Shown here: in pieces, positions 1-64,000 of the stretch
Layout of the letters: the number at the start of each line of letters is the position of its first letter
How positions within the stretch are numbered: the first letter of the stretch is position 1
From: Psammoneis japonica
Lineage: Eukaryota
Length of the DNA stretch: 64,000 nucleotides
Reading direction: 5' to 3'
NCBI GenBank assembly: GCA_008632985.1
Contig: QPGO01000045.1
Location: 434,001-498,000, forward strand
Notes under the pieces: model-generated
What the model saw: the letters and a program-made list of their open reading frames with translations, nothing else
Database searches by the model: none
Told to the model about the DNA's origin: nothing
Program-made: the position numbers and the translations under genes

Positions 1-2030
1 TCATTGGCAAGAAGCGAATTGCCAGCAGCGCAACAACAGCTTGGCTCTGTGCCCCCCTTTAAAAGCAGATCAGTGAACAGCAGATGCCGCTCAGCGCATT
101 GAAGATGACAAGGAGAGCATCATGGCAGACACCATGACAGCTGACAGCACACAGCATGGCCTCAGAGGCCGCAGCATTCTGCACCAAAGGCGACAGCCAG
201 GCAGCGACCGTCGGACCCGCGGTGGACTTGTTTGAAAAAGAAGCTCAGACCTCCAAGAAGAGAAAAACAAGCTTTGCAAAACTTGCTTGTGCTGTGTTTG
301 CACTTGTGCAAACACTGCATTGGGCTGCATGCTGTGGATTCAGGCACAGCAGATCAGTTTGAAGCAAGAGCTTGGTCTGGCTGGCCACCCACATCCTTGA
401 GAGGTGAGCATCCCTGGCAAAAATGTTGGTGTGGTGCTGGCCCAAGCAACTTTTGCCAGAGGCTGCTGACACAGGAAAACAAGATCAGTGCCATGTGTTT
501 TTGTTCTCAAACTGGCAGCACCCCCACATGGCTGCAAACTTGTTCATTTTTCAACCCAGCAGGGGCAGTGGTGCACATTCTTGAGCAACCATGACTTTGT
601 GGCAGCAAGTCGTGGTTTGACATTCTCTCTGAACCCACCAGCAATTTGCCCCGACAAGCTCTTGAAATGTTGCTGCCCTTGTTGTGTGCTTTCATGTGTC
701 AACAACAAAGTCAGAGAAGAGGCTTCAGTGGTGAGCACAGCCCCAGCAACTGCCGGGCAGCATCAACTCACACAACATGGAAAGGGGTGGGTTCCAGTCC
801 CAGGTGGGATGATGTTTTGTGACATTTGCCCCGCAGAATTCTGCGTGCATCCCCATTGCTGAGGCAGCCCACACTTGCTCCACAATGTCCCACCACAACA
901 TTGCATGCTAGCGCTGCGCAAGCTTGATCCTCATCTCTGTGAGAAAGCTGCTGGCTGTCAAACTTGTTGAGCTTTTGCTTGTTTTGCTCTGCACTTTTAA
1001 GACTGACAAAACACTGGATTCATGCTGATGCAAAAGTGGCTGGCTGCAGCTTTGCTTGTTGTGAGAAAAGACATGTTGGTTGTCGCCAATGACAAAAGAT
1101 CAGATCTGCAAAAGTGTGGGCCAAGGCTGTGGTTCAATGGAAAAAACAGAAACAACAAGCCCTCCACACAGCAACAAAACATGTGTCTGTGAGGCCAAAC
1201 AATGCCACAAAAAGAAAACTTGACTTTGGGCGGGGGTTGAAAAAGCTTTTTCTGTGACCTCTGCACCACCAAAGAGACCTGCCAGAGAAACAGGGAGTCC
1301 CAAGCAGCATGGCCATGAAACACCAAATGTCCACAATTGTGTGTCTTTTGCGCAGCTTGCAGCTTGTCTTCAATGGAGCGCACCAGCCCCACAGACACAT
1401 GAAAGCAGTTTTTCTTCTCTGGTCTCAGCTCCTGCGCCAGGTGCTTTGGTCATGCAACATGTGCATGAAGAAGAGCTTTAAAAGGACCTCAAGCTTGCCA
1501 CCAAAAGTCAATCTGTTGGTTCAGTGCCCCTCAGAAGAATGGCTCCAATGACACCCACAACAAAGCAGTGCATGTCAGCTGCTCACTGAGTGGAGGAAAG
1601 CACCAAGGAGAGACTGGCTCCTGTTTGTGCCAGCCATTGCCATGCAAGTGTGGAGCAAGCTGGGATTTTGTCTAAAAAACCAACTGTTGTCCCTTTTCTC
1701 CCCACAACTTCTTTTGTTTCAAAATGGCAGTGGAAGCCAAAAAGCCATCAGAGAAGCCAAGTGGCCACAGACACTCTGTGAAAATGCCTGCACTTTTCTC
1801 CTGTCTGCTGCCTCACTCTGGGGTTGGGAAGGAGCATTTCACAGCTTTGGTGAATCTGCATCTCCACTCCAGATGCTCTCATGATCTGCTTTGCTGGCAC
1901 CAAATTTCTCTTGGCCCAGGAGCAGCACAATTTTGGTGGTCTCCAGTGCATGATGTGGCGTGGCATGATCGGGCCATCACTGCTGTCTGCCTGTCTGGCA
2001 GCAGCTTGCGCATTTGCAAATGTCGGCCAG
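1..2030. other. TpA-depleted block 1
   Basis: Only a handful of TA dinucleotides in 2 kb, and the ORF translations lack Tyr. Boundary approximate. Confidence 0.85.
786..848 (+). mobile_element. Terminal fragment of the ~390-bp MITE family
   Basis: ggtgggttccagtcccaggtggga...gtgacatttgccccgcagaattctgcgtgc matches one end of the copy at 55527-55915. Confidence 0.7.
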
Positions 2031-2364
2031 AGCATTACTGTGGCAGCATGGTGTAACGTAACAGGCTTTGCAGACAGAATTCAAGGGCCAGCTTGAGACA
2101 GCTTCAACTTTTTTGTGAGCCTTTTGGACGATTCAACATCAACGACAGCTTTGATGTTATGGAAAATCAAAAATGAGCAGAGGTGCTGTCGACGTTGAAG
2201 GTGTTCTCCACATTCTCTTTGCAGATTTCTGTATCGGAAAGTCGTCTTACTTGCGCGAAACCTAGAATACAAGTCTAGTGACATAATCCTAATGTCAGAT
2301 TTACAATAATTATTCGTCTGCTGCTTCGAGTAGTGTTGTTACTGAGTCACCAGCTAGGAGTATT

Positions 2365-3600
2365 CTAGTAAGGCCCAAACCACGGATCCCCTCCATCATA
2401 GGCAGGGTCTCGTTTTCGAAAGCCGGTTTCAAAAATGACAGAAGTGCATTCTACTCCAGCATCACGAATCATGGATTCAGTCCAAGCCGCCATACCAGCC
2501 TTGTTCTTCATCAATCCGTGGTAATGAAATCTAAATATAGTTCCATCAATGGTCTCCAACAATTCGGCGCAGCTCCCCAACACATCAAGTACAGGCTGAA
2601 TCTCTTGCACCAATGCCTGGTCAATTTCTCCCTTTCTCAAGGTACCCACAAGGGTCCCGTAGTCTTCGTATGGCTGTCTTTGAGCCTTGTGGTATTCCAA
2701 TGACTTGCCCTCGGGCAGCCACTCACAATTCTTGGATCGTGCCAGTTCAACGGCACGTTGACGAGCGCGATGAGGAGTCATAGGGTCGAAATCTGTCATG
2801 TCTTCTGGTTTGGTGAATCGATTGTTGGTGTAGTTCTTTTCTGGATAGGACAAGGCCTCGGGGTATCCGTGCCAAGTAGCAACGTGACGAGGAACTTGCA
2901 ATTCCGGAAGAAACGGATCGACGTAGGTGCAATGATACCAAGCGATTTTCTTAGTTTCACAACGTCCTCGTTGAATCCAATTTCCAAGTCGTTTTCAGGA
3001 AAAACTGGCTCGAGATTAGTGTCGTCTCTTGTGTCATCTGCAATCATGTACGAGTCGATGGGTGTAACAATCGTACGGGTGTCAATCTGATTGGATGGTC
3101 CAAAGATCGGATCCCACCCCACCTCAATACCTTCTTTATCCTTTTCAGGCTCCTTTACATACTCCAACTCGTCACTAAGGTCGTTAGGATCAGGATCTCC
3201 AGCTTCTGGATCCCACTCGTAATCAAACTTGGATTTGAGATAAAAAATATCATACGTACCAAGGGTCGACGAATCAATCGCATCTGGGTCGTCCGTATCA
3301 AATTCTGCACCACCTTCTTCTTCCGGATCTCCATATTCATCAATCCATGTAGGATACTTGCGAACTCCGTCCTCAATTTCTTGCAGGATTTCCGCTTTGC
3401 GTTACAATTGTTCTTCTGTTTCAATGATTGCACCCGGCCTGCCGCCCGCAAGATCGATGTTTGCCATGTCCGGGCGTTTCGGTTCGACTGCATTCAGCCT
3501 TGTGCTTCTTATCCATCTTGCACTGGGTGGCATCCAAGCATGTGATGGACGCAGGCACTATGCAAGGAGCGCAGCCGCTGAAAGCACATGCCATACGTCA
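2365..3600 (-). CDS. Hypothetical protein, possibly plastid-targeted, with disablements
   Basis: Normal-composition, Tyr-containing frame joined from ORFs 2796-3167 and 2365-2901 plus upstream sequence. A hydrophobic leader ends ...SHAWMPP. In-frame stops at 3558-3560 and 3402-3404 and one frameshift near 2900-2925. Start approximate. Confidence 0.55.
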
Positions 3601-3726
3601 TGGTTGATGGGCTTTGCGATGGACGATCGCGAGACGAGAGACGACGAGCGGGCCAAATGATGGGTGGTGGTGTCACTGACAGACGCTGAGAACCTGTTTC
3701 GCGCGAATTTTCGCGAGAGATTTTCA

Positions 3727-3873
3727 CTCCCCATCGTTCGTGAAGCACTTGATGCAGCTGCTGCGCCTTGCCACGCTTGTCCACGGAGCACTGAGTGCCA
3801 TCTACGCCCTGGAGCACGCAGTGTCCCGTTTGTCCACAGGTGTAAAAAAAAATCAAAGCAAAACGATGGAGAG
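3727..3873 (+). mobile_element. ~150-bp MITE-like element (TA-eroded copy)
   Basis: Terminal inverted repeats ctccccatcgtt...aacgatggagag. Homologous to 30999-31148. Confidence 0.7.
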
Positions 3874-4002
3874 CATTGGCACAGCTCGAGGAACACGCAC
3901 CTGCAACGCCTGCCGCCATGGCGTTTTAGAGTTGCGGAGGCCCACACTGTGCGACCTGCAACTGTGACGAGATGACACACGACACGTTGCAGCATCTTTG
4001 TG

Positions 4003-6147
4003 TTGCTTTTCGTGCGATCCATGGGATTTAGTGCAGAGAGACTTTTTTTCGGAACGTGGATTTGCGTTTTTGGAGATGACGCAGTGGCGACCCATGCTCG
4101 GCATTGTTTGAGCCATTCTTCATTGTTTTCGTTCATCAAAGACACGGACATCACTTTTGGGAGGTGGGCTTGTTGGGTGAGGTCCTTGGTTTGGCGAGAA
4201 ACGGTGTTGTGGTTGTGCAGAAATCAAAAGATGGGTCTTTTTGCTTTTGTCCCAGCCATTTCTGAGCGGCAAAACCCATGCTCGGATGTTCATTCACTCA
4301 CTTCACTTCATCTGATGACTGCCTTTGCTGGCATCGACTGACCACAGTCACAAAAAGTTTTCCGTGTCTTGGGCATGCTGTGAGTGGGGGCTGTGTCGAG
4401 AAACATTGTTCTCTCACATCGACAAGAAACACCAAAAAGCATGGAATTGACACGATCCACACTTTGATGTTCATTCGTTCAATGCACCTCCTTTGTTGCG
4501 CACCATTGCTGTCATCTCTTTGTTGTGGGCACGAAAAGTGTCCCCTGTCTTGCCTGTGCTGTGTGTTTGATTTGTGGCTTGAAATGTCGGCCACACTCGT
4601 GTGGTCTCGCATCAGCATTTTTTGACTGACACCGACCGACACTTTGATGTTTGTTCATTCATTTTGTCTCTTTGCTCACACTTCTTGGATCAAATCATTA
4701 CTTTGTGGTTGCAAAAAGATTGGTCTGTCTTGGACATGCCTTCGGTGGGGTCTGTGAAGAGCAAGTGTCGCTCATGACACAACTGCGACATGCACCGACG
4801 CCTCTCCTTGCTTGCCGACAATGCATTTTCCCGTTTGTCCAATCTGTTGGACACCAACTGAGTCACACAATGGAGTGACAACAGAATGGCAACACCAAGC
4901 ACATTCTTCCATCATCTGAAGCTGTTGTTTCCTTGTTCTCCATGGCAGCATCATTCTGGATTCTCCTCGGCTGTGTCGTTCATCCGTGAGTCGAATGAAG
5001 ACTGGAACCCTCATTTTGTTCAACATCAGCTCGTTCGCTAGAAGAGTCATGAGCAGAGGAACCACTGGAGGAGTTGCTTGATGGGTTGCAAGTGCTTTTG
5101 GTTTTGATGTTGACAAAAGGACCCCAGTTCTCCTCATCAGCACTGGCAGAACTGGCAGGAATGGCGCCGGTGCTTTCCTCGGTGGACGTGTCAACAACAG
5201 CCTTTGCTTGGCATTTCTTGGTGGATCCATTGCGCGTCCTTGTATTTTGGTTGAACTCTTCCTCTTCTTTTCATGATTCCTCTGCTTCTTGCTGCTTTGG
5301 GACAGCACGCGCTTGCGGGGTGCTTTGTGACTGAAGCTTGCGCATCGCTTGTGTTGATGTTGGACAGTGTGCTCCACATTGCTCTTCACAGACCCCACCA
5401 AAGGCAAATGCAAGGCAGCACAATCTTTTTGTGGCTGCAAAGAAGAGATTTGATCAAAGAAGTGTGAGCAAAGAGATGAAATGAATGAACAAGCATCAAA
5501 GCATGGGTCGGTGTCAGTCAAAAAATGCCGATGCGAGACCACACGAGTGTGACCGACATTTCAAGCCACAAATCAAACACACAGCACAGGCAAGATGGGG
5601 GACACTTTTTGCACCTGTGATGAAGAGATGACAGCAATGGTGCACAACAAAGGAGGTGTGTTGAACGAACAAACATCAAAGCATGGATCATGTCAATTCC
5701 ATGCTTTTTGATGTTTCTTGTCGATGCGAGAGAACGATGTTTCTCGACACAGCCCCCACCCACAGCATGCCCAAGACACAGAAAACTTTTTGTGACTGTT
5801 TTGAGTTGACACTGGCAAAGGGAGTCATCAGAGGAAGTGAAATGAACGAATGAACATCCGAGCATGGGTTTTGCCGCTCAGAAATGGCCAAGACAAAAGC
5901 AAAAAGACCCATCTTTCGATTTCCACACAACCACAACAACGTTTCTTGCCAAACCAAGGACCTCACCTAACAAGTCGACCTCCTAAAAGCCAAAAGCAAT
6001 GTCCGTGTCTTCAATGAATGAAAACGATTGAGAACAGCTCAAACAAGGCCGAGCATGGGTCGGCGCAGCGTCATCTCCAAAAACACAACTTCACGTTCTG
6101 AAAAAAAGTCTCCCCGCGCTTTGTCCCACGGATCGCACGAAAAGCAA
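4003..6147. repeat. Long inverted repeat (arms ~4003-4765 and ~5380-6147), foldback or long-TIR element
   Basis: The arms are reverse complements. ORFs 4278-4625(+) and 5518-5865(-) translate near-identically. No TSD found. Confidence 0.85.
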
Positions 6148-9116
6148 TGTTGGCATTTCCGCTTGTTTGATTTACAATCGATGCTGACTGTGATTGGTGC
6201 TGTCAAAGTGTCGGCTCATTTTTGATCGAATTCTCGCTCAGCTGCTCGATTTGCCGCAGCTCCAATCAAAGCTTTTGAAGCTTCATTTGAATGATCCGAA
6301 ATCGATGCAGTGTCAGTGTTTTGTTCAGGTGTGGGGTGCAGTCTGTTTTGGGACTTTTGGGTCACTTCCAATGTCCACAACTGGATGTTCCAACAGCTTC
6401 AAAATCGTGATCGACAAATCCATGATTTCATCAAGCTCAGCAAACCTCAAGGTGATTTCGAGCACTCACAGGACAAGTGGAAGAATGCAGAGCATTGGGA
6501 GAGAAAATGTGCAAGGTTTGTGTCGAGAGTTTGACGCAACAAAAAGAGCTGCTTCAAGCTAGAATGCTCGCGTCTGTCAAACATGATGCACGTCCAGCAG
6601 CATCACATTGTCGAACTCTCCCTTTGTGGTCTGTCACGCCTCCACCCACCTGCTCACATCTCCTGACAACTCGTGAAATTCAAGAGGGTGCAGGAGAGAC
6701 AGTGAAGAATTTACCGGCATTGCCAGACAGCTGCACACCATCATCTGCGGCCCATGCCAACCGAGAAGGACGTTTTTTTTGTTTTTGTTGATGTTTGCTG
6801 TTTGTTGTGAGAAAGGATCTCGCCGTTGGATCGGGAGCAGGAAGAAGGGAGGGAGGAGAGGTGGGCCAGTCGGATCTGGAGCAAGCAAAGGTGTCAGGTT
6901 TGGCACATGTGGTCCTGTTGGCTCCGGAGTTTGCCACACTGTTGGATCGGGAGTGGGTGGGAAGAGGCGACTGAGGCAGATCTTGATCAGGCAAGACTTT
7001 CGGGTTTGGCGGAGGTGGCACTGCAGCCCTGAGAGTGGGTCTCGCCTTGGGATCGGGAGCGGGAAGAAGAGAGGGAGGTGAAGGTGGAGGAGGTGGGCCA
7101 GTCAGCAAGGCTCAGGGATGAATGCATGATGGGGATGTCTTGCAGATTGTGCGCTCCAAAGATGTGTGCACAAGGGAAGCCTGCAAGCGACTGCAATGAA
7201 AAATGAAGGCTCAGTCAGAAAAAGAGGAGGTGGTGTTGCTCGAGAGTGTCTTGCCAAGTGGCGCCAAACAACTGCAAGACTTGTGCAATCAGCGTTGTGG
7301 CTTGCACTTGATTTTCAAGTGTTCGAAACATGCTCAAAAGGCCTTGAGCATCTCATCAAAGCCCGCAAGCATGTCTGTCTGCAAAAGATGTGGCGTTTTT
7401 CCATCATCTGGGATGGATCTTCTCTGTCCCGCGAGACTTTGTTTTCGCTTGTGAGCACCTTTTCTCTCTTGCACCAACTTTCTCAGATGTTTTAGAAAAA
7501 GAGGAGACCAACAGGGCAGTGCCGACACCTGGCTTTCCAGTGGGATGGAAGTTTTTCGTGTTGAAACCATGTGTTGAAAAGAGACAGGGGCTTGCCATCC
7601 TTGGTCCAGGCCGCCCAATGCAGTGCAGCTCGGTGGACGCGGCCAAGTTAAATTGCTCAATTCTCTTTACAATCTGTCAAAATTGGCTTTGACTGTGCTG
7701 CTGCTGCCGGCACCAACATGAACGGTGTGGGCAGCAAGAAAGACGATCCGGTCAAATTCACAATGGCCAAAGCTTTGCGACTCAAGTCGAGCAGCAGCTT
7801 CAAAGCTTTCATCAAAAAGGTGTGGAACGCTGGTCGTGTGAGTTGTGTCTTCGACAGGACTGTCAACAGTGCCTCACATGTTTGAGCAACATGAACAGTT
7901 TGGACAGCAGTGATTCGAAGCTCGTTTTCTAAGAGGTGTGCACTCTGTTGACGAGAGTTGATTGATGATCCCATTGAGAACAACACAGCGAGGCACCTCA
8001 ATGGGGTTTCATGCCTGCGATGATGTCACGACTCACTGTGACTGTCCATCCTTTTTTAGTTTTGCTGTGAATTTGACGAGTGGGAAAAGGCTCCACCTGC
8101 ACTGGGTCTTCCTGTGGGGCAGTCGTTTGGGATTGAAGCCAGCGACTGGGAAAACAGACAAACACTGGACTCATCCTTTGTGGTCTGAATGGAAAGCATT
8201 GTTGTTCAGTGGAAGCCGCCAAGAATCATTTCGACAGGATGTTGAGTTCAATTTGACCCAATTTGTTTTGCAACTTTGTTGGAGCAGCAAAACAATCTCC
8301 AGCGGAATGGCAAGCAATGGCATGACCCAATGATCTGGGAAAAATAAAATGGGCGAACAACAGCAGCAGTGCGCTGCAGCGCTTTCATCAGGGTCCTGCA
8401 AAGAGTGTGGTCTTTGTGAGTGGCATGGCTGCAGGAAGCATGCTTCTTGTCGACATCCTTCTGGGAGCGAGGGAACGGCTCCTTCTCGCAAAAGGTGAGG
8501 TGATCATGAAATGTTGATGCCGTTGACAACGTCAACTTGCCAACTTGCGTTCGATGCCTTGGATTTGTTGCTGCTGGAAATTTTCAGAGCATGAGTGACT
8601 TCTGCTGATTCCTGGTTTTCCAGATGGTTGGACCTTTGTGTTGAACAAAGACGTGCCCCACGAGGCATTTTTTCACTGCATTGGACATGGAGTGCAGTGA
8701 CAAGTCCGACGAGGATTTTCCCCATGAATCGAATTCTGAGCATGCAAAAGAAAAAGAAGCTGCACTCCTTGGATGGTGCTGACTCAAAGCACTCCCAAAA
8801 AGAGAACCTCAAGAGGGATGTTTGAAAGCCTGCAACTGGTGCAGTCTGAGGAACTGCATGAATGCAAGTGTGATTCCTTTGAGCTCTGCATCAAAGCAAA
8901 GTGTGAAGCGTGTTGTGTGTCCGGCATGGGAGCCGTGCTGATGGCAGCAAGGAAGTGCACCTCCGGAAGAAGCTCCCTCGTTTGACACTTGCACTTTGCC
9001 GTGGCTTTTTGTTTGGGCTTTTCAGCTCAGGAGTCGACCATCCCTGGAACCGGGAGTGGCGCACATGTCAGGGCCAAGAATGCGTTTGGCGACACTCCAT
9101 TGGGACATGAGGAGTC

Positions 9117-9512
9117 GACGCGTTCCAGCTCCAGGTGGGGCCTCATGCCACTGCACTGTGACATCAACAGTTTTTGGATCACGTCGCATGTCGCGCACGC
9201 ACATTTCTGCGTGTTGCATTCTGCGAAATTGTTTTGCACTCCCTGTTTTGCGAAGCCAAAGGCTTTCTATTTTCAACATTCATGAGAATGAAAATGCACT
9301 GGGCACATTCTTTAATGTCTGAAGAATGTGCCCGGGCAAACTGTCAATGATGTGCTGCAAGCATGAAGGAGGAGATACGTTCGTAAAATTGCCTCTTTTT
9401 CTGTTGGCGATCATTTGCATTTTCATTGCAGCACAAATTTACTGCGGAGCTTGCACGCAGAATTCTGCGGGCCCAATGTCACACAGAGTCCCACCTGGGA
9501 CTGGAACCCGTC
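9117..9512 (-). mobile_element. ~390-bp MITE, divergent subfamily, TSD AGTC
   Basis: TIR gacgcgttccagctccaggtggg / cccacctgggactggaacccgtc, with agtc on both sides. Confidence 0.9.
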
Positions 9513-9868
9513 AGTCGTTCGAAGTTCAACCACCTCCTTCTCCGACAGCAGACCTTCAGCTTCCGCTTTGGCAGCCACAGACATGTCCTCCAATGATTTG
9601 CTGGCAGACTTGAAAATCAGAGCCGGTCCAGTTTTTGTCGTTTGAGCCAAGCCAAGAGCAAAATGCTGCCCACGTTGCTCAGCAACATTGGCGGCTCCCT
9701 CGCAGTTCTGCATTGCATTTCTTGACACCACCAATGGCAGGCCTTGGCTTTTTTGGTCTCTTTTCCGATCTGTCTGTCGCCACCACTGCTGCGTGTTTCC
9801 TTGACACATCCTTCTTTAGTGGCTTCTTCTTGGGGGTGGTGGTGGTGGCTCTCTCTGCAAGTTGTGCA

Positions 9869-10105
9869 ATCCTGTTGGGGCGTTTCGTCTCATCCGTTGG
9901 TGCAGCATCCCACTTGAGGGCCGTTCCGTCACATCCAGGAGCAGGGCTGGCCTCAAGCTTGAGGTGACTGTTGATTGCGTGCTTCTTGGAAATCCTGTTG
10001 GGGCATTTTGTCTCATCCGTTGGGGCAGCATCCCGCTTGAGGGCCGTTCCGTCATGTCCAGGAGCAGCCTCAAGCTTGAGGTGACTGTTGATTGCGTGCT
10101 TCTTG
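9869..10105. repeat. Tandem duplication, two units of ~120 bp
   Basis: atcctgttggggc...gattgcgtgcttctt occurs twice. Visible as repeated KKHAINSHLKLEA in ORF 9679-10185. Confidence 0.85.
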
Positions 10106-13100
10106 TTCAAGCACACATGCCTCGTGGGAGATTTGAACATTCTTGGTGTCGGCAGTGCAAGCAAGTTCATGCTGCGTTTCATCAAAGTCCGTCAACTCTC
10201 GACTGACACTGACAATCACACATGTTTGAGAACTCGATTTGCCCAACAAATGACTCACAAACATGTGAGTCAGCTTTGAATCACGGCATCAAAGAATGTC
10301 TCGCGAACAACTTTGGGCCGGATGATCGCTCCCCATGGAGGAAAGGCATCTCATGAGAGACATGAGTGAGACAAGTTGATGCTTGCCGCTTCTTTCTGCC
10401 AAAGTTCATCATCTGCGTCGGTCCTTTTCATCTTTCATTTCCAGCAAGATCAACAAAACGCACGTTGACTCATCTGCTCTTTCGGCTTTGAATGCGAGCC
10501 ACCTCCTCGCCCACACCATCTGCCACCCAAGGCCACAGCCTGATGGACTGCCACCGAAGTGAGTTCCAACTGACAGATGCAACAGAATGACTTGACCCTG
10601 TGTTGAGGTGTTTGATGCGGTGTGATGCTTCTGCTGAGAACATTTCCAAAGCGTCAAGAAGTCTCCAATGTCTTGGACCGGGTGCCGCACCAACTCCTCA
10701 ACAAAGGTGTCTCCTTGAGGTCTTTCACGCAGATGAAGAGAGTTTTCATGTTGAAACTCAAACTCTTTTGCTCCTCCCTTGATCTGGAAGTTGTCCGCAT
10801 TAGAAGAGGAGTCGGTGTCACAAAGAAGCTTGGCTTTGTTTGCATTGAAAGGAGGACAAGTGCAAACAGTCGTGGCAACCCCATCAGAGCTACGAGGCTT
10901 CAGAACCTCCACCGCATTGTCGCCGAAATCAAGTTGATTCGTGTTCCATCAATGCAATCGTAAAGAAAAGATGCAATCAAGATGATAAAAAGTCAGATGC
11001 TCTGAGAAAGACGCGCTTGACTGGGCGGACAGCCTTGCATCAGATGAACAAGGCACAGAAGGTGGGCCGCTGTGGATCATCTGGAACATGCTTTCACAGG
11101 CACTTTTTGACAACAGTCGACAAACCCGAACGTTCTATGAACAAATCGCAAATGATGCCAAAGGATTAAAATGGCTGAACTTCAAGAGGATCATTGCACC
11201 CGCGACGAAAGAGTGAAAGATGGCAGAAGAGCAAGTCGGAAAAGTCTCCTTGAGCTCGCATTTGCGGTTGCTGCACTTTGGAAAGCCACATCATTTCAGC
11301 CAGTCTCAAAGTTTGCTTTTCTTGCACGCAGCCGCACTCAGGCCACGGTTCTCCAGCAGAATGGCGATGGCGGCACCACCAACTCCTGTCACATGGCGAT
11401 GGTCAATTGTCATTTGGAAGGGCACTCAAGTCTTCTGCTCGCATTCATCATCACCACCATGCAATGACAGAAATGTCAAGGCGTCACTCTGCATCACACG
11501 GGGTGATCGTTTGTGGCAATTTCAACCGCGAGCTGCAGTCGTCAGCCTGTGACACTGCCCAAGGAACAAAGATTCTTGCACGTGTCCACTGCTTGGTTCT
11601 TGCACTGCCAGGTGTCATTCTTGCATGCAAAATCAGGCTCACAGATTGAGGCATTCCCAACTCATCCACAGAAAGAAAACAGCATGACTTCAGCCTGCCC
11701 AAGAGCTTCAGGTCAAGAAAATGAGCGGCAGCTGTGGCTGTTGCATGATGGCAAATGACAGGTGATGAGGAGGAGAACGACAGAAAAGAGCAAGATTGTG
11801 CTAAGATGAACATGAGAAGCATGCATTTTGAAGAGAGAGGGGACACCAGGACGGCGAGCACTGCGAATGGGCTGAAATCTTCTGCAATGCTCCAATGTTT
11901 GTGATTGTTCTGACAGAACCACTCTTTGGATCACAGGAATTTGAATCATGTTCTCTGACCAGTGTCATGATTGCATGCAAACAAATGAAAAAATCGAATC
12001 AAGGATTTGGCCAAGTTGAATTGACGAGGATTGCAGCAGCGAGAGACTCCTCGTTGCTTGCACGCACAAAGGCACCGCTGCAGTGCGTGCGACACCATCA
12101 CAATGTGAGAGCTGTTTCTGCTCAAATGTGTTGCCAGAACAAGGTGCGTTCTCTTCCACAGGTCTGTCAGCATTTGCTGGATTCTCTGCAAGAATTGAAG
12201 TGTGATTGCCAAACTGAACACCTTTGAGCAGAATCTTGGGTGTGAAGGAACCAATTCTTTGGGGGCCATTGGAGTGAGCGGTGGACTGGATTCTGCGATC
12301 TTGGTTGACCAACCTGTGCTGGTGGCGGCAGATGTTGTTGAAGCGGCTGAGCAGCCCTCCCGAAGTCAAGGCAACACATGCGGGATTTACGATTCCGACT
12401 GCAACAAGCTGCACTGAGATTTAAAAGGATGTTTGGAACATTTCAGAAGCAGGTGCAGCTCATGGTGGCAGGTGACCCGTCTTTCTGAAGAAAAGTTTCA
12501 ATCGTTTTTGTTCGCCAAGACTTTTCTGCAGTGAGCACATGCATTGTGGTGCGAGTTGGAATCCACCCAATGCCTGTTTGCAGAGCACCCTGCTGGACAA
12601 AGAATTCATCGACAAACCAGCCAAGTCAGAGGTGCGTCTGGGCACACTGTCAGCAGACCGTCATGTTGCACGCATCTAACCCTTTGGTGTCACTTTTGCA
12701 GAACGCCCTGTTGGACAAAGAGTTCTTGGAAAAACTGGCCAAGCAAGAGGGAAAAAAAAACTTGCCAAGTGAGAGGCACGTCTGTGTGCAACATCAGCAG
12801 ACATCTCTGACTCTGTCATTGCAGAGCACCCCACTGGATGCAGAGTTGCAAACAAAGAGAAAGAGTTCTGCAGCAGCAGGATTTGAGCCAGAAGTCAAAC
12901 ATTTGAATGGGAAGACATCCGCTCTCTCAAACGTTGCAACTCAACGGAGGAAGCTGTCACCACCTGGTGAAGACTCCTTGGATGTCACTCGGCAACTTCA
13001 ACATGAGGCAACCGACATCTTCATCAGACACTTGGAAAGATGGCAAGCGGCTTGTTTGGCACAATCTTGGACAATGGTGCTGTCATTGTCTGAGCTTGGG

Positions 13101-13515
13101 AGGTCGTTCTTGGCTCAACACCATTTCGTTTGGTGCTCCATTTCAGATTTTCGATTTGCACACCGAGACAAATCAAAATGCACACGTCGACTGCGAGTCA
13201 ATCAAGAAGCAGCCGGAGATGGAATGCAATGATTTGAAAGACAGCAGGTTCTGCCGCTCCTTGCCACAGGCCCTGCAGCTCAATTTGCAAGTTGATGCAA
13301 ACTGCACATTGCTCCTGGTTCAGACAAACTGCCACACCATGAAGTGTCCCCAAAAGAATTTACGCCACATCTTGATTTTTGAACAGATCTGGCAGTTCGT
13401 GGAGCACAGAGTGAAGCACGCCACAGCTTGAAGCATCTGTGTTCTGGCCAGTGCGTCCAAGTGCATGGGCCCACACATCGGGATGCACATTGTGCTGTTG
13501 ACGCAGCTCCTTGGC

Positions 13516-13907
13516 GACGCGTTCCAGCCCTAGGTGGGACTCGGTGTGACATTGGGCCCGTAGAATTCTACGTGCGAGCTCCGTAGTACGAGAATTTAAT
13601 TAATGGATATATTTATCTTCAACATCAAATAAACGGCCAAGTTTGTGGTGCAATTATGCCTCTCACCACTCGACATTTTTGCAAATTCGCCTGCCCTACG
13701 CGATTCTTAGGACATTATAGAATCGCGCTGTAACAAAAAATGTCAAAAGTTGTTGGACGGATCGCTCAATAAAAGTGTACCGTAAAATGACACAAAATGT
13801 CGAAAAAATCACGTAGAAATCTACGTGCGCGACATACGACGAGATACAAAAAACTGTCGATGTCACAGTTCAGCAGTGCGAGGTCCCACCTAGACCTGGA
13901 ACGCGTC
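13516..13907 (+). mobile_element. 392-bp MITE, young TA-rich copy, TSD TGGC
   Basis: TIR gacgcgttccagccctaggtgggac / gtcccacctagacctggaacgcgtc, with tggc at 13512-15 and 13908-11. Confidence 0.95.
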
Positions 13908-14400
13908 TGGCATGCCATTCTAGAAGCAGAAGAATCATTGCTTCGCTGCCTTCCTCCGCAGCACAGTCAAAGACCGTTGCACCATCCCCATCAGTCCAAC
14001 TGAAGTTGGCACCATGCTGCAAGAGAAGTCGTGCCCCCTCCACATTGTCATCCACAACGGCACACATCAAAGGAGTGAGGCCCGACTCCATTGCCGTGTC
14101 AACCGCCTCAGGATTGAACTTCAGAAGCTCATGCAAAATGTTCGCCCGGCCTTCTTTTGGAGCTGCCATGTGGAGAATCGTCACTGGAGGACCATCCGCT
14201 AATCTCATTTTGACCCCAATCTCAGCTCTGTGTTCCAGCAACAGTCAAGTCACTTTTTCGTTCCCACCAAACATGGAATGAAGCAATGGCGTTCCCCCAT
14301 CAGCTTCAAAGGCATCCACACATTGGGCGGTGCACAGCGACAAAGATGCAGCCAATCCTCAGCGGCGCACATTCCACTGCATTGAATTCAAAAGCTGCTT
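13908..14400 (-). pseudogene. Ankyrin-repeat protein pseudogene, interrupted by a MITE
   Basis: Ankyrin motifs TILHMAA, GLTPLMCAV...ARLLLQHGAN, GATVFDCAA, with Cys/His where Tyr is typical. Confidence 0.75.
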
Positions 14401-14783
14401 TGACATTTGCTCCAGCGTCTGCAAGAGCTTAGATGTCTTCCTCCTTTCCAAACGCAGCAACTGTGCACGAACAATCTGACGCCAACCCAGCAGTTCGGAG
14501 TGCTTGCCACCCCTTGACCGTTTGAAGCAATGCACGAACAGCCGCCAATTTTTTCTCCCGAGCTTGTTCAAGGTCATCACGTGATGACGCCATTGTCTGA
14601 AAACTGCTGTGATGGCGAGAGTTGAAAATTTGACTGTTGCGGCATTTTGAGTTTGTGCTGTCGGATGCTTGATCCGCGCGCACAATGCTTTTGAAAAAAG
14701 AACATCTGCCTGTCGAACCGACCACCACAACAATGAGACTGACAGAGTGACAGACAGCACACATGATGCACGTGCCATGAACC

Positions 14784-15722
14784 ATGAACCATGAAGCAGC
14801 CATGAGCCAGATGCGAGCGGCGCAACCACAATCACAACAACACTCAACAACGACCGAGAAGCATCTGAATGATGACATTGCTGCACAGTGCATTGATGAC
14901 AAGGAACTGCGCGCAGGAGATGTCAGATCTGTGACAGTGAACAACAAACAATGTGCCACCAATGAGGACGATGAAATGAACGTGGACGGCGGTTGTCATG
15001 TTCTTGGTGTTTCTGAGGAGCCTGTCAACAATGGCGTCAACATGGAAGGAGAGAATGCTGAATCAGAAGATGATGAACTCGATTGTGTGAAGGACCATGT
15101 TCAACGAGACGCCGCCATGATGCGAGTGGCTGTGCTCATTCACGCGTGCTTGGTGTTCTTTGTCGGCATTGTCGTTCTCACCATTGTCTTGGCAGTGCTT
15201 GCCATGTCTCAGTTTGGATTCTTGGTGTTTGTGTTTCTTGTGATTGTGGGAGGATTCTTTTTTGGTCTTGTCATGCTCATTGATGGAGCTCTAAAGGATG
15301 AAGCTCAACTCAAGCTGGTGCAAAGAAGAACACACCGGGGGAAGGACTTGGTGACAGCAGTGGCATTGAACGAACTGCAAAACCTCAAAGCTGAGTGGAG
15401 TGAGCACTTTCTGTCAACCAATGGCGTGTCTGGCTGCAACTCATGCGCAGAGGATGATGACCATGACGACCATCCAATGGCCTCAACATCAAAAGCAAAA
15501 ATGAAGAGAAAAGGATGCACTTTTGTTGCACTGAAAAGACACAGGCGTAAAAAAGATGAAAACAAACAGCCACTGGACACTGAGATTCTACTGCCAGATG
15601 GTGAACTCGTGTGGGCTCAGAGAAGTTCGAAAACAGCCAAGCAGCTGCAGCGGCGGTTGGTCGTTGCGCTGCGCTTTGAGAGGTCTAAAAGCACAACACA
15701 GTCAAAGAAGCCATCATGGTAG
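14784..15722 (+). pseudogene. TA-eroded membrane protein gene
   Basis: 312-aa ORF with an acidic N-terminus, two long hydrophobic segments and no Tyr. Confidence 0.5.
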
Positions 15723-15759
15723 AAACTGATGAGCTCATGATGATGACGTCTCTCGAAAC

Positions 15760-16370
15760 CGCGTGCCCACTTGGACCTCTTGTGAGGAAATCATTGGAAG
15801 TGCCCCGTGCTGTTTTGATGATCCCCGTTCGCATGTTCACGAGGAAAATGCCTTGGTGTGGTTCATTGACAGGTTTTCTTCATTGAGCTTGTCTGACACA
15901 ATGGCTGCATTGTTGAACAACCAAGTGACCCAGAAGATTCGATTGAACTCATGGACGAACTCCTCAGTGACGATGCGTTCACAGAGGCCTTGAACAAGGG
16001 GTTGACGGATGAAGGGATTTTGGTGATGCAACTGCCAGCAGCAGCAAAAGCTCCCGATTGTGCAGATGCAGCAGAGTCCAACACGCAAAGCCACAACACG
16101 GCCAGCGTTGCCAGTCAATTAATGTGTGCTGAACTGAGAGCATTCACATTTATGAAGAAGAAATGTCTTCATTGAAAGAGTGGATCCTTCCACCTGAACT
16201 CACTTTTACGCCAGGCGAAGAGCCGCCAGACAGACCAGAACCCCTTGCGCACAGTCACAACATGGCCAGTGTTGCCAGTCAATTTGAAGATGGTGGATTT
16301 GAGAGCACACCTGTCTACGAAGAGGCAACGTTGGATCCTTCCACCTGAATTCATTTTTGCACTGGGCAAC
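15760..16370 (+). pseudogene. Spermidine/spermine-synthase-like (aminopropyltransferase) fragment with a ~165-bp internal duplication
   Basis: GSAPCCFDDPR...WFIDRF, DDAFTEALNKGLTDEGILVMQL and GFESTPVYEE resemble diatom aminopropyltransferase domains. Frameshifted. Confidence 0.5.
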
Positions 16371-16984
16371 GTCTGGTGTCATTTCACGCATGATGGCCAT
16401 GCTCCCCTGTCAGGACAAAGCCACACTGCTGCCAACGAAACCCCCGTCGAAGGCCAAGGATTGGATCAACTTTTTCACAGTGTGTCGGCCAATGTTCAAG
16501 GCGTTTCCACCAATGTCACCACCAACATGGCTCGGAATCATGTCAATTCAGTCGATGGTTGGGACGACGGCACAAGTGCACGCACCATGAGCTCCGACTT
16601 GTTGTTGGGATTGGGGCGGGCTTTTTTGGAATGCTTTCCAGCAACTGCCCATTGCATCGCATCAGCTTGGACAGCATGCGGTGTTGCACTTGTTTGTGCG
16701 GGGATGTCAGCGTGAAATCAGATGAGACGACGAGAGTGTGGATTGTGATGGATCTCTGTTGCGGGCAAATCAGAGTCTTTGAGTTCCAAACCTCAACAAG
16801 AACGACATTGACGACAACACGATCGGCACGCTTTGCTGTGACTTGTGGCACAACACGTCAAAGCTCACGGTTTGAGCGACGGACAGTTTGAGTCTGAAAG
16901 CACTGGATTGCACTGGATTTGAGTGAGATCGAGTTGGAAGACTCAGACATGATGCCTCTTTCCAATGTTCTTTCTGTGAACCGC

Positions 16985-17376
16985 GACGCGTTCCAGCCCC
17001 AGATGGGACTCCGTGTGACATTGGGCCCGCAGAATTCTACGTGCGAGCTCCGTAGCACGAGAATTTAATCAATGGATGTTTTCATCTTCAACATCAAATA
17101 AACGGCCAAGTTTGTGGTGCAATTGTGCCTCTTGCCACTCGACGTTTTTGCAAATGCACCTGCCCTGCGCGATTCTTTAAGACAGTGTAGAATCGCGCTG
17201 TGACAAAAAATGTCAAAAGTTTTTTGGACGGATCGCTCAATGAGTGCACCGTAAAATGACACAAAATGTCAAAAAAATCACGTAGAATTCTACGTGCGCG
17301 ACATACGACGAGATTCAAAAAACTGTCGATGTCACAGTTCAGCAGTGCGAGGTCCCACCTGGACCTGGAACGCGTC
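16985..17376 (+). mobile_element. 392-bp MITE, partly TA-eroded, TSD CCGC
   Basis: Colinear with 13516-13907, with ccgc at 16981-84 and 17377-80. Confidence 0.95.
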
Positions 17377-17892
17377 CCGCACCCTGCGAACGCTGCACCT
17401 CCACGCTGTAAAAATTGTTCAAATGTGTGACATCTGGCTGGTGTGTCGACAATGATGCTGAAACTGTGGACCACTGTCATTTGCCCCCGATTTCCCTGCT
17501 CATTTGGAAAAAAAAGATTGATCCGGGTTCCTCACCCAGAAACCCACAATCCTTTTTGACTTGGACTTCATCAACGAACGTGCTTCGATCAATGCCACAT
17601 TGCCTGTCATGTGTGTGGGCACAATTGACCGCACTGCATGATCGCAGCAACAGAAAGCGCGGTAAAGGGTGGCGCCATAGTTGCAAAATGCCGATGGTCG
17701 ACGCATTGTCACGAGTCACGAGTTGTTTTGCTTGCGAGCAGCGCGAGTGGCGCGTCGGAGGGAGTTTCTGTAGAATCCTACGTATCCTGGTACAAAGCGC
17801 GATGAAGCTCCTTTCAAATTTTTAGTACCAGGTGGACACGTAGTTTTCTACGCTGGTACCATGTCGCGCGCGCTCGGTCATGCATACCCAAC

Positions 17893-17981
17893 AAGGAACC
17901 CGGATCCAACCTTTTTTTTTTATACTAGGTAAGGAACCCGGATCCAACCTTTTTTCAAAAAAGGTTGGATCCGGGTTCCTT
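17893..17981. repeat. Perfect 51-bp palindrome (17931-17981) plus a third copy of the arm (17893-17917)
   Basis: aaggaacccggatccaacctttttt-c-aaaaaaggttggatccgggttcctt. Confidence 0.9.
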
Positions 17982-18151
17982 TTCCTTTTCCAATGACGTC
18001 ATGACACAGGAGAAGGACGGACGGTATGGTCTGGGAATCTGGAACGAAAATCGATCATCAAAATCACGCTATTCAATTCATACAACCATCGCTTCTTTTG
18101 CAACCACTAAAACCATCAACCATCTCCTATTTCTCCCTCTATATAAGCAAC

Positions 18152-20618
18152 ATGCCGTTAACAGAGTCGTCTAGTGAAAAGAAGAAGAAAAAGAAAAAGT
18201 CTTCAAAGCGATCCAACAAGTCTGAGAAACCTCGTCATGATGATCCCGAGCCACAGATCCAAGATCACGAAGTAAATGTTGCGGTTCATCGTGTTCGCTG
18301 TTTGAAGTACAAGCCTACCCCGATTGTAGCAATGGCATCTGCACGTGTTGTTGGAAGAAGACGTGGTCGCATTGAGTCGGAGCAACGGGCACGTGGAATT
18401 AAAAAGTCCGTCTCAGAAATGGCGCACGCTGTCAACCATTCACGGTCAGTCGAATCGTCCAATCAACGCCATGGTCTGGACTCGTTGTTCGAACAATAAC
18501 AACAACACTCTTGTTGGTGCTTCGTCAGATGGTACCTTGTCTGTGTTGGATTGGGAGCAGGGTGTGTCCCGTAGCGTTGTTTCCTCTGGGGGAGGTGGTG
18601 TGCAGTGCTTGGCGAGTCTCTGCAATCACGCCGAAAACAACGACGAGTATAAGACATGCTGTAATCTTTTATTGTCGGTTGCATGGAGACGCATCCCTGG
18701 CAAGAACGACAGTAGTACTGTCTTGTATGCGGCAGTTGCGGCTGGAATCATTCGGCGTTATGATTCTTCATCTTTGGCTGAAAGCAGTATGAAATGGTCG
18801 TCTACGTTACGCATGACGGTGGAATGCTTGGGAACACCCACTCCAACCCTGACGTGGAGTCTTTTGGCCTTGCACGGTGGCGACACCGTCGTGTCGGATG
18901 ATTCCTTGGGTCATGGTCAGTTTTGGAATGGCAAGACAGGAACGCTCATTTCGAATTGTAATCAGAATGATTCTCATGCAGACGTATTGTGCTTGGCGAC
19001 CACGGTGGATTCAAGAGTTGTGTGTATCGAGAAACAACTCCACAAGAATAATTGGATCTTGACTCATGCGCAACGACCGCATACACATGATGTCAAGGCC
19101 ATGGCTGTAGCTCATGATGGCGGTGGCAATTCTCAAGAGTACTTGTGCAGTGATGGTATCGATACCAAGTTGCGTGCCTACAACACAAAGCGAAAAGAGT
19201 TTGCAAAGGATCGTCCCAAAATCATATATCCGTGGCCAAGCGTGTCGCCCATTACGGTGGCGCCGCAAGGCCGAATCTTGGCCTTGATAAGACCTGGATT
19301 CTTCGTCGTCCCTCGTAGCCGATCAAGATGCCGGGGAAAGCTTGTCCACGTTAAACATCAAGAGTACAACAAATCTCATTTGTGCTGCCATGGATTCGGA
19401 CGCGACTTTAATTGGCTGTCTCAGATGCACTGCATGGACTGCTCATATTTCAGCTGGGCATCAACCTACATGACAAAGCAGTGAATTCTAGTCAAGTTCC
19501 GCTGCCGTCGTCCATGAGATTCCCTTGTGTTTCTGTCACTTTCTGTGGTCCGGGTCGACTAGCTTGCGCTACAATTCATGGTAAGATTGTTATCGTGGAA
19601 CTCGGAAAAGACGACAGTGACAAGGTCGTCGTAGAGAACCACCATACTGTCTCTACTGACGACGTGGTAGATCAGAGAATGGGCTTGTTCTCAATCCATA
19701 ATTTCAGCGCCTCGCATGATGGACAATGGCTTGTTGCATGCCAAAATGGTATGAATCAACAAGGACAGATTCAAGTCTTTTCGAAAAATGACGATGGCTC
19801 CTATCAGCATTTATGGACTGTACCGTAACTCGATGTCCCATTTACAATCGCAGATTTTTTGCTTGGAGAGAAGGTACAGTTGATTGTTTCGTGTATCAAC
19901 TGCGGGTTTTATATCTTTGACTTGAAGGAAAAGTCTCTATCAAAATGGAGCGAGAGGGCTGGCTTTCCAATTACGCCGGTTTTGCCTCAGGAACTAGCGA
20001 GTCGTAATGATTACCCAGTTCGATTTGCCTTCAACAAGGCAACTCCCAACAAACTTGCAATGTTGCGTTATGGATTCACCTTGCCATGACAAAGCAAGAA
20101 CGTTATTGCGTCATGCCGGTAAAGGAACTCTTTTTCGTGGCGTGCAGGCTTGTCACCCTTGCAAGATTGACCTGCCCTTATTTTTTTTCGCCCATTTGTG
20201 CAACACGAAAGAATGCACCCGTGGTATAGTAGGGGGCTACAATCCAAAACGACCATGTATCTCGTGAAACGGATATCACTTACACGGTTTCGCTCTTTGT
20301 TTCCTTTATTTTGCAGGGATCGTTTGGCGCCCTTTGTTCTGTTGACTTGGACAAGGCGATACCAAAGCACTGTCGCATTTTCCCGGAAAGGCACGTGCGA
20401 GGGGTCAAACGTCGTAAACCAAACGAACGAAACGACGATTCCCAAAACAAAACAGTTTCTGACCAAGAGACGAACAACTTGACCATTTGCTTACGTTACA
20501 ATAGCGTTCTTCACATGAACTTTCTCGGAGCAAATGAGTTGCTCGTTGTGGAACAACCGTGGCTAAGCGTCGTGGCGAGCTTTCCCGATGCCATGGAAAA
20601 AAACTTTACGGAAGTTGA
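18152..20618 (+). CDS. UTP4: U3 snoRNA-associated protein 4 (UTP4/cirhin, WD40), with frameshifts and a stop
   Basis: VHRVRCLKYKPTPI, DSLGHGQFWNG, RPHTHDVKAM, GIDTKL and C-terminal LLVVEQPW...LYGS*. TAA at 19826-28. Probable intron near 20.06-20.32 kb. Confidence 0.8.
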
Positions 20619-21311
20619 CTTCGTCATGGTTAGTTCTTTGGACGACTACAACATTGAATACGCAAGAACGCAGCAGTGCCCAAACGATAGTGCTCCCACG
20701 TTTGACGGTACTTCCAAATTTCAATCGATCCTTGCAACATCAAAAGCAACCTTCAGTTTGAGCTGCTTGTGTGCCATCATCGGCACGAGCGGCATAGATG
20801 CAGGGGGCACTGCAAGCCACAAAATGAAAAGCACAAACGGTCAGAGTTGCTCACCTACTCGTATTTGCTATCTCGCACTTGCATAGCTATCATAGTTGCT
20901 TGGTTGATACAGACGAACGTGCTGGGCGCTAAAAGGTGAGAAGTAGACAGTGCTGGATCATGCTTTGGCGAACGCAAGACGCAGCGGTATCAATCATTGA
21001 TTGCTCTACGCTTTGATACCTCCTATTCATATATCCCTTGCAACAATGAGCATTCGCCGATTATCTGAACTGGTTTCGTTCATTTTGGTGACTTGACTAG
21101 TAAATAAATGTGGCGACATCACGTGCAGTACGTGCGACTCTCACTCACTTGTTCTGCGTTTCTCCTTTTCTTGGATCCACGCCATTGATCACAAGAGTCA
21201 AGGTGGTAAAGTCTCAGAAAATATGCGAAAAACTGCGGCATGTGCAATGTACCGGTAGCATTATTGTGTTACTAAAGCCACCCTCAAAATTAACATGACA
21301 AATCCTTCTCT

Positions 21312-22179
21312 CTAGAGAAGCTCTTGGTCCTCGAGTATGCCCATTACCTCTTCCGCTAGTTTTTCACCACGCGTAAACTGCAATTCTCTTAGCTCGTCTC
21401 GAACGGACTCGATTGCAATCTTTTGGTACTCGTCTTGGATTAAATTTGCCATTTCAGTTGCAAACGAAGACATTAACGTTCTGTCCAGAAATGTAAAGGG
21501 AGGAGCAAGCAACTGAGCCTCTGTCATGTCTACAAAAATGACACGCCCAGACTCCTTGTCAATGAGAGCCTGGACATCAATAGTAACTGTATTGGCTGCA
21601 AGCATTTGTACCAGGGTTCGAGCAATTTGTTGGATTGCAGAGCGCTGCGCCTCGCGAGTGCTAACTTGCGAGATGCTGGCTACAGCGTTCGGCAGGTACG
21701 GTTATACCAGAATCATCATTCTACCACTGTCAGACTTGCTATCCTTAGCTAAAGAACATTCATACTGTCCCAAACATCGTTCTACTGAACCAACGACACC
21801 CTCTAATCGTCGCAAAGTTTCGCACTCGCGAATCACAGACTTGGTGCTGCCGGCCCAGCTGACTTTGAGCAGCAAATCGCTCTCTCGAAAGGCACAGACG
21901 GCTCCACCAGAGCCGGCTCTAATTAATTGCGGTTGCACAAGTGATGCATGCTCGCCTTTGTTCGTTTTCAATGCAATCGGTTCGTCCTCTGGAAGAGTCA
22001 CGTCGCCGTTCACAAGGTGCCATTCTTGCGCGTTGGATCCATCAGGTGTTGCGGCAAGAATTGCGGCAACAGCAAGCGATCCGAGAAAGCCACGTGCTTT
22101 TTTGAACAAATGAGCTGCTCTGTTGCTCTCAAGGAAGAGGAGGCACCCAACTACTGCAGCACCACCAGATGACTTTCAT
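21312..22179 (-). CDS. Protein-kinase-like hypothetical protein with an internal stop
   Basis: AGSGGAV...LLKVSW...RECETL...VTIDVQ...VDMTEA. ORFs 21702-22109 and 21312-21605 are in frame across TAA at 21702-04. The 5' end is frameshifted. Confidence 0.5.
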
Positions 22180-22999
22180 GTGTAATCGTTGCGGTCAAAG
22201 ACGCTGCTTGATCTTGATGGTTGAAATGACAAGTGATTTTGAATGCGGAGGATGTGTGCGTCATTCGGCTACATCAAGTTGAAGTGACTGACACTTTCTG
22301 ATCTTTGGACAAACACCACACTTGCATGACCCCTTGCCTGACGCAGAGGTCTCGTTGGTGGCACTCTCGGTTGGCCCACACATTGTTGGTGTGTGTTGAT
22401 TGTGTGGAGGAGAGTCAACAAAAAATGGCAAGAGCATCATCTTCATTTTGTTGAGATTGGAGCTAGCAGCAACAGTCAAAGCCACAAACTTGCCAGAGGA
22501 GGAGAAAGCACGGCCCAGGGTGCTGGGAAAAGCAGCGGGTCAAGGGGACCCAGGCAGAAAAAAACTTTTTGACAGCCGGGGAGCTTCCGTGCAGTTTTTG
22601 GCACTGGCCAGATTGGCATGCATGGCCTGAGCTTGCAGCAGTGTGCAGCTCAGTTGTCAAAACAGACAAAAAACAATGAGCCCCCTCTGTGTGTGTTGGC
22701 TCTGTGCCCCCCCCCCCCCCCCCCCGGAAAGAAACAGCCAAATGCGCTGGTTCACAGACTGTTTTTTGGCCAAACTCTCTGCTCAAAAGTGTTCTTCATG
22801 GGCCGCAGCAGCCGGCTGAAAAGACAGCCCTCATGTTGTCTTTTTGGAACAGCTCGCACTCTTGTCAGCTGAGCTGCTTTGCCTTGGAGAGCATGGGCTC
22901 ATTGCATCACACCTTTTTGCAACAGCAGGGTGCACCAAGTGGGCAAGCGCAGGAGGAGCAGGCTGCGCAGTGTGTGCTGCCAGCAGCAACCAAAGGTCG

Positions 23000-24720
23000 C
23001 TGCACCTGTGAGTCAAATTTGCAGCAGCCCTCTGCTGGTCCTCACATGTCAACTTGGCACTGCGCTCCTTCTTTCCAAACCAATTTTGAGCTCAACAACA
23101 GCCTGAGCTGGTGCCAACAAGAGCTGTGCCACAGAGAAAGGAAAAAGAACTTTGTGACCCCAGAAATGTTTGTTGCAGGAGAGTGGAAAACAAGTCCAAA
23201 AGGGTGGGCAGCTGCAGCCAAGGGATGCTGTTGCTTGGGGTCAAGCAGCACTCTGCAAAAAGTGGCCAGGCTGGCTTGAATCAGCAGAGAGCATGAGGAG
23301 TGCAGCCAAACAAGAGTGGGTTGTGGCTCCATCAACCTCAGGTCAGCTGCAAAACAAAGACAACTGCTTTGCAGCAACTTGCCAGCAAAAACTGCTGCTG
23401 CACACAGCAAAGTGCTGCAACAACCTGCCAGCTGATCAGGCGCTGAGATGCTTTCTGGAAACAAAAGAAGTGAGCATGTGCTGGTGGCTTGGTTTGCAGC
23501 CAATGGACAATGCAAAGTCTGTTGCAGAAAGGTGCAAGAAGAGGAGTCAACTTGCTTGGCAAATGACATCAAAAAGATGGACCTCATCCTCCTTTTTGGC
23601 ATTGAGGCATCTCTGGCTGTCACAGAGATCACATCAACAAGCAGCTGAGTTTTCGGGGATGTCTCAAAATGTGCCCACCAACAGATGTGCCAACATGAAC
23701 ATTTGTGCACTTTTGACAATCAGGCATTTTGTCACAAGCAACACCTTTGGCTCAGGAGATGTTGGTGCAGGTTTCTTTGTGACAAACAACTGGAAACAAC
23801 TGTGCTTCAAGACACAACTCATGCAAGAGCCACACCCAACATCCAAGACATTTGAACAAAAATGAGGTGCAACCTCTGTCCCTGCACAGATCCAAATGGC
23901 ATCAGGCACATGGGGTGCTCTTGCATGGCTGTTTTGGCAACACAGCAGGCTTCCAGCACAAGCAGCCAGGTTTCCCATGAGACAGAGTTTGCTTTTTGCA
24001 ATTGGGTGTGCTCCAAATGTCTCCAGTGGCAGGCCATCTGCTGCTCATCTTGGCATCATTCCAAGCAATCACAGTGCATGCTTGCTTGATGAGTCAGCAG
24101 ATGAGATTTGGGCCTGGACCAACGAGCCAAGGCATTTCAACACTGCCACAGCAGGAAACTTTCTCTGACTGGTTGCTGACACGTGGCTTGGGTTCAGACA
24201 AGCCACTGTGCTTTGATGTGACAATCAGCGCTCACAAGCATTGTGCAATGATGGGCAGAGCTGCACAGTCTTAAAAAAACTCCTTTCTGGTTGTCAACAA
24301 GTGCGCTGGCAACAAGAGGAGATTTTGCTCTCTCACAGAACCAAGAGAGAGCCATTTCCAAGAAGCAACGACAAGAGGAGCAAGCAGACCTGCTGGAGTG
24401 GGCACAGGAGAAGAGTGTGCTGAAGTGCAAGTGCCCCCTTGTCACAGATGCCAAGCACTGCTGTTGTCACTCCATTTTTCTTTGAAAGGCAGCTTCCCCA
24501 TGTGAATGGCTTGGAAGTGGCTCGTTCAAAGATGACGCCATTGAAGAGATGGTGCCAGCCATGTTGGCACAAGAAATTCTGCCCAGTGACAGTGCTCATG
24601 TTCTCCAAGTCATTGCAATGGTGTGGCAAAATGTTTGGCAAAAGGATGGGCATGACAGGAAAAGAATGCATGCAAGCATGGGGCCCCTCATTTCAGACAT
24701 CAGAGCTGCTGTTGCTCCCA
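23000..24720 (+). mobile_element. Relic of a non-LTR retrotransposon with an RLE domain (CRE-like)
   Basis: Zinc knuckle CNLCPCTDPNGIRHMGC, then EPR...DWLL...KPLCFDVTI, resembling the C-terminus of RLE-type LINEs. RT not identified; limits approximate. Confidence 0.4.
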
Positions 24721-26549
24721 CTCTCACTCCAAAGCACCCCTCTGGGCTCAGCCACAAAACATTGATTTGTGCTCAACACCAGCATCGCCAAAGAGATGGC
24801 ACGAGCCTTGGCGCCTTTGGCACAAGCAAGAGACTCCTCAGTGTGGCTGCAACACTTCTTTTCCAGGTCAATGCAGCAGCTTCGTTGGATCTTCATGGTG
24901 AGAGAACAAGTGGGAGAAGAGTGTTCACAAGCATCATGAGAGAGGGCTGCTGTGGCTGCTGCTGCTTCTGTTGTCATTCCAAGGTGGTCTCTCCAGCAGC
25001 TCAGAAGTGGCTTGCTCAACAACAAGGCCGCTCAAGAGATGACAGCACCAGAGATTCTGTCCAACAATGAGGCACATGTTCGAAATGCACACAGCAGCAT
25101 TTGTTGAAGCACTTGCAGAAGAACAGATGGATGGCTGCAAAATGCATCCAAGCAAATGTGCCTCTCATTTTGCAGGTGCCAAGCTTCTGTTGTTCCAAGG
25201 CACTTTCCTTTTGGCTTGCAGGCAAGGCTCAGCGCATGTCTTTGGTCTGATGACAGGCAAACAGCTGGGAGAGGTGCGCAGAAATCTTGAGCCATCATGG
25301 AGGTGTTGTGGGTTGTGGGGCAGTTTGAGTGAGCATGGGAAATTGGAGGTGCAGAGAGACAAAAAGAGTGGAGAGAAGAACAGAAGCAAGACGGAGAGCA
25401 CAACATTCAAAATGGAGAGCAACTGGCTTTGCAGAGCCCCAGTTGTCTCAAGAAAAAAAATGAGTTCAGGGAAGTGTTGTGGCCAGAAGAAAGGTGGCTT
25501 TGATTGAAAGGGCTGCAGATGGCAACCTGTTTTGGACTTCTTGCTTGTTTTGTTTTTGCTTTGCAAACTCCAAGCAGATGAGTTGGGTCTGGAGATGAGT
25601 TTTCTGACCATCCCCTGACTCCATTTGCATGACGGTCAATCTCAAGGTCCTGTTGTGTGCCAGCTGTGATGTGAGAGGCGGTGGTGGGGTTGGCAAGCAA
25701 GGGGTGAGCAGCACAGTGTCCACTCCACCCATGATGCCAACTGCACTGCACACGCACACTTGCACTTGATGTTGTGACTCAGCTTTTTGGGGGCATGGAA
25801 AATGCTGAGCCAGAGCCAGCACCAGCTGGTCATGGTTCCTGCCTGCAGAGTTGAGAAGCTGGCAAGCCACAAGCTGTGGACTGGAGTGTGTCGTTTGCAG
25901 CATGTGGATGGGCCCCACCTTGTTTTGGCAAGAAGAAGAAACACATGATGATGGCTTCTTTTGGTGCCCTTGCTGAATGGCCACACTGCATTTTTCTGTT
26001 TTCAGGCTTTGTGAGGGGCAGCTGGAACAATTTTGTGTCAGGTGTGCATGTGTGTGTTTGTGGTTCTTTTTTTGCTGGCTGTGCTCCAGCTCTGTTCATC
26101 TTGTGCTGGCCTCACATGATGATGACGAACAACCAGTGACCTGCCTGATTGTGCTCTCATTGAGCCATTTTGCCAATTTTGAGTTTCAGCATGGGGGCGA
26201 TGCTCGTTGTCGAAGTTTTTTGTTTGTCAGGGGGAAACCACCCTTTTCTGCACTCTTCAACTGGATTTGGCAGATGGACAATCTTGTTGGATGCGCAACA
26301 GATGCGCACACTTGGATTGATGGAGAATGAATGCCAAGCAATGCTTTGCTTCCATTCAATCTGCTTGAAGACTGTGGGAACCCCCCTTGAACTCTCTGCA
26401 GTGACTGTGTCCATGGACTGGTTGACTGCTGGAAAGACGTGCATGGTTTCCAGTCAATTGCCGCTGTGCAAGCACACCCTCCCTTTGATTTTTGACATGC
26501 AAGAACAGTCACAAGTGATGCAATCTTCATCCTGGAGCACAATGGGTGG

Positions 26550-27501
26550 AGGAACTGTGCTCTGTCCTTGCAGATGGGGGCCCAAAGCTGAGGACCAATT
26601 TCTCCAGCTTCTGCCAACACTGTGGCTCCTGCTGTGGCATTTCCTTTTTCTCTTGCGATTCTTGCCGTGACAGTGCTCCTTTCGTCTTGCGTCCTCTTGA
26701 GATCATGGCGATGTCTGTGCCAACTGCATCCATCTTCATCTCCATCATCTGTTTTTTCCTCTGACGTTTTGAGGCTGCAGCTCCATGCTCTCACTGCTGT
26801 GACCAGCAGGCTGGCATCTGTCAAAGGAGCAGGAGCTGCTTTTTCAGATTGAGCAATCATCTTCATCACACGTGCATTGTCAACTGCAGTGATTGGCCGC
26901 CATTGTTGTGTTGCCTGTGTGAATGCAGTGAGCCATCTCTTTGACAGTCATTGTGGCATCAATTCCTGCCTGATGCCGGTCTGTTGTCCATGGTCACCAT
27001 GGTTTTTTGGCATCTGTCGCACCCATGACAATGGTTCCTTGCATCTCCTGGTTGAGGTCCACAAACTTCTCTGCCTCCATTGCAATGATCGCATCGACAC
27101 TGTGGCAGGCATCGCTGCTGATGACCTGCATGATCATTGAGTCACCTTTGATCACTGTTGCCTTGCTGTCAATTCTGCACTTGTTGCTGGTGCTTCTGTT
27201 GAGGTGGCTTTGGCGGTCCTCCTGTGTTCTCATTTGCTGCGTGTGCTTGTTCCTCACTTTTGCTGCACTCTGTGAAAATCCACCTTGATGCGCCAGTCAT
27301 CAACAAGCACATTGTTCATTTTAAAGTGTGCCTCTGCACACTTTTGCTTGCTGGCAAACTCGACAAACACACTGGAGAGATGTGCAGGTCAACTCAGCCT
27401 TGCCATCTGGATCAAAGCACAAAAAAACAAGTTCCAAGTCCTCATCATCCGTCACTGGATTCAAATTGCAGACAAACAAAATTTCTCTGGACCTTTGACA
27501 T
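26550..27501 (-). pseudogene. PPIL4: 3' part of PPIL4/CYP59 (RRM plus low-complexity basic tail)
   Basis: ILFVCNLNPVTDDEDLELVF and AEAHFKMNNVLVDDWRIKVDF match the PPIL4 RRM (EAYFKM). Preceded by the acceptor ttttgcag. Confidence 0.75.
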
Positions 27502-28577
27502 CTGCAAAACAAAACACAAACAAGAAGCAGAACCACACAAGTTGAGTGCTTGCACGTGCATGCTCACTGGCAGATGGCAAGTCCCTCAACATTTTCCAAG
27601 ACAAAAGTGCGTGATTTGTCTTCTCATTCATGAATCTCTTCTTCTCATTTTCTGGCCTTTTTGTGACTTTCATCTTCCTCCTCCTCTTGATCCACTTCAT
27701 TTGCTTTGAATGCGGTGCTCTGCAACTTCTTCTGGAGGATGAATGTGCTCAGAAGACACGTCACTCTGTCATCTTCCATTGCAGCAGCCACCATGATGTT
27801 CAACTGAGCAAGTCATCCATTCCAGCGGGAGGATCATCAAATGCATCATGAGTTACCAAGGCATGCACAATGTGTGCATTGGCAAACAGTCGACCATCAG
27901 CATCACAATGTGCAGCTTCAATTTTGTCTGGCGTGGTGTGCAAACATCATCCTCCACTGCCATTCCCAATGACAAGGATTGTTGTTGCTGCTCTGCAGCA
28001 CTGATGGATCAATGCTGCCACAGTCCATCCAGTGCTTGCAAAGGCCCCTGTTCCAACGCAATTGCAATGAGATCCAATGGCATCCTGCACCCCATTCATT
28101 TCATTCTTCACAACCGTCCTTGCTGCCCTCAATTCCTCCTTGCTCAAGAAGCACCCACCTGCATTCAAAAGTCCTTTTTGACTCTCTTTGACACTCGTGT
28201 TGTCATTTGTTGCAGTGTCAATGAGTTTGTGCACATTGACTGAGGCAAAATGAGCAAGCCTTGATCAATTTCAAAACATTTCAAGCAAGCTCTTGGCTGC
28301 CCACGACATCTGCAATTGAAGTTTCCGACAATGATGGCATGCTTTTGTTGCAACAAGTGCGTGGGGCCGTGCTGGTGGTTTTGATGTTGTTGATGTTCAG
28401 CGCGTTGTGGTGGGCAGAGTGCATGCTCTCAAGTGCTTGCACGGTCTGTGTGGGTGAGGGAGGCATGCCCAAAGGAAATTGGCAATTCAGCTTGCACGTC
28501 ATCTGTGGTGCTGTGCCGTGCAGCACCTGCAGCATGGCCCTCTCTCAGCTCAAGACTGCGACACTCTCTGGCACCAG

Positions 28578-29460
28578 CACAGAGGGAGGGGTTCACACTT
28601 GGTTTGCACAACCTGCACAAAATGTGATGAACTTGCCATTTTCAAAAATTCTCTGTTCACATCGATGCACGCACAATGCAGCAGAACATCATCAGCAATT
28701 GGCAGTGTGGGGATGATGATGGTCAGGTCATGGGTGAAAAGAATTGTGCAGAGCCCCACCCGCAGAGCATCAAACCTTCGCTCATCCACAAGCCAACACT
28801 CAGTTTTTGCTCCATTGTGTGGAGAAGGATCGCGCACTTCTCTTTTGCTTTGTTTTGAGAAGCAAGACGAGCAAACCGCAGAGACAACCACGCGGACTTG
28901 TGTTGACTTTTGTTGACCTTTGTGTGCTTGTGTGTGTCAGTGTGAAGTGGATGTCACACAGTTTGTTGACTTAAGTTGACTTGTGTTGACTTCCTTTTGC
29001 TCATTCTGTGACCACTTTCCACATTGACATTTCATGATTCAATTGGCGATTTTGGCAAGGAGCACAAAGTTGACACTTAAGAACAAAACAATCAGATGCT
29101 TGAGCCCACATGACATCATTTGTCTGCTGGATGCATGCAAATGTGTGAAGCAATAAAAATTCGCAGACTGTGCAGAGGGAGGGGTTCACGCAACCCACAC
29201 AAAATGTGGTGAAACTTGCCGTTTTCGAAAAATCTGTTCTCATCGATGCACGCACAATCAACGCAACGGAGTCATCAGCGATTGGTGTGGGAACGATGAT
29301 GGTCAGATCACGGGTGAAGAGAAGTGCACAGAGCCCCACCCGCGGAGCGTCGAACCTTCGTCCATAAACCGACACTCGGTTTCTGTTCCATTGTGCGGAG
29401 GAGGATCGTGCACTTCTCTTTCGCTTCATTCGAGAAGCAAGACGAACAAACCGCGGAGTT
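28578..29460 (+). repeat. Direct repeat, two copies of ~300 bp (~28578-28883 and ~29171-29460)
   Basis: cagagggaggggttcac...gagaagcaagacga-caaaccgc occurs twice. Confidence 0.85.
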
Positions 29461-29789
29461 AACTGCGTGGTCTGATTGGATCCTTCTTTTCCCCCAATTC
29501 ACCTTGAGCTTGATTCCAATGCTGACGGTTTGTTGCTCTTCTTTTGTCAAAGTTGCTTCAGCACTCTTGTGCGGTTGAAGTCGGTGGAACAGGTGTTGCC
29601 AGTTAAATCCGGAGGTCGTGTCAAATCGAACGCAGATCTCCGGTCTGGAGTTCATGTTACTCCTGTGCATTTGACCATAGGAAGTTGCTCATTTGCTGGA
29701 CCTGTCCGGTCACAGCTGTTGAATCAGACAGCAGCGTTCATCTGCAAAGCAGCAAAAGCTCGCCGAGCAGATCATGAACTCACGTGGCT

Positions 29790-30764
29790 ATTTCAAACAA
29801 CGGCGAAATCCAAGGACACTGAGGACACGTTAACGTCAACGGATGTAGTTGTGGTTAGTTGAGCAAGCTCCAATCTACATGCCTTTATCCTGAGCGGTAC
29901 TACACGAATGTTCTGATGGAACGGTTGATAGTCCCAGGTTGGCCTCCACAACTCCTCGAAATGCACAATACTCGTCTTCATCTCCCGCCGCACCACTCAC
30001 TCCTGCAGCTCCAACGATATTATCACCAGCTTCAAAAGAACTCCACCGGGGAAAGGGCGCAATGTTACCTCCAGATACATCAACCATTGTAATCGTCATT
30101 TGACAAAGGCTCGAGACGGATACTTGTTGACAATGCACGAGAACGGCTTGGCCTTGTCAAAATCAGACAGTCCAGAGTCGTTTCTAATCAGAATCGAGTA
30201 AAGACGCTTCAGCAGCTTGAAAAAAACGATTTTGATTGCCGTCTCCAATTTCAGAAGGTTTATCTTTTTGGAATAGTAACAGTCTGTAGGTCCAGCTTCC
30301 CATTGTTTTTTCCATCGTACCGAAGAAAGACCAACCAAATTTGTTGGTTCTTGAGCGCCGTTTCAAATTTCGAATAAAGTCCTTCTTCTTGCCAGTAAGC
30401 ACCATTACATGCTCAGATTCTTTCGATTTAGCACCTACTCTTCCGTCTACTGGCACGTATTTGAGAGACTTGTACCAATACGTGGTGCAAAGTCTGCTAC
30501 ACCTTGGACACGTGAGCTTGTTGTGTTTCCCAAGACCAGTGCATGCTTCCGCAAAGTACCGTATTCAGCACAAACTCGATTTCCGGAGGAGCAAGACAGC
30601 GCAAAACACACACTACCCCTCTCGGGTATCCATTCATTGCAACTACAACACTCAAAACTTGGTATTTCGGTTGCCGCAGGCTCATCATGCCGACGACGCT
30701 TAACATCGGAAGAATTTCGTGACGATTTTAGAGAGTGCCGTTTTTGCCTTCCACGGCCACTCAT
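29790..30764 (-). CDS. Hypothetical protein, fragmented
   Basis: MSGRGRQKRH...FECCSCNEW, then successive frameshifted minus-strand ORFs of normal composition. Confidence 0.3.
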
Positions 30765-30998
30765 TTCGAACAGAAAAAACGTGAACAAATACAACGAATA
30801 GTGCTTGATGATAATACCAAGTGTCGGGTGCCAGATCGTTATAGTTACGGAGTGGTAGAGCACTGCGTCTCGCACGCCATGGCGTGGCGTCGTTTTTTTG
30901 TGACGAACGTGAAAGCGGCGATTGACAAATCACCGGACGACGGTCAGTACTTGGTAGATAATTTCAGTCCGTGCATGCGGCTCAAAACCTATTTATCA

Positions 30999-31148
30999 CT
31001 CCCCATCGTTCGTGATGCACTTGATACACCTGCTACGCCTTGCTACGCTTGTCCACAGAGCACTAAGTACTGACTACGCCCTGGGGGTACGCAGTGTCCC
31101 GTTTGTCCACAGGTGTCAAAAAAAAATTCAAAGCGAAACGATGGAGAG
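30999..31148 (+). mobile_element. ~150-bp MITE-like element (TA-intact copy)
   Basis: ctccccatcgtt...aacgatggagag followed by TA. Homologous to 3727-3873. Confidence 0.7.
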
Positions 31149-31325
31149 TAATGTACAATAATAGCTCGTTGGATCGGGGCGAGTTGAGTGGAGAGCGGAG
31201 CAGGTCGTTGCGGCTCTTGCTGTTGCTTGCTTGTTGCTTGCTTGTTGGTGCTGTTTCTGCCCTACAACAACTAATAACTGTAAATTGTGAGATGAAAAGA
31301 ATGCATTATTAGACTGGCACTTTGT

Positions 31326-31763
31326 TTGGAGCCTCAAGATCACTCAATCAAACGGCCAAGGTCAACCGTAGGTATCGATAAGCAGGTACTTTATTTTCCA
31401 GCTTCCAACGTTGTTGAATGTGCTTACACGTCGCCTCACTTTCTCTTACATCCTTTATATCTGTCGCTTCAATCCATAGAACCGGAGGAAAAGAAAGCTA
31501 AGCCTACCAAGCCCACAAACAAAAAAAAGAAGCGGAAAAGTCGAAATCGGCAAAGTCAAACAAGTGTTTCCTGCCTAAAAACTGTATTCTTTTGTTGTGC
31601 TGATAATCACCCTGTATCGGTATTCAGCATGGTAACAGCCGACGGGCAAGCAATGGATCAAGTGCTGAGTACGTTCAATCGCATGGAACGGGTTCGTTTT
31701 GAAGCTTTCATGACAGCTGAATCTCCAATCCCTCACAGAATTCAACGCGCCACAAATGCTTAA
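31326..31763 (+). CDS. Possible TAF11-like fragment
   Basis: Lys-rich segment, then DQVLSTFNRMERVRFEAF, loosely resembling the first TAF11 helix. Probably intron-containing. Confidence 0.25.
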   Translation: MEPQDHSIKRPRSTVGIDKQVLYFPASNVVECAYTSPHFLLHPLYLSLQSIEPEEKKAKPTKPTNKKKKRKSRNRQSQTSVSCLKTVFFCCADNHPVSVFSMVTADGQAMDQVLSTFNRMERVRFEAFMTAESPIPHRIQRATNA

Positions 31764-33826
31764 CAACTTTTCTCGAAAGACACAACCCGCACGATGCATA
31801 ATACAGCAAAACATCAGTCTGAATCATGGTACAGTAATGCTGCAGCAACAGAGTGCCCTTGACGAGGTGGAAATCAGCAATGAAATATTTATGGAGTCAG
31901 GAACTCATAATGATGATGTCTTTGTGAACAAGTCTACTGCTCTGCACCAGCATTCGAAAACAATGCCAATCCCAAAGCTCTCTTTGTTACCGTCGATCCA
32001 CCCGGCAAGGAGGAAGCGGATCGTTGGGATGCCATGTTGGGATTGCGTTTGCGTGTCGTAAATGCGTGCGTGTTGTGACGGCGAATAATGGACGGCTCTA
32101 TTTGATGCGTCCCTCAGTGATTGGAACTCAAGTCCATCGCTGCAATTGATGCCGATTCGATCGACACAGGATCCTGGTTGTCAACCGGAAATGAAATGAC
32201 TCAAGGTTTGCAATGGCAATACTGGCAATGCCGATTGCCAAGGACTCAATACGATTTTGTTGAGACGAGAAGTGACTGTGCGAGCACGGCGCGACTCAAT
32301 GATGATCAACCCATGGATAGTTATCGAAAGTATCACACAATGTGAGTGTTAATACTGAGCCGAGTCTTTGTTATGTTGTTTGTGTTTTGTTGCTGTTTGG
32401 GTGGTATATTTTGGTGCTTTGGCAAAGTGTTGGTATTCTTTCGTCTCTCAAAACGCGCACCTCACCCATCTACTCTTACTCGATATTCCATCCATTTGTA
32501 ATTTTGATTTTACACGTAGGGTATTGTCTGCATATCGCTCGACAGCATGAGGCGGTCGATAAGTTTGATCGAGTCAGTCTTGGACTACTCCCAAGCAGCG
32601 AGGGCGGTTGGAGAATAGCTGTCAGGGCCTTGCGACATGATACCGAGGTTGATTTCATGTTCACGGGAATGTACGAGACTCTTGAAGTAGCTCAATGGCA
32701 GCAATGGATGTGTTGTTGTCTTGGTGCTCTAGTTGGGAAGGATACCGCCAATCCAAATCGAGATGAGAAGAAAGCATCTTAGTGGATGCTCAAAAGCAAC
32801 GATGAAGTCGGGATGGATATTCTTTTGATGTTCACTGCACATCATTTTATAGTATTCTGTGCCTTCCCTCCAAACTCCGCGTTTACTTTGAACAACCCAT
32901 TTCGTTGGGAGGCATTGCTCTTTCCTTACTGTACGTGCGATAGGCTTCTGTATAATGCTTTGTGGACGTCATACTTCTCATCTTTTTCATCGTTTGCTCC
33001 TTTTTTTGGAATGTACTTATATTTGGCGGCACCACGACCGCCTAGGGCCCTATCCATACCTTTTGTGGAGCAGTATGGAGGGGAATGCAATTCAAAACCT
33101 CTGACGTGGCGAGGCCCGCGAAGGGAGAGGGTTGATTCCAAGAGGATATCGTAGTCCCGAGTAGAGCAAGTCGGGAATAGTTAGAAAAGAGACCTGATCG
33201 GGGAGCTCATAATTTCATAATTTGGAAAAAGCAGTGCAGTTTGAAGTGCTGTAGAGATTAGAGGCCACAGGAGCCATCGGACATCCTCATGTTAAACCTT
33301 CACGTCCCCGGGTAGTGGTGTGACGCCATTCTCTGTTGACGGTGATGGGGCATGTGTCACCAGGCCTGGCGACGAACAGAGTAGTTTGTCGTTGAATGGA
33401 GATTTCGTTGGTTGTCCGTGACATCCCACGACGGCGATTGCAAAAATCTTTTGTTTTCACCAACCGGCTTGAAGATGTCGCGATCACTGTTTTCGCCGAG
33501 ATCGCAGAAAGAAAAGAGCGTTCCCAAATTGAATGTTTTTATGCCGAAGTAGTAGATTTTTTCCCATCGTAACCAAAGGATCCAGTCGAACTCATACAAA
33601 CTAATTATGAAGATACAATGTTGGGTGGCTCCGTCTCCGGACAATCACATAATAGCGATGATCTAGTAGGTGAGAGGATTGGTGAAGCGGCGTATCAGGA
33701 AATAGGAGCTACCTGCTTGAGACGGGGACAGAACAATTAATCTAGAGGGATACGGTAAAATATCAATGAAGCTGTGCGTTGTGCATTGTATGCCAACTAC
33801 CCGTTGTCCCGCTCGTCAACCCCTCT

Positions 33827-36800
33827 CTACACTAGCTCGAGGTGGGAGTCGGCACTACTGTCACACGAAGCGTTCAAATTTCCATACTGGACGTCTGGAT
33901 GACTCGAGGTGATGAAATGACTTGATGTAGCAAGCAACTTTGAGCAAAGAAAACACAAACGCTCAATAATACCTTCGGTTTTCAGTTTGCCATCCTCCTC
34001 GATTAGCGGTTTTGAATAGGTTCTTAGGGACAGACTGCTACTCACGACACTTACTGAACTGAAAGCCATCATCAAGCCCGCAAATTCCGGCGGCAATCGC
34101 CAGCTGGTTATTGGATACAAAGCCCCGGCAGCAAATGGCAATGCACAAAGATTGTAACCTATAGCCCAAACAAAGTTTAGTCGGATTCGATGGAACACAA
34201 CTCGAGAAAGATGCAATGCCACCACGACGTCATGGAGTGACGAACGAACCAATACCACGTCTGCTGCTTCGACCGCGACTTGGGTCCCTGCACCAATCGC
34301 TACTCCAACGTCGGCGCGAGCCAGTGCAACTGCATCATTGATGCCATCTCCCACCACCGCTACTCGACCGAGTTGATGCTCTTCTCGTGATTCTCGCCGT
34401 CTCCCAATGCTCCGTCGTAGCGACGTACCTCGCTGCTTTTTCTGCAGTCGAGTGACCAGATCAGCCTTACCCTCGGGTTTCACGTTCGGACAAACATTTT
34501 CGATGTCAATTCCGACCTGTCTGGCGACGCTAGATGCGGTGACTTCGTGATCGCCAGTACACATCCAGACATCCAAACCCATTCTGCGAAGAGCCGCAAT
34601 AGTCGACCGAGCCTCCGGGACGATTGGGTCAACGATTCCCAACACCCCCACAACACGTCGACGCACGTTATCTTCTGTTGTCTTTGGTATCCGACGTATA
34701 ACACTTACGTAAACTCCAACTTGACCGCGTCTGCGAAGATCCATTACTTCCGTGTCTCCGACACATGATGCTCCATCACCTGTGATTCATTTCTGCTCAG
34801 TGACGCGTCATCTGACATCGGCTCACTGACAAAGTGCTTGTTGCCGACCCTGACACACCACACACCCCAGGTGGCCTGATGAACCAAACATTCAACACCC
34901 GAACCTGGCACCACGACAAAATCCGTTACTGATACTCCTTCCTCGGAGCAAGTTACATCTGCGCCCCATGTCGCGCTTGCGGCATTCACAATAGCCTTTG
35001 CAAGTGGGTGCTCACTCTGTCGTTCCGCACATGCAGCCAACCAGAGAGCGATGTGTTCTCTGGATATCTTTGTCGGCAGTCCATGCAGAAGCGGGTCTGT
35101 TGTACTCGAAGTGTCAATGAACTCAAAATGGTCTCCCAAGACAGCGCGTCCACTTGTGATGGTTCCTGTCTTATCCAAAACAATCGTATCGACGCTGTGA
35201 GCACTTTCCAAAACCGCTCCACCCTTGATGAGTAAACCATTCGTCGCTCCGACGCCTGTTTCGATTGCAGCGCAATGAAGTACGTGAACAAAACATGGCC
35301 CTTAAGAAAAGAAATTACCCACAGCATTGTTTTGACATACCTGTTCCCACCATCACCGCTGTAGGCGTTGCGAGTCCAAGGGCACAAGGACAGGCTACCA
35401 CAATCACACTAATAGCTGAAGTCAATGCCATGAAGAATCGTTCCTCCAAGCTTCCTTAACAAATATCATCCACGCACAGAAAGTGACAGTAGCCAACGCC
35501 AGGACGGTCGGAGCAAAGATGCATGCGATTGCATCCGCTTGAGCTTGAATTGGAGCCCGGCTGCTTTGGGCGTCTTCCACGAGCTTTACAATCTTCGCAA
35601 GCATCGTGCCACCGCCTGTTGCAGTCACTCGAATTAGCAAGACGCTCAATTGGTTCACAGTCGAGCCAAACACCGAATCACCCACTGCTTTTGCCACAGG
35701 AAAGGGCTCGCCCGAAAAGGCGGATTCGTCAATGTAGGCATACGCGCCGTCGTTCTGGGATGCGGATACCAAAACACCGTCCGTGGGAATACGAGCACCT
35801 GGCATTACAACCAGGTACTCTCCAACTTCGACTTGGTCTATTTGTACATTTTCTGTTTCTAAGGAAGATATGTCAACGTCTGTCGTATGATTGGGAAGGA
35901 TCCTTCGAAACGACTCGCAAGGCAAATACAGGTTGTAGTTCCATGAGTGTTTGTAACGCCGAGGCCGTCTTCCCTTTGGCGTACGCTTCCAGAAACTTGC
36001 CAAAAGTGACAAACATGATAAGCATGGCGCCAGTCTCAAATGTCGGCTTGAGCTTCGTCACATTGCTGGAGAAGAGCAGGATACAGTATACGGCAAGAGA
36101 ATACATGTAGGACGCAGTCGTTCCCATCACAACCAAAGCGTCCATCCCCATTGTTGGCCACGCCTTGAAGGCAGCTTGGTAGTATCTCCGTCCAACTCCA
36201 AACTGCACAGGCGTTGCCAGAATAAATATAATGGTGTCTTTATGAGTTGGACAAGCCGACGACATATCGTCATCGTCCTTCATTTGTGAATAGTGAATAA
36301 TCATGATTGGCACGGTCAAAACAACGGCAGCCAACAATAGTCGTTTCCAGGACTGCAACTCTTGCTTACGCGCTTGTTCCATTTTGGCAGCATTCTCAGC
36401 CAAGGATACTCCTTGCCTACAGCACTGGAGTTGGGGTCCACGACTTGAATCACGTCACAGTCGTAGCCTCCCTTTTGCACAGCCTCGACACATCTCGAGC
36501 TACATCTTGAATGTTTTGGTTACTTTTGAATACGACTCTTGCTCGATTCATGGCTAGTGTAACCGTGGCACGTTCGACACCATTAACGGATAGCAGTGCC
36601 TGTTCTACTCGTCCCGTACAAACCGCACAACTCATCCCTCCCACTTGAAGGGATGCTCCAGGTTTGTTCGAATCGTGTTGGTCGTTTGCGTCGTCCAAAA
36701 GCGGCTCATCCAAATCACTCGATAACGATTCTGTTCGATTTCTACTAGATTGTATTAGCGGCGGCGATGTGAGCGGTAATTCTTGGTCGGGCGGAAGAGT

Positions 36801-37574
36801 CGTGCATCAAAACCCACGCACTCGACGGCGTCTATTGCTTCGTCGACAAGCTTGCGGTGGAGTGCTTCAAGTGAGTCTAGCTTGCTGTCTTGATAAGCGC
36901 GTAGATCCGCCGTGACATTGGCGAGACTGTTTTCAAAAGACACTGCTACAAATTCTATACCTGGTAAGGCTTTGAGTGCGTTCTCCGCAGTCGTTCCTAC
37001 ATGGCAAAAGATGAATCAAACAATTAGAGGTCTTGCTTCTTCAATATTTTCATCTCTAAAGAATTCAGTTACTCACCACAATTTTTCTGACACATCATGC
37101 CCGTAACTACTAGACGAATAGTACTGCTCATGGGATTTTTTTGATGAATAACCTCGGCATCAAAGCCAACACACTCCACGGCATCCACCGCTTGTTCTTC
37201 CATGCAGCGCATAGGGTCTTGTCCGCCATGGGAATAGGCATTTAAATCCGCCGTGAGAATAGCTCGGCTCTGCTCAAAGGAAGCGCTCGCGGATATGACT
37301 CCTGGAAGAACTCTTAAAGCATTCTCCACCGTGGTGCCTATAAGAAAATAGCAAGTTTTGCAATCACACACAACACACAAGTCGTCAAAACGCGCAAGTG
37401 AGAAGTGAGAAGCATGTTGTCACTGTATACTCAAAAGGAACTCTCAAGAAGAAACGTACCGCAGCTCTTTTGGCACATCATCCCCGTAACTTTCAACACA
37501 ACCGTGTGTGTCGCGTCTTTGTTACTGTCCCAGTCATTCTCAACAGCAGCATGCGGCTGCAGCGACGACGCCAT
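33827..37574 (-). CDS. Cu(I)-transporting P1B-type ATPase with three N-terminal HMA domains
   Basis: [57 protein letters not shown] and MAFSS. GT-AG introns at ~37338-37459, 36997-37076 and 35256-35340. Several frameshifts. Confidence 0.93.
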
Positions 37575-37748
37575 GGTGGCCAGAATAATCGTGCACCTAC
37601 CGTGCACTGAGCACTGAGCACCGGGGCGCTGCAGTGTACGTAGTGGGCTCGTGTCGCGAGAAAAAAAGCAACTTATTTGGTCTTCGCTGGTACAAAACTT
37701 ACGTAGATTTCTACGCCGCACTCGCGAATCCAAGCCCGTGGGTCATGA

Positions 37749-39999
<2,251 letters not shown>

Positions 40000-42900
40000 T
40001 TAGGAACTTAATCTGGCTCTTTTTTCATTGCGACTGCTTACATATTATGTCTCTCACAACGTGGTATTTTTTCTTGATGTAGACTACTAAATAGCTAAAG
40101 CCTTTACTGGTATGCTTTATTACAGTAGTGCAACTTCTCTCTATGGTAGAATGGGGATTCTTGCAAGTATGTTAATCCGTTTGAAATGCTTGCTAGCTAG
40201 AAGATACATTTTTATCCGCTTAGTGTCCGAAGTGCAAAAAGGGATTGTAGCATTGCTCGCCATTCAAGTTACAGTATGAGAGATTGTTTCATGGCTATTT
40301 AGGTCGAGCCAAAGCGCGTTGATAGCTCAAACGAGGGAGGCAGTGCCTTGCTACGTCCACCGGATAGCCTCCTTCGTAGTATAGCTTCTTTCACCTACGC
40401 AGCAAATGGTGAAGCCCCGCGGACGCAGCACTCTACAATTTCGGATAACGATTTGTTTTGTTTTGCGTAAGATCCACGAGGAGAAGGGCGAACACGGTGA
40501 ATGGGCTTGGGGCGGCGGCCGTGACAGTGCGAGTGCTTATTGAAATTGATTAATAAAATGACTTCTGTGTCTTGGAGAACGCACCGAGACGACTGCTCGC
40601 AACGCAGAACCGCTTTTATATAAATTGGATGGTGCGATTTTGGGCGGCATTCTTGATTATCTACCGCTATCTACTTTCAACCAAAGTAACCAGCAAGGCT
40701 CAGGGAGTCGCGTCATTTGTAGGTGTGTCGCGAGAGGGATGTTTCTCGAGTAACACGTCAACCACCGAGGGCCAGAGACGCGCCTGCTGCCTAAGAGTGC
40801 CATCCATGGCGTGGATAACGTACAGATTGGAGGTAGATGTGCATTCAGTATCACGTATCAATCCAGTGAAACGAATGACAGATACTTGAAGGAGCTCGAG
40901 GAATAATGAGCCTTGAGAACGCCACTGTCCTGACAACATCGCTAGCAACCGTAGATGTGACTGCAGATAATACATAGCTTCTCCTTGTTGCTTTTCTCCA
41001 TTCATGTCATCTGTTGAAATAGAAATCGAAATGAAAAAGAGTGTGAGTTATAAAGCATAACTCAGCGAGTAGATCAATACGAACGATCGATACAAACAGA
41101 TCTTCAAACGCTGTGGGACGTGGAGTATATAGCTGATATAACGGGCCGGCGACCCATGGGAGTATTAAACCTAAGGGGGATCAGATATGAGATGCTCAAT
41201 GAGCAACTCAAGTGGTCTGAACCACCTTACAACCTTCACGGAAAAGGCTGCCCTTCGGGGTTGTCAAGCACACCGTCTTAGTCCACGACGTCTACAGGCA
41301 TTCAGCGTGCATTCAAAAAAAGAAAGCAGAGGCTGGCCCTCATATGGTTCCTGCTTAAACAACCGTTGCACTAAAAAGTGCGTTGGTTGGCACCGGGTTA
41401 CTGCCGTATTGGACGTTTACAAGCATTCAGCGCACACGCAAGAAGCGAGTTTGCTGGCAATCGTGTTTGACAGGCAATCGTCGTTTCGCCTCGAACCGAC
41501 TTCCAAAGATATACGCAATCAAACGCACAGAGGAAAACCGTCAAGGACCCAAGCCTTCAGGTCTACATGGTAATCGTGTGCGGACGACATTCAATGACTT
41601 AACTCCAGCAGATCTAATTCGCAACGAGAACGAGACGATCGACTCACCTTTAGCAGAGATATGATACAGCCATGGTGATGAAGACAACGATGTGTTTCAA
41701 AAGGTCGAATGGCGATTTTTGTGTGCTTCGTGAAACAACAATGAGCAAAGTGATTCAGGTTTCACTTCTGCTGTTTCAAAATTTTTGAAAAAAATGCGGC
41801 GGGAAAACCAACGGCTTCTTTTACTCTGCAGTACCGGTATCAGATTTTGTGTTTCGTTGCGAATCCTAATGACGTCAGTCAAATAAAGACAAGTACGAGC
41901 TCCGAACTCCAAGATTTCCTTCCCGCCGCCAAACACGCACCTCACCACACACCACCTTCCAGCTTCGCCAACAACAGAAACACAACGCAGACGATGATGT
42001 CGTCGCTTGCAAGAGCAGAAGAAGCAATACGGTATATTTGATCCACAAGCGAACACACTATACACCAACAATGAGATAAGTCGAGTGCTGATACTACAGT
42101 GTTCAAAAGTGGCCCATGACTATGCGACGACGAAACCACCCTCGTTGACCTGACGCCTCGACTCTACGGTAGGAACTATTATCCGACTCTTGTTCTGAGG
42201 TGGCTGTGGTGTCCTTTGGTGGACCCGAAAGCAAGACTCTCCTTGGCTTGCTCGGAAAAGATTATGACAGTGGCTCTACTTGCTGTGGTCCTGCTCCAAT
42301 CAAACTCAATCACAATAAAACAGTAACATGCCGTCCGCAACCAGATTTCTGTGATGAGACTTACTACCTGGCAAATAAGTTACCTGTCTGGGCGTCACCG
42401 TGATGGCGCACACTTAACAGGAACGGACAGCACCTACGTAACATGAGCACAACAAGCAGCACGCAGCTCTCATACTGGACACAAATGAATGCTTTGTCTT
42501 AAAACTGTTATGGCTTCTCTGTGGCATTTTTTTGATCCATTTTCAAAGCAAAGCTTCTCTCTCGCGCGCGACCGAGTTAGAGCCATTCTTTTCGGCTGTA
42601 CTGTAGATCTGACGGTATTTTCAATGTCAATAAAGGATCTCCAGCACGGTTCATCTACAGTACACCTAATGGCTAGACAGAGAAGGTGCTTTCGATGGGC
42701 TTCAATTTTTTTGGAGTTGACATTGTGGTCGACAATTGTGGAACGATACCAAGAACCGCTCATACGATTAGAGTATTCTCTTCCACGATAATGCAAGCTG
42801 TGTTCGTGGTGACTGAGGGATGCATATGTAAGATAGTTTTTTTTCTGAACTGCGAAAATAAGAGGGGGTGGCTGAGTGGGCCGCTTGAGTTCAATATTGC

Positions 42901-43027
42901 CGACGACAGAAATTGGCTATTTTATAAGTGTCAAGACTCAATTCTTCGCGAACCATCAAAGCCGCGACGACATCGCTGGCGGAGCAGGTTTGGGCTTCGC
43001 ATAATCTTTAACAACATCAATTCAATC

Positions 43028-46000
43028 ATGTCCCCTAATAAATTGGACGAAGACAAAACAAGCGCACCTGTCTTCCTGGAAAGCCCTTAAGCAGCTCCAA
43101 GGTGCGATCTACCAGTATGAGTATGCAGACCCTTATGGTGAAGGTTGAGTTCCACGATGACAACGATGGCTCAGTTATCGCTGTGGAAGTTCCAACTGGA
43201 ACAAAAGTGACAGAAGTAGCCACGAAGGCTGGAGTGAGTATCCCCACCCTCTGTCATCACCCTCGTTTGTCTCCGGTAGGAAAGTGTGGCCTCTGCGTCG
43301 TGTCTGTTGAGAACGGACCGACTCCGACGCAATTGGCATGTTCGACTGTATGCCGAGCTAACGAGGATGGGAGCCCAATCAAAGTGCATGTTCACGGCAC
43401 GTTTCTGAATGGGCTCGCTAACGCGGCATTGCAGAGGAACTTGCAAGCCTCCCTCTCCCATCAAACGAAGAAGTTTCAAGACAATCATGACTTTGCGGCT
43501 TGCGGCTCTTTGGAGATTGAAGATCTTGCCAACTTTGTCACCAACGAAAATATTGATACGTCGTCGAGATGTATCATCTACGACCCATCCCCTTTGTGTT
43601 GGCTGTTCACGATGCGTTCGGGCTTGTGATCAGCTTCAAGGTATGAAGATTCTCGAGGCACCTTTACACAAAAGCAACCCTCCTCTCGTCGGTATCGCCA
43701 AAGCCCCTCCGTGTATGACGACACGTGCCGGTCGTCCCCTGTCAGAGACAGAGTGCATTTCTTGTGGACAGTGCACCGTATTCTGTCCGACGGGTGCAAT
43801 TAAAGAAGTGGACCATACACTGCGAGTGATGCGAGCCCTGCTGGACCCCGAGATGGTTGTTGTCCTGCAGACAGCTCCCAGTGTTCGCGTCACTATTTCC
43901 GAGATGTTTGGTGGCAAGCCCGGAGATTGTTCTGAAGGCAGACTTGTTGGGGCCGCTAAAGCAGCCGACTTTCGCTTCGTATTCGATACCAACCTAACCG
44001 CCGATATAACCATCATGGAAGAAGCGAACGAGCTTTTGCAGCGCATCGATATTGCCGAGAATGGCAACGATGAAGAAAAGAAGTCTAAGCCTCTTCCCAT
44101 GTTCACCTCGTGTTGTCCAGGTTGGATAAACCTGGTGGAGCAGTCTTATCCAGAGCTTATTCCTCACCTTTCCACCTGTCGTTCGCCCATGGGAATGTTA
44201 TCGAGCATCGTTCGTCACCACTGGTGGCCTAGACAGACCAACATTCTCAACCAACACGGCACTTCATCCGTGGAAGCCGAAGACGAAGCAGTCGACCAGT
44301 CGAAGCTCTTTGTGGTTGCCGCCATGCCCTGCACTGCAAAGAAAGACGAGAGGGCACGACCGCAACTCAAGATGTCCAACGGCAAACCAGAGACGGGCGC
44401 TGTCTTGACGATTCAAGAGTTCGCACGCTTGTTTGAGTTACGCCAGGTTGCCCAACTCAACAACTACAAGTCCTTTGCAAGCATCCCTGAGCTTGTGTAC
44501 GATAACCCTTTTTGAGAGTCGACTGGGGGCGGCTATCATCTTTTGAGTCACAGGGGGCGTAGCCGAAGCTGCTTTGCGCACCGCCGCGGACGTCTTGAGT
44601 GGCAAGAACCTGGAGAACGTCCAGGACGAATCTGTCAGAGGCATGTATGGTATCAAAGAGTCGACCATTCAGCTTGGTCCTAATGGCGAGGTTGCGTTGA
44701 ACGTAGCGGTCGCCCACCAAATGCGAAATGTTCGCGACTTTCTGGCCCAACTTGAAGAAGGAAACAAGAACTATCATTTCATAGAAGTTATGGCGTGCCC
44801 CGGAGGCTGTATCGGCGGCGGAGGGTTGCCTCAGAGCAGAGATGAAGATATTCTTCCCAAACGCATTGATGGCATCTATTCCTTGGACGAAAGAACGGTG
44901 GTACGAAAGTCACACGAGAATCAAGCCGTCAAGCGACTATACGAGGACTTTTTGAAGAAGCCTCTCTCCCCACTTTCCCACAAGTTGTTGCACACCCACT
45001 ACTTCCCACGACCAAGGAAGCCACCTATTGCGCTCAAGGCTCCAGCTCTTGTTGCGAAAGTTGAAACCGAGGGCAATAGTAATACTGTCTATGTGGTGTA
45101 TGGAACGCAGAGCGGAACGGCTGCTCAAGCAGCCAAGGAGATCAAGCTTGAGTTGCAGGGATTTATCGGACAAGCCAAGTTATCGCCTGAGCCACAAGTT
45201 TGCCTCGCGTAGCTGGCAACGCTATGCATCCTGACAAGCTCATGAAGAGTGTTTCTGATTCGCTCGGAACAATATTTGTCACCTGTACGTTTGGCGAAGG
45301 TGAGTTCCCGGAGACTATGGAGCAGCTCTGGGACTATTTGGAAGAATGTAAAGACGACAAGTACGAGGAGTTTCGCTTTGGCGTGTTTGGACTCGGCTCG
45401 TCAATGTACGCTGTTGGCGACCAGTTTAATCGAGCCGCGAAACGGCTGGACAAAGACTGGAAGAAGTGGGAGGAAGTAGAATGATCGAGGTGGGATTGGG
45501 CGATGACCAGCATTCTGAGTTATATAGGAGTGAGCTAGAGAAGTGGCTCGAGAAACTGTTTCCGAAGCTCTTCGGAAAAGAAGGTGGTGGGGCATCATTG
45601 CTTGATCCACCCGAACCGTTGTTCAAGCTTGCTCTTGCACCAGGAACGCATGATAGTCAGTTTCGTCCTTTCCCTCCAAGTTATCACTATGTTAAATTGG
45701 AATCCGCCGAAAGTCAAGTGGCTGTTGGGTATGATCGTCCAGCGTCTATCTTTACATTCGATCTTTTTTAACGGGTTGTGGAGAGAATTTTTTCCCTTTA
45801 TTCAGGCAGCATCAACGGATCAAGTCTGCTGACCGTCGAACCCGTCGATTGTCACAGTGATTGTCCTTTCCCTCCGGTGTTGACTGCTAAAGAGCTACTG
45901 ACTCAGTATCTCGACCTTTGTGGGAGGCCATCCCGTTCATTCTGTAAGCAGCTCTTCCTCTTTGCCACTTCGCCCGAAGCTCGCAACATTCTCAGAGCTC

Positions 46001-46921
46001 TTTTTGAGCGCACTGAGACAAAGTCGCAAGAGGAGCCAGCTCCGTACACCGCACGGCTACGATCACAAACCTGCGATCGTGAGAAAGTTAATCAGGAGGA
46101 GTTTGAGCGCTACACTGCGACTCTTCCGTATGCGGACGTCTTGTGTGATTTTGGTTACAAGGCGTTGCCTCCCTTCGAGTACCTGCTTTCGATGGTGCCG
46201 AAGATTTGTCCCCGATTGTACTCGATTGCCTCTTCTCCACTTTATCAAAAGAATAAACTTGATCTGTTGGTTGTCTTGAACGAGTGGACGGATCCAAACA
46301 TGAAGACGAGAGTTGGTTTGGCCACGCAGTTTTTGTTTGGTGCGGACATCGGAGATAAGGTCGCTATTCAGGTACGCACAGGCATTCTTCAGCCTCCGGC
46401 GGACACAACTACCCCCATCGTTTGCTTTGGTTTGGGATCGGGAATTGCACCCTTCTGCGGCTTCTTGCAGCATCGGCAACGACAGCACGAGCAATAGGCG
46501 CGTAGCTTGGACCTGCGACTCTATACGTTTGGTATCGTCACGAGACAATGGAATACTATACTTGAAAGACGATTTCGAAGAATGGATGAAATTATTAGTG
46601 TTGACCTGTGTGCATCCCGCCTTCTCTCATGATGATCGAGAGAAGCGAGGCGGAAAGCTCTATTTCATTTCAGATCTTATTGGCGATAAACCAAAGGACA
46701 TGGCCAAGGCATTGCTTCTGGAGGAGGAAAAAGAAGAGGAAGACAACCAAGTTCATGTGTATTATTGTGGACTAGCGCTTGGTATCCCTGAGACCATCCA
46801 GCATGCGATGGAGGATGCAGTCAAGCACGAGGAAGGTGGTGGAATGGACGAAGAAGAGGCAGAAGCCTTGATGGAGCGTTTGGTCTACTTAGAGGATAGA
46901 TTCCATGCAGAATGCTTTTAG
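43028..46921 (+). CDS. hydA: [FeFe]-hydrogenase fused to flavodoxin and FAD/NAD(P)-binding (CysJ/CPR-like) domains, with indels and stops
   Basis: 2Fe-2S motif (CHHP...CGLC...AC); two 4Fe-4S motifs (CVGCSRCVRAC, CISCGQCTVFCP); H-cluster motifs TSCCPGW, MPCTAKKDE, EVMACPGGCIGGGG; small-subunit RKSHEN...LLHTHY. Then YGTQSGTA in the same ORF, TCTFGEG, FGLGSS, RLYSIASS, GSGIAPF, VYYCG and ECF*. Confidence 0.92.
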
Positions 46922-47419
46922 TTTCGCCTGACCGCTTTGCATGATGGCTCGGATCGGAGTTGCGACGCCATTGCATGCTACACTTCTGCATATTATTTAG
47001 TAATAAGTTAGCAAATAGTTATCAGGATACTTCGCTTGGTCGGCTTGTTCTACTAGCTACTATACAAGGCGAATGCATTTACCGGCATTGTTGATCGGAG
47101 TTACACCACAAGCACCATGAGCGCTGCACACCTTTGCTGTGGTTGGAAAGGAAGGAAAGATTCATGTGGCATTTTGCCACCACATGCAAGCGAAGCGCAG
47201 GCCTTTGGAAGCTAACGCTGTCGAGGCGCCGCGCAAAGCCACACCTTGGCAGAGTTAGAACCGGATGCTTGAATCAGAAGGACAACATAACAGAAGTCAA
47301 AGTGAGATGGATCCGCATTATGAAGAGTGGCATTTTCTTAGGACGCATCGCATCAGTCAAACAAACTCGTCTGTTCAATCCAAATCCACGTTGCGCTGTT
47401 GCGTGAAAGGAAACTACCT

Positions 47420-48915
47420 CAGCTGTCATGCGCCTGGTGTCTAACACCTCGGAGCACTGAAATGCTGCCACCTCGATTGCTGTTCTTGCAATGAGTGCCT
47501 TGGCATGACAGGCGGTGAGTCCAACAACAATGCCACGCGCACTCTCCTCCCAAGTGAGCCAGCAAAGGCGGGGGGACAAACCGCACCCCGCCAGCGTCAT
47601 CAACGGCAGACGCCAAATCTGCAATGTCTTTGGCGCCCTCACCGAACTGCAAGTTGTCGCGGAGCCATTGGACAAGCAATCCTGCCATGGCAACAGCACC
47701 TTCAAGAGCGTAAACTGATGGCTCTCCCTTGACTTGGTGAAAAGGAGTCGCCATGAGTCCACATTTTGAAATTTGAGGTTTCTCCTGCGCACCCACATTC
47801 ATTGTGAGAAAGGCTCCAGTTCCAAATGCAGCCTTGGCTTCTCCCACTTGCAAGCAAGCTTGACCAAACATTGCAGTGTGTTGGTCACCAAAGAATTGCT
47901 CCAATGGTTGCAACTCTGGACACGACACCAATGGAGTGTCATCAAGTTGCAAAGCAGAGTCCTCGCCACATTTGTCACAACTGCCACGTGCTTTTCTCCA
48001 CCCGCAAGCTTGTGCAAGAGCCAAGAATCAATTGTCCCAAAGCATCCGTCACGTGCCTTGCCCTCCAAGCCGTGCACATTGTCAAACATCCACCGCAATT
48101 TGGTCGCCGAAAAGTGGGCACAATTTGGAAGCCCCGTTTTAGAAAGCAAGGCATCTTTTCCTCCTGGGCTCTTGCATTGGTCAGCAACAAGTCCCGTGGT
48201 TCGTCCACAATTCCAAACAAAAGCAGACACAGTGGCTCTCCTGAATCCTTGTCCCACACGATGGTCATTTCCCTCTGAATGGTGGCTCCAATTGACACGG
48301 CTGAATTGCTCGTGATGTTTGTTTTAGCGAGTGCATCCGAAATGCACCCCATGCAGAATTGTCCCAGGTCTCGGAGGCATCATGTTTGACCCATCCGGAC
48401 TGAGGACAATGCTGTTTGTGCTCGCTCTGAGAAGAGGAGACGGGCTTGCCAAACCTGTCATGCAGAACAAAGTAAGTCGATGAGGCATCCTGATGTGTTC
48501 CAGGTCCAGGTTGGACCTCGTGCCACTGAACTGTGACATCGACAGTTTTTTGAGTCACGTCACATGTCGCGCACGTAGATTTCCATGTGATTTTTGCGAC
48601 ATTTTGCATCGTTTCACGGTGCACTTGTTGAGCGATCCATCCAACAACTTTTGACATTTTTTTTTGCAGCGCAATTCTACAATGTCTTAAGAATCGCGTG
48701 GGGCAGGCGCGTTTGCAAAAACGTCGAGTGGCACAAGGCACAATTGCACCACAAACTTGGCAGTTTGTTTGATGTTAAAGACAAACACATCCATTGATTA
48801 AATTCTCACACTGCGGAGCTCGCACGTGGAATTCCACGGGCCCAATGTCACACAGAGTCCCACCTGGGGCTGGAACGCATCTCCTGATCAAGGGATCTGA
48901 CACATTGCTCTGTTG
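47420..48915 (-). pseudogene. glpK: Glycerol kinase pseudogene, interrupted by a MITE
   Basis: SLDQ|ASST, EHKQHCPQSGWV, QREMTIVWDK, HFSATKLRW, FGTIDSWLL, GDQH, FGTGAF, YALEG, VQWLRDNL. Confidence 0.9.
48492..48881 (-). mobile_element. ~390-bp MITE, eroded, TSD TCCT
   Basis: Colinear with the reverse complement of 13516-13907, with tcct on both sides. Confidence 0.92.
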
Positions 48916-49502
48916 AGCCAGCAGAAAAAGATGTCTGCCATTTCAAGCCAAATGCACCAACAACCCCAAATGCATGACATGAATCATGGGTGTCGACACA
49001 AAGAGCACCTGGAGGTGCAACATGATCAAAGAAAAATCCAAGAGGACTCCGAACACTTGCTCTCCACTTCTTTTGTTTTCCATGCCATGCATGCCGTGAG
49101 GACAGTGGGGATGGCAACAAGAATCAAGAGGGGAGTTGTCATTCCTGGCATTTTCTCGTGGGCCACTTTTTGTCGCGTTTCTTCCACCATGGTGTTGCTC
49201 TTAAATGTCTTGTTGTCTCTGTCCTTGCTTGTGCTTGGAGAGCCTCCGCTCTTCCAAATTGTTGGGCGCACATGTTGCTGCTTTGTCATCATGGCTTGCA
49301 GCGGGACTCAAAACACGCCAGCCGGCCAGATGCAATCACACCCAATGTCCATCTAATCTTGTCTAGACATTGTGATTTGCAACCCTTCAACAACCACCAG
49401 GGGTGTGACGTGTCATGCAATTTTATGATGACATGATGAACACAGTAAAAAATGTCACATTGTGTGCAATCTACGCAAAGCACACCACATGCATTTGCTT
49501 GT

Positions 49503-49538
49503 TGGGAGCAAATCTCCGCCGGTGGAGATTTGCTCCCA
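49503..49538. repeat. 36-bp near-perfect palindrome with an extra arm copy at ~49793-49807
   Basis: tgggagcaaatctccgccggtggagatttgctccca; gagcaaatctccacc recurs downstream. Confidence 0.8.
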
Positions 49539-50599
49539 GGGTGTGGTGTTGTGGCTCTGTTTGTGGTGGCAATTCATGACAACCTTCATTGTCAAAGGTT
49601 GAGATTTAGTTCCTCTCCATTCGTGGATGCAGCTTGCAAAAAACCTGGTGTTAAAAGTCGACATTGAACTTTCTAAATTGCAAAAGGGGTTCCTCCAGAT
49701 TTTCAGTGAGTGCGTGCTCCAGAACAAAATCGCGTGAATGAAATGTTGTGTGCATCTGAAATCACTTCATTTGCTGCATTTGTGACGCAAGCGAGCAAAT
49801 CTCCACCCATGGTTGAAGGGTCAACAACACATCATAGATCAACAAGAGCTGTGTTTTGGGCCACATTCACGCAATCAGCGCCATCAAAGTCAAGTTGTGT
49901 GGCACGCCCCGCACCCCCGAACATCGCAGCAGCAGTTGTCTTTTCCATGGAAATCTCTGAGCAGGGAACAGCTCGGCAAAGATTGGCGCAACACCATTTT
50001 TTCAAACTCACCTGCAGATGGCAAGCACCCCAACTTTTCCAAACAACAGCGTGCCATTTGTCTCTTTTGTGGTGCTCCATGACTTCTTCTGGAGGACGAG
50101 TGTGCTCAGGAGATGCCGCCATTGCACCATGGCATGACAACAACACACGATGTTCAAGCAAAGTCTTCCATTGGGGAGGATCATCAAATGCATCATGAAT
50201 CACCAAGGCACACACAATGCGCACATCCGCAAATGGTCCAATGTGCCACTCAAATCTTGTCTGGCACACCACGGCTCCAAATGGCTGTTGCTGTTGTTTG
50301 GGTTTTGACCCTCTTTGACACTTGTGCCATTTGTCGTAGCATCGAGCAGCCATGTGCAGCCGCTGCCACTGCTGCTGCCTTTGAGGTCTGCGCGTTGAGG
50401 CATCATTGAGGCAAAAAGATGTGTCCTTCCACCAGAAGACCTCAAAGTCAGTTCTGCATTGCTCACACAATTCTTGTGCTTCTTCTTTGGACAAGCCAAC
50501 CGCAGTGACAAAGACAGTCATGGCAATCAATGACTGTCACCTGGAGTTTTGGGTGCAAGGAGTGGCGGGTTCAAGCTTCGTGTTGTTCCAAACAAGTTC

Positions 50600-51360
50600 A
50601 ATGCCAAGGAACATTTCCAATCCTCAGATGTTGACAATGACACAAAATGTGGTGGCCCTCAAGCACAGCTGGGCCTGCAGCTGAACAAACTGGATTTCCA
50701 CCAAATCCATTGAAGTGCCACACCCATGGATTCAAAAGCATTGGATGTTTGTGTGTTGTGACAACAGCAGCCAGGGGCACGCCATTTTTGAAAAGCTTGC
50801 CCACAACTGCAAAGTCGCCAGGCACTGCAGGCCTGTTCCAGCTCCAGGTGATCCGTGCGGGTTTGACTCCCATCATTTGGCAATTTGTGCATTCAGCACA
50901 TCAAACTTTTTCAAAATCCATTTTTTGCCAAATCAAGGGGCAAGTGCACACTTCACATGTGTTTTCAGGCATGCACTTGCCTTTTGATTTTCAAAATGAT
51001 CAAAATTGAAGGAGTTCAATGTGCCAAACTGCACAGAAAATCGGCCTCTCGTGTGATGAAAAGCGGGTCACCTGGAGCTGGAACAGGCCTGCAGAAGACC
51101 CTGTGCTCTCATCAAAGAAATGCTGAAATGCTCAATCTGTTGCCCTGCGTCTGAAATGGAATGATTCAGAAGGACCACTTGCCGATGAGTGAGCTTCAAT
51201 CAGAACATTGTCTTTGTGTTGCACTCTGTTCGTGCGCCACTTGCAAATGTCGACATCACCGCAAAGAAGCAATCTTTCTGAGCCAATGTTGCTGACCTAA
51301 AGTGCACTTGAGAAGTTTACGAACTGGAGGTTGTGATTCCATGTGTTGCGTTGATCCTCC
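50600..51360 (-). pseudogene. Class-III aminotransferase (AGXT2/ETNPPL-like) pseudogene
   Basis: PGDFAVVGKLFKNGVPLAAVVTT and WHFNGFGGNPVCSAAG match GK..GNG.PL and YFNTFGGNP. Confidence 0.75.
50830..51089. mobile_element. 260-bp MITE of a related TIR family, TSD TGCA
   Basis: ggcctgttccagctccaggtga...tcacctggagctggaacaggcc flanked by tgca. Removing it restores the aminotransferase frame. Confidence 0.85.
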
Positions 51361-51422
51361 CAGCCTCATGCGTTGCATGGCGAGTCAGTTCCTTGGACCC
51401 CGAAATTCACGTCTCTGCAGCA

Positions 51423-51770
51423 GACGCGTTCCAGGTCCAGGTGGGACCTCGCACTGCTGAACTGTGACATCGACAGTTTTTTGAATTGCGTTGCATGTCG
51501 CGCACATAGATTTCTACATGATTTTTTGATGTTTTGTGTCATTTTGCAGCACACTTAATTGAGCGATCCATCCAACAACTTTTGACATTTTTTGTTGCAC
51601 AGCGCGATTCTGTGATGTCTCAAGAATCGTGCAGGGCAGACAAACTTGGCCGTTCATTTGATGTTGAAGACAAACACATCCATGGATTAAATTCTTGTGC
51701 TGCGGAGCTCGCACACAGAATTCTGTGGGCCCAATGTCACACGGAGTCCCACCTGGGGCTGGAGTGCATC
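51423..51770 (-). mobile_element. MITE, eroded and internally deleted, TSD AGCA
   Basis: Same family as 13516-13907, with agca at 51419-22 and 51771-74. Confidence 0.92.
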
Positions 51771-51774
51771 AGCA

Positions 51775-52726
51775 ATTCCTGTGGGCATTGACGCCAGGAA
51801 TCTTCATGGGAGTCTGCACTCTGCCTTGTGGAAGAATGCCATTGAATGTTGTGTTGAGTTTATTTTGAAGGCTGTTCCTGAGGGACTGTGCATGTGGTGG
51901 GATTCTTTGCCAACCTGGATGGGAATTTCCCTCTTCCATGCCATGTTGGCTTTGCCCATCTGTCTGTGGCAGGGCAAGTCTGCCTTTGCATCGGCGGGTT
52001 GTCATTTTGTCTGTTGGGCTTGGTCCATCTGACCATCTGCTCTCTTGCTGGCATCAAGTTGCACATTCTGTTGTGTGTCTTTGTCATTTTGCTGGAACCC
52101 ATTCCAGGGCAAACTGAAAGGATCAAGTTGCTGCAGTCCAGCTGGGGGAGTTCAGGACTCCGACACCTTTGTGGGTCTCTTTGTTTTGTTGACTGCCGGA
52201 AGGTGTCTGGTCTGTCTTTGGGCCCCAAACTTCTCTGTGCTTTGACTGGCTGCATCATGATTGGCTTGTGCCGCATGGTGCTTGGGTGTTGTGATGCAAC
52301 AGTTGATCTTGTCGGCAAGAGCCATGAACTTGTCATCTGTGTTGGTGACAACAGGGGGGGAGCACTCTTTGTGCTGGATGCACCCCGTCAAATGGGCTTG
52401 CAGTGCAGCACTTTGAAGTGCTTTCACAAGACACTGTTGCGTCTGTTGTCGCCGTTTTGGTGAACCACGTGATTCCATGGAATGTTGTCACGGGCCACTG
52501 CAACTGCCCATTTCTTGCCACGGAATTGCCCAGCCACATCTTCTACATTGTCATTGTTTGCGGCCTCGTCGGCGCTGTTGTTGGAGTGAATTGCTTCGAC
52601 GCCATCAAGAAACTCAAAGTCATGGTGCATGATTGGTTCCCTGCCATGCATGACAACGAAGTTTTGCAAGAGGAAGACGAGGAGGAGAACAAACAGTTTG
52701 ATGTTGTTGGAGACACTGAGAATTAA
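51775..52726 (+). pseudogene. CLC-family chloride channel/transporter pseudogene fragment
   Basis: SGLSLGPK, GALFVLDAPRQMGLQ, VASVVAVLVN, GHCNCPFL and hydrophobic helices. Confidence 0.6.
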
Positions 52727-54239
52727 AACACTGTTTTCGAAGACTCCTTTTGCAAGATTAAAGAGCTGACAATGAATGCACGCCCTTTGATGCATTCAAG
52801 CTCATTCATTGCTCGAAAGGCCGGTGACAAGAGCTTGAGTCTCTTTTTTCTTTCACCCTGTCTGAAAAGGCAAAGGGGCAGATGAAGTCCTTGTTCCTCA
52901 TCTCTTGCATGCAAGGGAAGCTCAAGTCAAGAATTCAACCTTTGCTGCAGAGGCAGAAAGCAGGGCAATGCTGGCACAAACCTGGCCACGAATTGGTCTG
53001 TCTGCTGGGAGCAAGGGGTTTGACGACTGTTGGTGCCTGGTCCACAATCAGCAGCACTTAATCAGGGTCGAAACTGTCAGCACTTGCCATGACACTCTTG
53101 CACAAGAGGCTTCTCAAAAACTCCAATTGACAAGAAATCGCACACACCAAGACCCACGACACCAAACTGACCACATTCCATTCAAAGACATTTTTGCATT
53201 TGTCGATCTTTCCAGACTTCCTCCCTCCAGCACAGTTCAATCACAGCATCCCATGCACCTTTGAGTGCGTCCTTGTCCTCAGGATCAGGCAACGATCCCT
53301 CCAAAGCGGCCAACACAACACGGTCTCCAGGAGAACGATCTGGACCCATTGCCGTGGCCACAATTCTGAAACCCTCTCTCTGACAGACTTCAGATTTTCC
53401 CTCTGTGATTGTCAGTCCAAACCAATGTTGGAGTTTCCTCTTGTTCATCCTCATTGAAAAAAGCAGGATGTGGAAACTTGAGAAAGCCCTCGAGAATGAA
53501 AAAAGACTTGATTGACATCCCCACAGCATCCGACTCATTGTCCAATTGTTTTTGCATGAATCTCCATCGATTGAAAGTGCTGTCTAAACTCAGTGTTGGA
53601 CCACGTTAGATGCCATGTGGAGTCATCCAAACATTGGGGAAATGTGAAATGCTTTTCCAAAGCTTGTTGATGGGGAACCAATGACCCAAAACCCCGCCGA
53701 CTCATGATGATGAAAATGACCAAAAACCGCCGACCGCAGAGTCAAATGCTCACAAAGCACCACACGTCACACTCAACAAAGTGATGGCATTTTGTTGTTG
53801 GCGCTGTCTGCTTTCAAATCAATTGAGAAACACAAGGAATTGTGCAAAAGGACTGCTTGCTCACACACTGAATGCTGGATCAGCCATTGAATTTCTGTCT
53901 CTAAGATGATGGCCTCAGTCCTGTCTGGAGTGAGGGCTTGTCTCATGCAAGCACCCTGTGCATTGCCTGGACATCTCATTCTGGATGAGCACTTCATTTG
54001 TTGGATGGCTCATCAAGAGCATTGTGTGATTTCAAGGCATGCAAAAGAGCTTTGTGGGCTGTTGTCCGTGGTGTGAAAATGACGCACAGCATGCATGTTC
54101 AGAGTTGGGAGAAGGGGGCAGCAGCTTGCAAACATTTCTCTGTGGCTCATCAGCTGCCACAACAAAGGACAAGCAACTCACCACCCATGATGTGCCCAAG
54201 CCTTTGAAATTGCACCTGGGCATCATGTGAAAAGACACA

Positions 54240-57200
54240 AGTGACTTTTTCTGCAGTTTCACACTTTGCCTGCAGAGGGTTTTTTTCTGCCCACCCAAGT
54301 GCCACTCTGCCACCACAACTGCAGTCAAGCAAGCCACCCAAACTGTGCTCAGCCATTTGAGGTTGTTTCTTGGAACTTGAAGAGTGCACTGAAAAGCTGA
54401 GAGTGCAAACGTTTGGCAAAAATGACTTTTTCTGTGGTTTGACACTTTGCCTGCACGGGTTTCTGCCCACCCTGAGGCTGTTCTGCCACCACAACGGCAG
54501 TCAAAAAAGCCACCCAAACTGTGCTCAACCCTTTGAGGCTGTTTTTTGCAATGAAGAGTGTGGTCAAATGCTGAGAGTTCAAGCCATTGGGCAGAAGTGA
54601 CTTTTCATGCCACTGACACTTTTCCACCACACAGCAGCTGCTTTTCTGCCTGCTGCCTGCATGGGCAGTGTGATCACCTGCATTTTGTGGGAAAAAACCC
54701 GCTGAACAATTTTGTGGATGGATGTGTTTTAATGATCACATCTCTCCCTCAAACACCATCATCCAAACAAACCCTCAGTGTCTTGCTCCCCTTTCCACAC
54801 ATGAGGAATTTGGCTCTGCTGTTTGTTTTCTCCGACAACGCGATTTGAGAAAAACCATCAAACACGTGTGCATTCACGACAAATTTAATGACTGTTTTCC
54901 CTTCAAGCATGTTTCTTGGGACACAAGGAGTGTGCTCAGAAGCCAAGACTGCCAGCACATTGGCAAAAGTGCCTTTTGCTTTCTGTGGCTTGACACTTTG
55001 CCTCTCTGTGGGTTTCTGCCTGCCCAGAGGCTGCTCTGCCACAGGGCTGGCAGCAGTCAAGCAGGTCACCAAAGCTGTGCTCAATCATTTGACAATGTTT
55101 CTTGGGACATGAACAGTGTGCCAAGTGGCCACAAGAGGGCAGAAAATTTGGCAAAAGTGATTTTTTCTGCCCGCCGACACTTTGACACCAGACTTTTCTT
55201 TGGCTGCAGCTGACACTTTGCTCTGCCACCACAACTGCAGTTAATTGAGCCCCACAACTTGTGCTGAACCCCTTGAGGTTGTTTTTTGGGACATGGAAAG
55301 TGTGCTCAGAAACCAAGATTGCAAGCTCATTGGCAGTGGTGACTTTTCCTGAGGTTTGACACTTTGCCTGCAGGGGCTTCTGCCCACCCAGAGGCTGCTC
55401 TGCTGTCACATGGCTGCAACCAAGCAAGCCACCCAAATGGTGCTCAACCATTTGACAAAATGCTTTTGGACAGGACAAGTGTGCTCAAAAGATGAGAGTG
55501 CATGCAATTTGGCAGAAGTGACTTTTGACGCGTTCCAGGTCTAGGTGGGACCTCGTGCCACTGAACTGTGACATCGACAGTTTTTTGAATCGCGTCGTAT
55601 GTCGCGCACGTACATTTCTACGTGATTTTGGCGAAATTTTGTATGATTTTATAGTGCAATTATCAGGCTGTCCATTGAACAACTTTTCACATTTTTTTCT
55701 TCTACGCCATTCTCGAGTGTCTTAAGAATGGCGCAGGGCAGGCGCATCATCCAAAACTTCGAGTACGAACAGGGACAGATGTGCTACAAACGTGGCCGTT
55801 TTTTTTATGTCGAAGACAAATGTGTGCATCAACCAGAGTACGAACCACAGAGCTCGCACGTAGAATTCTACGGGGCAAATGTCACAAAAAGTCCCACCTG
55901 GGACTGGAACCCGTCTTTTTCTGCCGACTGACACATTCCCATCAAACACTGCTTTTCTGCCTTCAGCCCAGATTTCACACTGCCACACCACAGCTGCAGT
56001 TGAGCAAGCCACCCAAGCTGTGCCCAACCTTTCATGAATGTTTCTTGGGACACAAGAAGTGTGCTCAGAAGCCAGTGCTGCAAACACATTGGCAGAAGTG
56101 GCTTTGTCTGTGGATTGACACTTTGCCTCCAGTTGCATCTGCTCACCCACACCAGAGGCTGCTCTGCCACCACAGCTGCAGCCAAGCAAACCACCCAGAC
56201 TCTGCTCAACCCTTTGAGCTCATTTCTTTGGACATGGAAAGGGCACTCAGATGCTGAGAGCACAAACAATTTGGCGGAAGTGACTTTGTTTCTGCCAACT
56301 GACACTTTCCCCCCTGCTTCTGGGCTGCGCTTGCTGCCCAGAACTTGCTTTGCACTGCCACAACTGCAGCCAAGCAAGCCACCCACACTGTGCTTGTCCC
56401 TTTGAGGTTGTTTTTTAGAACATGAAGAGTGTGCTCAGAAGCTGAGAGCACAAACAATTTGGCAGCTTCCTTGCTGCTTTTCCACCAGGTTTCTCTGCCT
56501 GCTGCCTGGATTTGCTCTGACACCACAGCTGCACTCAAGCAAGCTGTCCAAGCTGTGCCAAGCCATTTGAGGGTGTTTGGTCAAGATGTGATTTTTCTGC
56601 CAACTCTGACACTTTTCCACCGTGCTTCTTTGCCTGCTGCTGCCACCCAGATTTGGCTCTGCCGCCACAGCTGCAATGTCAAACAAGCTGCCCAAGCTGA
56701 GGCAAGCCAATTGAAGATGTTTCTTGGGACATGAAAAGTGTGCTCAGAATCCAAAACTGCAGCTGCATTGGCTGAAATGATTTTTCTGCTGTTTGACACT
56801 TTGCCTCCAACAGCAGCTTTCGCCCAACTGGAGCCTGATCTTCTGCCACAGCTGCACTCAAGCATGCCATCCAAATGGCACTCAGCCAAACAATCAGGCA
56901 CAAGTGACTTTTTCTGTGGTTTGACACACTTTGCCTGTGCTTTGCAGCAGTTTCTGCTGCCCACCCAGGTGCCTGCTCTGCTGCCATGACAGCTGCAGTC
57001 AAACAAGCCACCCAAACTGTGCTCAGCCATTTGACAACATTTCTGGGGACATGAAGAGCGTGCTCTTTTTCCACCAGGCTTGTCCTCCACCTCTTGCTGC
57101 TGACCATGTTTTGCACTCTGCTGCTGCCACACAACTGCAGTCAACAAAGCTGCCAAAACTGTGCTTGCCCCTTTGAGGTTGTTTCTTGGGATGTGAAAAG

Positions 57201-57320
57201 CATGCTCAGAAGCTGAGGGAGCAAACAATTTGGCAGAATTGACATTTTGCGTGGTTTGATGCTTTGCCTGCAGAGAGATGGGTTTCTGCCAAACCAGAGG
57301 CTGCTCTGCCACCACTGCTG
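54240..57320. repeat. Degenerate tandem array of ~180-bp units, about 14 copies
   Basis: Recurring gtgactttttc...gacactttgcc...caactgcagtcaagcaagccacccaaactgtgctca...tttcttgggaca...gtgctcagaa. Confidence 0.85.
55527..55915 (-). mobile_element. 389-bp MITE, young TA-rich copy, TSD TTTT, inserted in the satellite
   Basis: gacgcgttccaggtctaggtgggac / gtcccacctgggactggaacccgtc. Confidence 0.93.
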
Positions 57321-57815
57321 CAGAGTTGGGCAAGCAACCCAAGCCCATTTCGATGGAACAAGAAGGGCTCATGTTGGCGCATGATGGCAGAGAGTGTGAG
57401 CTCATCATCCCATCTTGTCCTGTCATTTGACACTCCATTTCCTTGAGATTTTTTGAGGGATCTGCACTGCATTCCGCACAATTCGGCCCACTCTTGTTCC
57501 CGACAAACGACGACTCCTCTGCTCGCACTTGGTCTGCTCGTTGAATGACTGTGTGCCGCATTCTGTCTTGCGTGGTCCCGTCCGTCTGACAAAATTTGAA
57601 ACAACATGGGAACATGAAGACGCATTTGAAATGACCGTTATTCTGCATGGATAAACACAGGAAGTCGTGTCACAATCTGTAAGAAAACGTTTCTAACACT
57701 TAACCATGTCTATACATTGAAAATAAATTCAACGTTTTCAATATAGCATACATTTGCCGATGCGTACATTCAAAAATTGGCAGTTCAATTGAAAAAAACT
57801 ACGTTCTAAACATTT

Positions 57816-57907
57816 TTATCCTCTGACGTCAGCATCATTCGGATATATGTATAACCTTCGTAACCAAATGAGCTTATATTCATTTGTTATCCTCTGACGT
57901 CAGCATC
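57816..57907. promoter_or_regulatory. 21-bp direct repeat, each copy with TGACGTCA
   Basis: ttatcctctgacgtcagcatc at 57816-36 and 57887-907, upstream of the GT32 gene. Confidence 0.4.
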
Positions 57908-58092
57908 GAAATGAAGCAAGATTGGTCCTTCGCGCACGTGCCAACAGCCGAACGCAACCGCCGCGCAAACAAAAAACACACGACACAACATACCGTTTCC
58001 ATTCGCGGGAGTTGAGCGGGTCAAAAACAACTCCACGAGCCAAGTGTTACAAATACACAAGCAAGTAGAGTCGTGCGAAGAAGGACACGCCC

Positions 58093-59058
58093 ATGAACTT
58101 GGAAAGAAGAAGCCAACAACATCGAGATACCTCCCAAAGAGTCGTTTGGTCGACCTGGAACGAAGAGCGGACAAAAGACTTTCCTCAGATTCTCCAATAT
58201 CGCGAAGAATGGAGAAGCTTTGGCTATGAACTATCTGTGACTCCAAATGTGGATATTCGATTGGATGTAGAAAGGCTCGTTCGAGAGACAAAAAAGCATC
58301 ACTTACTGAGAGTGTTTGACAGTCTTGCAACAAAAAATATGCAGTTTGATTTCTGGCGTTTTACCAAACTCTACTTGGACGGTGGTGTTTATGCAGATGT
58401 CGATGTAAGGCCGAAACTTGACATTATCAAGTGGCAGGATGAAGCACGGGCCAGTGGCTCGGTTGTATTGTTTGAAGAATCTCCAGCGTACATGGCGAAC
58501 TCGACATTCTTTCATGCGGTCCGGCCTATCTTTTCCAATTTTCAAGAGTTGCCCTCGTATGCAAGTTGTGTCGTTGTCGCGCCCGGTCCCAAGTCACAGT
58601 TCTTTCTCGATCTGCTTTTGCAAGTGCACCCTGAAAAGTGGGAGAACGAAAGAGAGCCCCGTCGGACGCTCATGACGGCAGGGCCAGGACTTTTAACAAA
58701 ATTTGCCAAGAAACGAGAAGATGTGGTTTTAGCTTCAAGACTGGACGCTAGCCACTCATATGTCCATACCTCGTTTGGAACGTGGAAGCCACAACAGACT
58801 CTGCTTTACGAGAAATACGGAATGTTAATTCCAGTCTTCTCATGTTTGATTGTTTTCCTTGGATGCTACTATTATGTTCGAGGGCGCAGACGAAGAATAA
58901 AAAAGAAGAAGAGATGTCCTCGAGAAGAAGAGGAAGACGAATGCTCAAGCTTGGAGGATGATATGGAAAGAGGTTCAATGTCATTTTGTGATAGAAAAGA
59001 CGACTCCAACTTGATTCGACGAACGTCTGTGGAATCCATGGCGAAGGACAAGGAGTGA
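58093..59058 (+). CDS. GT32-family (OCH1/SUR1-like) DxD glycosyltransferase with a C-terminal TM helix
   Basis: DFWRFTKLYLDGGVYADVDV, TAGPGLLT, HTSFGTW. Intact 321-aa ORF; the true start may be upstream. Confidence 0.8.
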   Translation: MNLERRSQQHRDTSQRVVWSTWNEERTKDFPQILQYREEWRSFGYELSVTPNVDIRLDVERLVRETKKHHLLRVFDSLATKNMQFDFWRFTKLYLDGGVYADVDVRPKLDIIKWQDEARASGSVVLFEESPAYMANSTFFHAVRPIFSNFQELPSYASCVVVAPGPKSQFFLDLLLQVHPEKWENEREPRRTLMTAGPGLLTKFAKKREDVVLASRLDASHSYVHTSFGTWKPQQTLLYEKYGMLIPVFSCLIVFLGCYYYVRGRRRRIKKKKRCPREEEEDECSSLEDDMERGSMSFCDRKDDSNLIRRTSVESMAKDKE

Positions 59059-60559
59059 TTCATGTGGTATGTTTGGATTCTGTGTCCGGCTTCATGTTGA
59101 CAAGCACATTTAGTAGCTACACTTTATAACCCGCCCTATATCTTTTCAATCATATGCTAGCTTGTGAAAGTTTCAGAATGGAAAATGGAAGCGTTGCTTT
59201 TTACTTATGTACCAAGTTACCTGTGTGGCTAGTTTCCTACAGCCATATTGGGTCTTGTATTGTTTGCCGTGTTGGATACACCTCATACGTAAGAAAGCAA
59301 AGCCCAAAGGACGGACTCGCTTGGTAGAGCACTTATCAGACATGTCAGCCCTCGAAATTTCAAAGTTCTGGATCAAGTCGTGCGTTTCTAACACATCACG
59401 GACGTTTTTTTCTTTGCGCATCGGATCACTCTTTTTGAGACCAATCGAAGGCGCTGTGACTGATGTTTGATTGAAAAATTAAAACCGAGATCTGCAATCC
59501 CTGACTACTTGACATGGACTGAACAGCGATTGGACTACTAAAAGCACGTCGGCGTGGTATCACAGTGACAACTCCGACACTCGTAAACCGTAAAACGGTG
59601 AATTGTGAGCTCACAACAACGCGTGAGCACAAGAATGACCAAACAACCACCAGTCATTTCGACGGTCATTCTAATGACACTCGATGGGACACGGGAGGGG
59701 GGCAGACATAATTTTAAATGCAACATCAGCAATAAATTTATTTCGATCTGTGTAAACTCACACTCTTAGCTCCTTTTCATTTTATGTGCGGAGCCACAAT
59801 GGCTCGCAAACAAAGCATTCCCGCTGTGCTGCTTTGTCGTTGCCAGTTTTGTTGGAACACATGGTGCCGCATGGACAAAGCTTGAATGGAAGCGTGGTCG
59901 CACCAGCCCGGAGCTCGGTTGAAAGTTCTGAGTGCCAGGCGAAGAGCGAACCTTTTAGATTTTTTGGTTGGGTTGATGGTTGATTGATCAATTGATTGGT
60001 GTGTTTGCGATGTGTGCTTGTCCCCACATTGCAGTGTCGTGTGCGTCTGCTTTGTCTTCTTGTTCTTTCCAACCGCGCTCTTGCTCCACACATTCCTTGA
60101 CACAGAGTGAAGGATCCTGCTTCACACACATCGTCAGAGAGGTCAGGAGCACGTTCTGCAGGCATGTCTCTGATCAATGATGACATGGCTGGCCATGCAC
60201 TGACAAGCTAGAAGCAACAACCACAAGACGAATCGCTGAACTGCTCCAGTCACAAGAAAATCGGAAAGTGCAAACCACACCCAGCGCTTCTTGCCGCGCA
60301 ATGAGACCAGCTCCAAGGCCTCACCAAATTTGTTTGGCAGGCAGGTCGACATCCCAACACTCAAGGCAGCAAGGCAATGTCCAGAGCATTGAAAATGTCA
60401 AACATCCGCTGTCTGAGACAAGACAGAGCAACACAAGAAGGAAGAACTGCTGGTCTTGATGACACTCATGAAGCTGCGCAAGGGCTTGTGCGACTCGCCA
60501 AAATCAACACTGAGACCAGTCAGCCACAAAGAGACAAAGACCACACCCCAGTTGATTGC

Positions 60560-60770
60560 CAAGCGGCCACAGACAATGCCGTCCTCCAAGCCACAGGCTC
60601 TGAGCGAACTCACGAAGCCACTTTCCATCAAGGAGTTCAGCACGCAAATGCGAACAATGCAGTCCTCCAAACCACAGACTCGGAGCAAACAAATGCAGCC
60701 CGCGTCTGTCAAGGAGCTCAGCAAGTGACTGCAAACAGTGCCACCATCCAAGCCGGCGGCTCTGAGCAAA
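60560..60770 (+). repeat. 81-bp (27-aa) tandem repeat, about three units
   Basis: aca(a/g)tgc at 60573, 60654 and 60735: NAVLQATGSE / NAVLQTTDSE / SATIQAGGSE. Confidence 0.75.
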
Positions 60771-61482
60771 ATGAGTCATGCCCTGCTTTGGAGGCGAATG
60801 GCAAAAATCCCCTGTTGACACCGTCGATGAAACAGCGCCAGTTGAGAATCCCAGCAAACACGTGCTGGGCATGACTCCTGCTTGCCATCACCACTCCTTT
60901 AGAAAATGCACGTCAGAGCAAGGTGACTGCTCATCCCACGTGACTTCTGGCTCTTTGCAAGAGCCCAGCCAAGGAGCAACGTCCCAACCAAGGAGCAACA
61001 TCAGTTGAAGACAGTGGGGCGACGAAAGTGCCGAGTGCAATCACTCAGCAACAGACGTGTTCTAGCCCCCGGTGATGCACAAAATGACAATCAATTTTGA
61101 ACACAAATTGTGTGTCTTTTGGTGCATGGAGCATTTTCATGTAAAACACTCAAGTGGATTGGCTTTTGCAGGCATCCAGAGCACTCATCAGAGTGCACGA
61201 AATGTCAAAAATGTGCAGATTTACATGATGATAATTTGTCAAAATGTTGCAAAAAATTGTTGTCACATGATGAAAGGCCAACCTCTGGTTGCAAGTTTGG
61301 TGCGCCAGTGTTGCAACAACTTGTTGAGAATTGTTTGTGCCATTTTTCACTGTGTCCACATCGCTGTTTCTGCCTCCACCTTGTTGCCACATGCCAATGC
61401 GTGATTTCTTTGCCACACAATCCTTGGTTTGTCAATTTTCGCAAACATTGTTTTAAACAAGAAAATCATTTCATCAGTTGAG

Positions 61483-62100
61483 TCAATCCCTTGTCACATC
61501 TGCAGTGCAGTGACCAAGTGCTGTGTCAACTGTGCACACATTTTCTTGCTGCAACTCTCTTAAACCAAGCTGACGATCATCATCGGACTCGTCTCCATCG
61601 GACTCGTCTCCTCCGTCATCCGTTTTGCCTTTTGCGCCTTCCTCCTGCTCATCGTTGTCACTGTTGTTGTCCCTGCTGCTCTCCACCATTGGGCTGTTCA
61701 TTGCCTTCACCTTCTCCGCATCACCGGTCAGTGCTTTCTTCTTCTTCTTTTTTGCTTCTCCGGACTTCTTGCACTCACTTTTCTTGATCTCCGCATGCCA
61801 CTTTTCAAACTCCTTGCCCTCCTTGGAGTCTCTGTCTTTCATCACCTCTTTGCACAAATCGTCGAACCGATTGATTCCATCATCTCCCCAAGACACTCAT
61901 TGTTTCTTTGGCTTCATGTGCCGAGGGGCAGGCCTTGTTTCTTCAGGCTCCATTTCCTCACCCAGTTCTTCCACCGCCTCCTCCTTGTTCCTGCATGCCC
62001 ACACCTGCCAACAATTCTCCCCATTTTTTGCGTGTTGTTCTTCTTTTCCCTTCTCATCCACAAGACAAGGATGATGAGCATGAGTCTTGATGAAGGCCCT
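61483..62100 (-). pseudogene. Probable accessory ORF relic of the adjacent transposon
   Basis: SWGDDGINRFDDLCKEVMKDR followed by a Lys/acidic tail. Divergent from the transposase. Confidence 0.35.
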
Positions 62101-62619
62101 GTCAACATTGTCTGATTGAAAATGGACGGAAACCCTCTTCTCTGTCCCGGTTGTTGCCAAAGTTTTTTGCGAACAGCCTGCCATTGGAGATGCTTGCCAA
62201 CGTGTTGCTCAGTTGCCCAAGAGTTGCAAACCCAAGATCTGATCCCAGATCAAAGTGACATTCCTGCCACAACAGAGGGGCCACCCAAAGAAAGTGGCAG
62301 TTCTTCCTCTTTGTCCTCTGATGATGATGAATCCCATCCGAGGCGATCTGCTTGCAGCAGATTCCCAAGATCTTCAATGAGTGATCCGAGCAGCAGCCCC
62401 TTGCTCCCCTCCCCAGATGACGCGCCGCACGGAATGGACGACATGTCCTCCATTTCATTCAACCACAGCATGCATGGAGCTGAGCTTTCAGCAATGAACG
62501 ATTTGGATGTTGGCGGTGATCAATCCTTTGCTGCAGTGTTGGACGTGACAATGGAGGAGGAAGAGGACATTCACGATGAGGATCAACGTTTGGGGATCAG
62601 GTGTGACGCTCTCCTGCAG

Positions 62620-64000
62620 AAGAGGCCTTGGCTTCTGCTCCCTCTTTGACAAATCTTGAGGGAGCTTGTGCAGAGTTGTGCAAGAAGCTCATGGACACAC
62701 GTGGTGCTCCTCTGGAATTGTGCGACTGCATTGTTGATTTCATTGAGAGGCACACTGGCAACAGCAAAATTGAGCTTGGTGCAGTTCTGCCAAGGAGAAA
62801 AGAGTTGATGCGCACCTTAACCAAGCATTTCCCTCTTCCACCCAGCGAGTCCATTCCTGTCACTCTAGAAACCAAAAATTTCAAAGCCGGTTTGCCAAAA
62901 TGAGTGTCAGTGCCAAGATGGGATTTCACAAAGGTCTGGGAACAGTTTTTGCTCGATCCTCACCTGCGGTGCAGCAGAGAGAACATGGCCGATCCAGACA
63001 ATCCTTTTGGGAAGCACAAAGTGAAGGGACCGGATGACAAGTGCCTTTTGGCGGGTGAGTGGCACAGGCGCAGTTGCGCAGAATGGATGACTGACCCAAA
63101 GAAACAATTTTTTGAGTGCAATGTCATTTGCCTCAACAAGACTGGCAGGACACAAGGGATGGGATCACATTGTGGAGAACCAGTGATCATGACCTCTGCG
63201 CATGTTGCCTTCAACAAATGGTCAGACAAGAGTGTCTGGAAACCAATTGGTTGTCTCCCGGATTTGGAAAAGATGTCGTCATCTGCGGCAAAGAATCTCT
63301 CAAACAATTGCAAGGCGGAGAAGGGACGCTTGTTGAGAGACTGCCACACTTGCTTGCGTGTCATTTTGGAGCCACTTTTGGAAGTCATGAGAAAAGGAGG
63401 CATGAACACACACGTGTGACGAGGGGATGAGATGCGATGCCTCCACGCAATCCCGCTGATCATTCTGATCACAGGAGATGCAAAAAGCGGCGACTGTCTC
63501 GTCGGATGATGCGGAGGTCACAACTGTCGTCAACGTTGCTGTCGTTTTTGCCTCGCTGGCTCAACAAACTGGACAACCCATGGATTGAATGCGAGTTCAT
63601 CAGAGGACTGGATCTCCAACAAGTGCAAACTAAGGCCAACAATGACAACAGATCAGACCAAGAAAGGAAGTGCTGGTTGGGCATCTTGCATCACCTCAAG
63701 CAACACAACGCACCCACCAACTGTCTTTTTGAGGCAGACTTTGGTGCACAACCATGTGGGCGTCACCCTTGCGACAGCAAGCAACATGATGCATCTCTTT
63801 GAAAATGGCACCTTGAAAAGGGCAATCAATTCATTTGTAGACAGCATGACACCTGTGGTCGCAAGTGAGGTGGACAGAACAGTGGAAAGGATTTTCAGCA
63901 ATCACCGGTCAACTTGCAAAGCCTCCTTTTTGCGAACAAACTTCAAAGGAGGAGCAACGTCGCTTGCCTTCCTCAACTCTCACCACTGGGCTGGAATGGC
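62620..64000 (+). mobile_element. Plavaka-like transposase relic, running off the window
   Basis: GAPLELCD, DPDNPF, GEWH, ICLNKT, GEPVIMT, WKPIGCLPDL, RDCHTCLRVIL, ITGDAKSGD match the Plavaka pattern if Tyr is restored. Confidence 0.65.

What the first reader, a model, noticed from the sequence alone, without database searches (positions are those of the whole stretch)
1..64000. Region-restricted TpA-erasing hypermutation (TA->TG/CA), a candidate reverse-RIP genome defence
Seen: five blocks covering over half the window have almost no TA. Their ORFs lack Tyr and are rich in Cys/His, while gene islands have normal TA. The blocks hold almost all the TE relics, the satellite and the pseudogenes. 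Established: fungal RIP and 5mC deamination cause C->T, and RIP creates TA. Here the change is A->G at TpA on either strand, the opposite direction. Inference: an enzyme-driven process acts on repeated or silenced chromatin. It would destroy Tyr codons, TAA/TAG stops, TATA-like motifs and TA target sites. I know of no named system like this, but I cannot check the literature.
Basis: partly seen in the sequence, partly recalled or inferred. Interest (0 to 1): 0.93.

Follow-up and report, generated by a model that had tools for sequence, protein, structure and literature searches.

The report
TpA-erasing hypermutation blocks in diatom DNA
In over half of this diatom DNA stretch nearly every TA step has been turned into TG or CA by a real, region-limited mutation process, of a kind I found reported only once, in 2026, in an unrelated alga.

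Summary
Seven TA-poor segments (36,851 of 64,000 bp) have TA obs/exp 0.01-0.07, against about 0.57 in the gene islands. TG/CA is raised to 1.5-1.9 and CpG lowered to 0.21-0.68.

The direction is shown. Six copies of a roughly 390-bp MITE carry 25, 16, 10, 5, 5 and 4 TA. At the TA sites of the richest copy, the others read TG or CA in 70 of 117 copy-sites. The reverse change occurs in 5 of 234.

It is not a base-calling artefact. Contigs of a public run (word depth about 35) match TA-poor stretches with no mismatch. Metagenome contigs of relatives show the same TA/CG-poor, TG/CA-rich blocks.

The host is a diatom, judged from the best named hits of two proteins.

The same signature was measured in Bigelowiella natans mutation-accumulation lines (bioRxiv 10.64898/2026.01.13.699255, 2026), so the kind is no longer unknown. 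Unreported in my searches:
- occurrence in diatoms
- near-saturation
- coupling to CpG decay
- a flank preference (R-TA-Y erased best)
- targets that are MITEs and host-type pseudogenes, not recognisable viral DNA

The mechanism is inferred: DNA adenine deamination in silent chromatin.

The parts
1..2035 (.). TA-poor segment (TA obs/exp 0.04, CG 0.21, TG 1.87, CA 1.72)
   Evidence: segmentation
3595..13530 (.). TA-poor segment (TA 0.06, CG 0.62). Holds the inverted repeat, the kinesin relic and a degenerate MITE copy.
13922..17037 (.). TA-poor segment (TA 0.06, CG 0.68). Holds an ankyrin-repeat relic.
21925..29603 (.). TA-poor segment (12 TA in 7,679 bp, obs/exp 0.02; CG 0.31). An X1 contig matches 22912-24671 with 0 mismatches and 1 gap.
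47443..55541 (.). TA-poor segment (TA 0.07, CG 0.43). Holds the glycerol-kinase pseudogene, the aminotransferase relic, two MITE copies and the start of the tandem array.
55870..57638 (.). TA-poor segment (1 TA in 1,769 bp; CG 0.22) inside the degenerate tandem array
59784..64000 (.). TA-poor segment (TA 0.05, CG 0.53), running off the window end
13514..13907 (+). MITE copy with 25 TA, the least mutated. It has terminal inverted repeats of about 30 bp and a 4-bp target duplication. A contig in run X1 joins 13512 to 13910 without it.
16983..17376 (+). MITE copy with 10 TA, at the edge of a TA-poor segment
48484..48884 (-). MITE copy with 5 TA
51421..51763 (-). MITE copy with 4 TA and an internal deletion
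55527..55915 (-). MITE copy of a diverged subfamily, with 16 TA
9117..9512 (-). Old MITE copy with a diverged interior, 5 TA
4003..4764 (+). Left arm of an inverted repeat, 86% identical to 5379-6147. The commonest dinucleotide difference between the arms is CA against TG (19 cases).
5379..6147 (-). Right arm of the inverted repeat
47422..48774 (-). Glycerol-kinase (FGGY) pseudogene spread over four reading frames. Tyr positions of solved glycerol kinases read His and Cys here.
50601..50900 (-). Class-III aminotransferase relic (E 6.6e-5, below Pfam's cut-off)
10073..10288 (-). Kinesin motor-domain relic (E 7.7e-5, below Pfam's cut-off)
13873..14244 (-). Ankyrin-repeat relic (E 1e-12)
54233..57323 (.). 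Degenerate tandem array, offsets about 182 bp, copies 67-80% alike. TA and CpG are nearly absent.
29604..47442 (.). Largest TA-normal gene island (TA 0.60, CG 0.99): Cu-ATPase, Cpn60 and the FeFe-hydrogenase fusion. It serves as the internal control.

Best explanation
SHOWN. These are stretches of a diatom nuclear chromosome in which a DNA-level mutation process has converted almost every 5'-TA-3' into TG or CA. That is an A:T>G:C transition at TpA, hitting either strand about equally. It acts in place, after sequences have arrived. It leaves the neighbouring gene islands untouched and runs alongside CpG decay.

In MITE copies the rate per TA base is about 8-19 times that of other positions and about 2-7 times that of CpG bases. 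Flanks matter: R-TA-Y is erased best and Y-TA-R least.

INFERRED. The blocks are transcriptionally silent, CpG-methylated chromatin. A polynucleotide adenine deaminase (a TadA/ADAT2-like enzyme is the leading candidate) reaches DNA there and deaminates the A of TpA to hypoxanthine. Hypoxanthine is copied as G. The result is TG when the top strand is hit and CA when the bottom strand is hit. Repeated episodes exhaust TA.

The effect is irreversible inactivation: Tyr codons, TAA/TAG stops and TA-rich signals are lost. This is the same process as the TpA hypermutation measured in Bigelowiella natans.
For: (1) Depletion and mass balance. TA drops from 0.57 to 0.04 and CG from 0.99 to 0.43, while CA/TG rises from 1.21 to 1.68. 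G+C is unchanged.

(2) Direction.
- At the 25 TA sites of the TA-richest MITE copy, the other five copies read TG 38, CA 32, TA 27 and other 20, of 117 copy-sites.
- Of its TG/CA sites, only 5 of 234 are TA elsewhere (Fisher p 1e-35).
- With the ancestor taken as the agreement of the two youngest copies, A>G after T is 8/27. After A it is 2/117, after C 5/63 and after G 0/70.

(3) There is no general AT>GC drive. Non-TA A/T>G/C is 13/479 against 51/145 for TA bases in three close copies.

(4) Independent hits after duplication. The two arms of an inverted repeat differ by CA against TG at 19 sites. CpG decay alone predicts about 3.

(5) Recency.
- Of the 40 of 823 differences shown between the window and other contigs of run X1, 34 lie in TA-poor segments.
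- Seven of those are window TG/CA against TA, and 2 are window TA against TG/CA.
- One X1 contig lacks the 25-TA MITE copy.

(6) Not a long-read artefact.
- X1 contigs of word depth 33-37 match 13001-13540, 13889-15029, 16004-17014 and 22912-24671 with 0 mismatches.
- Metagenome contigs L004, L005 and L008, which encode the nearest hydrogenase relatives, have blocks with TA 0.09-0.36, CG 0.21-0.39 and TG/CA 1.3-2.0.

(7) Flank dependence of TA retention, TA-poor against normal. The raw counts below compare 34.4 kb of TA-poor DNA with 27.1 kb of normal DNA. Length-scaled retention runs from 0 (ATAT, GTAC) to 0.40 (TTAA).

| context | TA-poor / normal |
|---|---|
| ATAT | 0/62 |
| GTAC | 0/69 |
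| ATAC | 1/191 |
| CTAA | 27/87 |
| TTAA | 23/45 |

(8) Precedent. In B. natans mutation-accumulation lines, 230 of 231 mutations in two silent viral inserts were A>G or T>C, all at TpA. The genome also holds 124 TpA-poor, CpA+TpG-rich clusters, and an ADAT2-like candidate was named.

(9) Host-type pseudogene. Tyr positions of solved glycerol kinases read His and Cys in the pseudogene.
Against: - No enzyme was seen. The window encodes no deaminase and no genome was available to search.
- No mutation rate was measured.
- Methylation and silence are inferred from CpG decay only.
- Within single MITE copies, TG and CA outcomes are interleaved rather than in strand-coordinated runs. That is not what one processive single-strand deamination episode would leave, although many separate episodes would.
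- The 3'-neighbour order implied by retention (T best, A worst) does not match ADAR's recalled preference for a 3' G. From recall, natural ADAT targets never have U after the edited A.
- Retention also reflects re-creation of TA, so the flank preference is not a clean measure of enzyme specificity. The small MITE sample agrees only roughly.
- Two MITE copies inside the blocks still hold 25 and 16 TA, so the process is slow or episodic.
- The library type of run X1 is not on record, and it may be the sample the window was assembled from.
Confidence: 0.6

Rival explanations
1. A base modification placed specifically at TpA in silent chromatin makes that site mutable, as 5mC does for CpG. The modification could be N6-methyladenine or an oxidised or glycosylated thymine such as 5hmU. 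No dedicated deaminase is needed. Mispairing or faulty repair of the modified base gives A:T>G:C.
For: - TA and CG, the two self-complementary YpR steps, decay together in the same blocks and both end as TG/CA.
- The symmetric R-TA-Y preference would suit a dimeric or palindrome-reading modifying enzyme.
- Outcomes on the two strands are about equal and interleaved, as for CpG decay.
Against: - No TpA-specific DNA modification of diatoms came up in my searches.
- From recall, eukaryotic 6mA is placed at ApT, not TpA, and marks active genes. ApT is only mildly lower in the blocks (0.81 against 0.92).
- The loss is faster than that of CpG, which asks a lot of an indirect route.
- The episodic, line-specific bursts seen in B. 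natans look regulated.
Confidence: 0.2
2. Biased mismatch repair. A T:G or A:C mismatch-specific glycosylase or short-patch system, highly active in methylated chromatin, resolves replication mismatches at TpA towards G:C. The recalled analogy is how very-short-patch repair depletes CTAG in E. coli.
For: - It co-occurs with CpG-methylation-type decay.
- Thymine-DNA glycosylases can start aberrant, mutagenic repair in particular dinucleotide contexts (PMC4041421; only the search listing and the start of the abstract were seen).
Against: - CpG itself still decays in the blocks, so T:G repair there is not efficient.
- Replication errors would have to arise at TpA about ten times more often than elsewhere.
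- A 1000-fold local rate rise, as measured in B. natans, is hard to reach by repair bias alone.
Confidence: 0.08
3. RNA-level A-to-I hyperediting of double-stranded transcripts (ADAR-like), copied back into DNA.
For: ADARs usually favour U before the edited A, as stated in the preprint's discussion.
Against: - The affected MITE is a DNA transposon with terminal inverted repeats and target duplications, and its copies were changed differently in place.
- A>G after A is 2/117 against 8/27 after T, a far sharper contrast than ADAR's recalled preference.
- Whole blocks, including a tandem array and pseudogenes, are affected.
- From recall, ADARs are confined to animals.
Confidence: 0.03
4. Sequencing or assembly artefact: a modified base in these regions is systematically miscalled by long-read base-calling, so the real DNA has TA.
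For: - The library types of the runs are not on record.
- Run X1 may be from the same sample as the assembly and may have been used to polish it.
Against: - X1 contigs at a uniform word depth of about 35 match TA-poor stretches of 0.5-1.8 kb with 0 mismatches. Words must recur exactly to be assembled, which noisy miscalled reads would not give.
- Contigs of other organisms from other metagenome assemblies show the same blocks.
- A modification on both strands of a palindrome should leave conflicting calls, including TA and CG, not clean TG/CA (inference).
- Sharp TA-normal MITE insertions sit inside the blocks.
- The same signature was called from Illumina NovaSeq mutation-accumulation data in B. 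natans.
Confidence: 0.03
5. Inherited composition: the blocks are foreign DNA (viral or bacterial) that never had TA, with no mutation in place.
For: Blocks have sharp edges and mostly unrecognisable content.
Against: - MITE copies, whose TA-richest copy has 25 TA, lose TA after inserting into the blocks.
- The repeat arms differ by CA against TG.
- Relics inside the blocks are eukaryote-type genes with Tyr replaced by His or Cys.
- Other contigs of the same sample still carry TA at sites where the window has TG/CA.
Confidence: 0.02

Closest known systems
TpA-specific hypermutation of integrated viral DNA in the chlorarachniophyte Bigelowiella natans (Mettrop et al., bioRxiv 10.64898/2026.01.13.699255, April 2026; abstract, Results and Discussion read)
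   Same: - Almost only A>G and T>C, at TpA, giving TpG or CpA.
- Confined to particular regions while the rest of the genome is ordinary.
- Long-term footprint of TpA-poor, CpA+TpG-rich clusters. The blocks here pass that paper's cluster thresholds (Rho TpA <=0.43, Rho CpA+TpG >=1.52, at least 3 consecutive 1-kb windows).
- The main target there, the giant-virus insert, is transcriptionally silent.
   Different: - Host is a diatom (stramenopile), not a rhizarian.
- Depletion here is near-complete (0.01-0.07 against 0.45 for their giant-virus insert) and covers 58% of the window.
- CpG decays in the same blocks. The preprint's text never mentions CpG.
- Recognisable contents are a MITE family, a tandem array and host-type pseudogenes, not viral genes.
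- A flank preference is visible here. No flank analysis appears in their main text, and their supplements could not be opened.
- Their evidence is direct (mutation-accumulation lines). Mine is comparative.
Repeat-induced point mutation (RIP) of fungi
   Same: Region-wide, irreversible transition hypermutation that inactivates non-genic or duplicated DNA, tied to a dinucleotide context and to methylated chromatin.
   Different: - RIP is C:G>T:A at CpA and creates TpA. Here A:T>G:C destroys TpA and creates CpA/TpG.
- Dependence on duplication is not shown here.
- DNMT4/RID-like genes do exist in many diatoms (PMC9998398, passages only), but nothing links them to this.
5-methylcytosine deamination (CpG decay) in methylated repeats
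   Same: It occurs in the same blocks, at a self-complementary YpR step, on both strands, and ends in TG/CA.
   Different: It cannot remove TA. TA is lost about 2-7 times faster than CpG in the same MITE copies.
TadA/ADAT2-ADAT3 wobble-adenosine deaminases, and the ADAT2 enzymes reported to deaminate DNA (amphioxus BjADAT2, PMC10354150: search listing and start of abstract only; as cited in the preprint)
   Same: The chemistry fits (A to hypoxanthine, read as G). From recall, the natural target A34 follows the invariant U33, that is a U/T-A step.
   Different: - No such gene could be examined here.
- Natural activity is on tRNA.
- The 3'-T preference seen here has no counterpart among natural ADAT substrates (recall).
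APOBEC3/AID cytosine-deaminase hypermutation
   Same: Deaminase-driven, context-specific hypermutation of invading DNA, used as a defence.
   Different: It is C>U and not A>I. It typically leaves strand-coordinated clusters, which single MITE copies here do not show.

Membership tests
TpA-targeted regional hypermutation (B. natans type) | Changes are almost only A>G/T>C and fall on TpA | tested here: met
   MITE copies: TA>TG/CA in 70 of 117 copy-sites against the reverse in 5 of 234. A>G after T is 8/27 against 7/250 after other bases. TA-base transitions are 51/145 against 13/479 for other A/T>G/C changes.
TpA-targeted regional hypermutation (B. natans type) | [quoted passage not shown] | tested here: met
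   Runs of up to 9 consecutive 1-kb windows have TA 0.00-0.11 and mean TG/CA 1.46-1.89; almost all reach 1.52, and a few lie at 1.46-1.51. Segments.
TpA-targeted regional hypermutation (B. natans type) | Restricted to some regions; the rest of the genome has an ordinary spectrum | tested here: met
   Gene islands have TA 0.53-0.60 and CG about 1, with sharp edges. Only this window could be examined.
TpA-targeted regional hypermutation (B. natans type) | Targets are integrated viral or other foreign sequences | tested here: inconclusive
   No viral or TE protein domain was found in the ORFs of 60 aa or more in the blocks. Recognisable relics are glycerol kinase, aminotransferase, kinesin and ankyrin, plus one MITE family. 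Heavily decayed foreign genes could escape Pfam.
TpA-targeted regional hypermutation (B. natans type) | De novo rate about 1e-7 to 1e-6 per site per generation, active only in some lines | not testable with these tools
   Needs mutation-accumulation lines. The only hints of recency are TA against TG/CA differences between contigs of one sample and an untouched 25-TA MITE copy.
Fungal RIP | C:G>T:A at CpA, raising TpA and lowering CpA/TpG | tested here: not met
   The opposite is seen: TA 0.04 and CA/TG 1.68 in the blocks. TG/CA>TA occurs in 5 of 234 copy-sites.
Fungal RIP | Triggered by sequence duplication | tested here: inconclusive
   Duplicated elements are affected (MITE, inverted repeat). 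So are stretches covered by a single X1 contig at the baseline word depth of about 35. Old duplicates would no longer share words.
5mC-driven CpG decay | CpG depletion with TpG/CpA gain in silent repeats | tested here: met
   CG is 0.21-0.68 in the blocks against about 1 outside. CG>TG/CA occurs in 30 of 147 MITE copy-sites. Methylation itself was not measured.
5mC-driven CpG decay | Accounts for the whole signature | tested here: not met
   It cannot remove TA. The repeat arms show 19 CA:TG sites against about 3 expected from CpG decay.
ADAR-type RNA hyperediting | Graded 5' preference (U, A over C, G), a 3' G preference and an RNA intermediate (preferences recalled) | tested here: not met
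   A>G after A is 2/117. 3' T is erased best. DNA-transposon copies were changed in place.
Base-calling artefact of modified DNA | Accurate or amplified reads disagree with the assembly at the affected sites | tested here: not met
   X1 contigs match with 0 mismatches over four TA-poor stretches. The same blocks appear in other organisms' metagenome contigs. X1's platform is not on record.

The most novel reading that the evidence does not exclude
TpA erasure is a chromatin-targeted silencing-and-destruction pathway shared across SAR algae, at least diatoms and chlorarachniophytes. It is run by a DNA adenine deaminase with an R-TA-Y preference that is recruited to CpG-methylated heterochromatin. 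It disables invaders, and also any host DNA that falls silent (redundant gene copies, satellites). It thereby rewrites a large share of some diatom chromosomes and sets their codon, stop-codon and motif content.
Probability: 0.35. Interest if true: 0.85.

Novelty: new member of a known kind. Interest (0 to 1): 0.68.

Why it matters
- **Ecological weight of the host.** Diatoms are among the most important primary producers, and their genome evolution and epigenetics are actively studied. A second, far more extreme case of TpA-specific hypermutation, in a different supergroup branch, would turn a single-species curiosity into a candidate widespread eukaryotic pathway.
- **Testable handles the first report lacks.** This window offers a flank motif (R-TA-Y), a link to CpG-methylated blocks, and a high-copy MITE whose copies act as dated reporters. 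It also offers evidence that host-type genes, not only viral DNA, are destroyed.
- **Enzyme discovery.** If an enzyme is behind it, it would be a natural DNA adenine editor with defined context. That is of interest for genome-defence biology and for base-editing enzymology.
- **Practical consequences.** TA-free blocks have only TGA stops and no Tyr codons. They will therefore produce long spurious ORFs in annotation, and they will mislead repeat-finding and divergence dating.

Tried and rejected
- **Whole genome:** none is held. Genome-wide Rho maps, a full MITE census and a deaminase-gene search were not possible.
- **Earlier findings of this scan:** none for this genome or for these words.
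- **RNA:** no RNA holder was listed. Run X2, labelled 'DNA?', shows GT..AG joints in a gene island and has bins without cover over 22511-26314. Absence of cover is not used as evidence of silence.
- **Depth in X1:** summed word depth is about 150-240 over gene islands against about 36-100 over TA-poor bins. I could not explain this and draw nothing from it.
- **Rfam gathering scan of the window:** 0 matches.
- **ESM Atlas on the longest TA-poor ORF** (14781-15719): no usable hit. With TAA and TAG gone, ORFs of about 300 codons are near chance expectation (my estimate), so I treat them as spurious.
- **Pfam coverage:** 240 of the window's 287 ORFs of 90 aa or more were scanned. So were all 188 ORFs of 60-89 aa lying inside the blocks. 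No TE or viral domain was found. The 47 unscanned ORFs lie in gene islands.
- **Pfam on 42 ORFs of the TA-poor parts of L004, L005 and L008:** one weak phosphodiesterase hit only.
- **Strand bias:** TG-against-CA skew per kb is small and changes sign, so there is no replication- or transcription-strand signal.
- **Strand-coordinated runs within MITE copies:** none seen.
- **Flank preference within the MITE alone:** too few sites to confirm.
- **Literature for diatoms:** searches gave no report of TpA depletion or TpA hypermutation in diatoms or other stramenopiles. One search failed on a too-short term.
- **Supplements of the preprint** (bioRxiv) could not be opened. Its Table S2 may hold flank contexts that bear on the R-TA-Y claim.

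Full report
**1. What is in the sequence**

The window has 1,215 TA (obs/exp 0.29), CG 0.68, and TG and CA 1.47 each. The deficit is not spread evenly. Counts per 250 bp switch abruptly between 0-2 and 6-9+.

A two-state segmentation on TA occurrence gives seven TA-poor segments:
- 1-2035
- 3595-13530
- 13922-17037
- 21925-29603
- 47443-55541
- 55870-57638
- 59784-64000

Together they cover 36,851 bp (57.6% of the window) and hold 114 TA. Within them TA obs/exp is 0.01-0.07, CG 0.21-0.68 and TG/CA 1.5-1.9. The other 27,149 bp has TA 0.53-0.82 and CG 0.88-1.44.

G+C is equal in the two compartments. The losses balance the gain. TA falls by 0.53 and CG by 0.56 obs/exp units, while CA and TG together gain 2 x 0.47.

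In six-frame translation the blocks have 0.06% Tyr against 2.22% outside, with more Cys and His. TAA and TAG are nearly gone, so TGA is almost the only stop. This explains the many long overlapping ORFs.

**2. Whose DNA it is**

The TA-normal islands carry:
- a Cu-transporting P-type ATPase
- a Cpn60 chaperonin
- an FeFe-hydrogenase fused to FAD-binding (CysJ-like) modules
- a glycosyltransferase

The best named relatives of the ATPase piece are diatoms at 50-70% identity. Those of the Cpn60 piece are diatoms at about 90%: Ditylum, Bacillariaceae, Nitzschia, Trieres, Cylindrotheca and Fistulifera. Parmales score 86%. I take the host to be a diatom. No whole genome is held.

**3. Is it real DNA or a base-calling artefact?**

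One public run (X1, coded; library type not on record) holds 75% of the sampled words of 22001-31000. When its contigs are laid on the window, four TA-poor stretches are matched with 0 mismatches. These are 13001-13540, 13889-15029, 16004-17014 and 22912-24671 (the last with one gap). The contigs have a uniform word depth of 33-37. Contigs built from exactly recurring words at that depth are what accurate reads give.

The run may be the sample the assembly came from, so it is not an independent specimen. It is, however, a check on the letters.

Independent specimens come from metagenome contigs that encode the nearest hydrogenase relatives (52-60% identity). These contigs also contain blocks:

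| Locus and range | TA | CG | TG/CA |
|---|---|---|---|
| L005 3401-5500 | 0.13 | 0.32 | 1.75-1.87 |
| L008 10501-11743 | 0.09 | 0.35 | 1.87-1.89 |
| L004 7001-11000 | 0.36 | 0.21 | 1.60-1.66 |

The closer relatives L001 and L002 (83% identity) show none in the 11 and 4 kb held.

One more argument is an inference. A modification on both strands of the TA palindrome should give conflicting calls, not clean TG/CA with CG also depleted. I put the artefact reading at about 3%.

**4. Direction and timing: the MITE as a reporter**

Self-comparison found a roughly 390-bp element at 13514-13907, 16983-17376, 48484-48884, 51421-51763, 55527-55915 and, degenerate, 9117-9512. The alignment shows terminal inverted repeats of about 30 bp. 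Each copy has a different 4-bp target duplication: TGGC, CCGC, AGGA, TGCT, AAAA and GACT (read). It is therefore a MITE, a DNA transposon. All six copies lie in or at the edge of TA-poor segments.

The copies hold 25, 10, 5, 4, 16 and 5 TA. At the 25 TA sites of the richest copy, the other five read as follows, over 117 scorable copy-sites:
- TG 38
- CA 32
- TA 27
- other 20

At its 234 TG or CA copy-sites only 5 read TA (Fisher p 1e-35). Its CG sites are kept in 93 of 147 and read TG or CA in 30.

To avoid choosing the ancestor by hypothesis, I also took as ancestor only the positions where the two youngest copies agree. In the three older copies the counts are:

| Change | Context | Count |
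|---|---|---|
| A>G | after T | 8/27 |
| A>G | after A | 2/117 |
| A>G | after C | 5/63 |
| A>G | after G | 0/70 |
| T>C | before A | 5/27 |
| T>C | before other bases | 10/160 |

Per base, three close copies have lost TA bases at 8.4, 7.7 and 19 times the rate of non-TA, non-CG positions. That is 6.6, 2.9 and 1.9 times the rate of CG bases. Non-TA A/T>G/C (13/479) is no higher than non-CG G/C>A/T (13/332) in those copies. This rules out a general GC-ward drive such as biased gene conversion.

The copies differ in whether a given site became TG or CA, so the hits are independent and happened in place.

**5. The same in non-MITE DNA**

- **Inverted repeat.** The arms (4003-4764 and 5379-6147, 86% identical) differ most often by CA against TG, at 19 sites. 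From the 17 CG:CG and 20 CG:TG/CA pairs, CpG decay alone predicts about 3. The rest must descend from TA.
- **Glycerol-kinase pseudogene.** It lies at 47422-48774 and is spread over four reading frames. It reads AHFSATK where solved glycerol kinases have AYFSATK, and C where one of the two displayed structures has the Y of a LYN motif (the other has F).
- **Other relics.** There are aminotransferase, kinesin and ankyrin relics. No transposase, reverse transcriptase, integrase or viral protein domain appeared in any ORF of 60 aa or more in the blocks.

**6. Recency**

Run X1 also holds other, similar contigs (alleles or recent paralogues). Of 823 differences, 40 were shown, and 34 of those lie in TA-poor segments. 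They break down as follows:
- 7: window TG/CA against TA in the other contig
- 2: window TA against TG/CA
- 7: TG/CA against CG
- 2 rows: one CA against TG pair
- 16: other

The shown rows are the best supported, not a random sample.

One X1 contig joins 13512 to 13910 with a single letter between, so it lacks the 25-TA MITE copy. The least-mutated copy is therefore absent from a sister sequence in the same sample. This fits a young insertion that the process has not yet reached. The process is thus recent, but slow or episodic.

**7. Flank dependence**

I compared NTAN classes (reverse complements pooled) in TA-poor against TA-normal DNA:

| Class | TA-poor / normal |
|---|---|
| ATAT | 0/62 |
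| GTAC | 0/69 |
| ATAC | 1/191 |
| ATAG | 2/114 |
| ATAA | 8/154 |
| CTAC | 10/156 |
| GTAA | 17/137 |
| CTAG | 8/38 |
| CTAA | 27/87 |
| TTAA | 23/45 |

R-TA-Y is wiped out and Y-TA-R partly survives. Part of this could be re-creation of TA rather than specificity. The 25 MITE sites agree only roughly. There is no consistent TG-against-CA strand skew along the window.

**8. Mechanism**

Shown: a DNA-level, TpA-specific A:T>G:C process that acts on both strands. It is confined to blocks that also show the footprint of CpG methylation, and it is still active recently.

Inferred: the blocks are silent, methylated chromatin. An adenine deaminase converts the A of TpA to hypoxanthine, which is copied as G. 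TadA/ADAT enzymes edit an A that follows an invariant U (recalled). ADAT2 enzymes have been reported to act on DNA (cited in the preprint; PMC10354150 seen only as a listing).

Three points weigh against a simple processive deaminase:
- the interleaved TG/CA outcomes
- a 3'-T preference with no known counterpart
- no enzyme in hand

The main rival is a TpA-specific base modification that makes the site mutable, as 5mC does at CpG. This would account naturally for the parallel fate of the two palindromic YpR steps. Biased mismatch repair, RNA editing with copy-back, inherited composition and artefact are less likely. The reasons are given under Rival explanations.

**9. Comparison with what is known**

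A full-text search found a preprint of April 2026, bioRxiv 10.64898/2026.01.13.699255. I read its abstract, Results and Discussion. Its main findings:
- In mutation-accumulation lines of Bigelowiella natans, 231 of 302 nuclear mutations fall in two integrated viral regions.
- 230 of those are A>G or T>C, all at TpA.
- The rate is about 6e-7, which is 1000-fold above background, and only some lines show it.
- The genome has 124 clusters of TpA-poor, CpA+TpG-rich windows.
- An ADAT2-like candidate is named.

The window meets that signature and that paper's cluster thresholds. It differs in several ways:
- the host is a diatom
- the depletion is deeper (0.01-0.07 against 0.45)
- CpG decays alongside (the preprint's text has no 'CpG', 'diatom', 'stramenopile' or 'flanking')
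- there is a flank motif
- the recognisable targets are different

Its supplements could not be opened.

Fungal RIP is the opposite change, and its defining features are not met. DNMT4/RID-like genes are widespread in diatoms (PMC9998398, passages only), but nothing ties them to this. My searches found no report of TpA depletion or TpA hypermutation in diatoms.

**10. Verdict**

- 'No known system' is out of date by a few months.
- 'Repeat-induced' and 'enzyme-driven' remain unproven.
- I file it as a new member, in diatoms, of the TpA-hypermutation kind first described in B. natans. It has features that make the mechanism more testable.
- Interest 0.68.

Noticed in passing
window 13514-13907, 16983-17376, 48484-48884, 51421-51763, 55527-55915, 9117-9512, fragment 789-848: A roughly 390-bp MITE family with terminal inverted repeats of about 30 bp and 4-bp target duplications of no fixed sequence. 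Summed word depth in run X1 over its bins is 30,000-79,000, against 36-100 over neighbouring TA-poor bins. This fits a very high-copy family, though the figure is not a copy number. The tiny run X3 laid only on this element, as contigs of 47-154 letters.
   Followed up: partly
window 43042-46918 (+): A diatom gene that joins 2Fe-2S and 4Fe-4S ferredoxin domains, an FeFe-hydrogenase large and small subunit, and an FAD-binding (CysJ-like) module. It is split by short gaps that look like introns. The nearest relatives (about 80% identity) are unnamed metagenome proteins. The nearest named ones (about 45%) are from anaerobic protists and Thermotogae.
   Followed up: partly
window 47422-48774 (-): Glycerol-kinase pseudogene directly abutting the largest gene island. 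Consecutive parts of the domain lie in different frames with no gap between them, so they are frameshifts rather than introns.
   Followed up: partly
window 54233-57323: Degenerate tandem array with offsets of about 182 bp and copies 67-80% alike. It is too diverged for Tandem Repeats Finder and is interrupted by a MITE copy. It has the lowest CpG and TA of the window.
   Followed up: partly
window 60573-60723: 81-bp tandem repeat, 1.9 copies, 77% matches, inside a TA-poor segment.
   Followed up: no
window 20627-20886 and 20932-21193: Contigs of run X2 skip 258 and 260 bases with GT..AG ends. These are two introns of a gene with no Pfam match at about 20.2-21.2 kb. X2 therefore behaves like an RNA library although it is labelled 'DNA?'.
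   Followed up: no
window 13001-13140 against other X1 contigs: Eleven differences within about 100 bases between the window and another contig of the same sample in a TA-poor stretch. In a gene-island stretch (18129-18668) there are 8 mismatches in 535 bases. Sister copies seem to diverge much faster inside the blocks.
   Followed up: partly
window 17439-22510 and 29485-32000 against TA-poor bins, run X1: Summed word depth over gene islands (about 150-460) is several times that over TA-poor bins (about 36-100). A 157-deep contig differs from the window at 8 positions. This is unexplained; it may reflect alleles, paralogues or mixed library content.
   Followed up: no
L004 7001-11000; L005 1-1000 and 3401-5500; L008 10501-11743: Metagenome contigs of organisms with related hydrogenases carry their own TA-poor, CG-poor, TG/CA-rich blocks next to ordinary genes. 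In L005 10001-11000, CpG is low (0.26) while TA is normal (0.60), so the two decays can be uncoupled.
   Followed up: partly

Follow-up and report, generated by a model that had tools for sequence, protein, structure and literature searches.

The window analyzed here is the whole 64,000-nt stretch, which is divided into two kinds of DNA (Table 1). Nine blocks, totaling 34,935 nt, are almost free of the dinucleotide TA (observed/expected ratio [o/e], 0.05) and poor in CG (0.43), with an excess of CA and TG (1.67 and 1.68, respectively); AA, AT, TT and CA are not depleted in these blocks. The TA-normal blocks total 26,554 nt and show o/e values of 0.58 for TA and 0.99 for CG. The 500-bp bins are bimodal for TA, and the domains give way to one another sharply, within tens of bp: the stretch from 56417 to 57638, for example, lacks TA and is followed by 23 TA within 250 bp. 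The intergenic spacers within the largest TA-normal block have TA o/e values of 0.65–0.70. The two introns in another TA-normal block show values of 0.57 and 0.62, indicating that TA is kept in such blocks without coding constraint.

A domain scan of the 87 ORFs of at least 120 aa in the TA-free blocks gave clear matches only for the ankyrin-repeat ORF and pieces of the glycerol-kinase pseudogene. No viral or transposase domains were found among these 87 ORFs, in which decay may hide the origins. ORF 11484-11930(-) was considered as a Bd3614-like deaminase N-terminal domain, which at E=0.0028 fell below the cut-off and was taken as a chance match. At seven positions where homologues of the glycerol kinase carry Tyr, the pseudogene has H, H, H, C, F, T and one retained Y. 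The arms of the inverted repeat differ at 97 of 762 aligned nt, and at 19 double sites CA in either arm is matched by TG in its counterpart. The period of the satellite was obtained from BLAST; Tandem Repeats Finder returned nothing for it. A search for TIRs and TSDs as transposon ends around the TA-normal block 2000-3700 was negative, as were Rfam and tRNA scans across the window. A protein search with the ATPase exon returned generic HAD matches only.

Table 1. Positions of the features in the window (TSD, target site duplication; fractions are ancestral sites kept).
Feature	Position	Strand	Remarks
TA-free block, one of nine	3750..13505	.	Dinucleotide composition
Other eight TA-free blocks	1-2000, 13918-16975, 22100-29400, 47500-48486, 48892-51412, 51781-55516, 55926-57500, 60000-64000
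Largest TA-normal block	29600..47450	.	P-type ATPase, CCT chaperonin subunit, Fe-hydrogenase/CysJ-type fusion
Other TA-normal blocks	2000-3700, 17400-22000, 57550-59950
Two GT..AG introns	~20628-20885, 20933-21192	+	Gene spliced in run X2
Repeat	3721..3873	+	Partner 30993-31148 in TA-normal DNA
Inverted repeat pair	4003-4764 / 5379-6147 (span 4003..6147)	.	Both arms TA-free
MITE-derived element, second subfamily, partial	9117..9512	-	TSD GACT; TA 1/10; homologous ends, unrelated interior
MITE copy, least eroded	13516..13907	+	TSD TGGC; 25 TA, 29 CG; TA 22/23
Ankyrin-repeat ORF	13870..14244	-	Ank E=1.3e-12; in TA-free DNA on the immediate right of the 13516 MITE
MITE copy, intermediate	16985..17376	+	TSD CCGC; 10 TA; TA 10/23, CG 25/27
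Glycerol-kinase (FGGY) pseudogene	47462..48486	-	In TA-free block; contiguous homology over 5 reading frames
MITE copy, eroded	48492..48881	-	TSD AGGA; TA 4/23, CG 18/27; adjoins 5' end of the glycerol-kinase pseudogene
MITE copy, most eroded full copy	51423..51770	-	TSD TGCT; TA 3/23, CG 14/24; 44-bp internal deletion
Degenerate satellite, period ~182 bp	54233..57323	.	TA-free, CG-poor; hosts the 55527 MITE
MITE copy, second subfamily	55527..55915	-	TSD AAAA; 16 TA; TA 10/23 (shared sites), CG 21/27; inserted into the satellite

Six copies of a small element are present in the window. Their lengths are 348–396 bp, their TIRs match at 20–23 of 27 nt, and all six are bounded by perfect 4-bp TSDs of varied sequence. 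The element is a MITE, that is, a non-autonomous DNA transposon, as judged from its TIRs and TSDs, its small size, its lack of coding sequence and its many copies. The family is very abundant: the summed depth of run X1 was ~118,000 over the MITE, compared with ~100 in the flanks. An exact-pattern scan of metagenome contigs for a conserved 21-nt MITE motif gave no matches, and no match was obtained when the MITE was compared by BLAST with 77 loci. The copy at 55527 carries 28 private substitutions, which place it in a subfamily other than that of the four remaining full copies (subfamily A).

The six copies retain 96%, 43%, 43%, 17%, 13% and 10% of the ancestral TA sites, a scale that flatters the copy at 13516 because the sites were defined from copies still carrying TA. 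The first-pass annotation had stated that the copies at 48492 and 51423 had lost more TA, which the site counts bear out (Table 1). It had also described the copies at 13516 and 55527 as TA-rich inside TA-free flanks. The description of the flanks is accurate, since they contain 0–5 TA per 500 bp when ~30 would be expected, and it is accurate for the copy at 13516. The copy at 55527, however, is intermediate rather than pristine: it contains 16 TA, yet keeps fewer than half of the shared ancestral sites. The MITE copies report on a larger feature: over half of the window is TA-purged.

Between the copies at 13516 and 16985, about 13 TA to CA/TG differences in a single direction had been counted by eye. 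The alignment of these two 392-bp copies is 394 columns long and contains 27 substitutions as well as 4 gap columns. TA in the 13516 copy is replaced by CA or TG in the 16985 copy in 12 of the 27 substitutions, with none in the reverse direction (binomial p=0.0005), and an extra A>G adjoining a gap accounts for the earlier figure. The seven examples of TA loss quoted at that time were all found in the alignment. Substitutions fell on 14 of 50 TA positions and on 13 of 340 other positions (odds ratio 9.8, p=3e-7), and the TA totals of the two copies are 25 and 10, respectively. Most CpGs are kept in the pair, as had been claimed (26/27 and 25/27 ancestral CG sites in the 13516 and 16985 copies, respectively).

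The direction of change was assessed among all six copies. At 18 alignment columns, TA, CA and TG are found in different copies, and such columns require a TA ancestor. The TA-rich copies also keep 96% of their CpGs, which excludes a route from CG through TG/CA to TA. These two results sustain the proposed direction from TA to CA/TG; among the window's copies, they contradict a consensus with TG/CA from which TA would be derived. At column 26 in the left TIR, five copies all have CA and a single copy has TA, and TA may be derived there. In the repeat at 3721..3873, CA or TG stands opposite TA of its partner in TA-normal DNA at no fewer than 6 sites, as counted by eye. Furthermore, in region 11110-11480, a diverged counterpart contig (runs X1/X2) contains 9 TA compared with 2 in the window. 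The 19 CA-versus-TG double sites of the inverted repeat and the His and Cys codons at Tyr positions of the glycerol-kinase pseudogene point the same way. TA loss occurs after insertion, as the first-pass annotation had supposed, and independently in each copy. Of the 46 TA sites in the two most eroded copies, 39 have changed, whereas the 2x247 other columns carry 7 private changes, so TA has changed roughly a hundredfold more often per site than other positions, a historical ratio that applies to the eroded copies.

The bases flanking TA have a marked effect on its survival. RTAY accounts for 2 of the 104 TAs that survive in the TA-free blocks, compared with 322 of 1049 in the normal blocks, whereas YTAR accounts for 60/104 and 168/1049, respectively (chi2 114, p=2e-25). 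The ratio of TA density in free to that in normal blocks is 0.005 for RTAY, 0.057 for mixed contexts and 0.27 for YTAR. The same bias is seen in the contigs of relatives (RTAY, 3/54 vs 403/1444; p=1e-6). The outcome of the MITE events fits the context in 22 of 33 cases (YTAY to TG, RTAR to CA; p=0.04). TAG and TAA are the most resistant contexts, and CTAG is among those lost most slowly. In the tetranucleotide flux, which assumes that the TA-free blocks began with gene-block composition, TG gains most in NTGC. RTAY is thus lost first and YTAR last. Because the survivors are YTAR and almost never RTAY, the preferred target looks like A in 5'-TAY-3'.

The copies had further been read as a time series of a gradual and ongoing process, a reading that the window's copies do not demonstrate. 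In the four subfamily-A copies, TA and CpG retention have the same rank order (TA/CpG, 0.96/0.96, 0.43/0.93, 0.17/0.67 and 0.13/0.58), which weakly suggests a time axis; a perfect rank match of four items has a chance of 1/24, and CpG decay may share regional exposure. Background divergence, the clock that had been proposed, gave no ranking of ages. When TA retention was set against non-TA, non-CG divergence in the window's copies, the private substitutions of the subfamily-A copies over 247 columns numbered 2, 5, 3 and 4, which is too few to rank their ages, and these changes do not track TA loss. Strand coordination within copies, which had been suggested as a check, was not significant (39 runs vs 45.2 ± 4.2, P=0.09), and in the two intermediate copies kept and lost TA sites are interspersed and form no tracts. 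The CA-versus-TG counts are over-dispersed in the TA-free blocks (variance ratio, 1.9–3.0), but the gene blocks are over-dispersed too (1.4–1.7), and strand-coordinated tracts are therefore a hint only.

The explanation that we consider probable for these observations as a whole is a regionally targeted TA-to-CA/TG mutation that erodes silent DNA, with the MITE copies as snapshots of it and a deaminase as the presumed agent. The process would convert TA to CA or TG through A:T to G:C transitions at the TpA of either strand. Expressed gene blocks, with their introns and spacers, would be spared, and TA would be purged from the silent DNA between genes, namely pseudogenes, the inverted repeat, the satellite and old transposon copies. 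The 390-bp MITE would enter these domains with ~25 TAs and then lose them independently in each copy, and the six copies in the window would represent stages from 96% to 10% of TA sites left. A candidate agent is a DNA adenine deaminase of the TadA/ADAT type, which would be directed to silent chromatin, here also CpG-depleted. The natural RNA target of TadA/ADAT enzymes is U-A-C in the anticodon loop; the preference for TAY and NTGC as the top product class would fit an enzyme of this type.

An artefact of sequencing, base calling or assembly, or a modified base misread by polymerases at TA in some domains, is very improbable. Contigs of run X1, assembled from k-mers at an even depth of ~35, agree without a difference with 4,411 nt of TA-free flank and with three MITE junctions, and they span both junctions of the 13516 MITE with 0 differences. 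Run X1 may be the source data of the window's assembly, with its library type not on record, which leaves some room for an artefact. However, genes and TA-rich MITEs lie within the same contigs as the TA-free DNA, the glycerol-kinase pseudogene carries frameshifts as well, and a symmetric modification would be read as CA on one strand and as TG on its complement, so that contigs would break at each site. The same TA-free blocks and the same context bias are present in independent metagenome assemblies of relatives. The exact X1 matches and these assemblies uphold the earlier argument against a uniform sequencing artefact. Run X2 covered the TA-free parts thinly or with diverged contigs, and this coverage was set aside. 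A more serious alternative, which we nevertheless regard as unlikely, accepts the same process and holds that the copies differ by location rather than by age, with exposure set by chromatin state or by how far a copy lies from a protected gene block. The half-eroded 16985 copy lies exactly where a TA-free block meets a TA-normal gene block, and its state could be due to position as well as to age. The ages of the copies are also inseparable by intact TSDs and the few background changes, and in B. natans the process was active in some lines only (Mettrop et al., bioRxiv 10.64898/2026.01.13.699255, 2026). Against location, the least eroded copy, at 13516, is deep in a TA-free block, where the highest exposure would be expected, and the shared rank of TA and CpG retention also speaks for age. 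Other contigs bridge the empty site 13512>13910, which marks the 13516 copy as recent. Age rather than local exposure is thus likely to explain the state of this copy; for the states of the other copies, this is unproven.

The identity of the mutated base leaves room for another route, in which 5-hydroxymethyluracil or a base-J type modification at TpA mispairs or is repaired to C, so that TA would become CA on one strand and TG on the other. TA is palindromic, and A-deamination and a T-directed route give the same signature; our results are compatible with both A>G in T-A-Y and T>C in R-T-A, and 5hmU is enriched at TpA in dinoflagellates. We rate this route as rather improbable, given that the window's organism shows no sign of such modifications and that T-A-C is preferred, in line with the U-A-C target of TadA/ADAT enzymes. 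Deamination is also the explanation favored by the B. natans authors (bioRxiv 10.64898/2026.01.13.699255). The reverse scheme, in which RIP-like C>T mutation at CpA/TpG makes TA and the TA-rich MITEs are the most mutated copies, is the least probable of all. It draws on RIP as the textbook repeat-directed point mutation, which yields TpA excess, and on column 26, but it is at odds with the three-state columns and the CpGs kept in TA-rich copies. Moreover, unique and pseudogene flanks are TA-free instead of normal, and conserved Tyr codons in the glycerol-kinase pseudogene read as His or Cys. Selection against TA in these domains, as avoidance of TA-targeting transposons or nucleases with no mutational bias, might be suspected since TA is under-represented in most genomes and below expectation even in the gene blocks here. 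This is highly unlikely in view of neutral sites in dead MITEs, satellite and pseudogenes, where TA turnover is ~85% compared with ~1.5% elsewhere, and of outcomes that are solely transitions to CA/TG. Equally doubtful is ADAR-type A-to-I hyperediting of repeat transcripts with the edited sequence copied back into DNA, for which dsRNA could arise from the MITEs and the inverted repeat. ADARs prefer a 5' U and a 3' G neighbor. In the window, the 5' T agrees with this, whereas the 3' preference is for Y, TAG and TAA are the most resistant contexts, and other A contexts (AA and CA) are not depleted; an ADAR-type process was accordingly rejected. The 5' U preference is also discussed in the B. natans preprint (bioRxiv 10.64898/2026.01.13.699255). 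The MITE copies, as DNA transposons flanked by TSDs, were eroded in place, and the satellite and pseudogene DNA is purged equally.

The preferred reading, a targeted mutation of TpA in silent DNA, has a wider form. In this form, a 5'-TAY-3' DNA adenine deaminase acting at silent chromatin would be an adenine-based counterpart of RIP present in SAR lineages as distant as the rhizarian Bigelowiella and the diatom-like stramenopiles, the latter comprising the organism of the window and several uncultured relatives. We offer it tentatively and give it somewhat less than an even chance. If true, nearly all TA would have been removed from non-genic DNA in this genome, haplotypes or homeologues would grow apart quickly, and every transposon insertion would serve as a molecular clock.

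To our knowledge, adenine editing of genomic DNA as a genome defence has yet to be traced to a natural enzyme. In a full-text literature search, the sole report of TpA-restricted hypermutation was one 2026 preprint on one alga. The window adds the same signature in another eukaryotic lineage and in a far more extreme form, with ordinary transposons, pseudogenes and a satellite as targets beyond viral inserts. The TAY flanking rule narrows the candidate enzymes, and the abundant MITE family offers a natural dated series for rates and site preferences. In practical terms, TA-free DNA, in which one stop codon remains and Tyr codons are absent, will be misread by gene finders and repeat annotators; alleles within TA-free domains may resemble paralogues.

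Several known systems resemble parts of this pattern. Very-short-patch repair in enterobacteria converts CTAGG to CCAGG and depletes CTAG, which recalls the TIRs of the 13516 copy (CTAGG) and the CCAGG found in both TIRs of most copies; that system, however, is bacterial and acts on one pentanucleotide, and it cannot account for a loss that extends to all TA. CpG decay by 5-methylcytosine deamination likewise turns a palindromic dinucleotide into TG/CA in silent DNA. It is present in the window too, as the CG o/e values of the two kinds of block indicate, and in the MITE copies CpG loss is ~3–11 times slower than TA loss (log retention ratios). Like ascomycete RIP, the process involves dinucleotide-specific transitions, degraded transposons or duplicated DNA and sharp compositional domains. 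RIP, however, creates TpA by C>T at CpA, whereas TpA is destroyed here by A>G, and instead of the TpA excess and CpA/TpG deficit of fungal RIP the opposite signature was found. APOBEC and ADAR footprints in animal retroelements are also deaminase-type, context-specific hypermutation in copies of mobile elements. Those marks precede integration, being made in replication intermediates or RNA, whereas the erosion here takes place after integration and affects DNA transposons and non-mobile DNA at TAY.

The closest system is that of Bigelowiella natans, in which TpA-to-TpG/CpA hypermutation was seen in real time in mutation-accumulation lines, and for which the preprint reports 231 de novo mutations in two silent viral inserts, all but one of them A>G/T>C and those all on TpA, and proposes an ADAT2-like DNA deaminase (Mettrop et al., bioRxiv 10.64898/2026.01.13.699255, 2026). 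The two cases share changes restricted to TpA>TpG/CpA, discrete regions beside normal DNA, silent DNA as the substrate, TpA depletion with CpA+TpG excess, and the logic of genome defence. The hosts differ, with a chlorarachniophyte in B. natans and a diatom-like organism here, whose closest named matches were diatoms (75–76%), and our observations were read from one assembly, whereas the B. natans events were followed as they occurred. The targets seen in the window comprise MITEs, a pseudogene of host type, an inverted repeat and a satellite; the ORF scan gave no viral or foreign origin for them, in contrast to the viral inserts described for B. natans. The purged DNA here also differs in being CpG-depleted, and the RTAY>YTAR flanking rule found here goes unmentioned in the text of the preprint. 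The purge is near total here (o/e 0.05 over more than half of the window), compared with a Rho of 0.45 given for the B. natans NCLDV region.

The window was bimodal in TA content. The nine TA-free blocks (34,935 nt in total) contained 104 TA (observed/expected ratio [o/e] 0.05), with a CG o/e of 0.43 and CA/TG values of 1.67/1.68, whereas the four TA-normal blocks (26,554 nt in total) had a TA o/e of 0.58, a CG o/e of 0.99 and a CA/TG value of 1.20. Borders were sharp; for example, no TA occurred from 56417 to 57638, followed by 23 TA in 250 bp. The TA-normal blocks carried genes for a P-type ATPase, a CCT subunit, an Fe-hydrogenase/CysJ-type fusion and a glycosyltransferase, together with one further gene that run X2 showed to be spliced. 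TA is retained in these blocks without coding constraint, with a TA o/e of 0.57 and 0.62 in two introns and of 0.65–0.70 in intergenic spacers. Sequencing run X2, listed as 'DNA?', contained two GT..AG joints (258 and 260 nt) at 20627-21193, and its depth was high only over the 18–21 kb gene, as in an RNA library.

Decayed sequences made up the TA-free blocks, namely the satellite, inverted repeat, ankyrin ORF and glycerol-kinase pseudogene of the table. The glycerol-kinase pseudogene showed contiguous homology across five frames with at least 4 frameshifts, and of seven positions that are Tyr in its homologues, three read His and one each Cys, Phe, Thr and Tyr. Its homology ended at ~47450, exactly at a TA-normal border, and a MITE adjoined its 5' end. 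An ORF in TA-free DNA (11484-11930, minus strand) gave a weak match to a Bd3614-like deaminase N-terminal domain (E=0.0028; 18.4 bits, cut-off 25), which is probably due to chance. The TA-free blocks at 23000-28500, 54000-57500 and 1-2000 were nearly devoid of CpG (1–12 per 500 bp, compared with 15–25 in others), indicating that TA and CpG decay are not uniformly coupled. The MITEs are reporters of this much larger TA-free feature.

Features of the window and of related metagenome contigs. For MITE copies, an ancestral TA site was one with TA in at least two copies, or with both CA and TG beside TA.
Feature	Position	Strand	Properties
MITE copy	13516-13907		TA kept 22/23; CG kept 26/27
MITE copy	16985-17376		TA kept 10/23; CG kept 25/27
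MITE copy	from 55527		TA kept 10/23; CG kept 21/27
MITE copy	from 48492		TA kept 4/23; CG kept 18/27
MITE copy	from 51423		TA kept 3/23; CG kept 14/24
MITE copy	from 9117		TA kept 1/10; CG kept 12/16
Satellite			TA-free DNA; period ~182 bp
Inverted repeat	4003-4764 / 5379-6147		TA-free DNA
Ankyrin ORF			TA-free DNA
Glycerol-kinase pseudogene	47462-48486	-	TA-free DNA; intron-less
Metagenome contig L005	3400-5700		TA o/e 0.12; CG 0.32; CA/TG 1.77/1.90 (values for 3500-5500)
Metagenome contig L008	10250-11743		TA o/e 0.09; CG 0.35 (values for 10500-11743)
Metagenome contig L004	7250-8250		shorter block, TA-poor, CG-poor, CA+TG-rich

The 392-bp sequences starting at 13516 and 16985 are copies of one element, a MITE. 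BLAST inside the window recovered five complete copies plus a partial one; all six had perfect 4-bp target-site duplications (TGGC, CCGC, AGGA, TGCT, AAAA and GACT), and their terminal inverted repeats (TIRs) matched at 20–23 of 27 nt. Because the summed depth of the element in sequencing run X1 was ~118,000, against ~100 in the flanks, the family must comprise thousands of copies. Alignment of the 13516 and 16985 copies (394 columns) contained 27 substitutions and 4 gap columns. As the first-pass annotation had claimed, the TA differences ran one way: 12 substitutions led from TA in 13516 to CA/TG in 16985 and none in reverse (p=0.0005), and all seven of its quoted examples were found. Substitutions affected 14 of 50 bases within TA and 13 of 340 other bases (odds ratio 9.8), and the TA count was 25 in copy 13516 and 10 in copy 16985.

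The direction from TA to CA/TG was, at all but a few sites, borne out by several comparisons. In the alignment of the six copies, 18 columns contained TA, CA and TG, and there CA and TG are each one step from TA, while other ancestors require double changes. A CG ancestor passing through TG/CA to TA was excluded, since high TA and high CpG content occur in the same copies, with 26 of 27 ancestral CG sites kept in copy 13516. Other, independent pairs agreed: repeat 3721-3873 in TA-free DNA read CA/TG where its partner 30993-31148 in TA-normal DNA read TA, and a diverged counterpart contig (runs X1 and X2) had 9 TA over 11110-11480, against 2 in the window. The arms of the inverted repeat, both TA-free, differed at 97 of 762 positions; at 19 of the differing sites one arm read CA and the opposite arm TG, compared with 11 for all other adjacent double differences, and for these 19 a CG ancestor is also possible. 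At the TIR sites (alignment columns 26 and 406), read in TIR orientation, CCAGG stood in 9 of 9 TA-lacking copy-ends and CTGGG in none, and copy 13516 read CTAGG; at the left site (column 26) TA occurred in this copy only and CA in the five others. This has two readings: CCAGG as the state of the family, or a CTAG site that changes in a fixed direction. Columns 389-393 (window 13878-13884 and equivalents) showed a short palindrome, GCAGTGC in half of the six copies and GTGGCAC in the other half, the two dinucleotides always being resolved in opposite senses so that the palindrome was kept; this could be a subfamily polymorphism or the paired result of two TA losses.

The reading of the copies as a time series is plausible. 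The four copies of one subfamily ranked alike for TA and CG retention, but these are just four points, CpG decay may respond to the regional exposure that also governs TA loss, and six copies are insufficient to establish the series. Divergence outside TA and CG, proposed as a clock, failed to order them: these four had 2, 5, 3 and 4 private substitutions over 247 columns, too few for ranking. Copy 55527 had 28 private changes and shared variants with copy 9117; because it belongs to a second subfamily, its divergence does not reflect age. The state of copy 16985 may reflect position instead of age, since it sits exactly at the edge of a protected gene block. For copy 13516, youth has independent evidence: several X1 contigs bridge 13512 to 13910 without the MITE, and exact-match contigs span both of its junctions. 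The speed of TA loss is solid: the two most eroded copies had changed at 39 of their 46 TA sites, compared with 7 of 494 positions elsewhere, about a hundredfold difference per site.

A sequencing artefact was also considered. Over 4,411 nt of TA-free flank, three MITE junctions among them, X1 contigs showed 0 differences at an even depth of ~35; X1, whose library type is unrecorded, may itself have fed the assembly, so this match is not fully independent. If a symmetric base modification were misread at TA, one strand would yield CA and the other TG, and contigs like these would be interrupted at every site. Blocks of the same kind also occurred in metagenome contigs of relatives. The original observation was confirmed, and the arguments for the direction of change, for action after insertion and against a uniform artefact held. 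Over 9000-22500, X1/X2 depth was ~35 for TA-free exact contigs, 53–65 for diverged counterparts (~13–15% different and without the 13516 MITE) and 130–158 for genic DNA. The pattern suggests multiple haplotypes or homeologues, alike in genes and strongly diverged in TA-free DNA.

The metagenome contigs compared were those encoding hydrogenases 52–60% identical to that of the window. Three had TA-poor blocks, each adjoining TA-normal genic DNA, and these are independent support against an artefact; the other six (L001-L003, L006, L007 and L009) were genic throughout, with no TA-poor block seen. Proteins named Nitzschia inconspicua and Bacillariaceae were 75–76% identical to the hydrogenase exon of the window, Amphora proteins 67% and metagenome proteins 82–84%, indicative of a diatom-like stramenopile.

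The 104 surviving TA were non-random in context (chi2 114, p=2e-25). RTAY made up 2 of 104 survivors in TA-free and 322 of 1049 TA in TA-normal blocks (density ratio 0.005), mixed contexts 42 and 559 (0.057), and YTAR 60 and 168 (0.27); among survivors, ATAT and GTAC were missing and TTAA was enriched fivefold. TA-poor blocks of the relatives behaved similarly (RTAY 3/54 vs 403/1444, YTAR 25/54 vs 287/1444; p=1e-6). The survivor ordering is as expected for a target A within 5'-TAY-3', whichever strand it lies on, with two such targets in RTAY, one in mixed contexts and none in YTAR. MITE events, which are not fully independent of each other, followed this rule in 22 of 33 cases (YTAY to TG 9:4, RTAR to CA 13:7; one-sided p=0.04). 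Assuming equal starting composition of both block types, TG gain in TA-free DNA was largest in NTGC. Strand clustering inside MITE copies, a check suggested by the first-pass annotation for strand coordination, was not significant. CA/TG counts were more over-dispersed in TA-free than in genic blocks, only a hint of tracts. Local CA-vs-TG imbalances of ~2:1 in TA-free DNA, alternating in sign over 0.5–1 kb (51781-52280, 13918-14417, 14918-15417 and 60500-60999), may be remnants of strand-specific conversion tracts or of former coding strands.

We infer a responsible enzyme from this pattern; because TA is palindromic, A-deamination and a thymine-directed route would look alike at the sequence level. 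In a full-text literature search for TpA-restricted hypermutation, the only relevant match was Mettrop et al. (bioRxiv 10.64898/2026.01.13.699255). In their Bigelowiella natans mutation-accumulation lines, 231 of 302 nuclear mutations lay inside two integrated viral regions, and all but 1 of the 231 were A>G/T>C, all of these at TpA, with rates ~1000x background in some lines only. The genome contained 124 clusters of TpA-poor, CpA+TpG-rich windows, and an ADAT2-like DNA deaminase was proposed. CpG, flanking bases, MITEs and strand tracts go unmentioned in the text of that paper. By its hydrogenase matches, the window is not evidently from B. natans. The phenomenon in the window is a second instance of TpA-specific regional hypermutation, far more extreme than in B. 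natans, and adds the TAY rule, the accompanying CpG depletion, the occurrence in several uncultured relatives, and ordinary transposons, a pseudogene and a satellite as targets.

Follow-up and report, generated by a model that had tools for sequence, protein, structure and literature searches.

Hydrogenases in which an [FeFe]-hydrogenase (HydA) is fused to a CysJ-like reductase are described from Trichomonas vaginalis, Pygsuia biforma and Stygiella incarcerata (Fe-hydrogenase 2 and 3), where they are reported to lack a targeting peptide and hence are predicted to be cytosolic (PMC4989108). Among diatoms the described case is the HYDA1-like hydrogenase of Thalassiosira pseudonana, which according to the excerpted text of PMC10407231 and PMC8003979 groups with bacterial sequences and is restricted to centric diatoms; those excerpts report no HydEF or HydG identified in this species and an H2 evolution that is barely detectable. 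The excerpt of PMC10407231 further states that HYDA1-like genes occur among diatoms in Coscinodiscophyceae only. Our literature search found no description of a HydA-diflavin reductase fusion in diatoms.

A colinear hydrogenase-diflavin reductase fusion

Positions 43117-46921 on the plus strand of the window (the whole stretch of 64,000 nucleotides analysed here) form a colinear, intronless HydA-flavodoxin-FNR coding locus by Pfam and tblastn, in which a [2Fe-2S] domain, two [4Fe-4S] sites, an H-cluster domain and a small-subunit-like domain are followed by flavodoxin, FAD-binding and NADPH-binding domains. The fusion proposed in the first-pass annotation is borne out by this domain order and by its colinearity with intact fused diatom proteins. 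The Pfam matches are spread over seven consecutive plus-strand ORF pieces (Fer2_4, E = 1.3e-9; Fe_hyd_lg_C, 3.6e-51 and 4.7e-15; Fe_hyd_SSU, 2.1e-23; Flavodoxin_1, 1e-11; FAD_binding_1, 3.4e-23; Fer4 is also matched), and the last ORF piece (46313-46921) matched no Pfam family, NAD_binding_1 included; the intact orthologues carry PF00175. When the intact 1289-aa diatom protein P0004 is aligned by tblastn its residues 1-1289 map colinearly onto 43102-46918, and this continuous alignment, without any DNA gap of the intron kind, agrees with the earlier reading that the gene has no intron. As ORF 44574-45212 covers the H-domain end and the small-subunit domain as well as the first flavodoxin strand (TVYVVYGTQSGT), the hydrogenase-flavodoxin junction indeed lies inside a single frame.

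The extent first drawn for the gene (43028-46921) stands at its end and fails at its start. The ATG at 43028 is part of a short upstream frame closed by a TAA at 43088-43090, and the start codon of the fusion gene is likely ATG 43117 or 43123. From there the protein begins straight at the [2Fe-2S] domain, as its orthologues do, and therefore no presequence is evident, consistent with the absence of a signal peptide noted at the outset.

The motifs of the H-cluster are named L1 (TSCCPxW), L2 (MPCxxKxxE) and L3 (ExMxCxGGCxxGGG). The hydrogenase half carries the complete set that had been reported for it (FTSCCPGW, MPCTAKKDE and EVMACPGGCIGGGG), with cysteine positions identical in eight intact diatom proteins, and the H-domain piece matches HydA1 and CpI in the PDB with E-values of 1e-49 to 2e-42. 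NHDFAAC in the N-terminal piece is a degenerate His-ligated site, as previously described. Two further residues depart from the orthologues: GGVMEAAL, whose Met all 8 of them share, reads GGVAEAAL in the window copy (Ala for Met), and at the NADPH-binding site GLGSGIAPFCGF the Arg of GxGxAPFRGF is Cys.

Intact orthologues in raphid pennate diatoms

The kind of fusion is known already, and intact diatom proteins are present in public databases. These orthologues, of 1261-1410 aa and from raphid pennate diatoms, share 64-84% identity over the H-domain piece and include P0006 (Nitzschia inconspicua IV203_036041, 1272 aa, 75% identity, on a contig of 6.57 Mb), P0011 (Amphora coffeiformis A0A7S3PBK2, 1346 aa, from a culture transcriptome), P0005 from a Bacillariaceae MAG, and P0002 and P0004 (84% and 77% identity), with further intact metagenome and assembly proteins within P0001-P0016. 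Their source annotation reads merely 'hypothetical protein' or 'NADPH--hemoprotein reductase'. Among eight intact diatom proteins 459 of 1070 ungapped columns are invariant and all FeS and H-cluster motifs are kept, and a metagenome scan with P0004 returned only two relatives, L001 and L002, at 53-54% identity, the contig of P0004 not being among them.

In a FastTree phylogeny of 59 rows, built on whole proteins with the hydrogenase and reductase halves taken together, the window row falls in a 5-row clade (support 99) within a 17-row diatom-type clade (support 100); judged by alignment and tree, the window locus is orthologous to the intact raphid pennate diatom fusion proteins. The diatom clade, on a long stem of 0.7 changes per column, is placed among the CysJ-fused hydrogenases of Stygiella, Pelomyxa, Mastigamoeba, Paratrimastix, Trimastix, Chilomastix and Barthelona, a grouping that matches the likeness to anaerobic protist enzymes first suspected, with weak support (82-88) at the deeper forks. 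Unique changes at otherwise invariant columns number 20 in the window copy (8-45 in intact orthologues), and its branch of 0.13 is not longer than those of its sisters (0.05-0.16). There is thus no sign of long neutral drift, and by these two measures long-term relaxed selection on this copy was not found.

Lesions in the window copy

In total, the window copy carries six frameshifts, four in-frame stops and one 57-nt deletion, all on the plus strand. Its first piece (43117-43590; Fer2_4; tblastn frame +1, 43102-43599) spans the [2Fe-2S] ferredoxin-like domain, NHDFAAC and a linker to ..IIYDPS. An extra C in a CCCC run (43588-43591), just before the first CxxCxxCxxxC motif, moves the frame from +1 to +2, in which the second piece (43592-44527; Fe_hyd_lg_C, Fer4) holds the [4Fe-4S] sites CVGCSRCVRAC and CISCGQCTVFCP and most of the H-domain, FTSCCPGW and MPCTAKKDE included. 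Here a TGA at 44513-44515 takes the place of a Gly that all 8 intact diatom proteins share, and an extra G in a GGGGG run (44525-44529) shifts the frame from +2 to +3. The third piece (44529-45206; Fe_hyd_SSU, Fe_hyd_lg_C), which runs from the H-domain end (GGVAEAAL, EVMACPGGCIGGGG) through the small-subunit-like domain and a linker into the first flavodoxin strand, has another TGA (44544-44546) at a second invariant Gly and is followed by two extra bases (cg, 45207-45208; +3 to +2).

The middle of the flavodoxin domain lies in the fourth piece (45209-45451; Flavodoxin_1, 84% identity to P0004), and one base missing at 45452-45454 takes the frame from +2 to +1 for the flavodoxin end and connecting region (fifth piece, 45454-45765; tblastn frame +1). 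At 45766-45771 the alignment has a gap where 57 nt, about 19-20 residues, are lost, together with an in-frame TAA (45769-45771); the deleted stretch of the FAD domain contains the motif GDHL.(V/L)LPRNP, which every one of the 8 intact diatom proteins retains. The sixth piece (45772-46494; FAD_binding_1) provides the FAD-binding domain, with RLYSIASS, and the first section of the NADPH-binding part, with GLGSGIAPFCGF and its Arg to Cys change, after which two extra bases (ta, 46495-46496; +1 to +3) lead into the seventh (46497-46556; tblastn frame +3), GA*LGPATLYVWYRHETMEY with an in-frame TAG at 46503-46505. Two more extra bases (ta, 46557-46558; +3 to +2) precede the eighth piece (46559-46921), the C-terminal NADPH-binding part up to ..RFHAECF and the stop TAG at 46919-46921, with 65% identity to P0004 residues 1170-1289.

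Thus the HydA half has no full-length ORF (two TGA stops at invariant Gly codons, frameshifts at 43589 and 44525), and the reductase half has no complete set of FMN, FAD and NAD(P)H modules (three frameshifts, two stops, the deletion and the Arg to Cys change). As written, the window copy is predicted to be untranslatable and not a working gene, and the self-contained working hydrogenase originally proposed is, with 19 codons missing besides the shifts and stops, not supported for this copy. Introns as the source of the frame changes are ruled out, as the protein alignment is continuous and each junction leaves 0-2 spare bases, as against 86 and 133 nt for the real GT..AG introns of the neighbouring genes. 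Of the six frameshifts three are insertions of two bases, which, like the stops and the 57-nt loss, are not errors of the homopolymer type. The two TGA stops, 31 nt apart, arise from one and the same change (TTTGGA to TTTTGA), which could be a systematic error.

The neighbouring genes are of diatom type and also frameshifted

On the same contig as the hydrogenase locus we checked cpn60, a Cu-ATPase and glycerol kinase. The best matches of the hydrogenase, cpn60 and the Cu-ATPase are all diatom, the neighbours have GT..AG introns, cpn60, an essential plastid chaperonin, has 88% identity to a Bacillariaceae protein and an ASAF-type plastid presequence motif, and the host of the locus is, on this sequence evidence, a diatom, which upholds the host first suggested. 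If the locus instead came from a contaminating anaerobic protist or bacterium, or from a very recent transfer, this would fit an architecture otherwise known from anaerobic protists (PMC4989108), as well as the restriction of HYDA1-like genes among diatoms to Coscinodiscophyceae given in the excerpt of PMC10407231. However, the locus is flanked on one contig by the three diatom genes, orthologues lie on the 6.57-Mb Nitzschia inconspicua contig and in the Amphora transcriptome, and the tree unites all 17 diatom-type rows in a single long-stemmed clade, so that we give a foreign origin hardly any credence. Elsewhere in the window, a scan of 178 of the 189 stop-to-stop ORFs of 110 aa or more outside the locus gave no radical-SAM or HydF-like Pfam match, in line with the earlier remark that no hydE, hydF or hydG gene is found there.

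Frameshifts number two in cpn60, at least five in the Cu-ATPase and at least four in glycerol kinase, and the four genes together have at least 17 over some 9.9 kb of coding DNA, about 1.7 per kb. Those of the neighbours resemble single-base losses, several in base runs, in the style of assembly errors; the two in cpn60 fall in G runs. As all three neighbours checked are frameshifted, the damage is not specific to the hydrogenase and part of it may be assembly error, and with frameshifts in every gene checked, gene-level claims from this assembly need read-level confirmation. The gene may then be intact and working, its frameshifts and perhaps its stops being consensus errors of an error-rich or haplotype-mixed assembly, a reading that we consider unlikely but take seriously: the similar frameshift density in all four genes speaks for it, and two single-base losses in the essential cpn60 are hard to take as real.

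A second form in public sequencing runs

Two public sequencing runs, X1 and X2, cover the locus as contigs, with library types that are guessed (X2 as DNA); X1 may be the window's own source and is the best-matching run, with 80% of sampled window 31-mers present. Run X2 holds 63,789 contigs (29.9 Mb, longest 16 kb), and run X3 gave no cover of the hydrogenase locus. The X2 contigs differ from the window in 138 letters over 3937 aligned bases, and this other form, about 3.3% different in DNA, is without all six frameshifts and has the deletion filled, its intactness being defined by these seven indel sites and excluding the stops at 44513, 44544 and 46503.

At the first frameshift one base at 43589 is left out by both X1 (74.4 of 74.4 depth) and X2 (96.7 of 96.7), and the window's form is absent from the contigs of both runs. 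At the second, X2 leaves out one base (145.9 of 145.9) and X1 keeps the window's form (fix in 0 of 94.6). X2 likewise leaves out the two extra bases of the third (145.9 of 145.9; fix in 65.2 of 220.1 of X1 depth), fifth (46494; 145.9 of 145.9; X1 34.9 of 185.9) and sixth (46557; X1 34.9 of 93). Behind 45453, at the fourth, it inserts a G (145.9 of 145.9), and within an X1 depth of 183.3 this G is present in 97.1 and an A at 45451 in 27 (in total about 124 of 183 fixed). At the deletion site the 6 letters of the window correspond to 63 in an X2 contig, and X1 contigs break away from the window at 45765 and 45772 with loose ends that continue into the missing codons.

X1 thus retains the window's form, wholly or in a share of its depth, at every frameshift site but the first (44525, 45206, 45453, 46494 and 46557), and an X1 contig otherwise three letters from the window has an extra 11-nt deletion at 46263. 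Both observations tell against pure assembly error, as do the three +2 insertions, the 57-nt deletion and the four stops, these last demanding a substitution error rate far beyond what a 31-mer share of 0.80 would permit. On its side are the 20% of window 31-mers missing from the best-matching run, the 43589 frameshift, which no X1 contig holds, and a count of unique amino-acid changes that is not in excess. An unbroken-looking partner form is apparently present in the same sample as the window copy. The case that the stops and indels are real and without an intact copy elsewhere, raised at the outset against a functional gene, thus came out divided, with most indels recurring in run contigs and this partner form beside them.

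Our analyses of the letter differences rest on 40 listed of 135 difference rows. Third codon positions hold 24 of the 40, and at 20 of the 40 the window's letter is in no X1 contig, a further point in favour of assembly error. From the 40 letters 17 amino-acid differences can be derived, and five of these touch residues that all 8 orthologues share. The majority orthologue residue is found in the other form at 12 positions (14 including two split-orthologue sites), in the window at three and in neither at one. The window's form is derived at those 12 of 17 positions, which argues against an artefact.

The same comparison bears on whether the gene is expressed as it stands by recoding, whether through a code in which TGA stands for an amino acid, through programmed frameshifting, or through RNA editing that inserts and deletes bases. 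Each of the two TGA codons occupies the place of an invariant Gly and the other form 'repairs' every indel, as such recoding would have it; but TAA and TAG stops are present too, 19 codons are gone, and no slippery context is common to the six shifts (+1, +2 and -1). Moreover, the extent of the differences between the forms and their share at third codon positions point to a diverged allele rather than an edited transcript, the aligned cpn60 and ATPase exons are without in-frame TGA, and none of the runs is recorded as RNA. We reject TGA as Gly or selenocysteine along with programmed frameshifts and RNA editing, and regard recoding in any form as highly improbable.

Discussion

We consider that the window copy probably belongs to a genuine diatom gene family as an allele or duplicate that has been disabled. 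It would most likely be a dead allele or recent duplicate whose partner, about 3.3% different, is in the same sample, and its decay would be recent. Synonymous changes make up most of the listed differences between its sequence and the partner's. Either the whole segment may be decaying, or assembly errors may be laid over real lesions.

The locus itself is best read as a gene of the diatom nucleus that encodes, in one chain, an [FeFe]-hydrogenase joined to a CysJ/cytochrome-P450-reductase-like diflavin reductase. In the intact protein, electrons would pass from NAD(P)H to FAD, FMN, the [2Fe-2S] cluster, the two [4Fe-4S] clusters and finally the H-cluster, which would make H2 or carry out the reverse reaction. 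NADPH or NADH as donor and the evolution of H2 are predicted from the domain family, and the lack of a presequence predicts a cytosolic place. We also entertain, with doubt slightly outweighing confidence, that raphid pennate diatoms, which are largely benthic, carry a working cytosolic NAD(P)H-linked [FeFe]-hydrogenase of the CysJ-fused type of anaerobic protists, the window presenting one allele in recent decay beside an intact one. If this is true, such an enzyme would account for the dark fermentation with release of H2 that is attributed to benthic diatoms in anoxic sands. Conservation of the CysJ-fused layout across plastid-bearing pennate diatoms makes it a candidate gene for H2 production in dark anoxia, and its function would hinge on maturases.

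Among known systems the intact raphid pennate diatom HydA-flavodoxin-FNR proteins share domain order, motifs and clade with the window copy, but are open reading frames where the latter has frameshifts, stops and a 57-nt deletion. The HYDA1-like gene of Thalassiosira pseudonana, compared by description only, likewise encodes an [FeFe]-hydrogenase in the nuclear genome of a diatom, and the pennate diatom fusion contradicts the Coscinodiscophyceae-only statement in the excerpt of PMC10407231. Clostridium pasteurianum CpI and the bifurcating-type HydA1 (PDB 4xdc, 3c8y, 8a6t), at about 40% identity, share with the diatom protein the group A H-domain, TSCCP, MPC..KK.E, two [4Fe-4S] sites and an N-terminal [2Fe-2S] domain; the diatom protein differs in being without the His-ligated [4Fe-4S] domain and in having a diflavin reductase added. 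PF10588 is missing from the diatom and CysJ-fused protist matches and is found in the bacterial and green-algal ones. Finally, the CysJ-fused protist hydrogenases have the same layout as the diatom locus, HydA with a C-terminal flavodoxin and FAD/NAD(P)H reductase (49% identity for Stygiella Hyd2, P0019), but whereas their hosts are anaerobes, the host here is a plastid-bearing diatom.

The fusion gene is conserved in diatoms

Pfam recognises Fer2_4, Fer4, Fe_hyd_lg_C, Fe_hyd_SSU, Flavodoxin_1 and FAD_binding_1 in seven consecutive forward-strand ORF pieces lying between 43102 and 46921. Querying the protein collection with the largest of these pieces retrieved full-length fused proteins, with diatoms as the top matches. 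These include a 1272-aa orthologue from Nitzschia inconspicua (P0006, 75% identity, on a 6.57-Mb contig) and others from a Bacillariaceae MAG and a culture transcriptome of Amphora coffeiformis (1346 aa), together with unnamed proteins of up to 84% identity. The H-domain piece also matches the solved group A enzymes HydA1 and CpI (E = 1e-49 to 2e-42), and the genes adjoining the hydrogenase are diatom genes as well. Two metagenome contigs (L001, 4417–7525; L002, 3510–4769) code for relatives 53–54% identical to the diatom fusion that lie outside the close diatom group.

In tblastn the window is colinear, first to last residue, with the intact diatom fusion proteins P0004 (1289 aa) and P0002 (1126 aa), in an alignment that requires six frame changes and leaves no space for introns. 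This agrees with the first-pass annotation, which had seen no intron and had placed the hydrogenase–flavodoxin junction within one ORF; the junction indeed lies inside a single frame, 44529–45206. The start proposed at ATG 43028 has to be abandoned, as it opens only a short frame with a stop at 43088–43090, and the orthologue N-termini correspond to ATG 43117 or 43123. Every cysteine motif of the [2Fe-2S] site, of both [4Fe-4S] sites and of the H-cluster is present in the window copy and kept in 8/8 intact diatom proteins. Degeneracy of the His-ligated cluster site, as had been noted for the window copy, extends throughout the diatom clade; PF10588 was found in none of the diatom and fused protist matches of the protein search. 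The fusion gene family is real and conserved within one clade of pennate diatoms.

The window copy is interrupted, and a second form lacks its frameshifts

The locus had been proposed to encode a self-contained hydrogenase, a claim not supported for the window copy, which is non-functional as written owing to frameshifts, stops and a 57-nt loss. The frameshifts are a +1 in a CCCC run (~43589), a +1 in a GGGGG run (44525–44529), a +2 (cg) at 45207–45208, a –1 at 45452–45454 and a +2 (ta) at both 46495–46496 and 46557–46558. TGA stops at 44513–44515 and 44544–44546 each replace a Gly invariant in 8/8 intact proteins, a TAG lies at 46503–46505, and at 45766–45771 the loss of 57 nt, accompanied by a TAA, takes out GDHL..LPRNP of the FAD domain. 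Further invariant residues are altered, e.g. the Met of GGVMEAAL, here Ala, and the Arg of APFRGF, here Cys.

We compared the window with assembled contigs from three public sequencing runs that share a single sample and study, none recorded as RNA, in which the share of the window's sampled words is 0.80 (X1), 0.35 (X2) and about 0 (X3). The X2 contigs span 43000–43653 and 43711–46999 and show 138 letter differences from the window in 3937 aligned bases, with 108 in 3283 (3.3%) in the gene body; all six frameshifts are removed by exact base omissions or insertions, and the deletion site holds 63 letters versus 6 in the window. The X1 contigs are a mixture of the window form and this other form: the base change removing the frameshift is the sole form seen at 43589 (74/74 depth), is partial at 45206 (65/220), 45453 (97 + 27 of 183), 46494 (35/186) and 46557 (35/93), and occurs in 0 of 94.6 depth at 44525, and loose ends of X1 contigs continue into the missing 57 nt. 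Whether the stops and indels hold on resequencing, as the first-pass annotation had asked, thus receives a divided answer from these contigs: X1 keeps the window form at 5/6 frameshift sites, whereas X2 lacks all six and has the deletion filled, the state of stops 44513, 44544 and 46503 in the other form falling outside the 40 of 135 differences that were listed. One X1 contig, 3 letters in 693 off the window, carries an extra 11-nt deletion at 46263, whose 11 nt are kept by both the window and the X2 form. The gene seems to exist in this sample in at least three forms.

Frameshifts in neighbouring genes

The plastid-type cpn60/GroEL gene (37986–39987, +; 88% identity to a Bacillariaceae protein; GT..AG introns 38514–38646 and 39671–39756) carries an N-terminal ..SSASAFV.., which we take to be an ASAF-type presequence motif of the kind borne by diatom plastid proteins. 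It has two single-base losses within 45 nt, in G runs at ~39294 and ~39337, that would cut short a protein otherwise highly conserved and presumably essential. The intron-containing gene for a copper-transporting P-type ATPase with HMA domains (33953–37553, –) shows at least five frame changes without intron space (~36508, 36415, 35890, 35470 and 34771), one being a T-run loss immediately upstream of the exon that holds the CPC motif; no stop occurs in the aligned exons of either cpn60 or the ATPase. Glycerol kinase (FGGY; 47442–48492, –) has four frame changes in ~1.05 kb, ~45–57 residues of its relatives have no counterpart between 47928 and 47907, and its C-terminal third was not found. The hydrogenase and these three neighbours total at least 17 frame changes in ~9.9 kb, and the longest stop-to-stop frame of the 64-kb window reaches 384 aa (18330–19484), without a Pfam hit.

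Many ORF pairs overlap in different frames across the window, which suggests that it contains frameshifts along its entire length, being a decaying segment or haplotype or else an assembly with ~1–2 indel errors per kb. The hydrogenase is thus not singled out by them. This overall richness in frameshifts is the main argument for a working gene obscured by error-rich assembly, an explanation we consider less likely. Four stops, the 57-nt loss and three +2 insertions distinguish the hydrogenase from its neighbours. More probably, the window copy is an allele or duplicate that has truly been disabled, possibly in a decaying segment, alongside an unbroken-looking form.

The sole other Pfam matches among the ORFs scanned are an ankyrin-repeat ORF (13873–14244, –) and a glycosyltransferase ORF (Gly_transf_sug; 58069–59055, +). 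In N. inconspicua P0006 and one of the GroL proteins, P0154, are both recorded on a contig of 6,574,884 bases, so the cpn60–hydrogenase linkage may be conserved beyond the window.

Age of the damage

If the decay of the window copy is real, it is recent. Third codon positions account for 24/40 listed differences, and 22/40 are synonymous; the other 18 change the amino acid and occupy 17 codons, five at columns invariant in 8/8 diatom orthologues. Against these orthologues the majority residue is found in the other form at 12 differing codons, in the window at 3 and in neither at 1, and at 2 codons with split orthologues more side with the other form. Because the other form mostly has the orthologue-majority residue, the window lineage has taken the larger part of the replacements. 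However, at columns that are otherwise invariant the window copy shows 20 changes of its own, within the range of 8–45 for intact proteins, and it has a terminal branch of ordinary length in a 59-row FastTree phylogeny, both of which count against this.

Predicted function and relation to known hydrogenases

Judged from its domains, the fusion would pass electrons from NAD(P)H through flavins and an FeS chain to the H-cluster, and the absent presequence would place it in the cytosol; such a mechanism would depend on maturases. PMC10407231 confines HYDA1-like genes among diatoms to Coscinodiscophyceae and states that neither HYDEF nor HYDG was found in T. pseudonana and that H2 was barely detectable; PMC8003979 agrees on the maturases. 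PMC8443593, citing Bourke et al. 2017, links benthic diatoms to hydrogenogenic fermentation. Our literature search, supplements excluded, found a HydA–flavodoxin–FNR fusion in diatoms nowhere described.

In the 59-row tree all 17 rows of diatom type group as a single clade with support of 100 and a stem of 0.7, separate from bacterial A6-type and green and red algal rows. It sits among the CysJ-fused hydrogenases, which bear a C-terminal diflavin reductase, of Stygiella, Pelomyxa, Mastigamoeba, Paratrimastix, Trimastix, Chilomastix and Barthelona, a placement that upholds the suggested kinship with HydA–CysJ fusions of anaerobic protists, with support of only 82–88 at the deeper forks. The diatom fusion family belongs to this CysJ-fused protist type, of which the enzymes of Trichomonas, Pygsuia and Stygiella are described as predicted cytosolic proteins in PMC4989108.

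Follow-up and report, generated by a model that had tools for sequence, protein, structure and literature searches.

Fungal RIP, a premeiotic and RID-dependent process of ascomycetes, changes C to T at CpA and leaves saturating transitions in repeats, duplicated host genes included, and polymerase eta mutates WA motifs during antibody hypermutation. Among algae, one published case of repeat mutation targeted to A:T pairs is known, that of Bigelowiella natans, where it has been read as antiviral. In that report, A>G/T>C changes are described only at TpA, within two integrated NCLDV/virophage regions and at a rate ~1000-fold above background, and an ADAT2-type deaminase is proposed rather than shown (10.64898/2026.01.13.699255). 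In a diatom, transposable elements (TEs) are methylated by DNMT5 (PMC9998398). For TpA-targeted mutation itself, we found no diatom report in the open-access literature.

We compared these systems with a 64,000-nucleotide stretch of the Psammoneis japonica genome (C47:434001-498000, hereafter the window), the genome searched being the 91-Mb, 597-contig assembly. In the window, the ratio of observed to expected is 0.29 for TA and 1.47 for TG/CA. When the window is divided into 128 bins of 500 bp, 72 bins hold at most 6 TA, 56 hold at least 11 and none holds 7-10, a two-state distribution far beyond chance. CpG is also low in the TA-depleted blocks; among the TA remaining in depleted bins, TTAA and CTAA are enriched and ATAT and GTAC are absent. 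This genome and that of B. natans are alike in that A>G/T>C falls almost only at TpA, yields TG and CA on both strands and is confined to discrete regions, with the genes outside spared; they further share TG/CA enrichment and the presence of TE domains among the depleted sequences. The host here is a diatom, that is, a stramenopile and not a rhizarian, and the extent differs: TpA in the B. natans viral region is given as only 1.8-fold below the genome, whereas erasure is near-complete in the depleted bins of the window (72/128).

One depleted block (47450..55500; 0-6 TA per 500 bp, CpG low too) holds a glycerol kinase (GK) pseudogene on the minus strand (47435..48966), in which the 3' part is missing, internal deletions and frameshifts occur and 5 TA are left in 1,145 bp. 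Two intact GK copies, either alleles or recent duplicates, lie at C58:6121-7611 and C214:54071-55561; both score above the TIGR01311 cut-off and contain no stops, and their closest named relatives belong to the diatoms Odontella and Eucampia. The window copy matches only in fragments, at no more than 114.7 bits against the cut-off of 590.35 that the C58 and C214 copies pass, and has no open frame with full FGGY_N and FGGY_C domains above the curated cut-off. Further mutated copies are found 150 kb from the window, one nearly whole (c47A) and one partial (c47B), and another on C7.

The initial annotation had listed ten motifs with Cys or His in place of a conserved Tyr and explained them by TAY codons turned into TGY or CAY, and all ten could be located. 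Those of the GK pseudogene are HKQHCPQ (48420), GEPLC (48241), HFSATK (48116) and WLLHKL (48023), all on the minus strand. Read against the intact C58 and C214 copies, which have HKQYYPQ, STYFSATK and WLLYKL, three of the four (HKQHCPQ, HFSATK and WLLHKL) are Tyr to Cys/His changes. The fourth had been misread: GEPLC carries Cys (TGT) in both intact copies and also in four of the nine closest homologs (P0004, P0006, P0007, P0009), and a derived Cys is ruled out in favour of an ancestral one. Tyr codons do change faster than others, with 8 of 9 changed in the window GK against 52 of 327 other codons; seven of the eight became Cys or His and one became Gln via CA. In c47A and c47B, all Tyr codons are changed (10/10 and 6/6), compared with 56/468 and 30/183 of the other codons.

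The codon alignment with intact copies and tally by sequence context that had been put forward as a check reveals TpA-specific A>G in GK. The intact copies have 41 TA in common, of which 30 are aligned in the window copy, where 14 read TG, 13 CA and 1 AA and 2 are kept; without three sites at ragged ends (n=27), the counts are 12 TG, 12 CA, 2 kept and 1 AA. Likewise, c47A shows 19 TG and 18 CA at the 41 TA. Per adenine, the window GK changed at 21/46 for T[A]>G, compared with 7/134 for A[A]>G, 8/131 for C[A]>G and 5/129 for G[A]>G, so that adenines other than those of TA changed at ~5%; C>T at CpG reached 17/100. The window GK and c47B have 25 derived changes outside TA and CpG in common. At their TA sites they agree in direction in 9 of 13 cases, with 7.3 expected under independence, and most TA loss therefore postdates the split of these two copies.

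The GK copy is part of a 2,025-bp segment (47139..49163, minus strand) that the other haplotype lacks. That allele is represented by contig C140, which is 95-96% identical over 42927-47138, differs over ~1,280 bp and matches again from 49164. In place of the segment, C140:179620-180900 carries ~1.28 kb of an intact native ORF, which reads 466 aa from an MMKQQH start. This ORF gave no Pfam match and may resemble RPAP2. The joint 47138-49164 is also present in contigs of run X1. Taken together, the C140 comparison and the joint show that the window GK is a broken, surplus copy that took the place of a native gene, and the disrupted gene survives on the other haplotype only. X1 contig depth is 52-65 in the depleted block against 78-93, and this half depth is a hint of hemizygosity, the real evidence being the allelic contig. 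The apparent source of the segment is a sister of c47B at a distance of 150 kb. The left edge of the segment (47139..47434), ~300 bp, is partly TA-depleted, and no other copy of it was found. At the other end of the segment, a fragment on the minus strand (48969..49162) derives from the gene next to GK on C58 (Pfam 7tm_3), with 11 TA in the source and none here.

Beyond the joint lies the 5' remnant of the native ORF (49164..49345, minus strand). The disrupted gene is single-locus, and in a 132-bp piece of the remnant all four TA have become TG, so the evidence from native DNA consists of four sites, next to one new TA and one ambiguous site in the following 50 bp. On the other side of the segment, window 43042-46921 (plus strand) encodes an [FeFe]-hydrogenase with the domains Fer2, Fer4, Fe_hyd_lg_C and Fe_hyd_SSU. 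A FAD_binding_1 reductase part comes after it on the same strand, and the whole resembles a diatom fusion of hydrogenase and reductase. The reading frame is broken near 43629 and 44515, perhaps by indels of the assembly; indels relative to the run contigs were seen.

Further host-gene fragments in the window, of PPIL4 and an aminotransferase, show the same change. A PPIL4-type (cyclophilin + RRM) pseudogene (26434..28226, minus strand) has EAHFKM at 27334, where the intact cyclophilin-RRM copy reads EAYFKM (TAC to CAC), and its 59 source TA now read 26 TG, 25 CA, 1 CG and 6 other, with 1 kept. A second PPIL4-type fragment (50068..50270, minus strand) is free of TA. PPIL4-type genes exist in at least seven TA-rich copies or fragments (L042, L045, L046, L048-L050, L052), with TA-rich copies on C1, C39, C89, C208, C314, C6 and C25; several adjoin a repeat that also neighbours GK copies, and this repeat may be the route by which host genes move. 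A fragment at 50560..50830 (minus strand), which we take to belong to an aminotransferase family, has HFN at 50717, and the intact paralog reads EYFNTFGG. For the fragment at 13910..14109 (minus strand; TPLMCA at 14076, FDCA at 13971), which we presume, as did the initial annotation, to be an ankyrin repeat, no intact source was found, the sole paralog recovered being itself TA-depleted, so that a Tyr ancestor of its motifs is putative.

The TA-depleted fragment of a Plavaka-family transposase (62904..63419, plus strand; IGCLP at 63246, RDCH at 63336) has 119 matches in the genome, with a PF18759 match on a related copy (L179), and none among the 11 closest of these is intact, all being depleted. 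At one and the same codon, these 11 copies variously have Cys, His or Tyr, which requires a TA ancestor and upholds the reading given for this element as well. The fragment had no match among longer proteins. A protein-identical copy of window 62907-63416 lies at C343:11777-12286 and is either an allele or a duplication made after mutation.

Across 21 alignments of TA-rich sources with TA-poor copies, 749 TA sites read 307 CA, 298 TG, 8 CG and 65 other with 71 kept, and as the alignments were picked for this contrast and some sources were used repeatedly, the lost fraction is inflated while the product type is not. The near-equal TG and CA counts (298 and 307) bear out the claim that both strands are hit, and the intact paralogs establish TA as ancestral. 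The change is not specific to Tyr: every TA is affected, in any frame and in non-coding DNA too. The further proposal that ordinary genes are affected like TEs stands for spare copies, fragments and remnants in repeat-rich blocks; it does not extend to working genes, which keep their TA. This holds for the GK and PPIL4 copies that still work and for native genes within the window. In allele pairs, 110, 79 and 48 shared TA are retained, and change is small and two-way. The C353 allele of 17539-18035 shows one-sided TA loss (8/13 vs 0/4); this stretch resembles a small repeat, and we therefore left the pair out as single-copy evidence.

Rate and timing were assessed in a MITE family whose terminal repeats start GACGCGTTCCAG and whose target duplication is 4 bp and variable. 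An old, TA-depleted copy of ~390 bp (48491..48881, minus strand; 5 TA) lies inside the GK pseudogene. A partly depleted copy with 10 TA occupies 16985..17376 (plus strand), and further copies are found at 51422-51763 and 55527-55915. Within a depleted block, a young copy (13516..13907, plus strand) has 25 TA and an intact target duplication, TGGC; being TA-rich amid depleted sequence, it must have inserted after the block was mutated. A MITE pattern without TA and CG gave 354 genome matches, and 70 loci from the first 100 listed yielded 62 copies, none of which has two TA-rich flanks. The copies keep between 30/30 and 2/30 of their TA, and loss is bimodal: below 20% in 21 copies, 20-60% in 8 and at least 60% in 33, which fits bursts or two insertion waves. 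One copy (L068) has lost 26/30 TA, 0/30 CpG and 1/270 other sites. In 53 low-background copies, which may share ancestry, T[A]>G occurred at 689/3164, A[A]>G at 38/3641 and [C]G>T at 144/3148. With young and old copies averaged, TA>TG stands at 21.8% against 0.4-1.0% for other A>G. TA loss is thus hypermutation that runs ahead of CpG decay and is separable from it. Compared with the CpG methylation decay of diatom TEs (DNMT5; PMC9998398), it affects the same blocks and gives the same TG/CA products, whereas CpG decay is slower and separable, copies and tandem units having lost most TA with CpG intact.

The base that follows TA strongly affects its loss. In a likelihood fit with A at +1 as the reference, the relative rates for the paralogs (531 events) are 3.1 for C, 1.1 for G and 3.9 for T, and for the MITEs (1,801 events) 3.7, 1.3 and 4.1. 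An A at -2 makes loss about twice as fast as the other bases there, and TACG, which wins 69:17, is the strongest context here. This T-A-pyrimidine preference is resolved in the present data; the main text on B. natans does not contain the words context, trinucleotide, pseudogene, paralog or diatom. Strand-coordinated runs were not detected in lightly mutated MITE copies (35/70 adjacent pairs alike, 33.7 expected) or in the metagenome sequences described below (46/94, 46.5 expected), and heavily mutated MITE copies gave one weak excess (411/742, 390.8 expected, p 0.03). At MITE consensus sites 84, 92, 123 and 186, the TA in palindromic CGTAGA/TCTACG is kept by 47-53 of 62 copies, a slow loss in a favourable context that possibly reflects protection by a bound protein.

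What attracts the process was examined in a nested tandem repeat at C47:335900-352000 (L012, L160), where 6.2-kb units, 98-99.5% identical, each contain an inner array of 581-bp units. These 581-bp units presumably correspond to a piece of a host SNF2-type gene. A comparison of two 6.2-kb copies gives 59 TA-type differences within the inner array and a further 10 in its tail, whereas eight bins outside the array, with 147 TA, show 0 TA-type against 11 other differences. Within the 581-bp arrays, the first unit is spared, the last is mutated in its first half only, and CpG is almost intact (33/33 kept in 5 of 7 mutated units). Since the 6.2-kb repeats are spared and the inner array is mutated, plain duplication is not sufficient and DNA need not be foreign to be hit; the affected tracts also have sharp edges. 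The very young 6.2-kb repeats may, however, not yet have been exposed. We infer that host-gene DNA is mutated through lying in a silenced domain or forming a short tandem array and not through foreignness or mere duplication. A silenced chromatin domain would be the simplest guide, the domains probably being silenced, CpG-methylated repeat chromatin. Two further kinds of repeat occur in the window: degenerate tandem repeats at window 54230-57600, 67-79% alike, in which nearly all TA and CpG are gone, and, as a second family besides the MITE, one of ~410 bp with internal inverted repeats (window 49403-49812), of which 40 copies were scored.

These observations set the diatom apart from both described systems. 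The viral or foreign target described for B. natans is not the rule here, where host-gene copies, a host-derived array and a native remnant are mutated and TEs are hit besides spare host genes. With RIP in ascomycete fungi, the subject of PMC2621366 and PMC11969663, the process shares dinucleotide-specific saturated transitions, sharp domains and leakage into neighbouring single-copy DNA; it differs in changing A>G at TpA and removing stop codons, where RIP changes C>T at CpA and creates them. In our data, [C]A>T amounts to 4.9% in paralogs and 0.3% in MITEs, and CA/TG are gained. RIP is triggered by homology and mutates all copies, whereas here the intact GK copies and the 6.2-kb repeats are spared and the single-locus remnant is mutated. 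The process is not fungal RIP, from which it differs in chemistry, in the homology trigger and in the strand runs.

Sequences outside this genome carry the same signature. A copia RNase H fragment that lacks Tyr was compared with its 120 best-ranking homologs; five of these have 0-1 Tyr and carry Cys or His at conserved Tyr columns. Scanning with one of these Tyr-poor copia proteins brought up 21 loci from metagenomes. Their DNA identity to the examined loci of this genome does not exceed 69%, and most of the 21 are not TA-depleted. Two of them (L181 and L195) share 95.7% identity across 5,751 bp; the TA of L181 read in L195 as 54 TG and 50 CA with 124 kept, the reverse direction giving 8 and 3, and C>T at CpG occurred at 4/662. 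In this retrotransposon pair together with a second pair, TAY was mutated at 83/224 and TAR at 26/272 (P 1.5e-13). The metagenome pair likely comes from another organism.

We are very confident that the dead, haplotype-specific GK copy acquired its mutations where it lies and once duplicated, through A to G change at TpA on either strand and within a limited domain. We hold just as firmly that T-A-pyrimidine is preferred 3-4-fold, that the process acts largely independently on each copy and that TA is lost faster than CpG. The whole might best be explained by a TadA/ADAT2-type deaminase, to which we give an even chance of being the agent. Such an enzyme would act on transiently single-stranded DNA in silenced domains and turn the A of TpA into hypoxanthine, which would be copied as G; a changed site would no longer be a target, so that each TA would end as TG or CA, and the process would work like a reversed RIP genome defence. 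The genome has candidates in its ADAT2-like and TadA-like genes. Its nine PF00383 matches include TadA-like, ADAT2-like, dCMP deaminase and RibD-like proteins, and neither a deaminase expansion nor a fusion to a chromatin reader was found among them. An ADAT2 homolog (L130) has HxE, PCxxC and an Asn at what we take to be the equivalent of TadA D108; these features are uninformative, because this is an ordinary tRNA enzyme and ADAT2 is universal. As a separate observation, a Zn-deaminase domain lies in frame with a 2OG-Fe(II) dioxygenase (DIOX_N + 2OG-FeII_Oxy) in L129 (C79:87006-90176).

In the base-editor literature, native TadA edits UAC, engineered TadA favours pyrimidine-adjacent adenines in DNA, and TadA8.20 on RNA edits UAG (17.5%) above UAC (11.6%) (PMC12027372), while a benchmark gives a GCA/CA motif for ABE8e editors (PMC11702641). 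Common to TadA/ADAT2, adenine base editors and the present data are A>G with a 5' T/U and, between the native site UAC and our strongest context TACG, the sequence around the target (PMC12027372, PMC11702641). The native enzymes, however, act on tRNA, and the published 3' preferences differ among editors. The motif match is thus a loose analogy, and the diatom proteins are candidates for DNA activity. The missing strand runs count against a processive deaminase, which might leave them. From sequence, a lesion on A and one on the paired T would be indistinguishable.

Several other processes could produce such changes. Error-prone repair in methylated repeats, where patches opened at lesions such as deaminated 5mC would be filled by a Y-family polymerase placing G opposite template T, is in our view unlikely. 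It would account for the loss of TA and CpG in the same blocks, for the lack of strand coordination and for AA>AG slightly exceeding GA>GG (1.0% vs 0.4% in MITEs, 1.4% vs 0.7% in the metagenome). TA>TG, however, exceeds AA>AG about 20-fold (21.8% vs 1.0% in MITEs, 23% vs 1.4% in the metagenome), a bias far sharper than the WA signature of polymerase eta, in which the AA rate lies near that of TA. Moreover, TA is lost where CpG is intact (33/33 in 5 of 7 tandem units; 4/662 changed in the metagenome), and transversions are nearly absent. We find it similarly improbable that a miscoding modified base at TpA is responsible, either deaminated N6-methyladenine or an oxidised thymine of the 5-formyluracil type that pairs with G. 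A palindromic dinucleotide target in sharp domains would suit a chromatin-guided writer of such a mark, whereas the asymmetric preference for a +1 pyrimidine probably better suits a reader of one strand than a symmetric mark, and double TA>CG changes are rare (8/749). In addition, 10.1101/2024.10.28.620566 places eukaryotic 6mA at ApT near active genes, where it is not mutagenic, and reports 5mC only, and no 6mA, in P. tricornutum.

A-to-I editing of RNA followed by reverse transcription and insertion of the edited copies has the 5' U preference of ADAR-type enzymes in its favour (10.64898/2026.01.13.699255), and some targets are retrotransposons. It is largely refuted by the equal directions within one gene (12:12), by the mutation of intergenic DNA, MITEs, a DNA transposase, tandem units and an in-place remnant, and by copies that keep diverging after insertion, and we regard it as very unlikely. 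Hardly credible is the absence of any mutation process, with base-calling errors at modified bases or selection against TA in its place. Native genes of the window do show indels relative to the run contigs, which would fit base-calling errors, but the contigs of run X1 carry the depleted letters, with 1 other letter in 600 over 47109-47708, 1 in 886 over 52609-53494, and 7/667 and 4/724 in two further pieces. As X1 is possibly the assembly's own sample, the stronger arguments against an artefact are the graded series of copies, the paralogs that differ in direction at single sites, as between sister copies, and the same change and motif in independent metagenome assemblies. Selection, for its part, cannot drive a single substitution type to fixation at ~90% of the sites of dead DNA.

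With working paralogs fixing the direction of change and host-derived DNA as a target, the question moves from what is foreign to what is a silenced domain. Returning to the deaminase, we tentatively suggest, while leaning towards doubt, that diatoms defend their genomes with a naturally occurring DNA adenine base editor, guided by chromatin and marked by a T-A-pyrimidine signature, in more than one diatom lineage and perhaps SAR-wide with Bigelowiella, that silenced or tandem-repeat domains trigger it and that it erases spare gene copies. If so, it would restrain evolution through duplicated genes, an effect known from fungal RIP. The T-A-pyrimidine motif, which recurs in three data sets, one of them most likely from a second organism, offers a fingerprint for testing candidate enzymes, and a natural DNA adenine deaminase, if real, would be of interest to base-editor work.

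For annotation, the consequences are more immediate. TA>TG/CA cannot turn a sense codon into a stop and removes Tyr as well as TAA/TAG codons, and dead copies therefore keep long open frames, putting gene annotation at risk; the ages of diatom repeats will be overestimated. The nearly whole GK copy c47A (L021:1396-3252, C47:327121-328608) has an open frame of 619 codons with zero Tyr and its stop read as TGG, and despite its mutations passes FGGY_N and FGGY_C. A gene caller would accept it as a gene.
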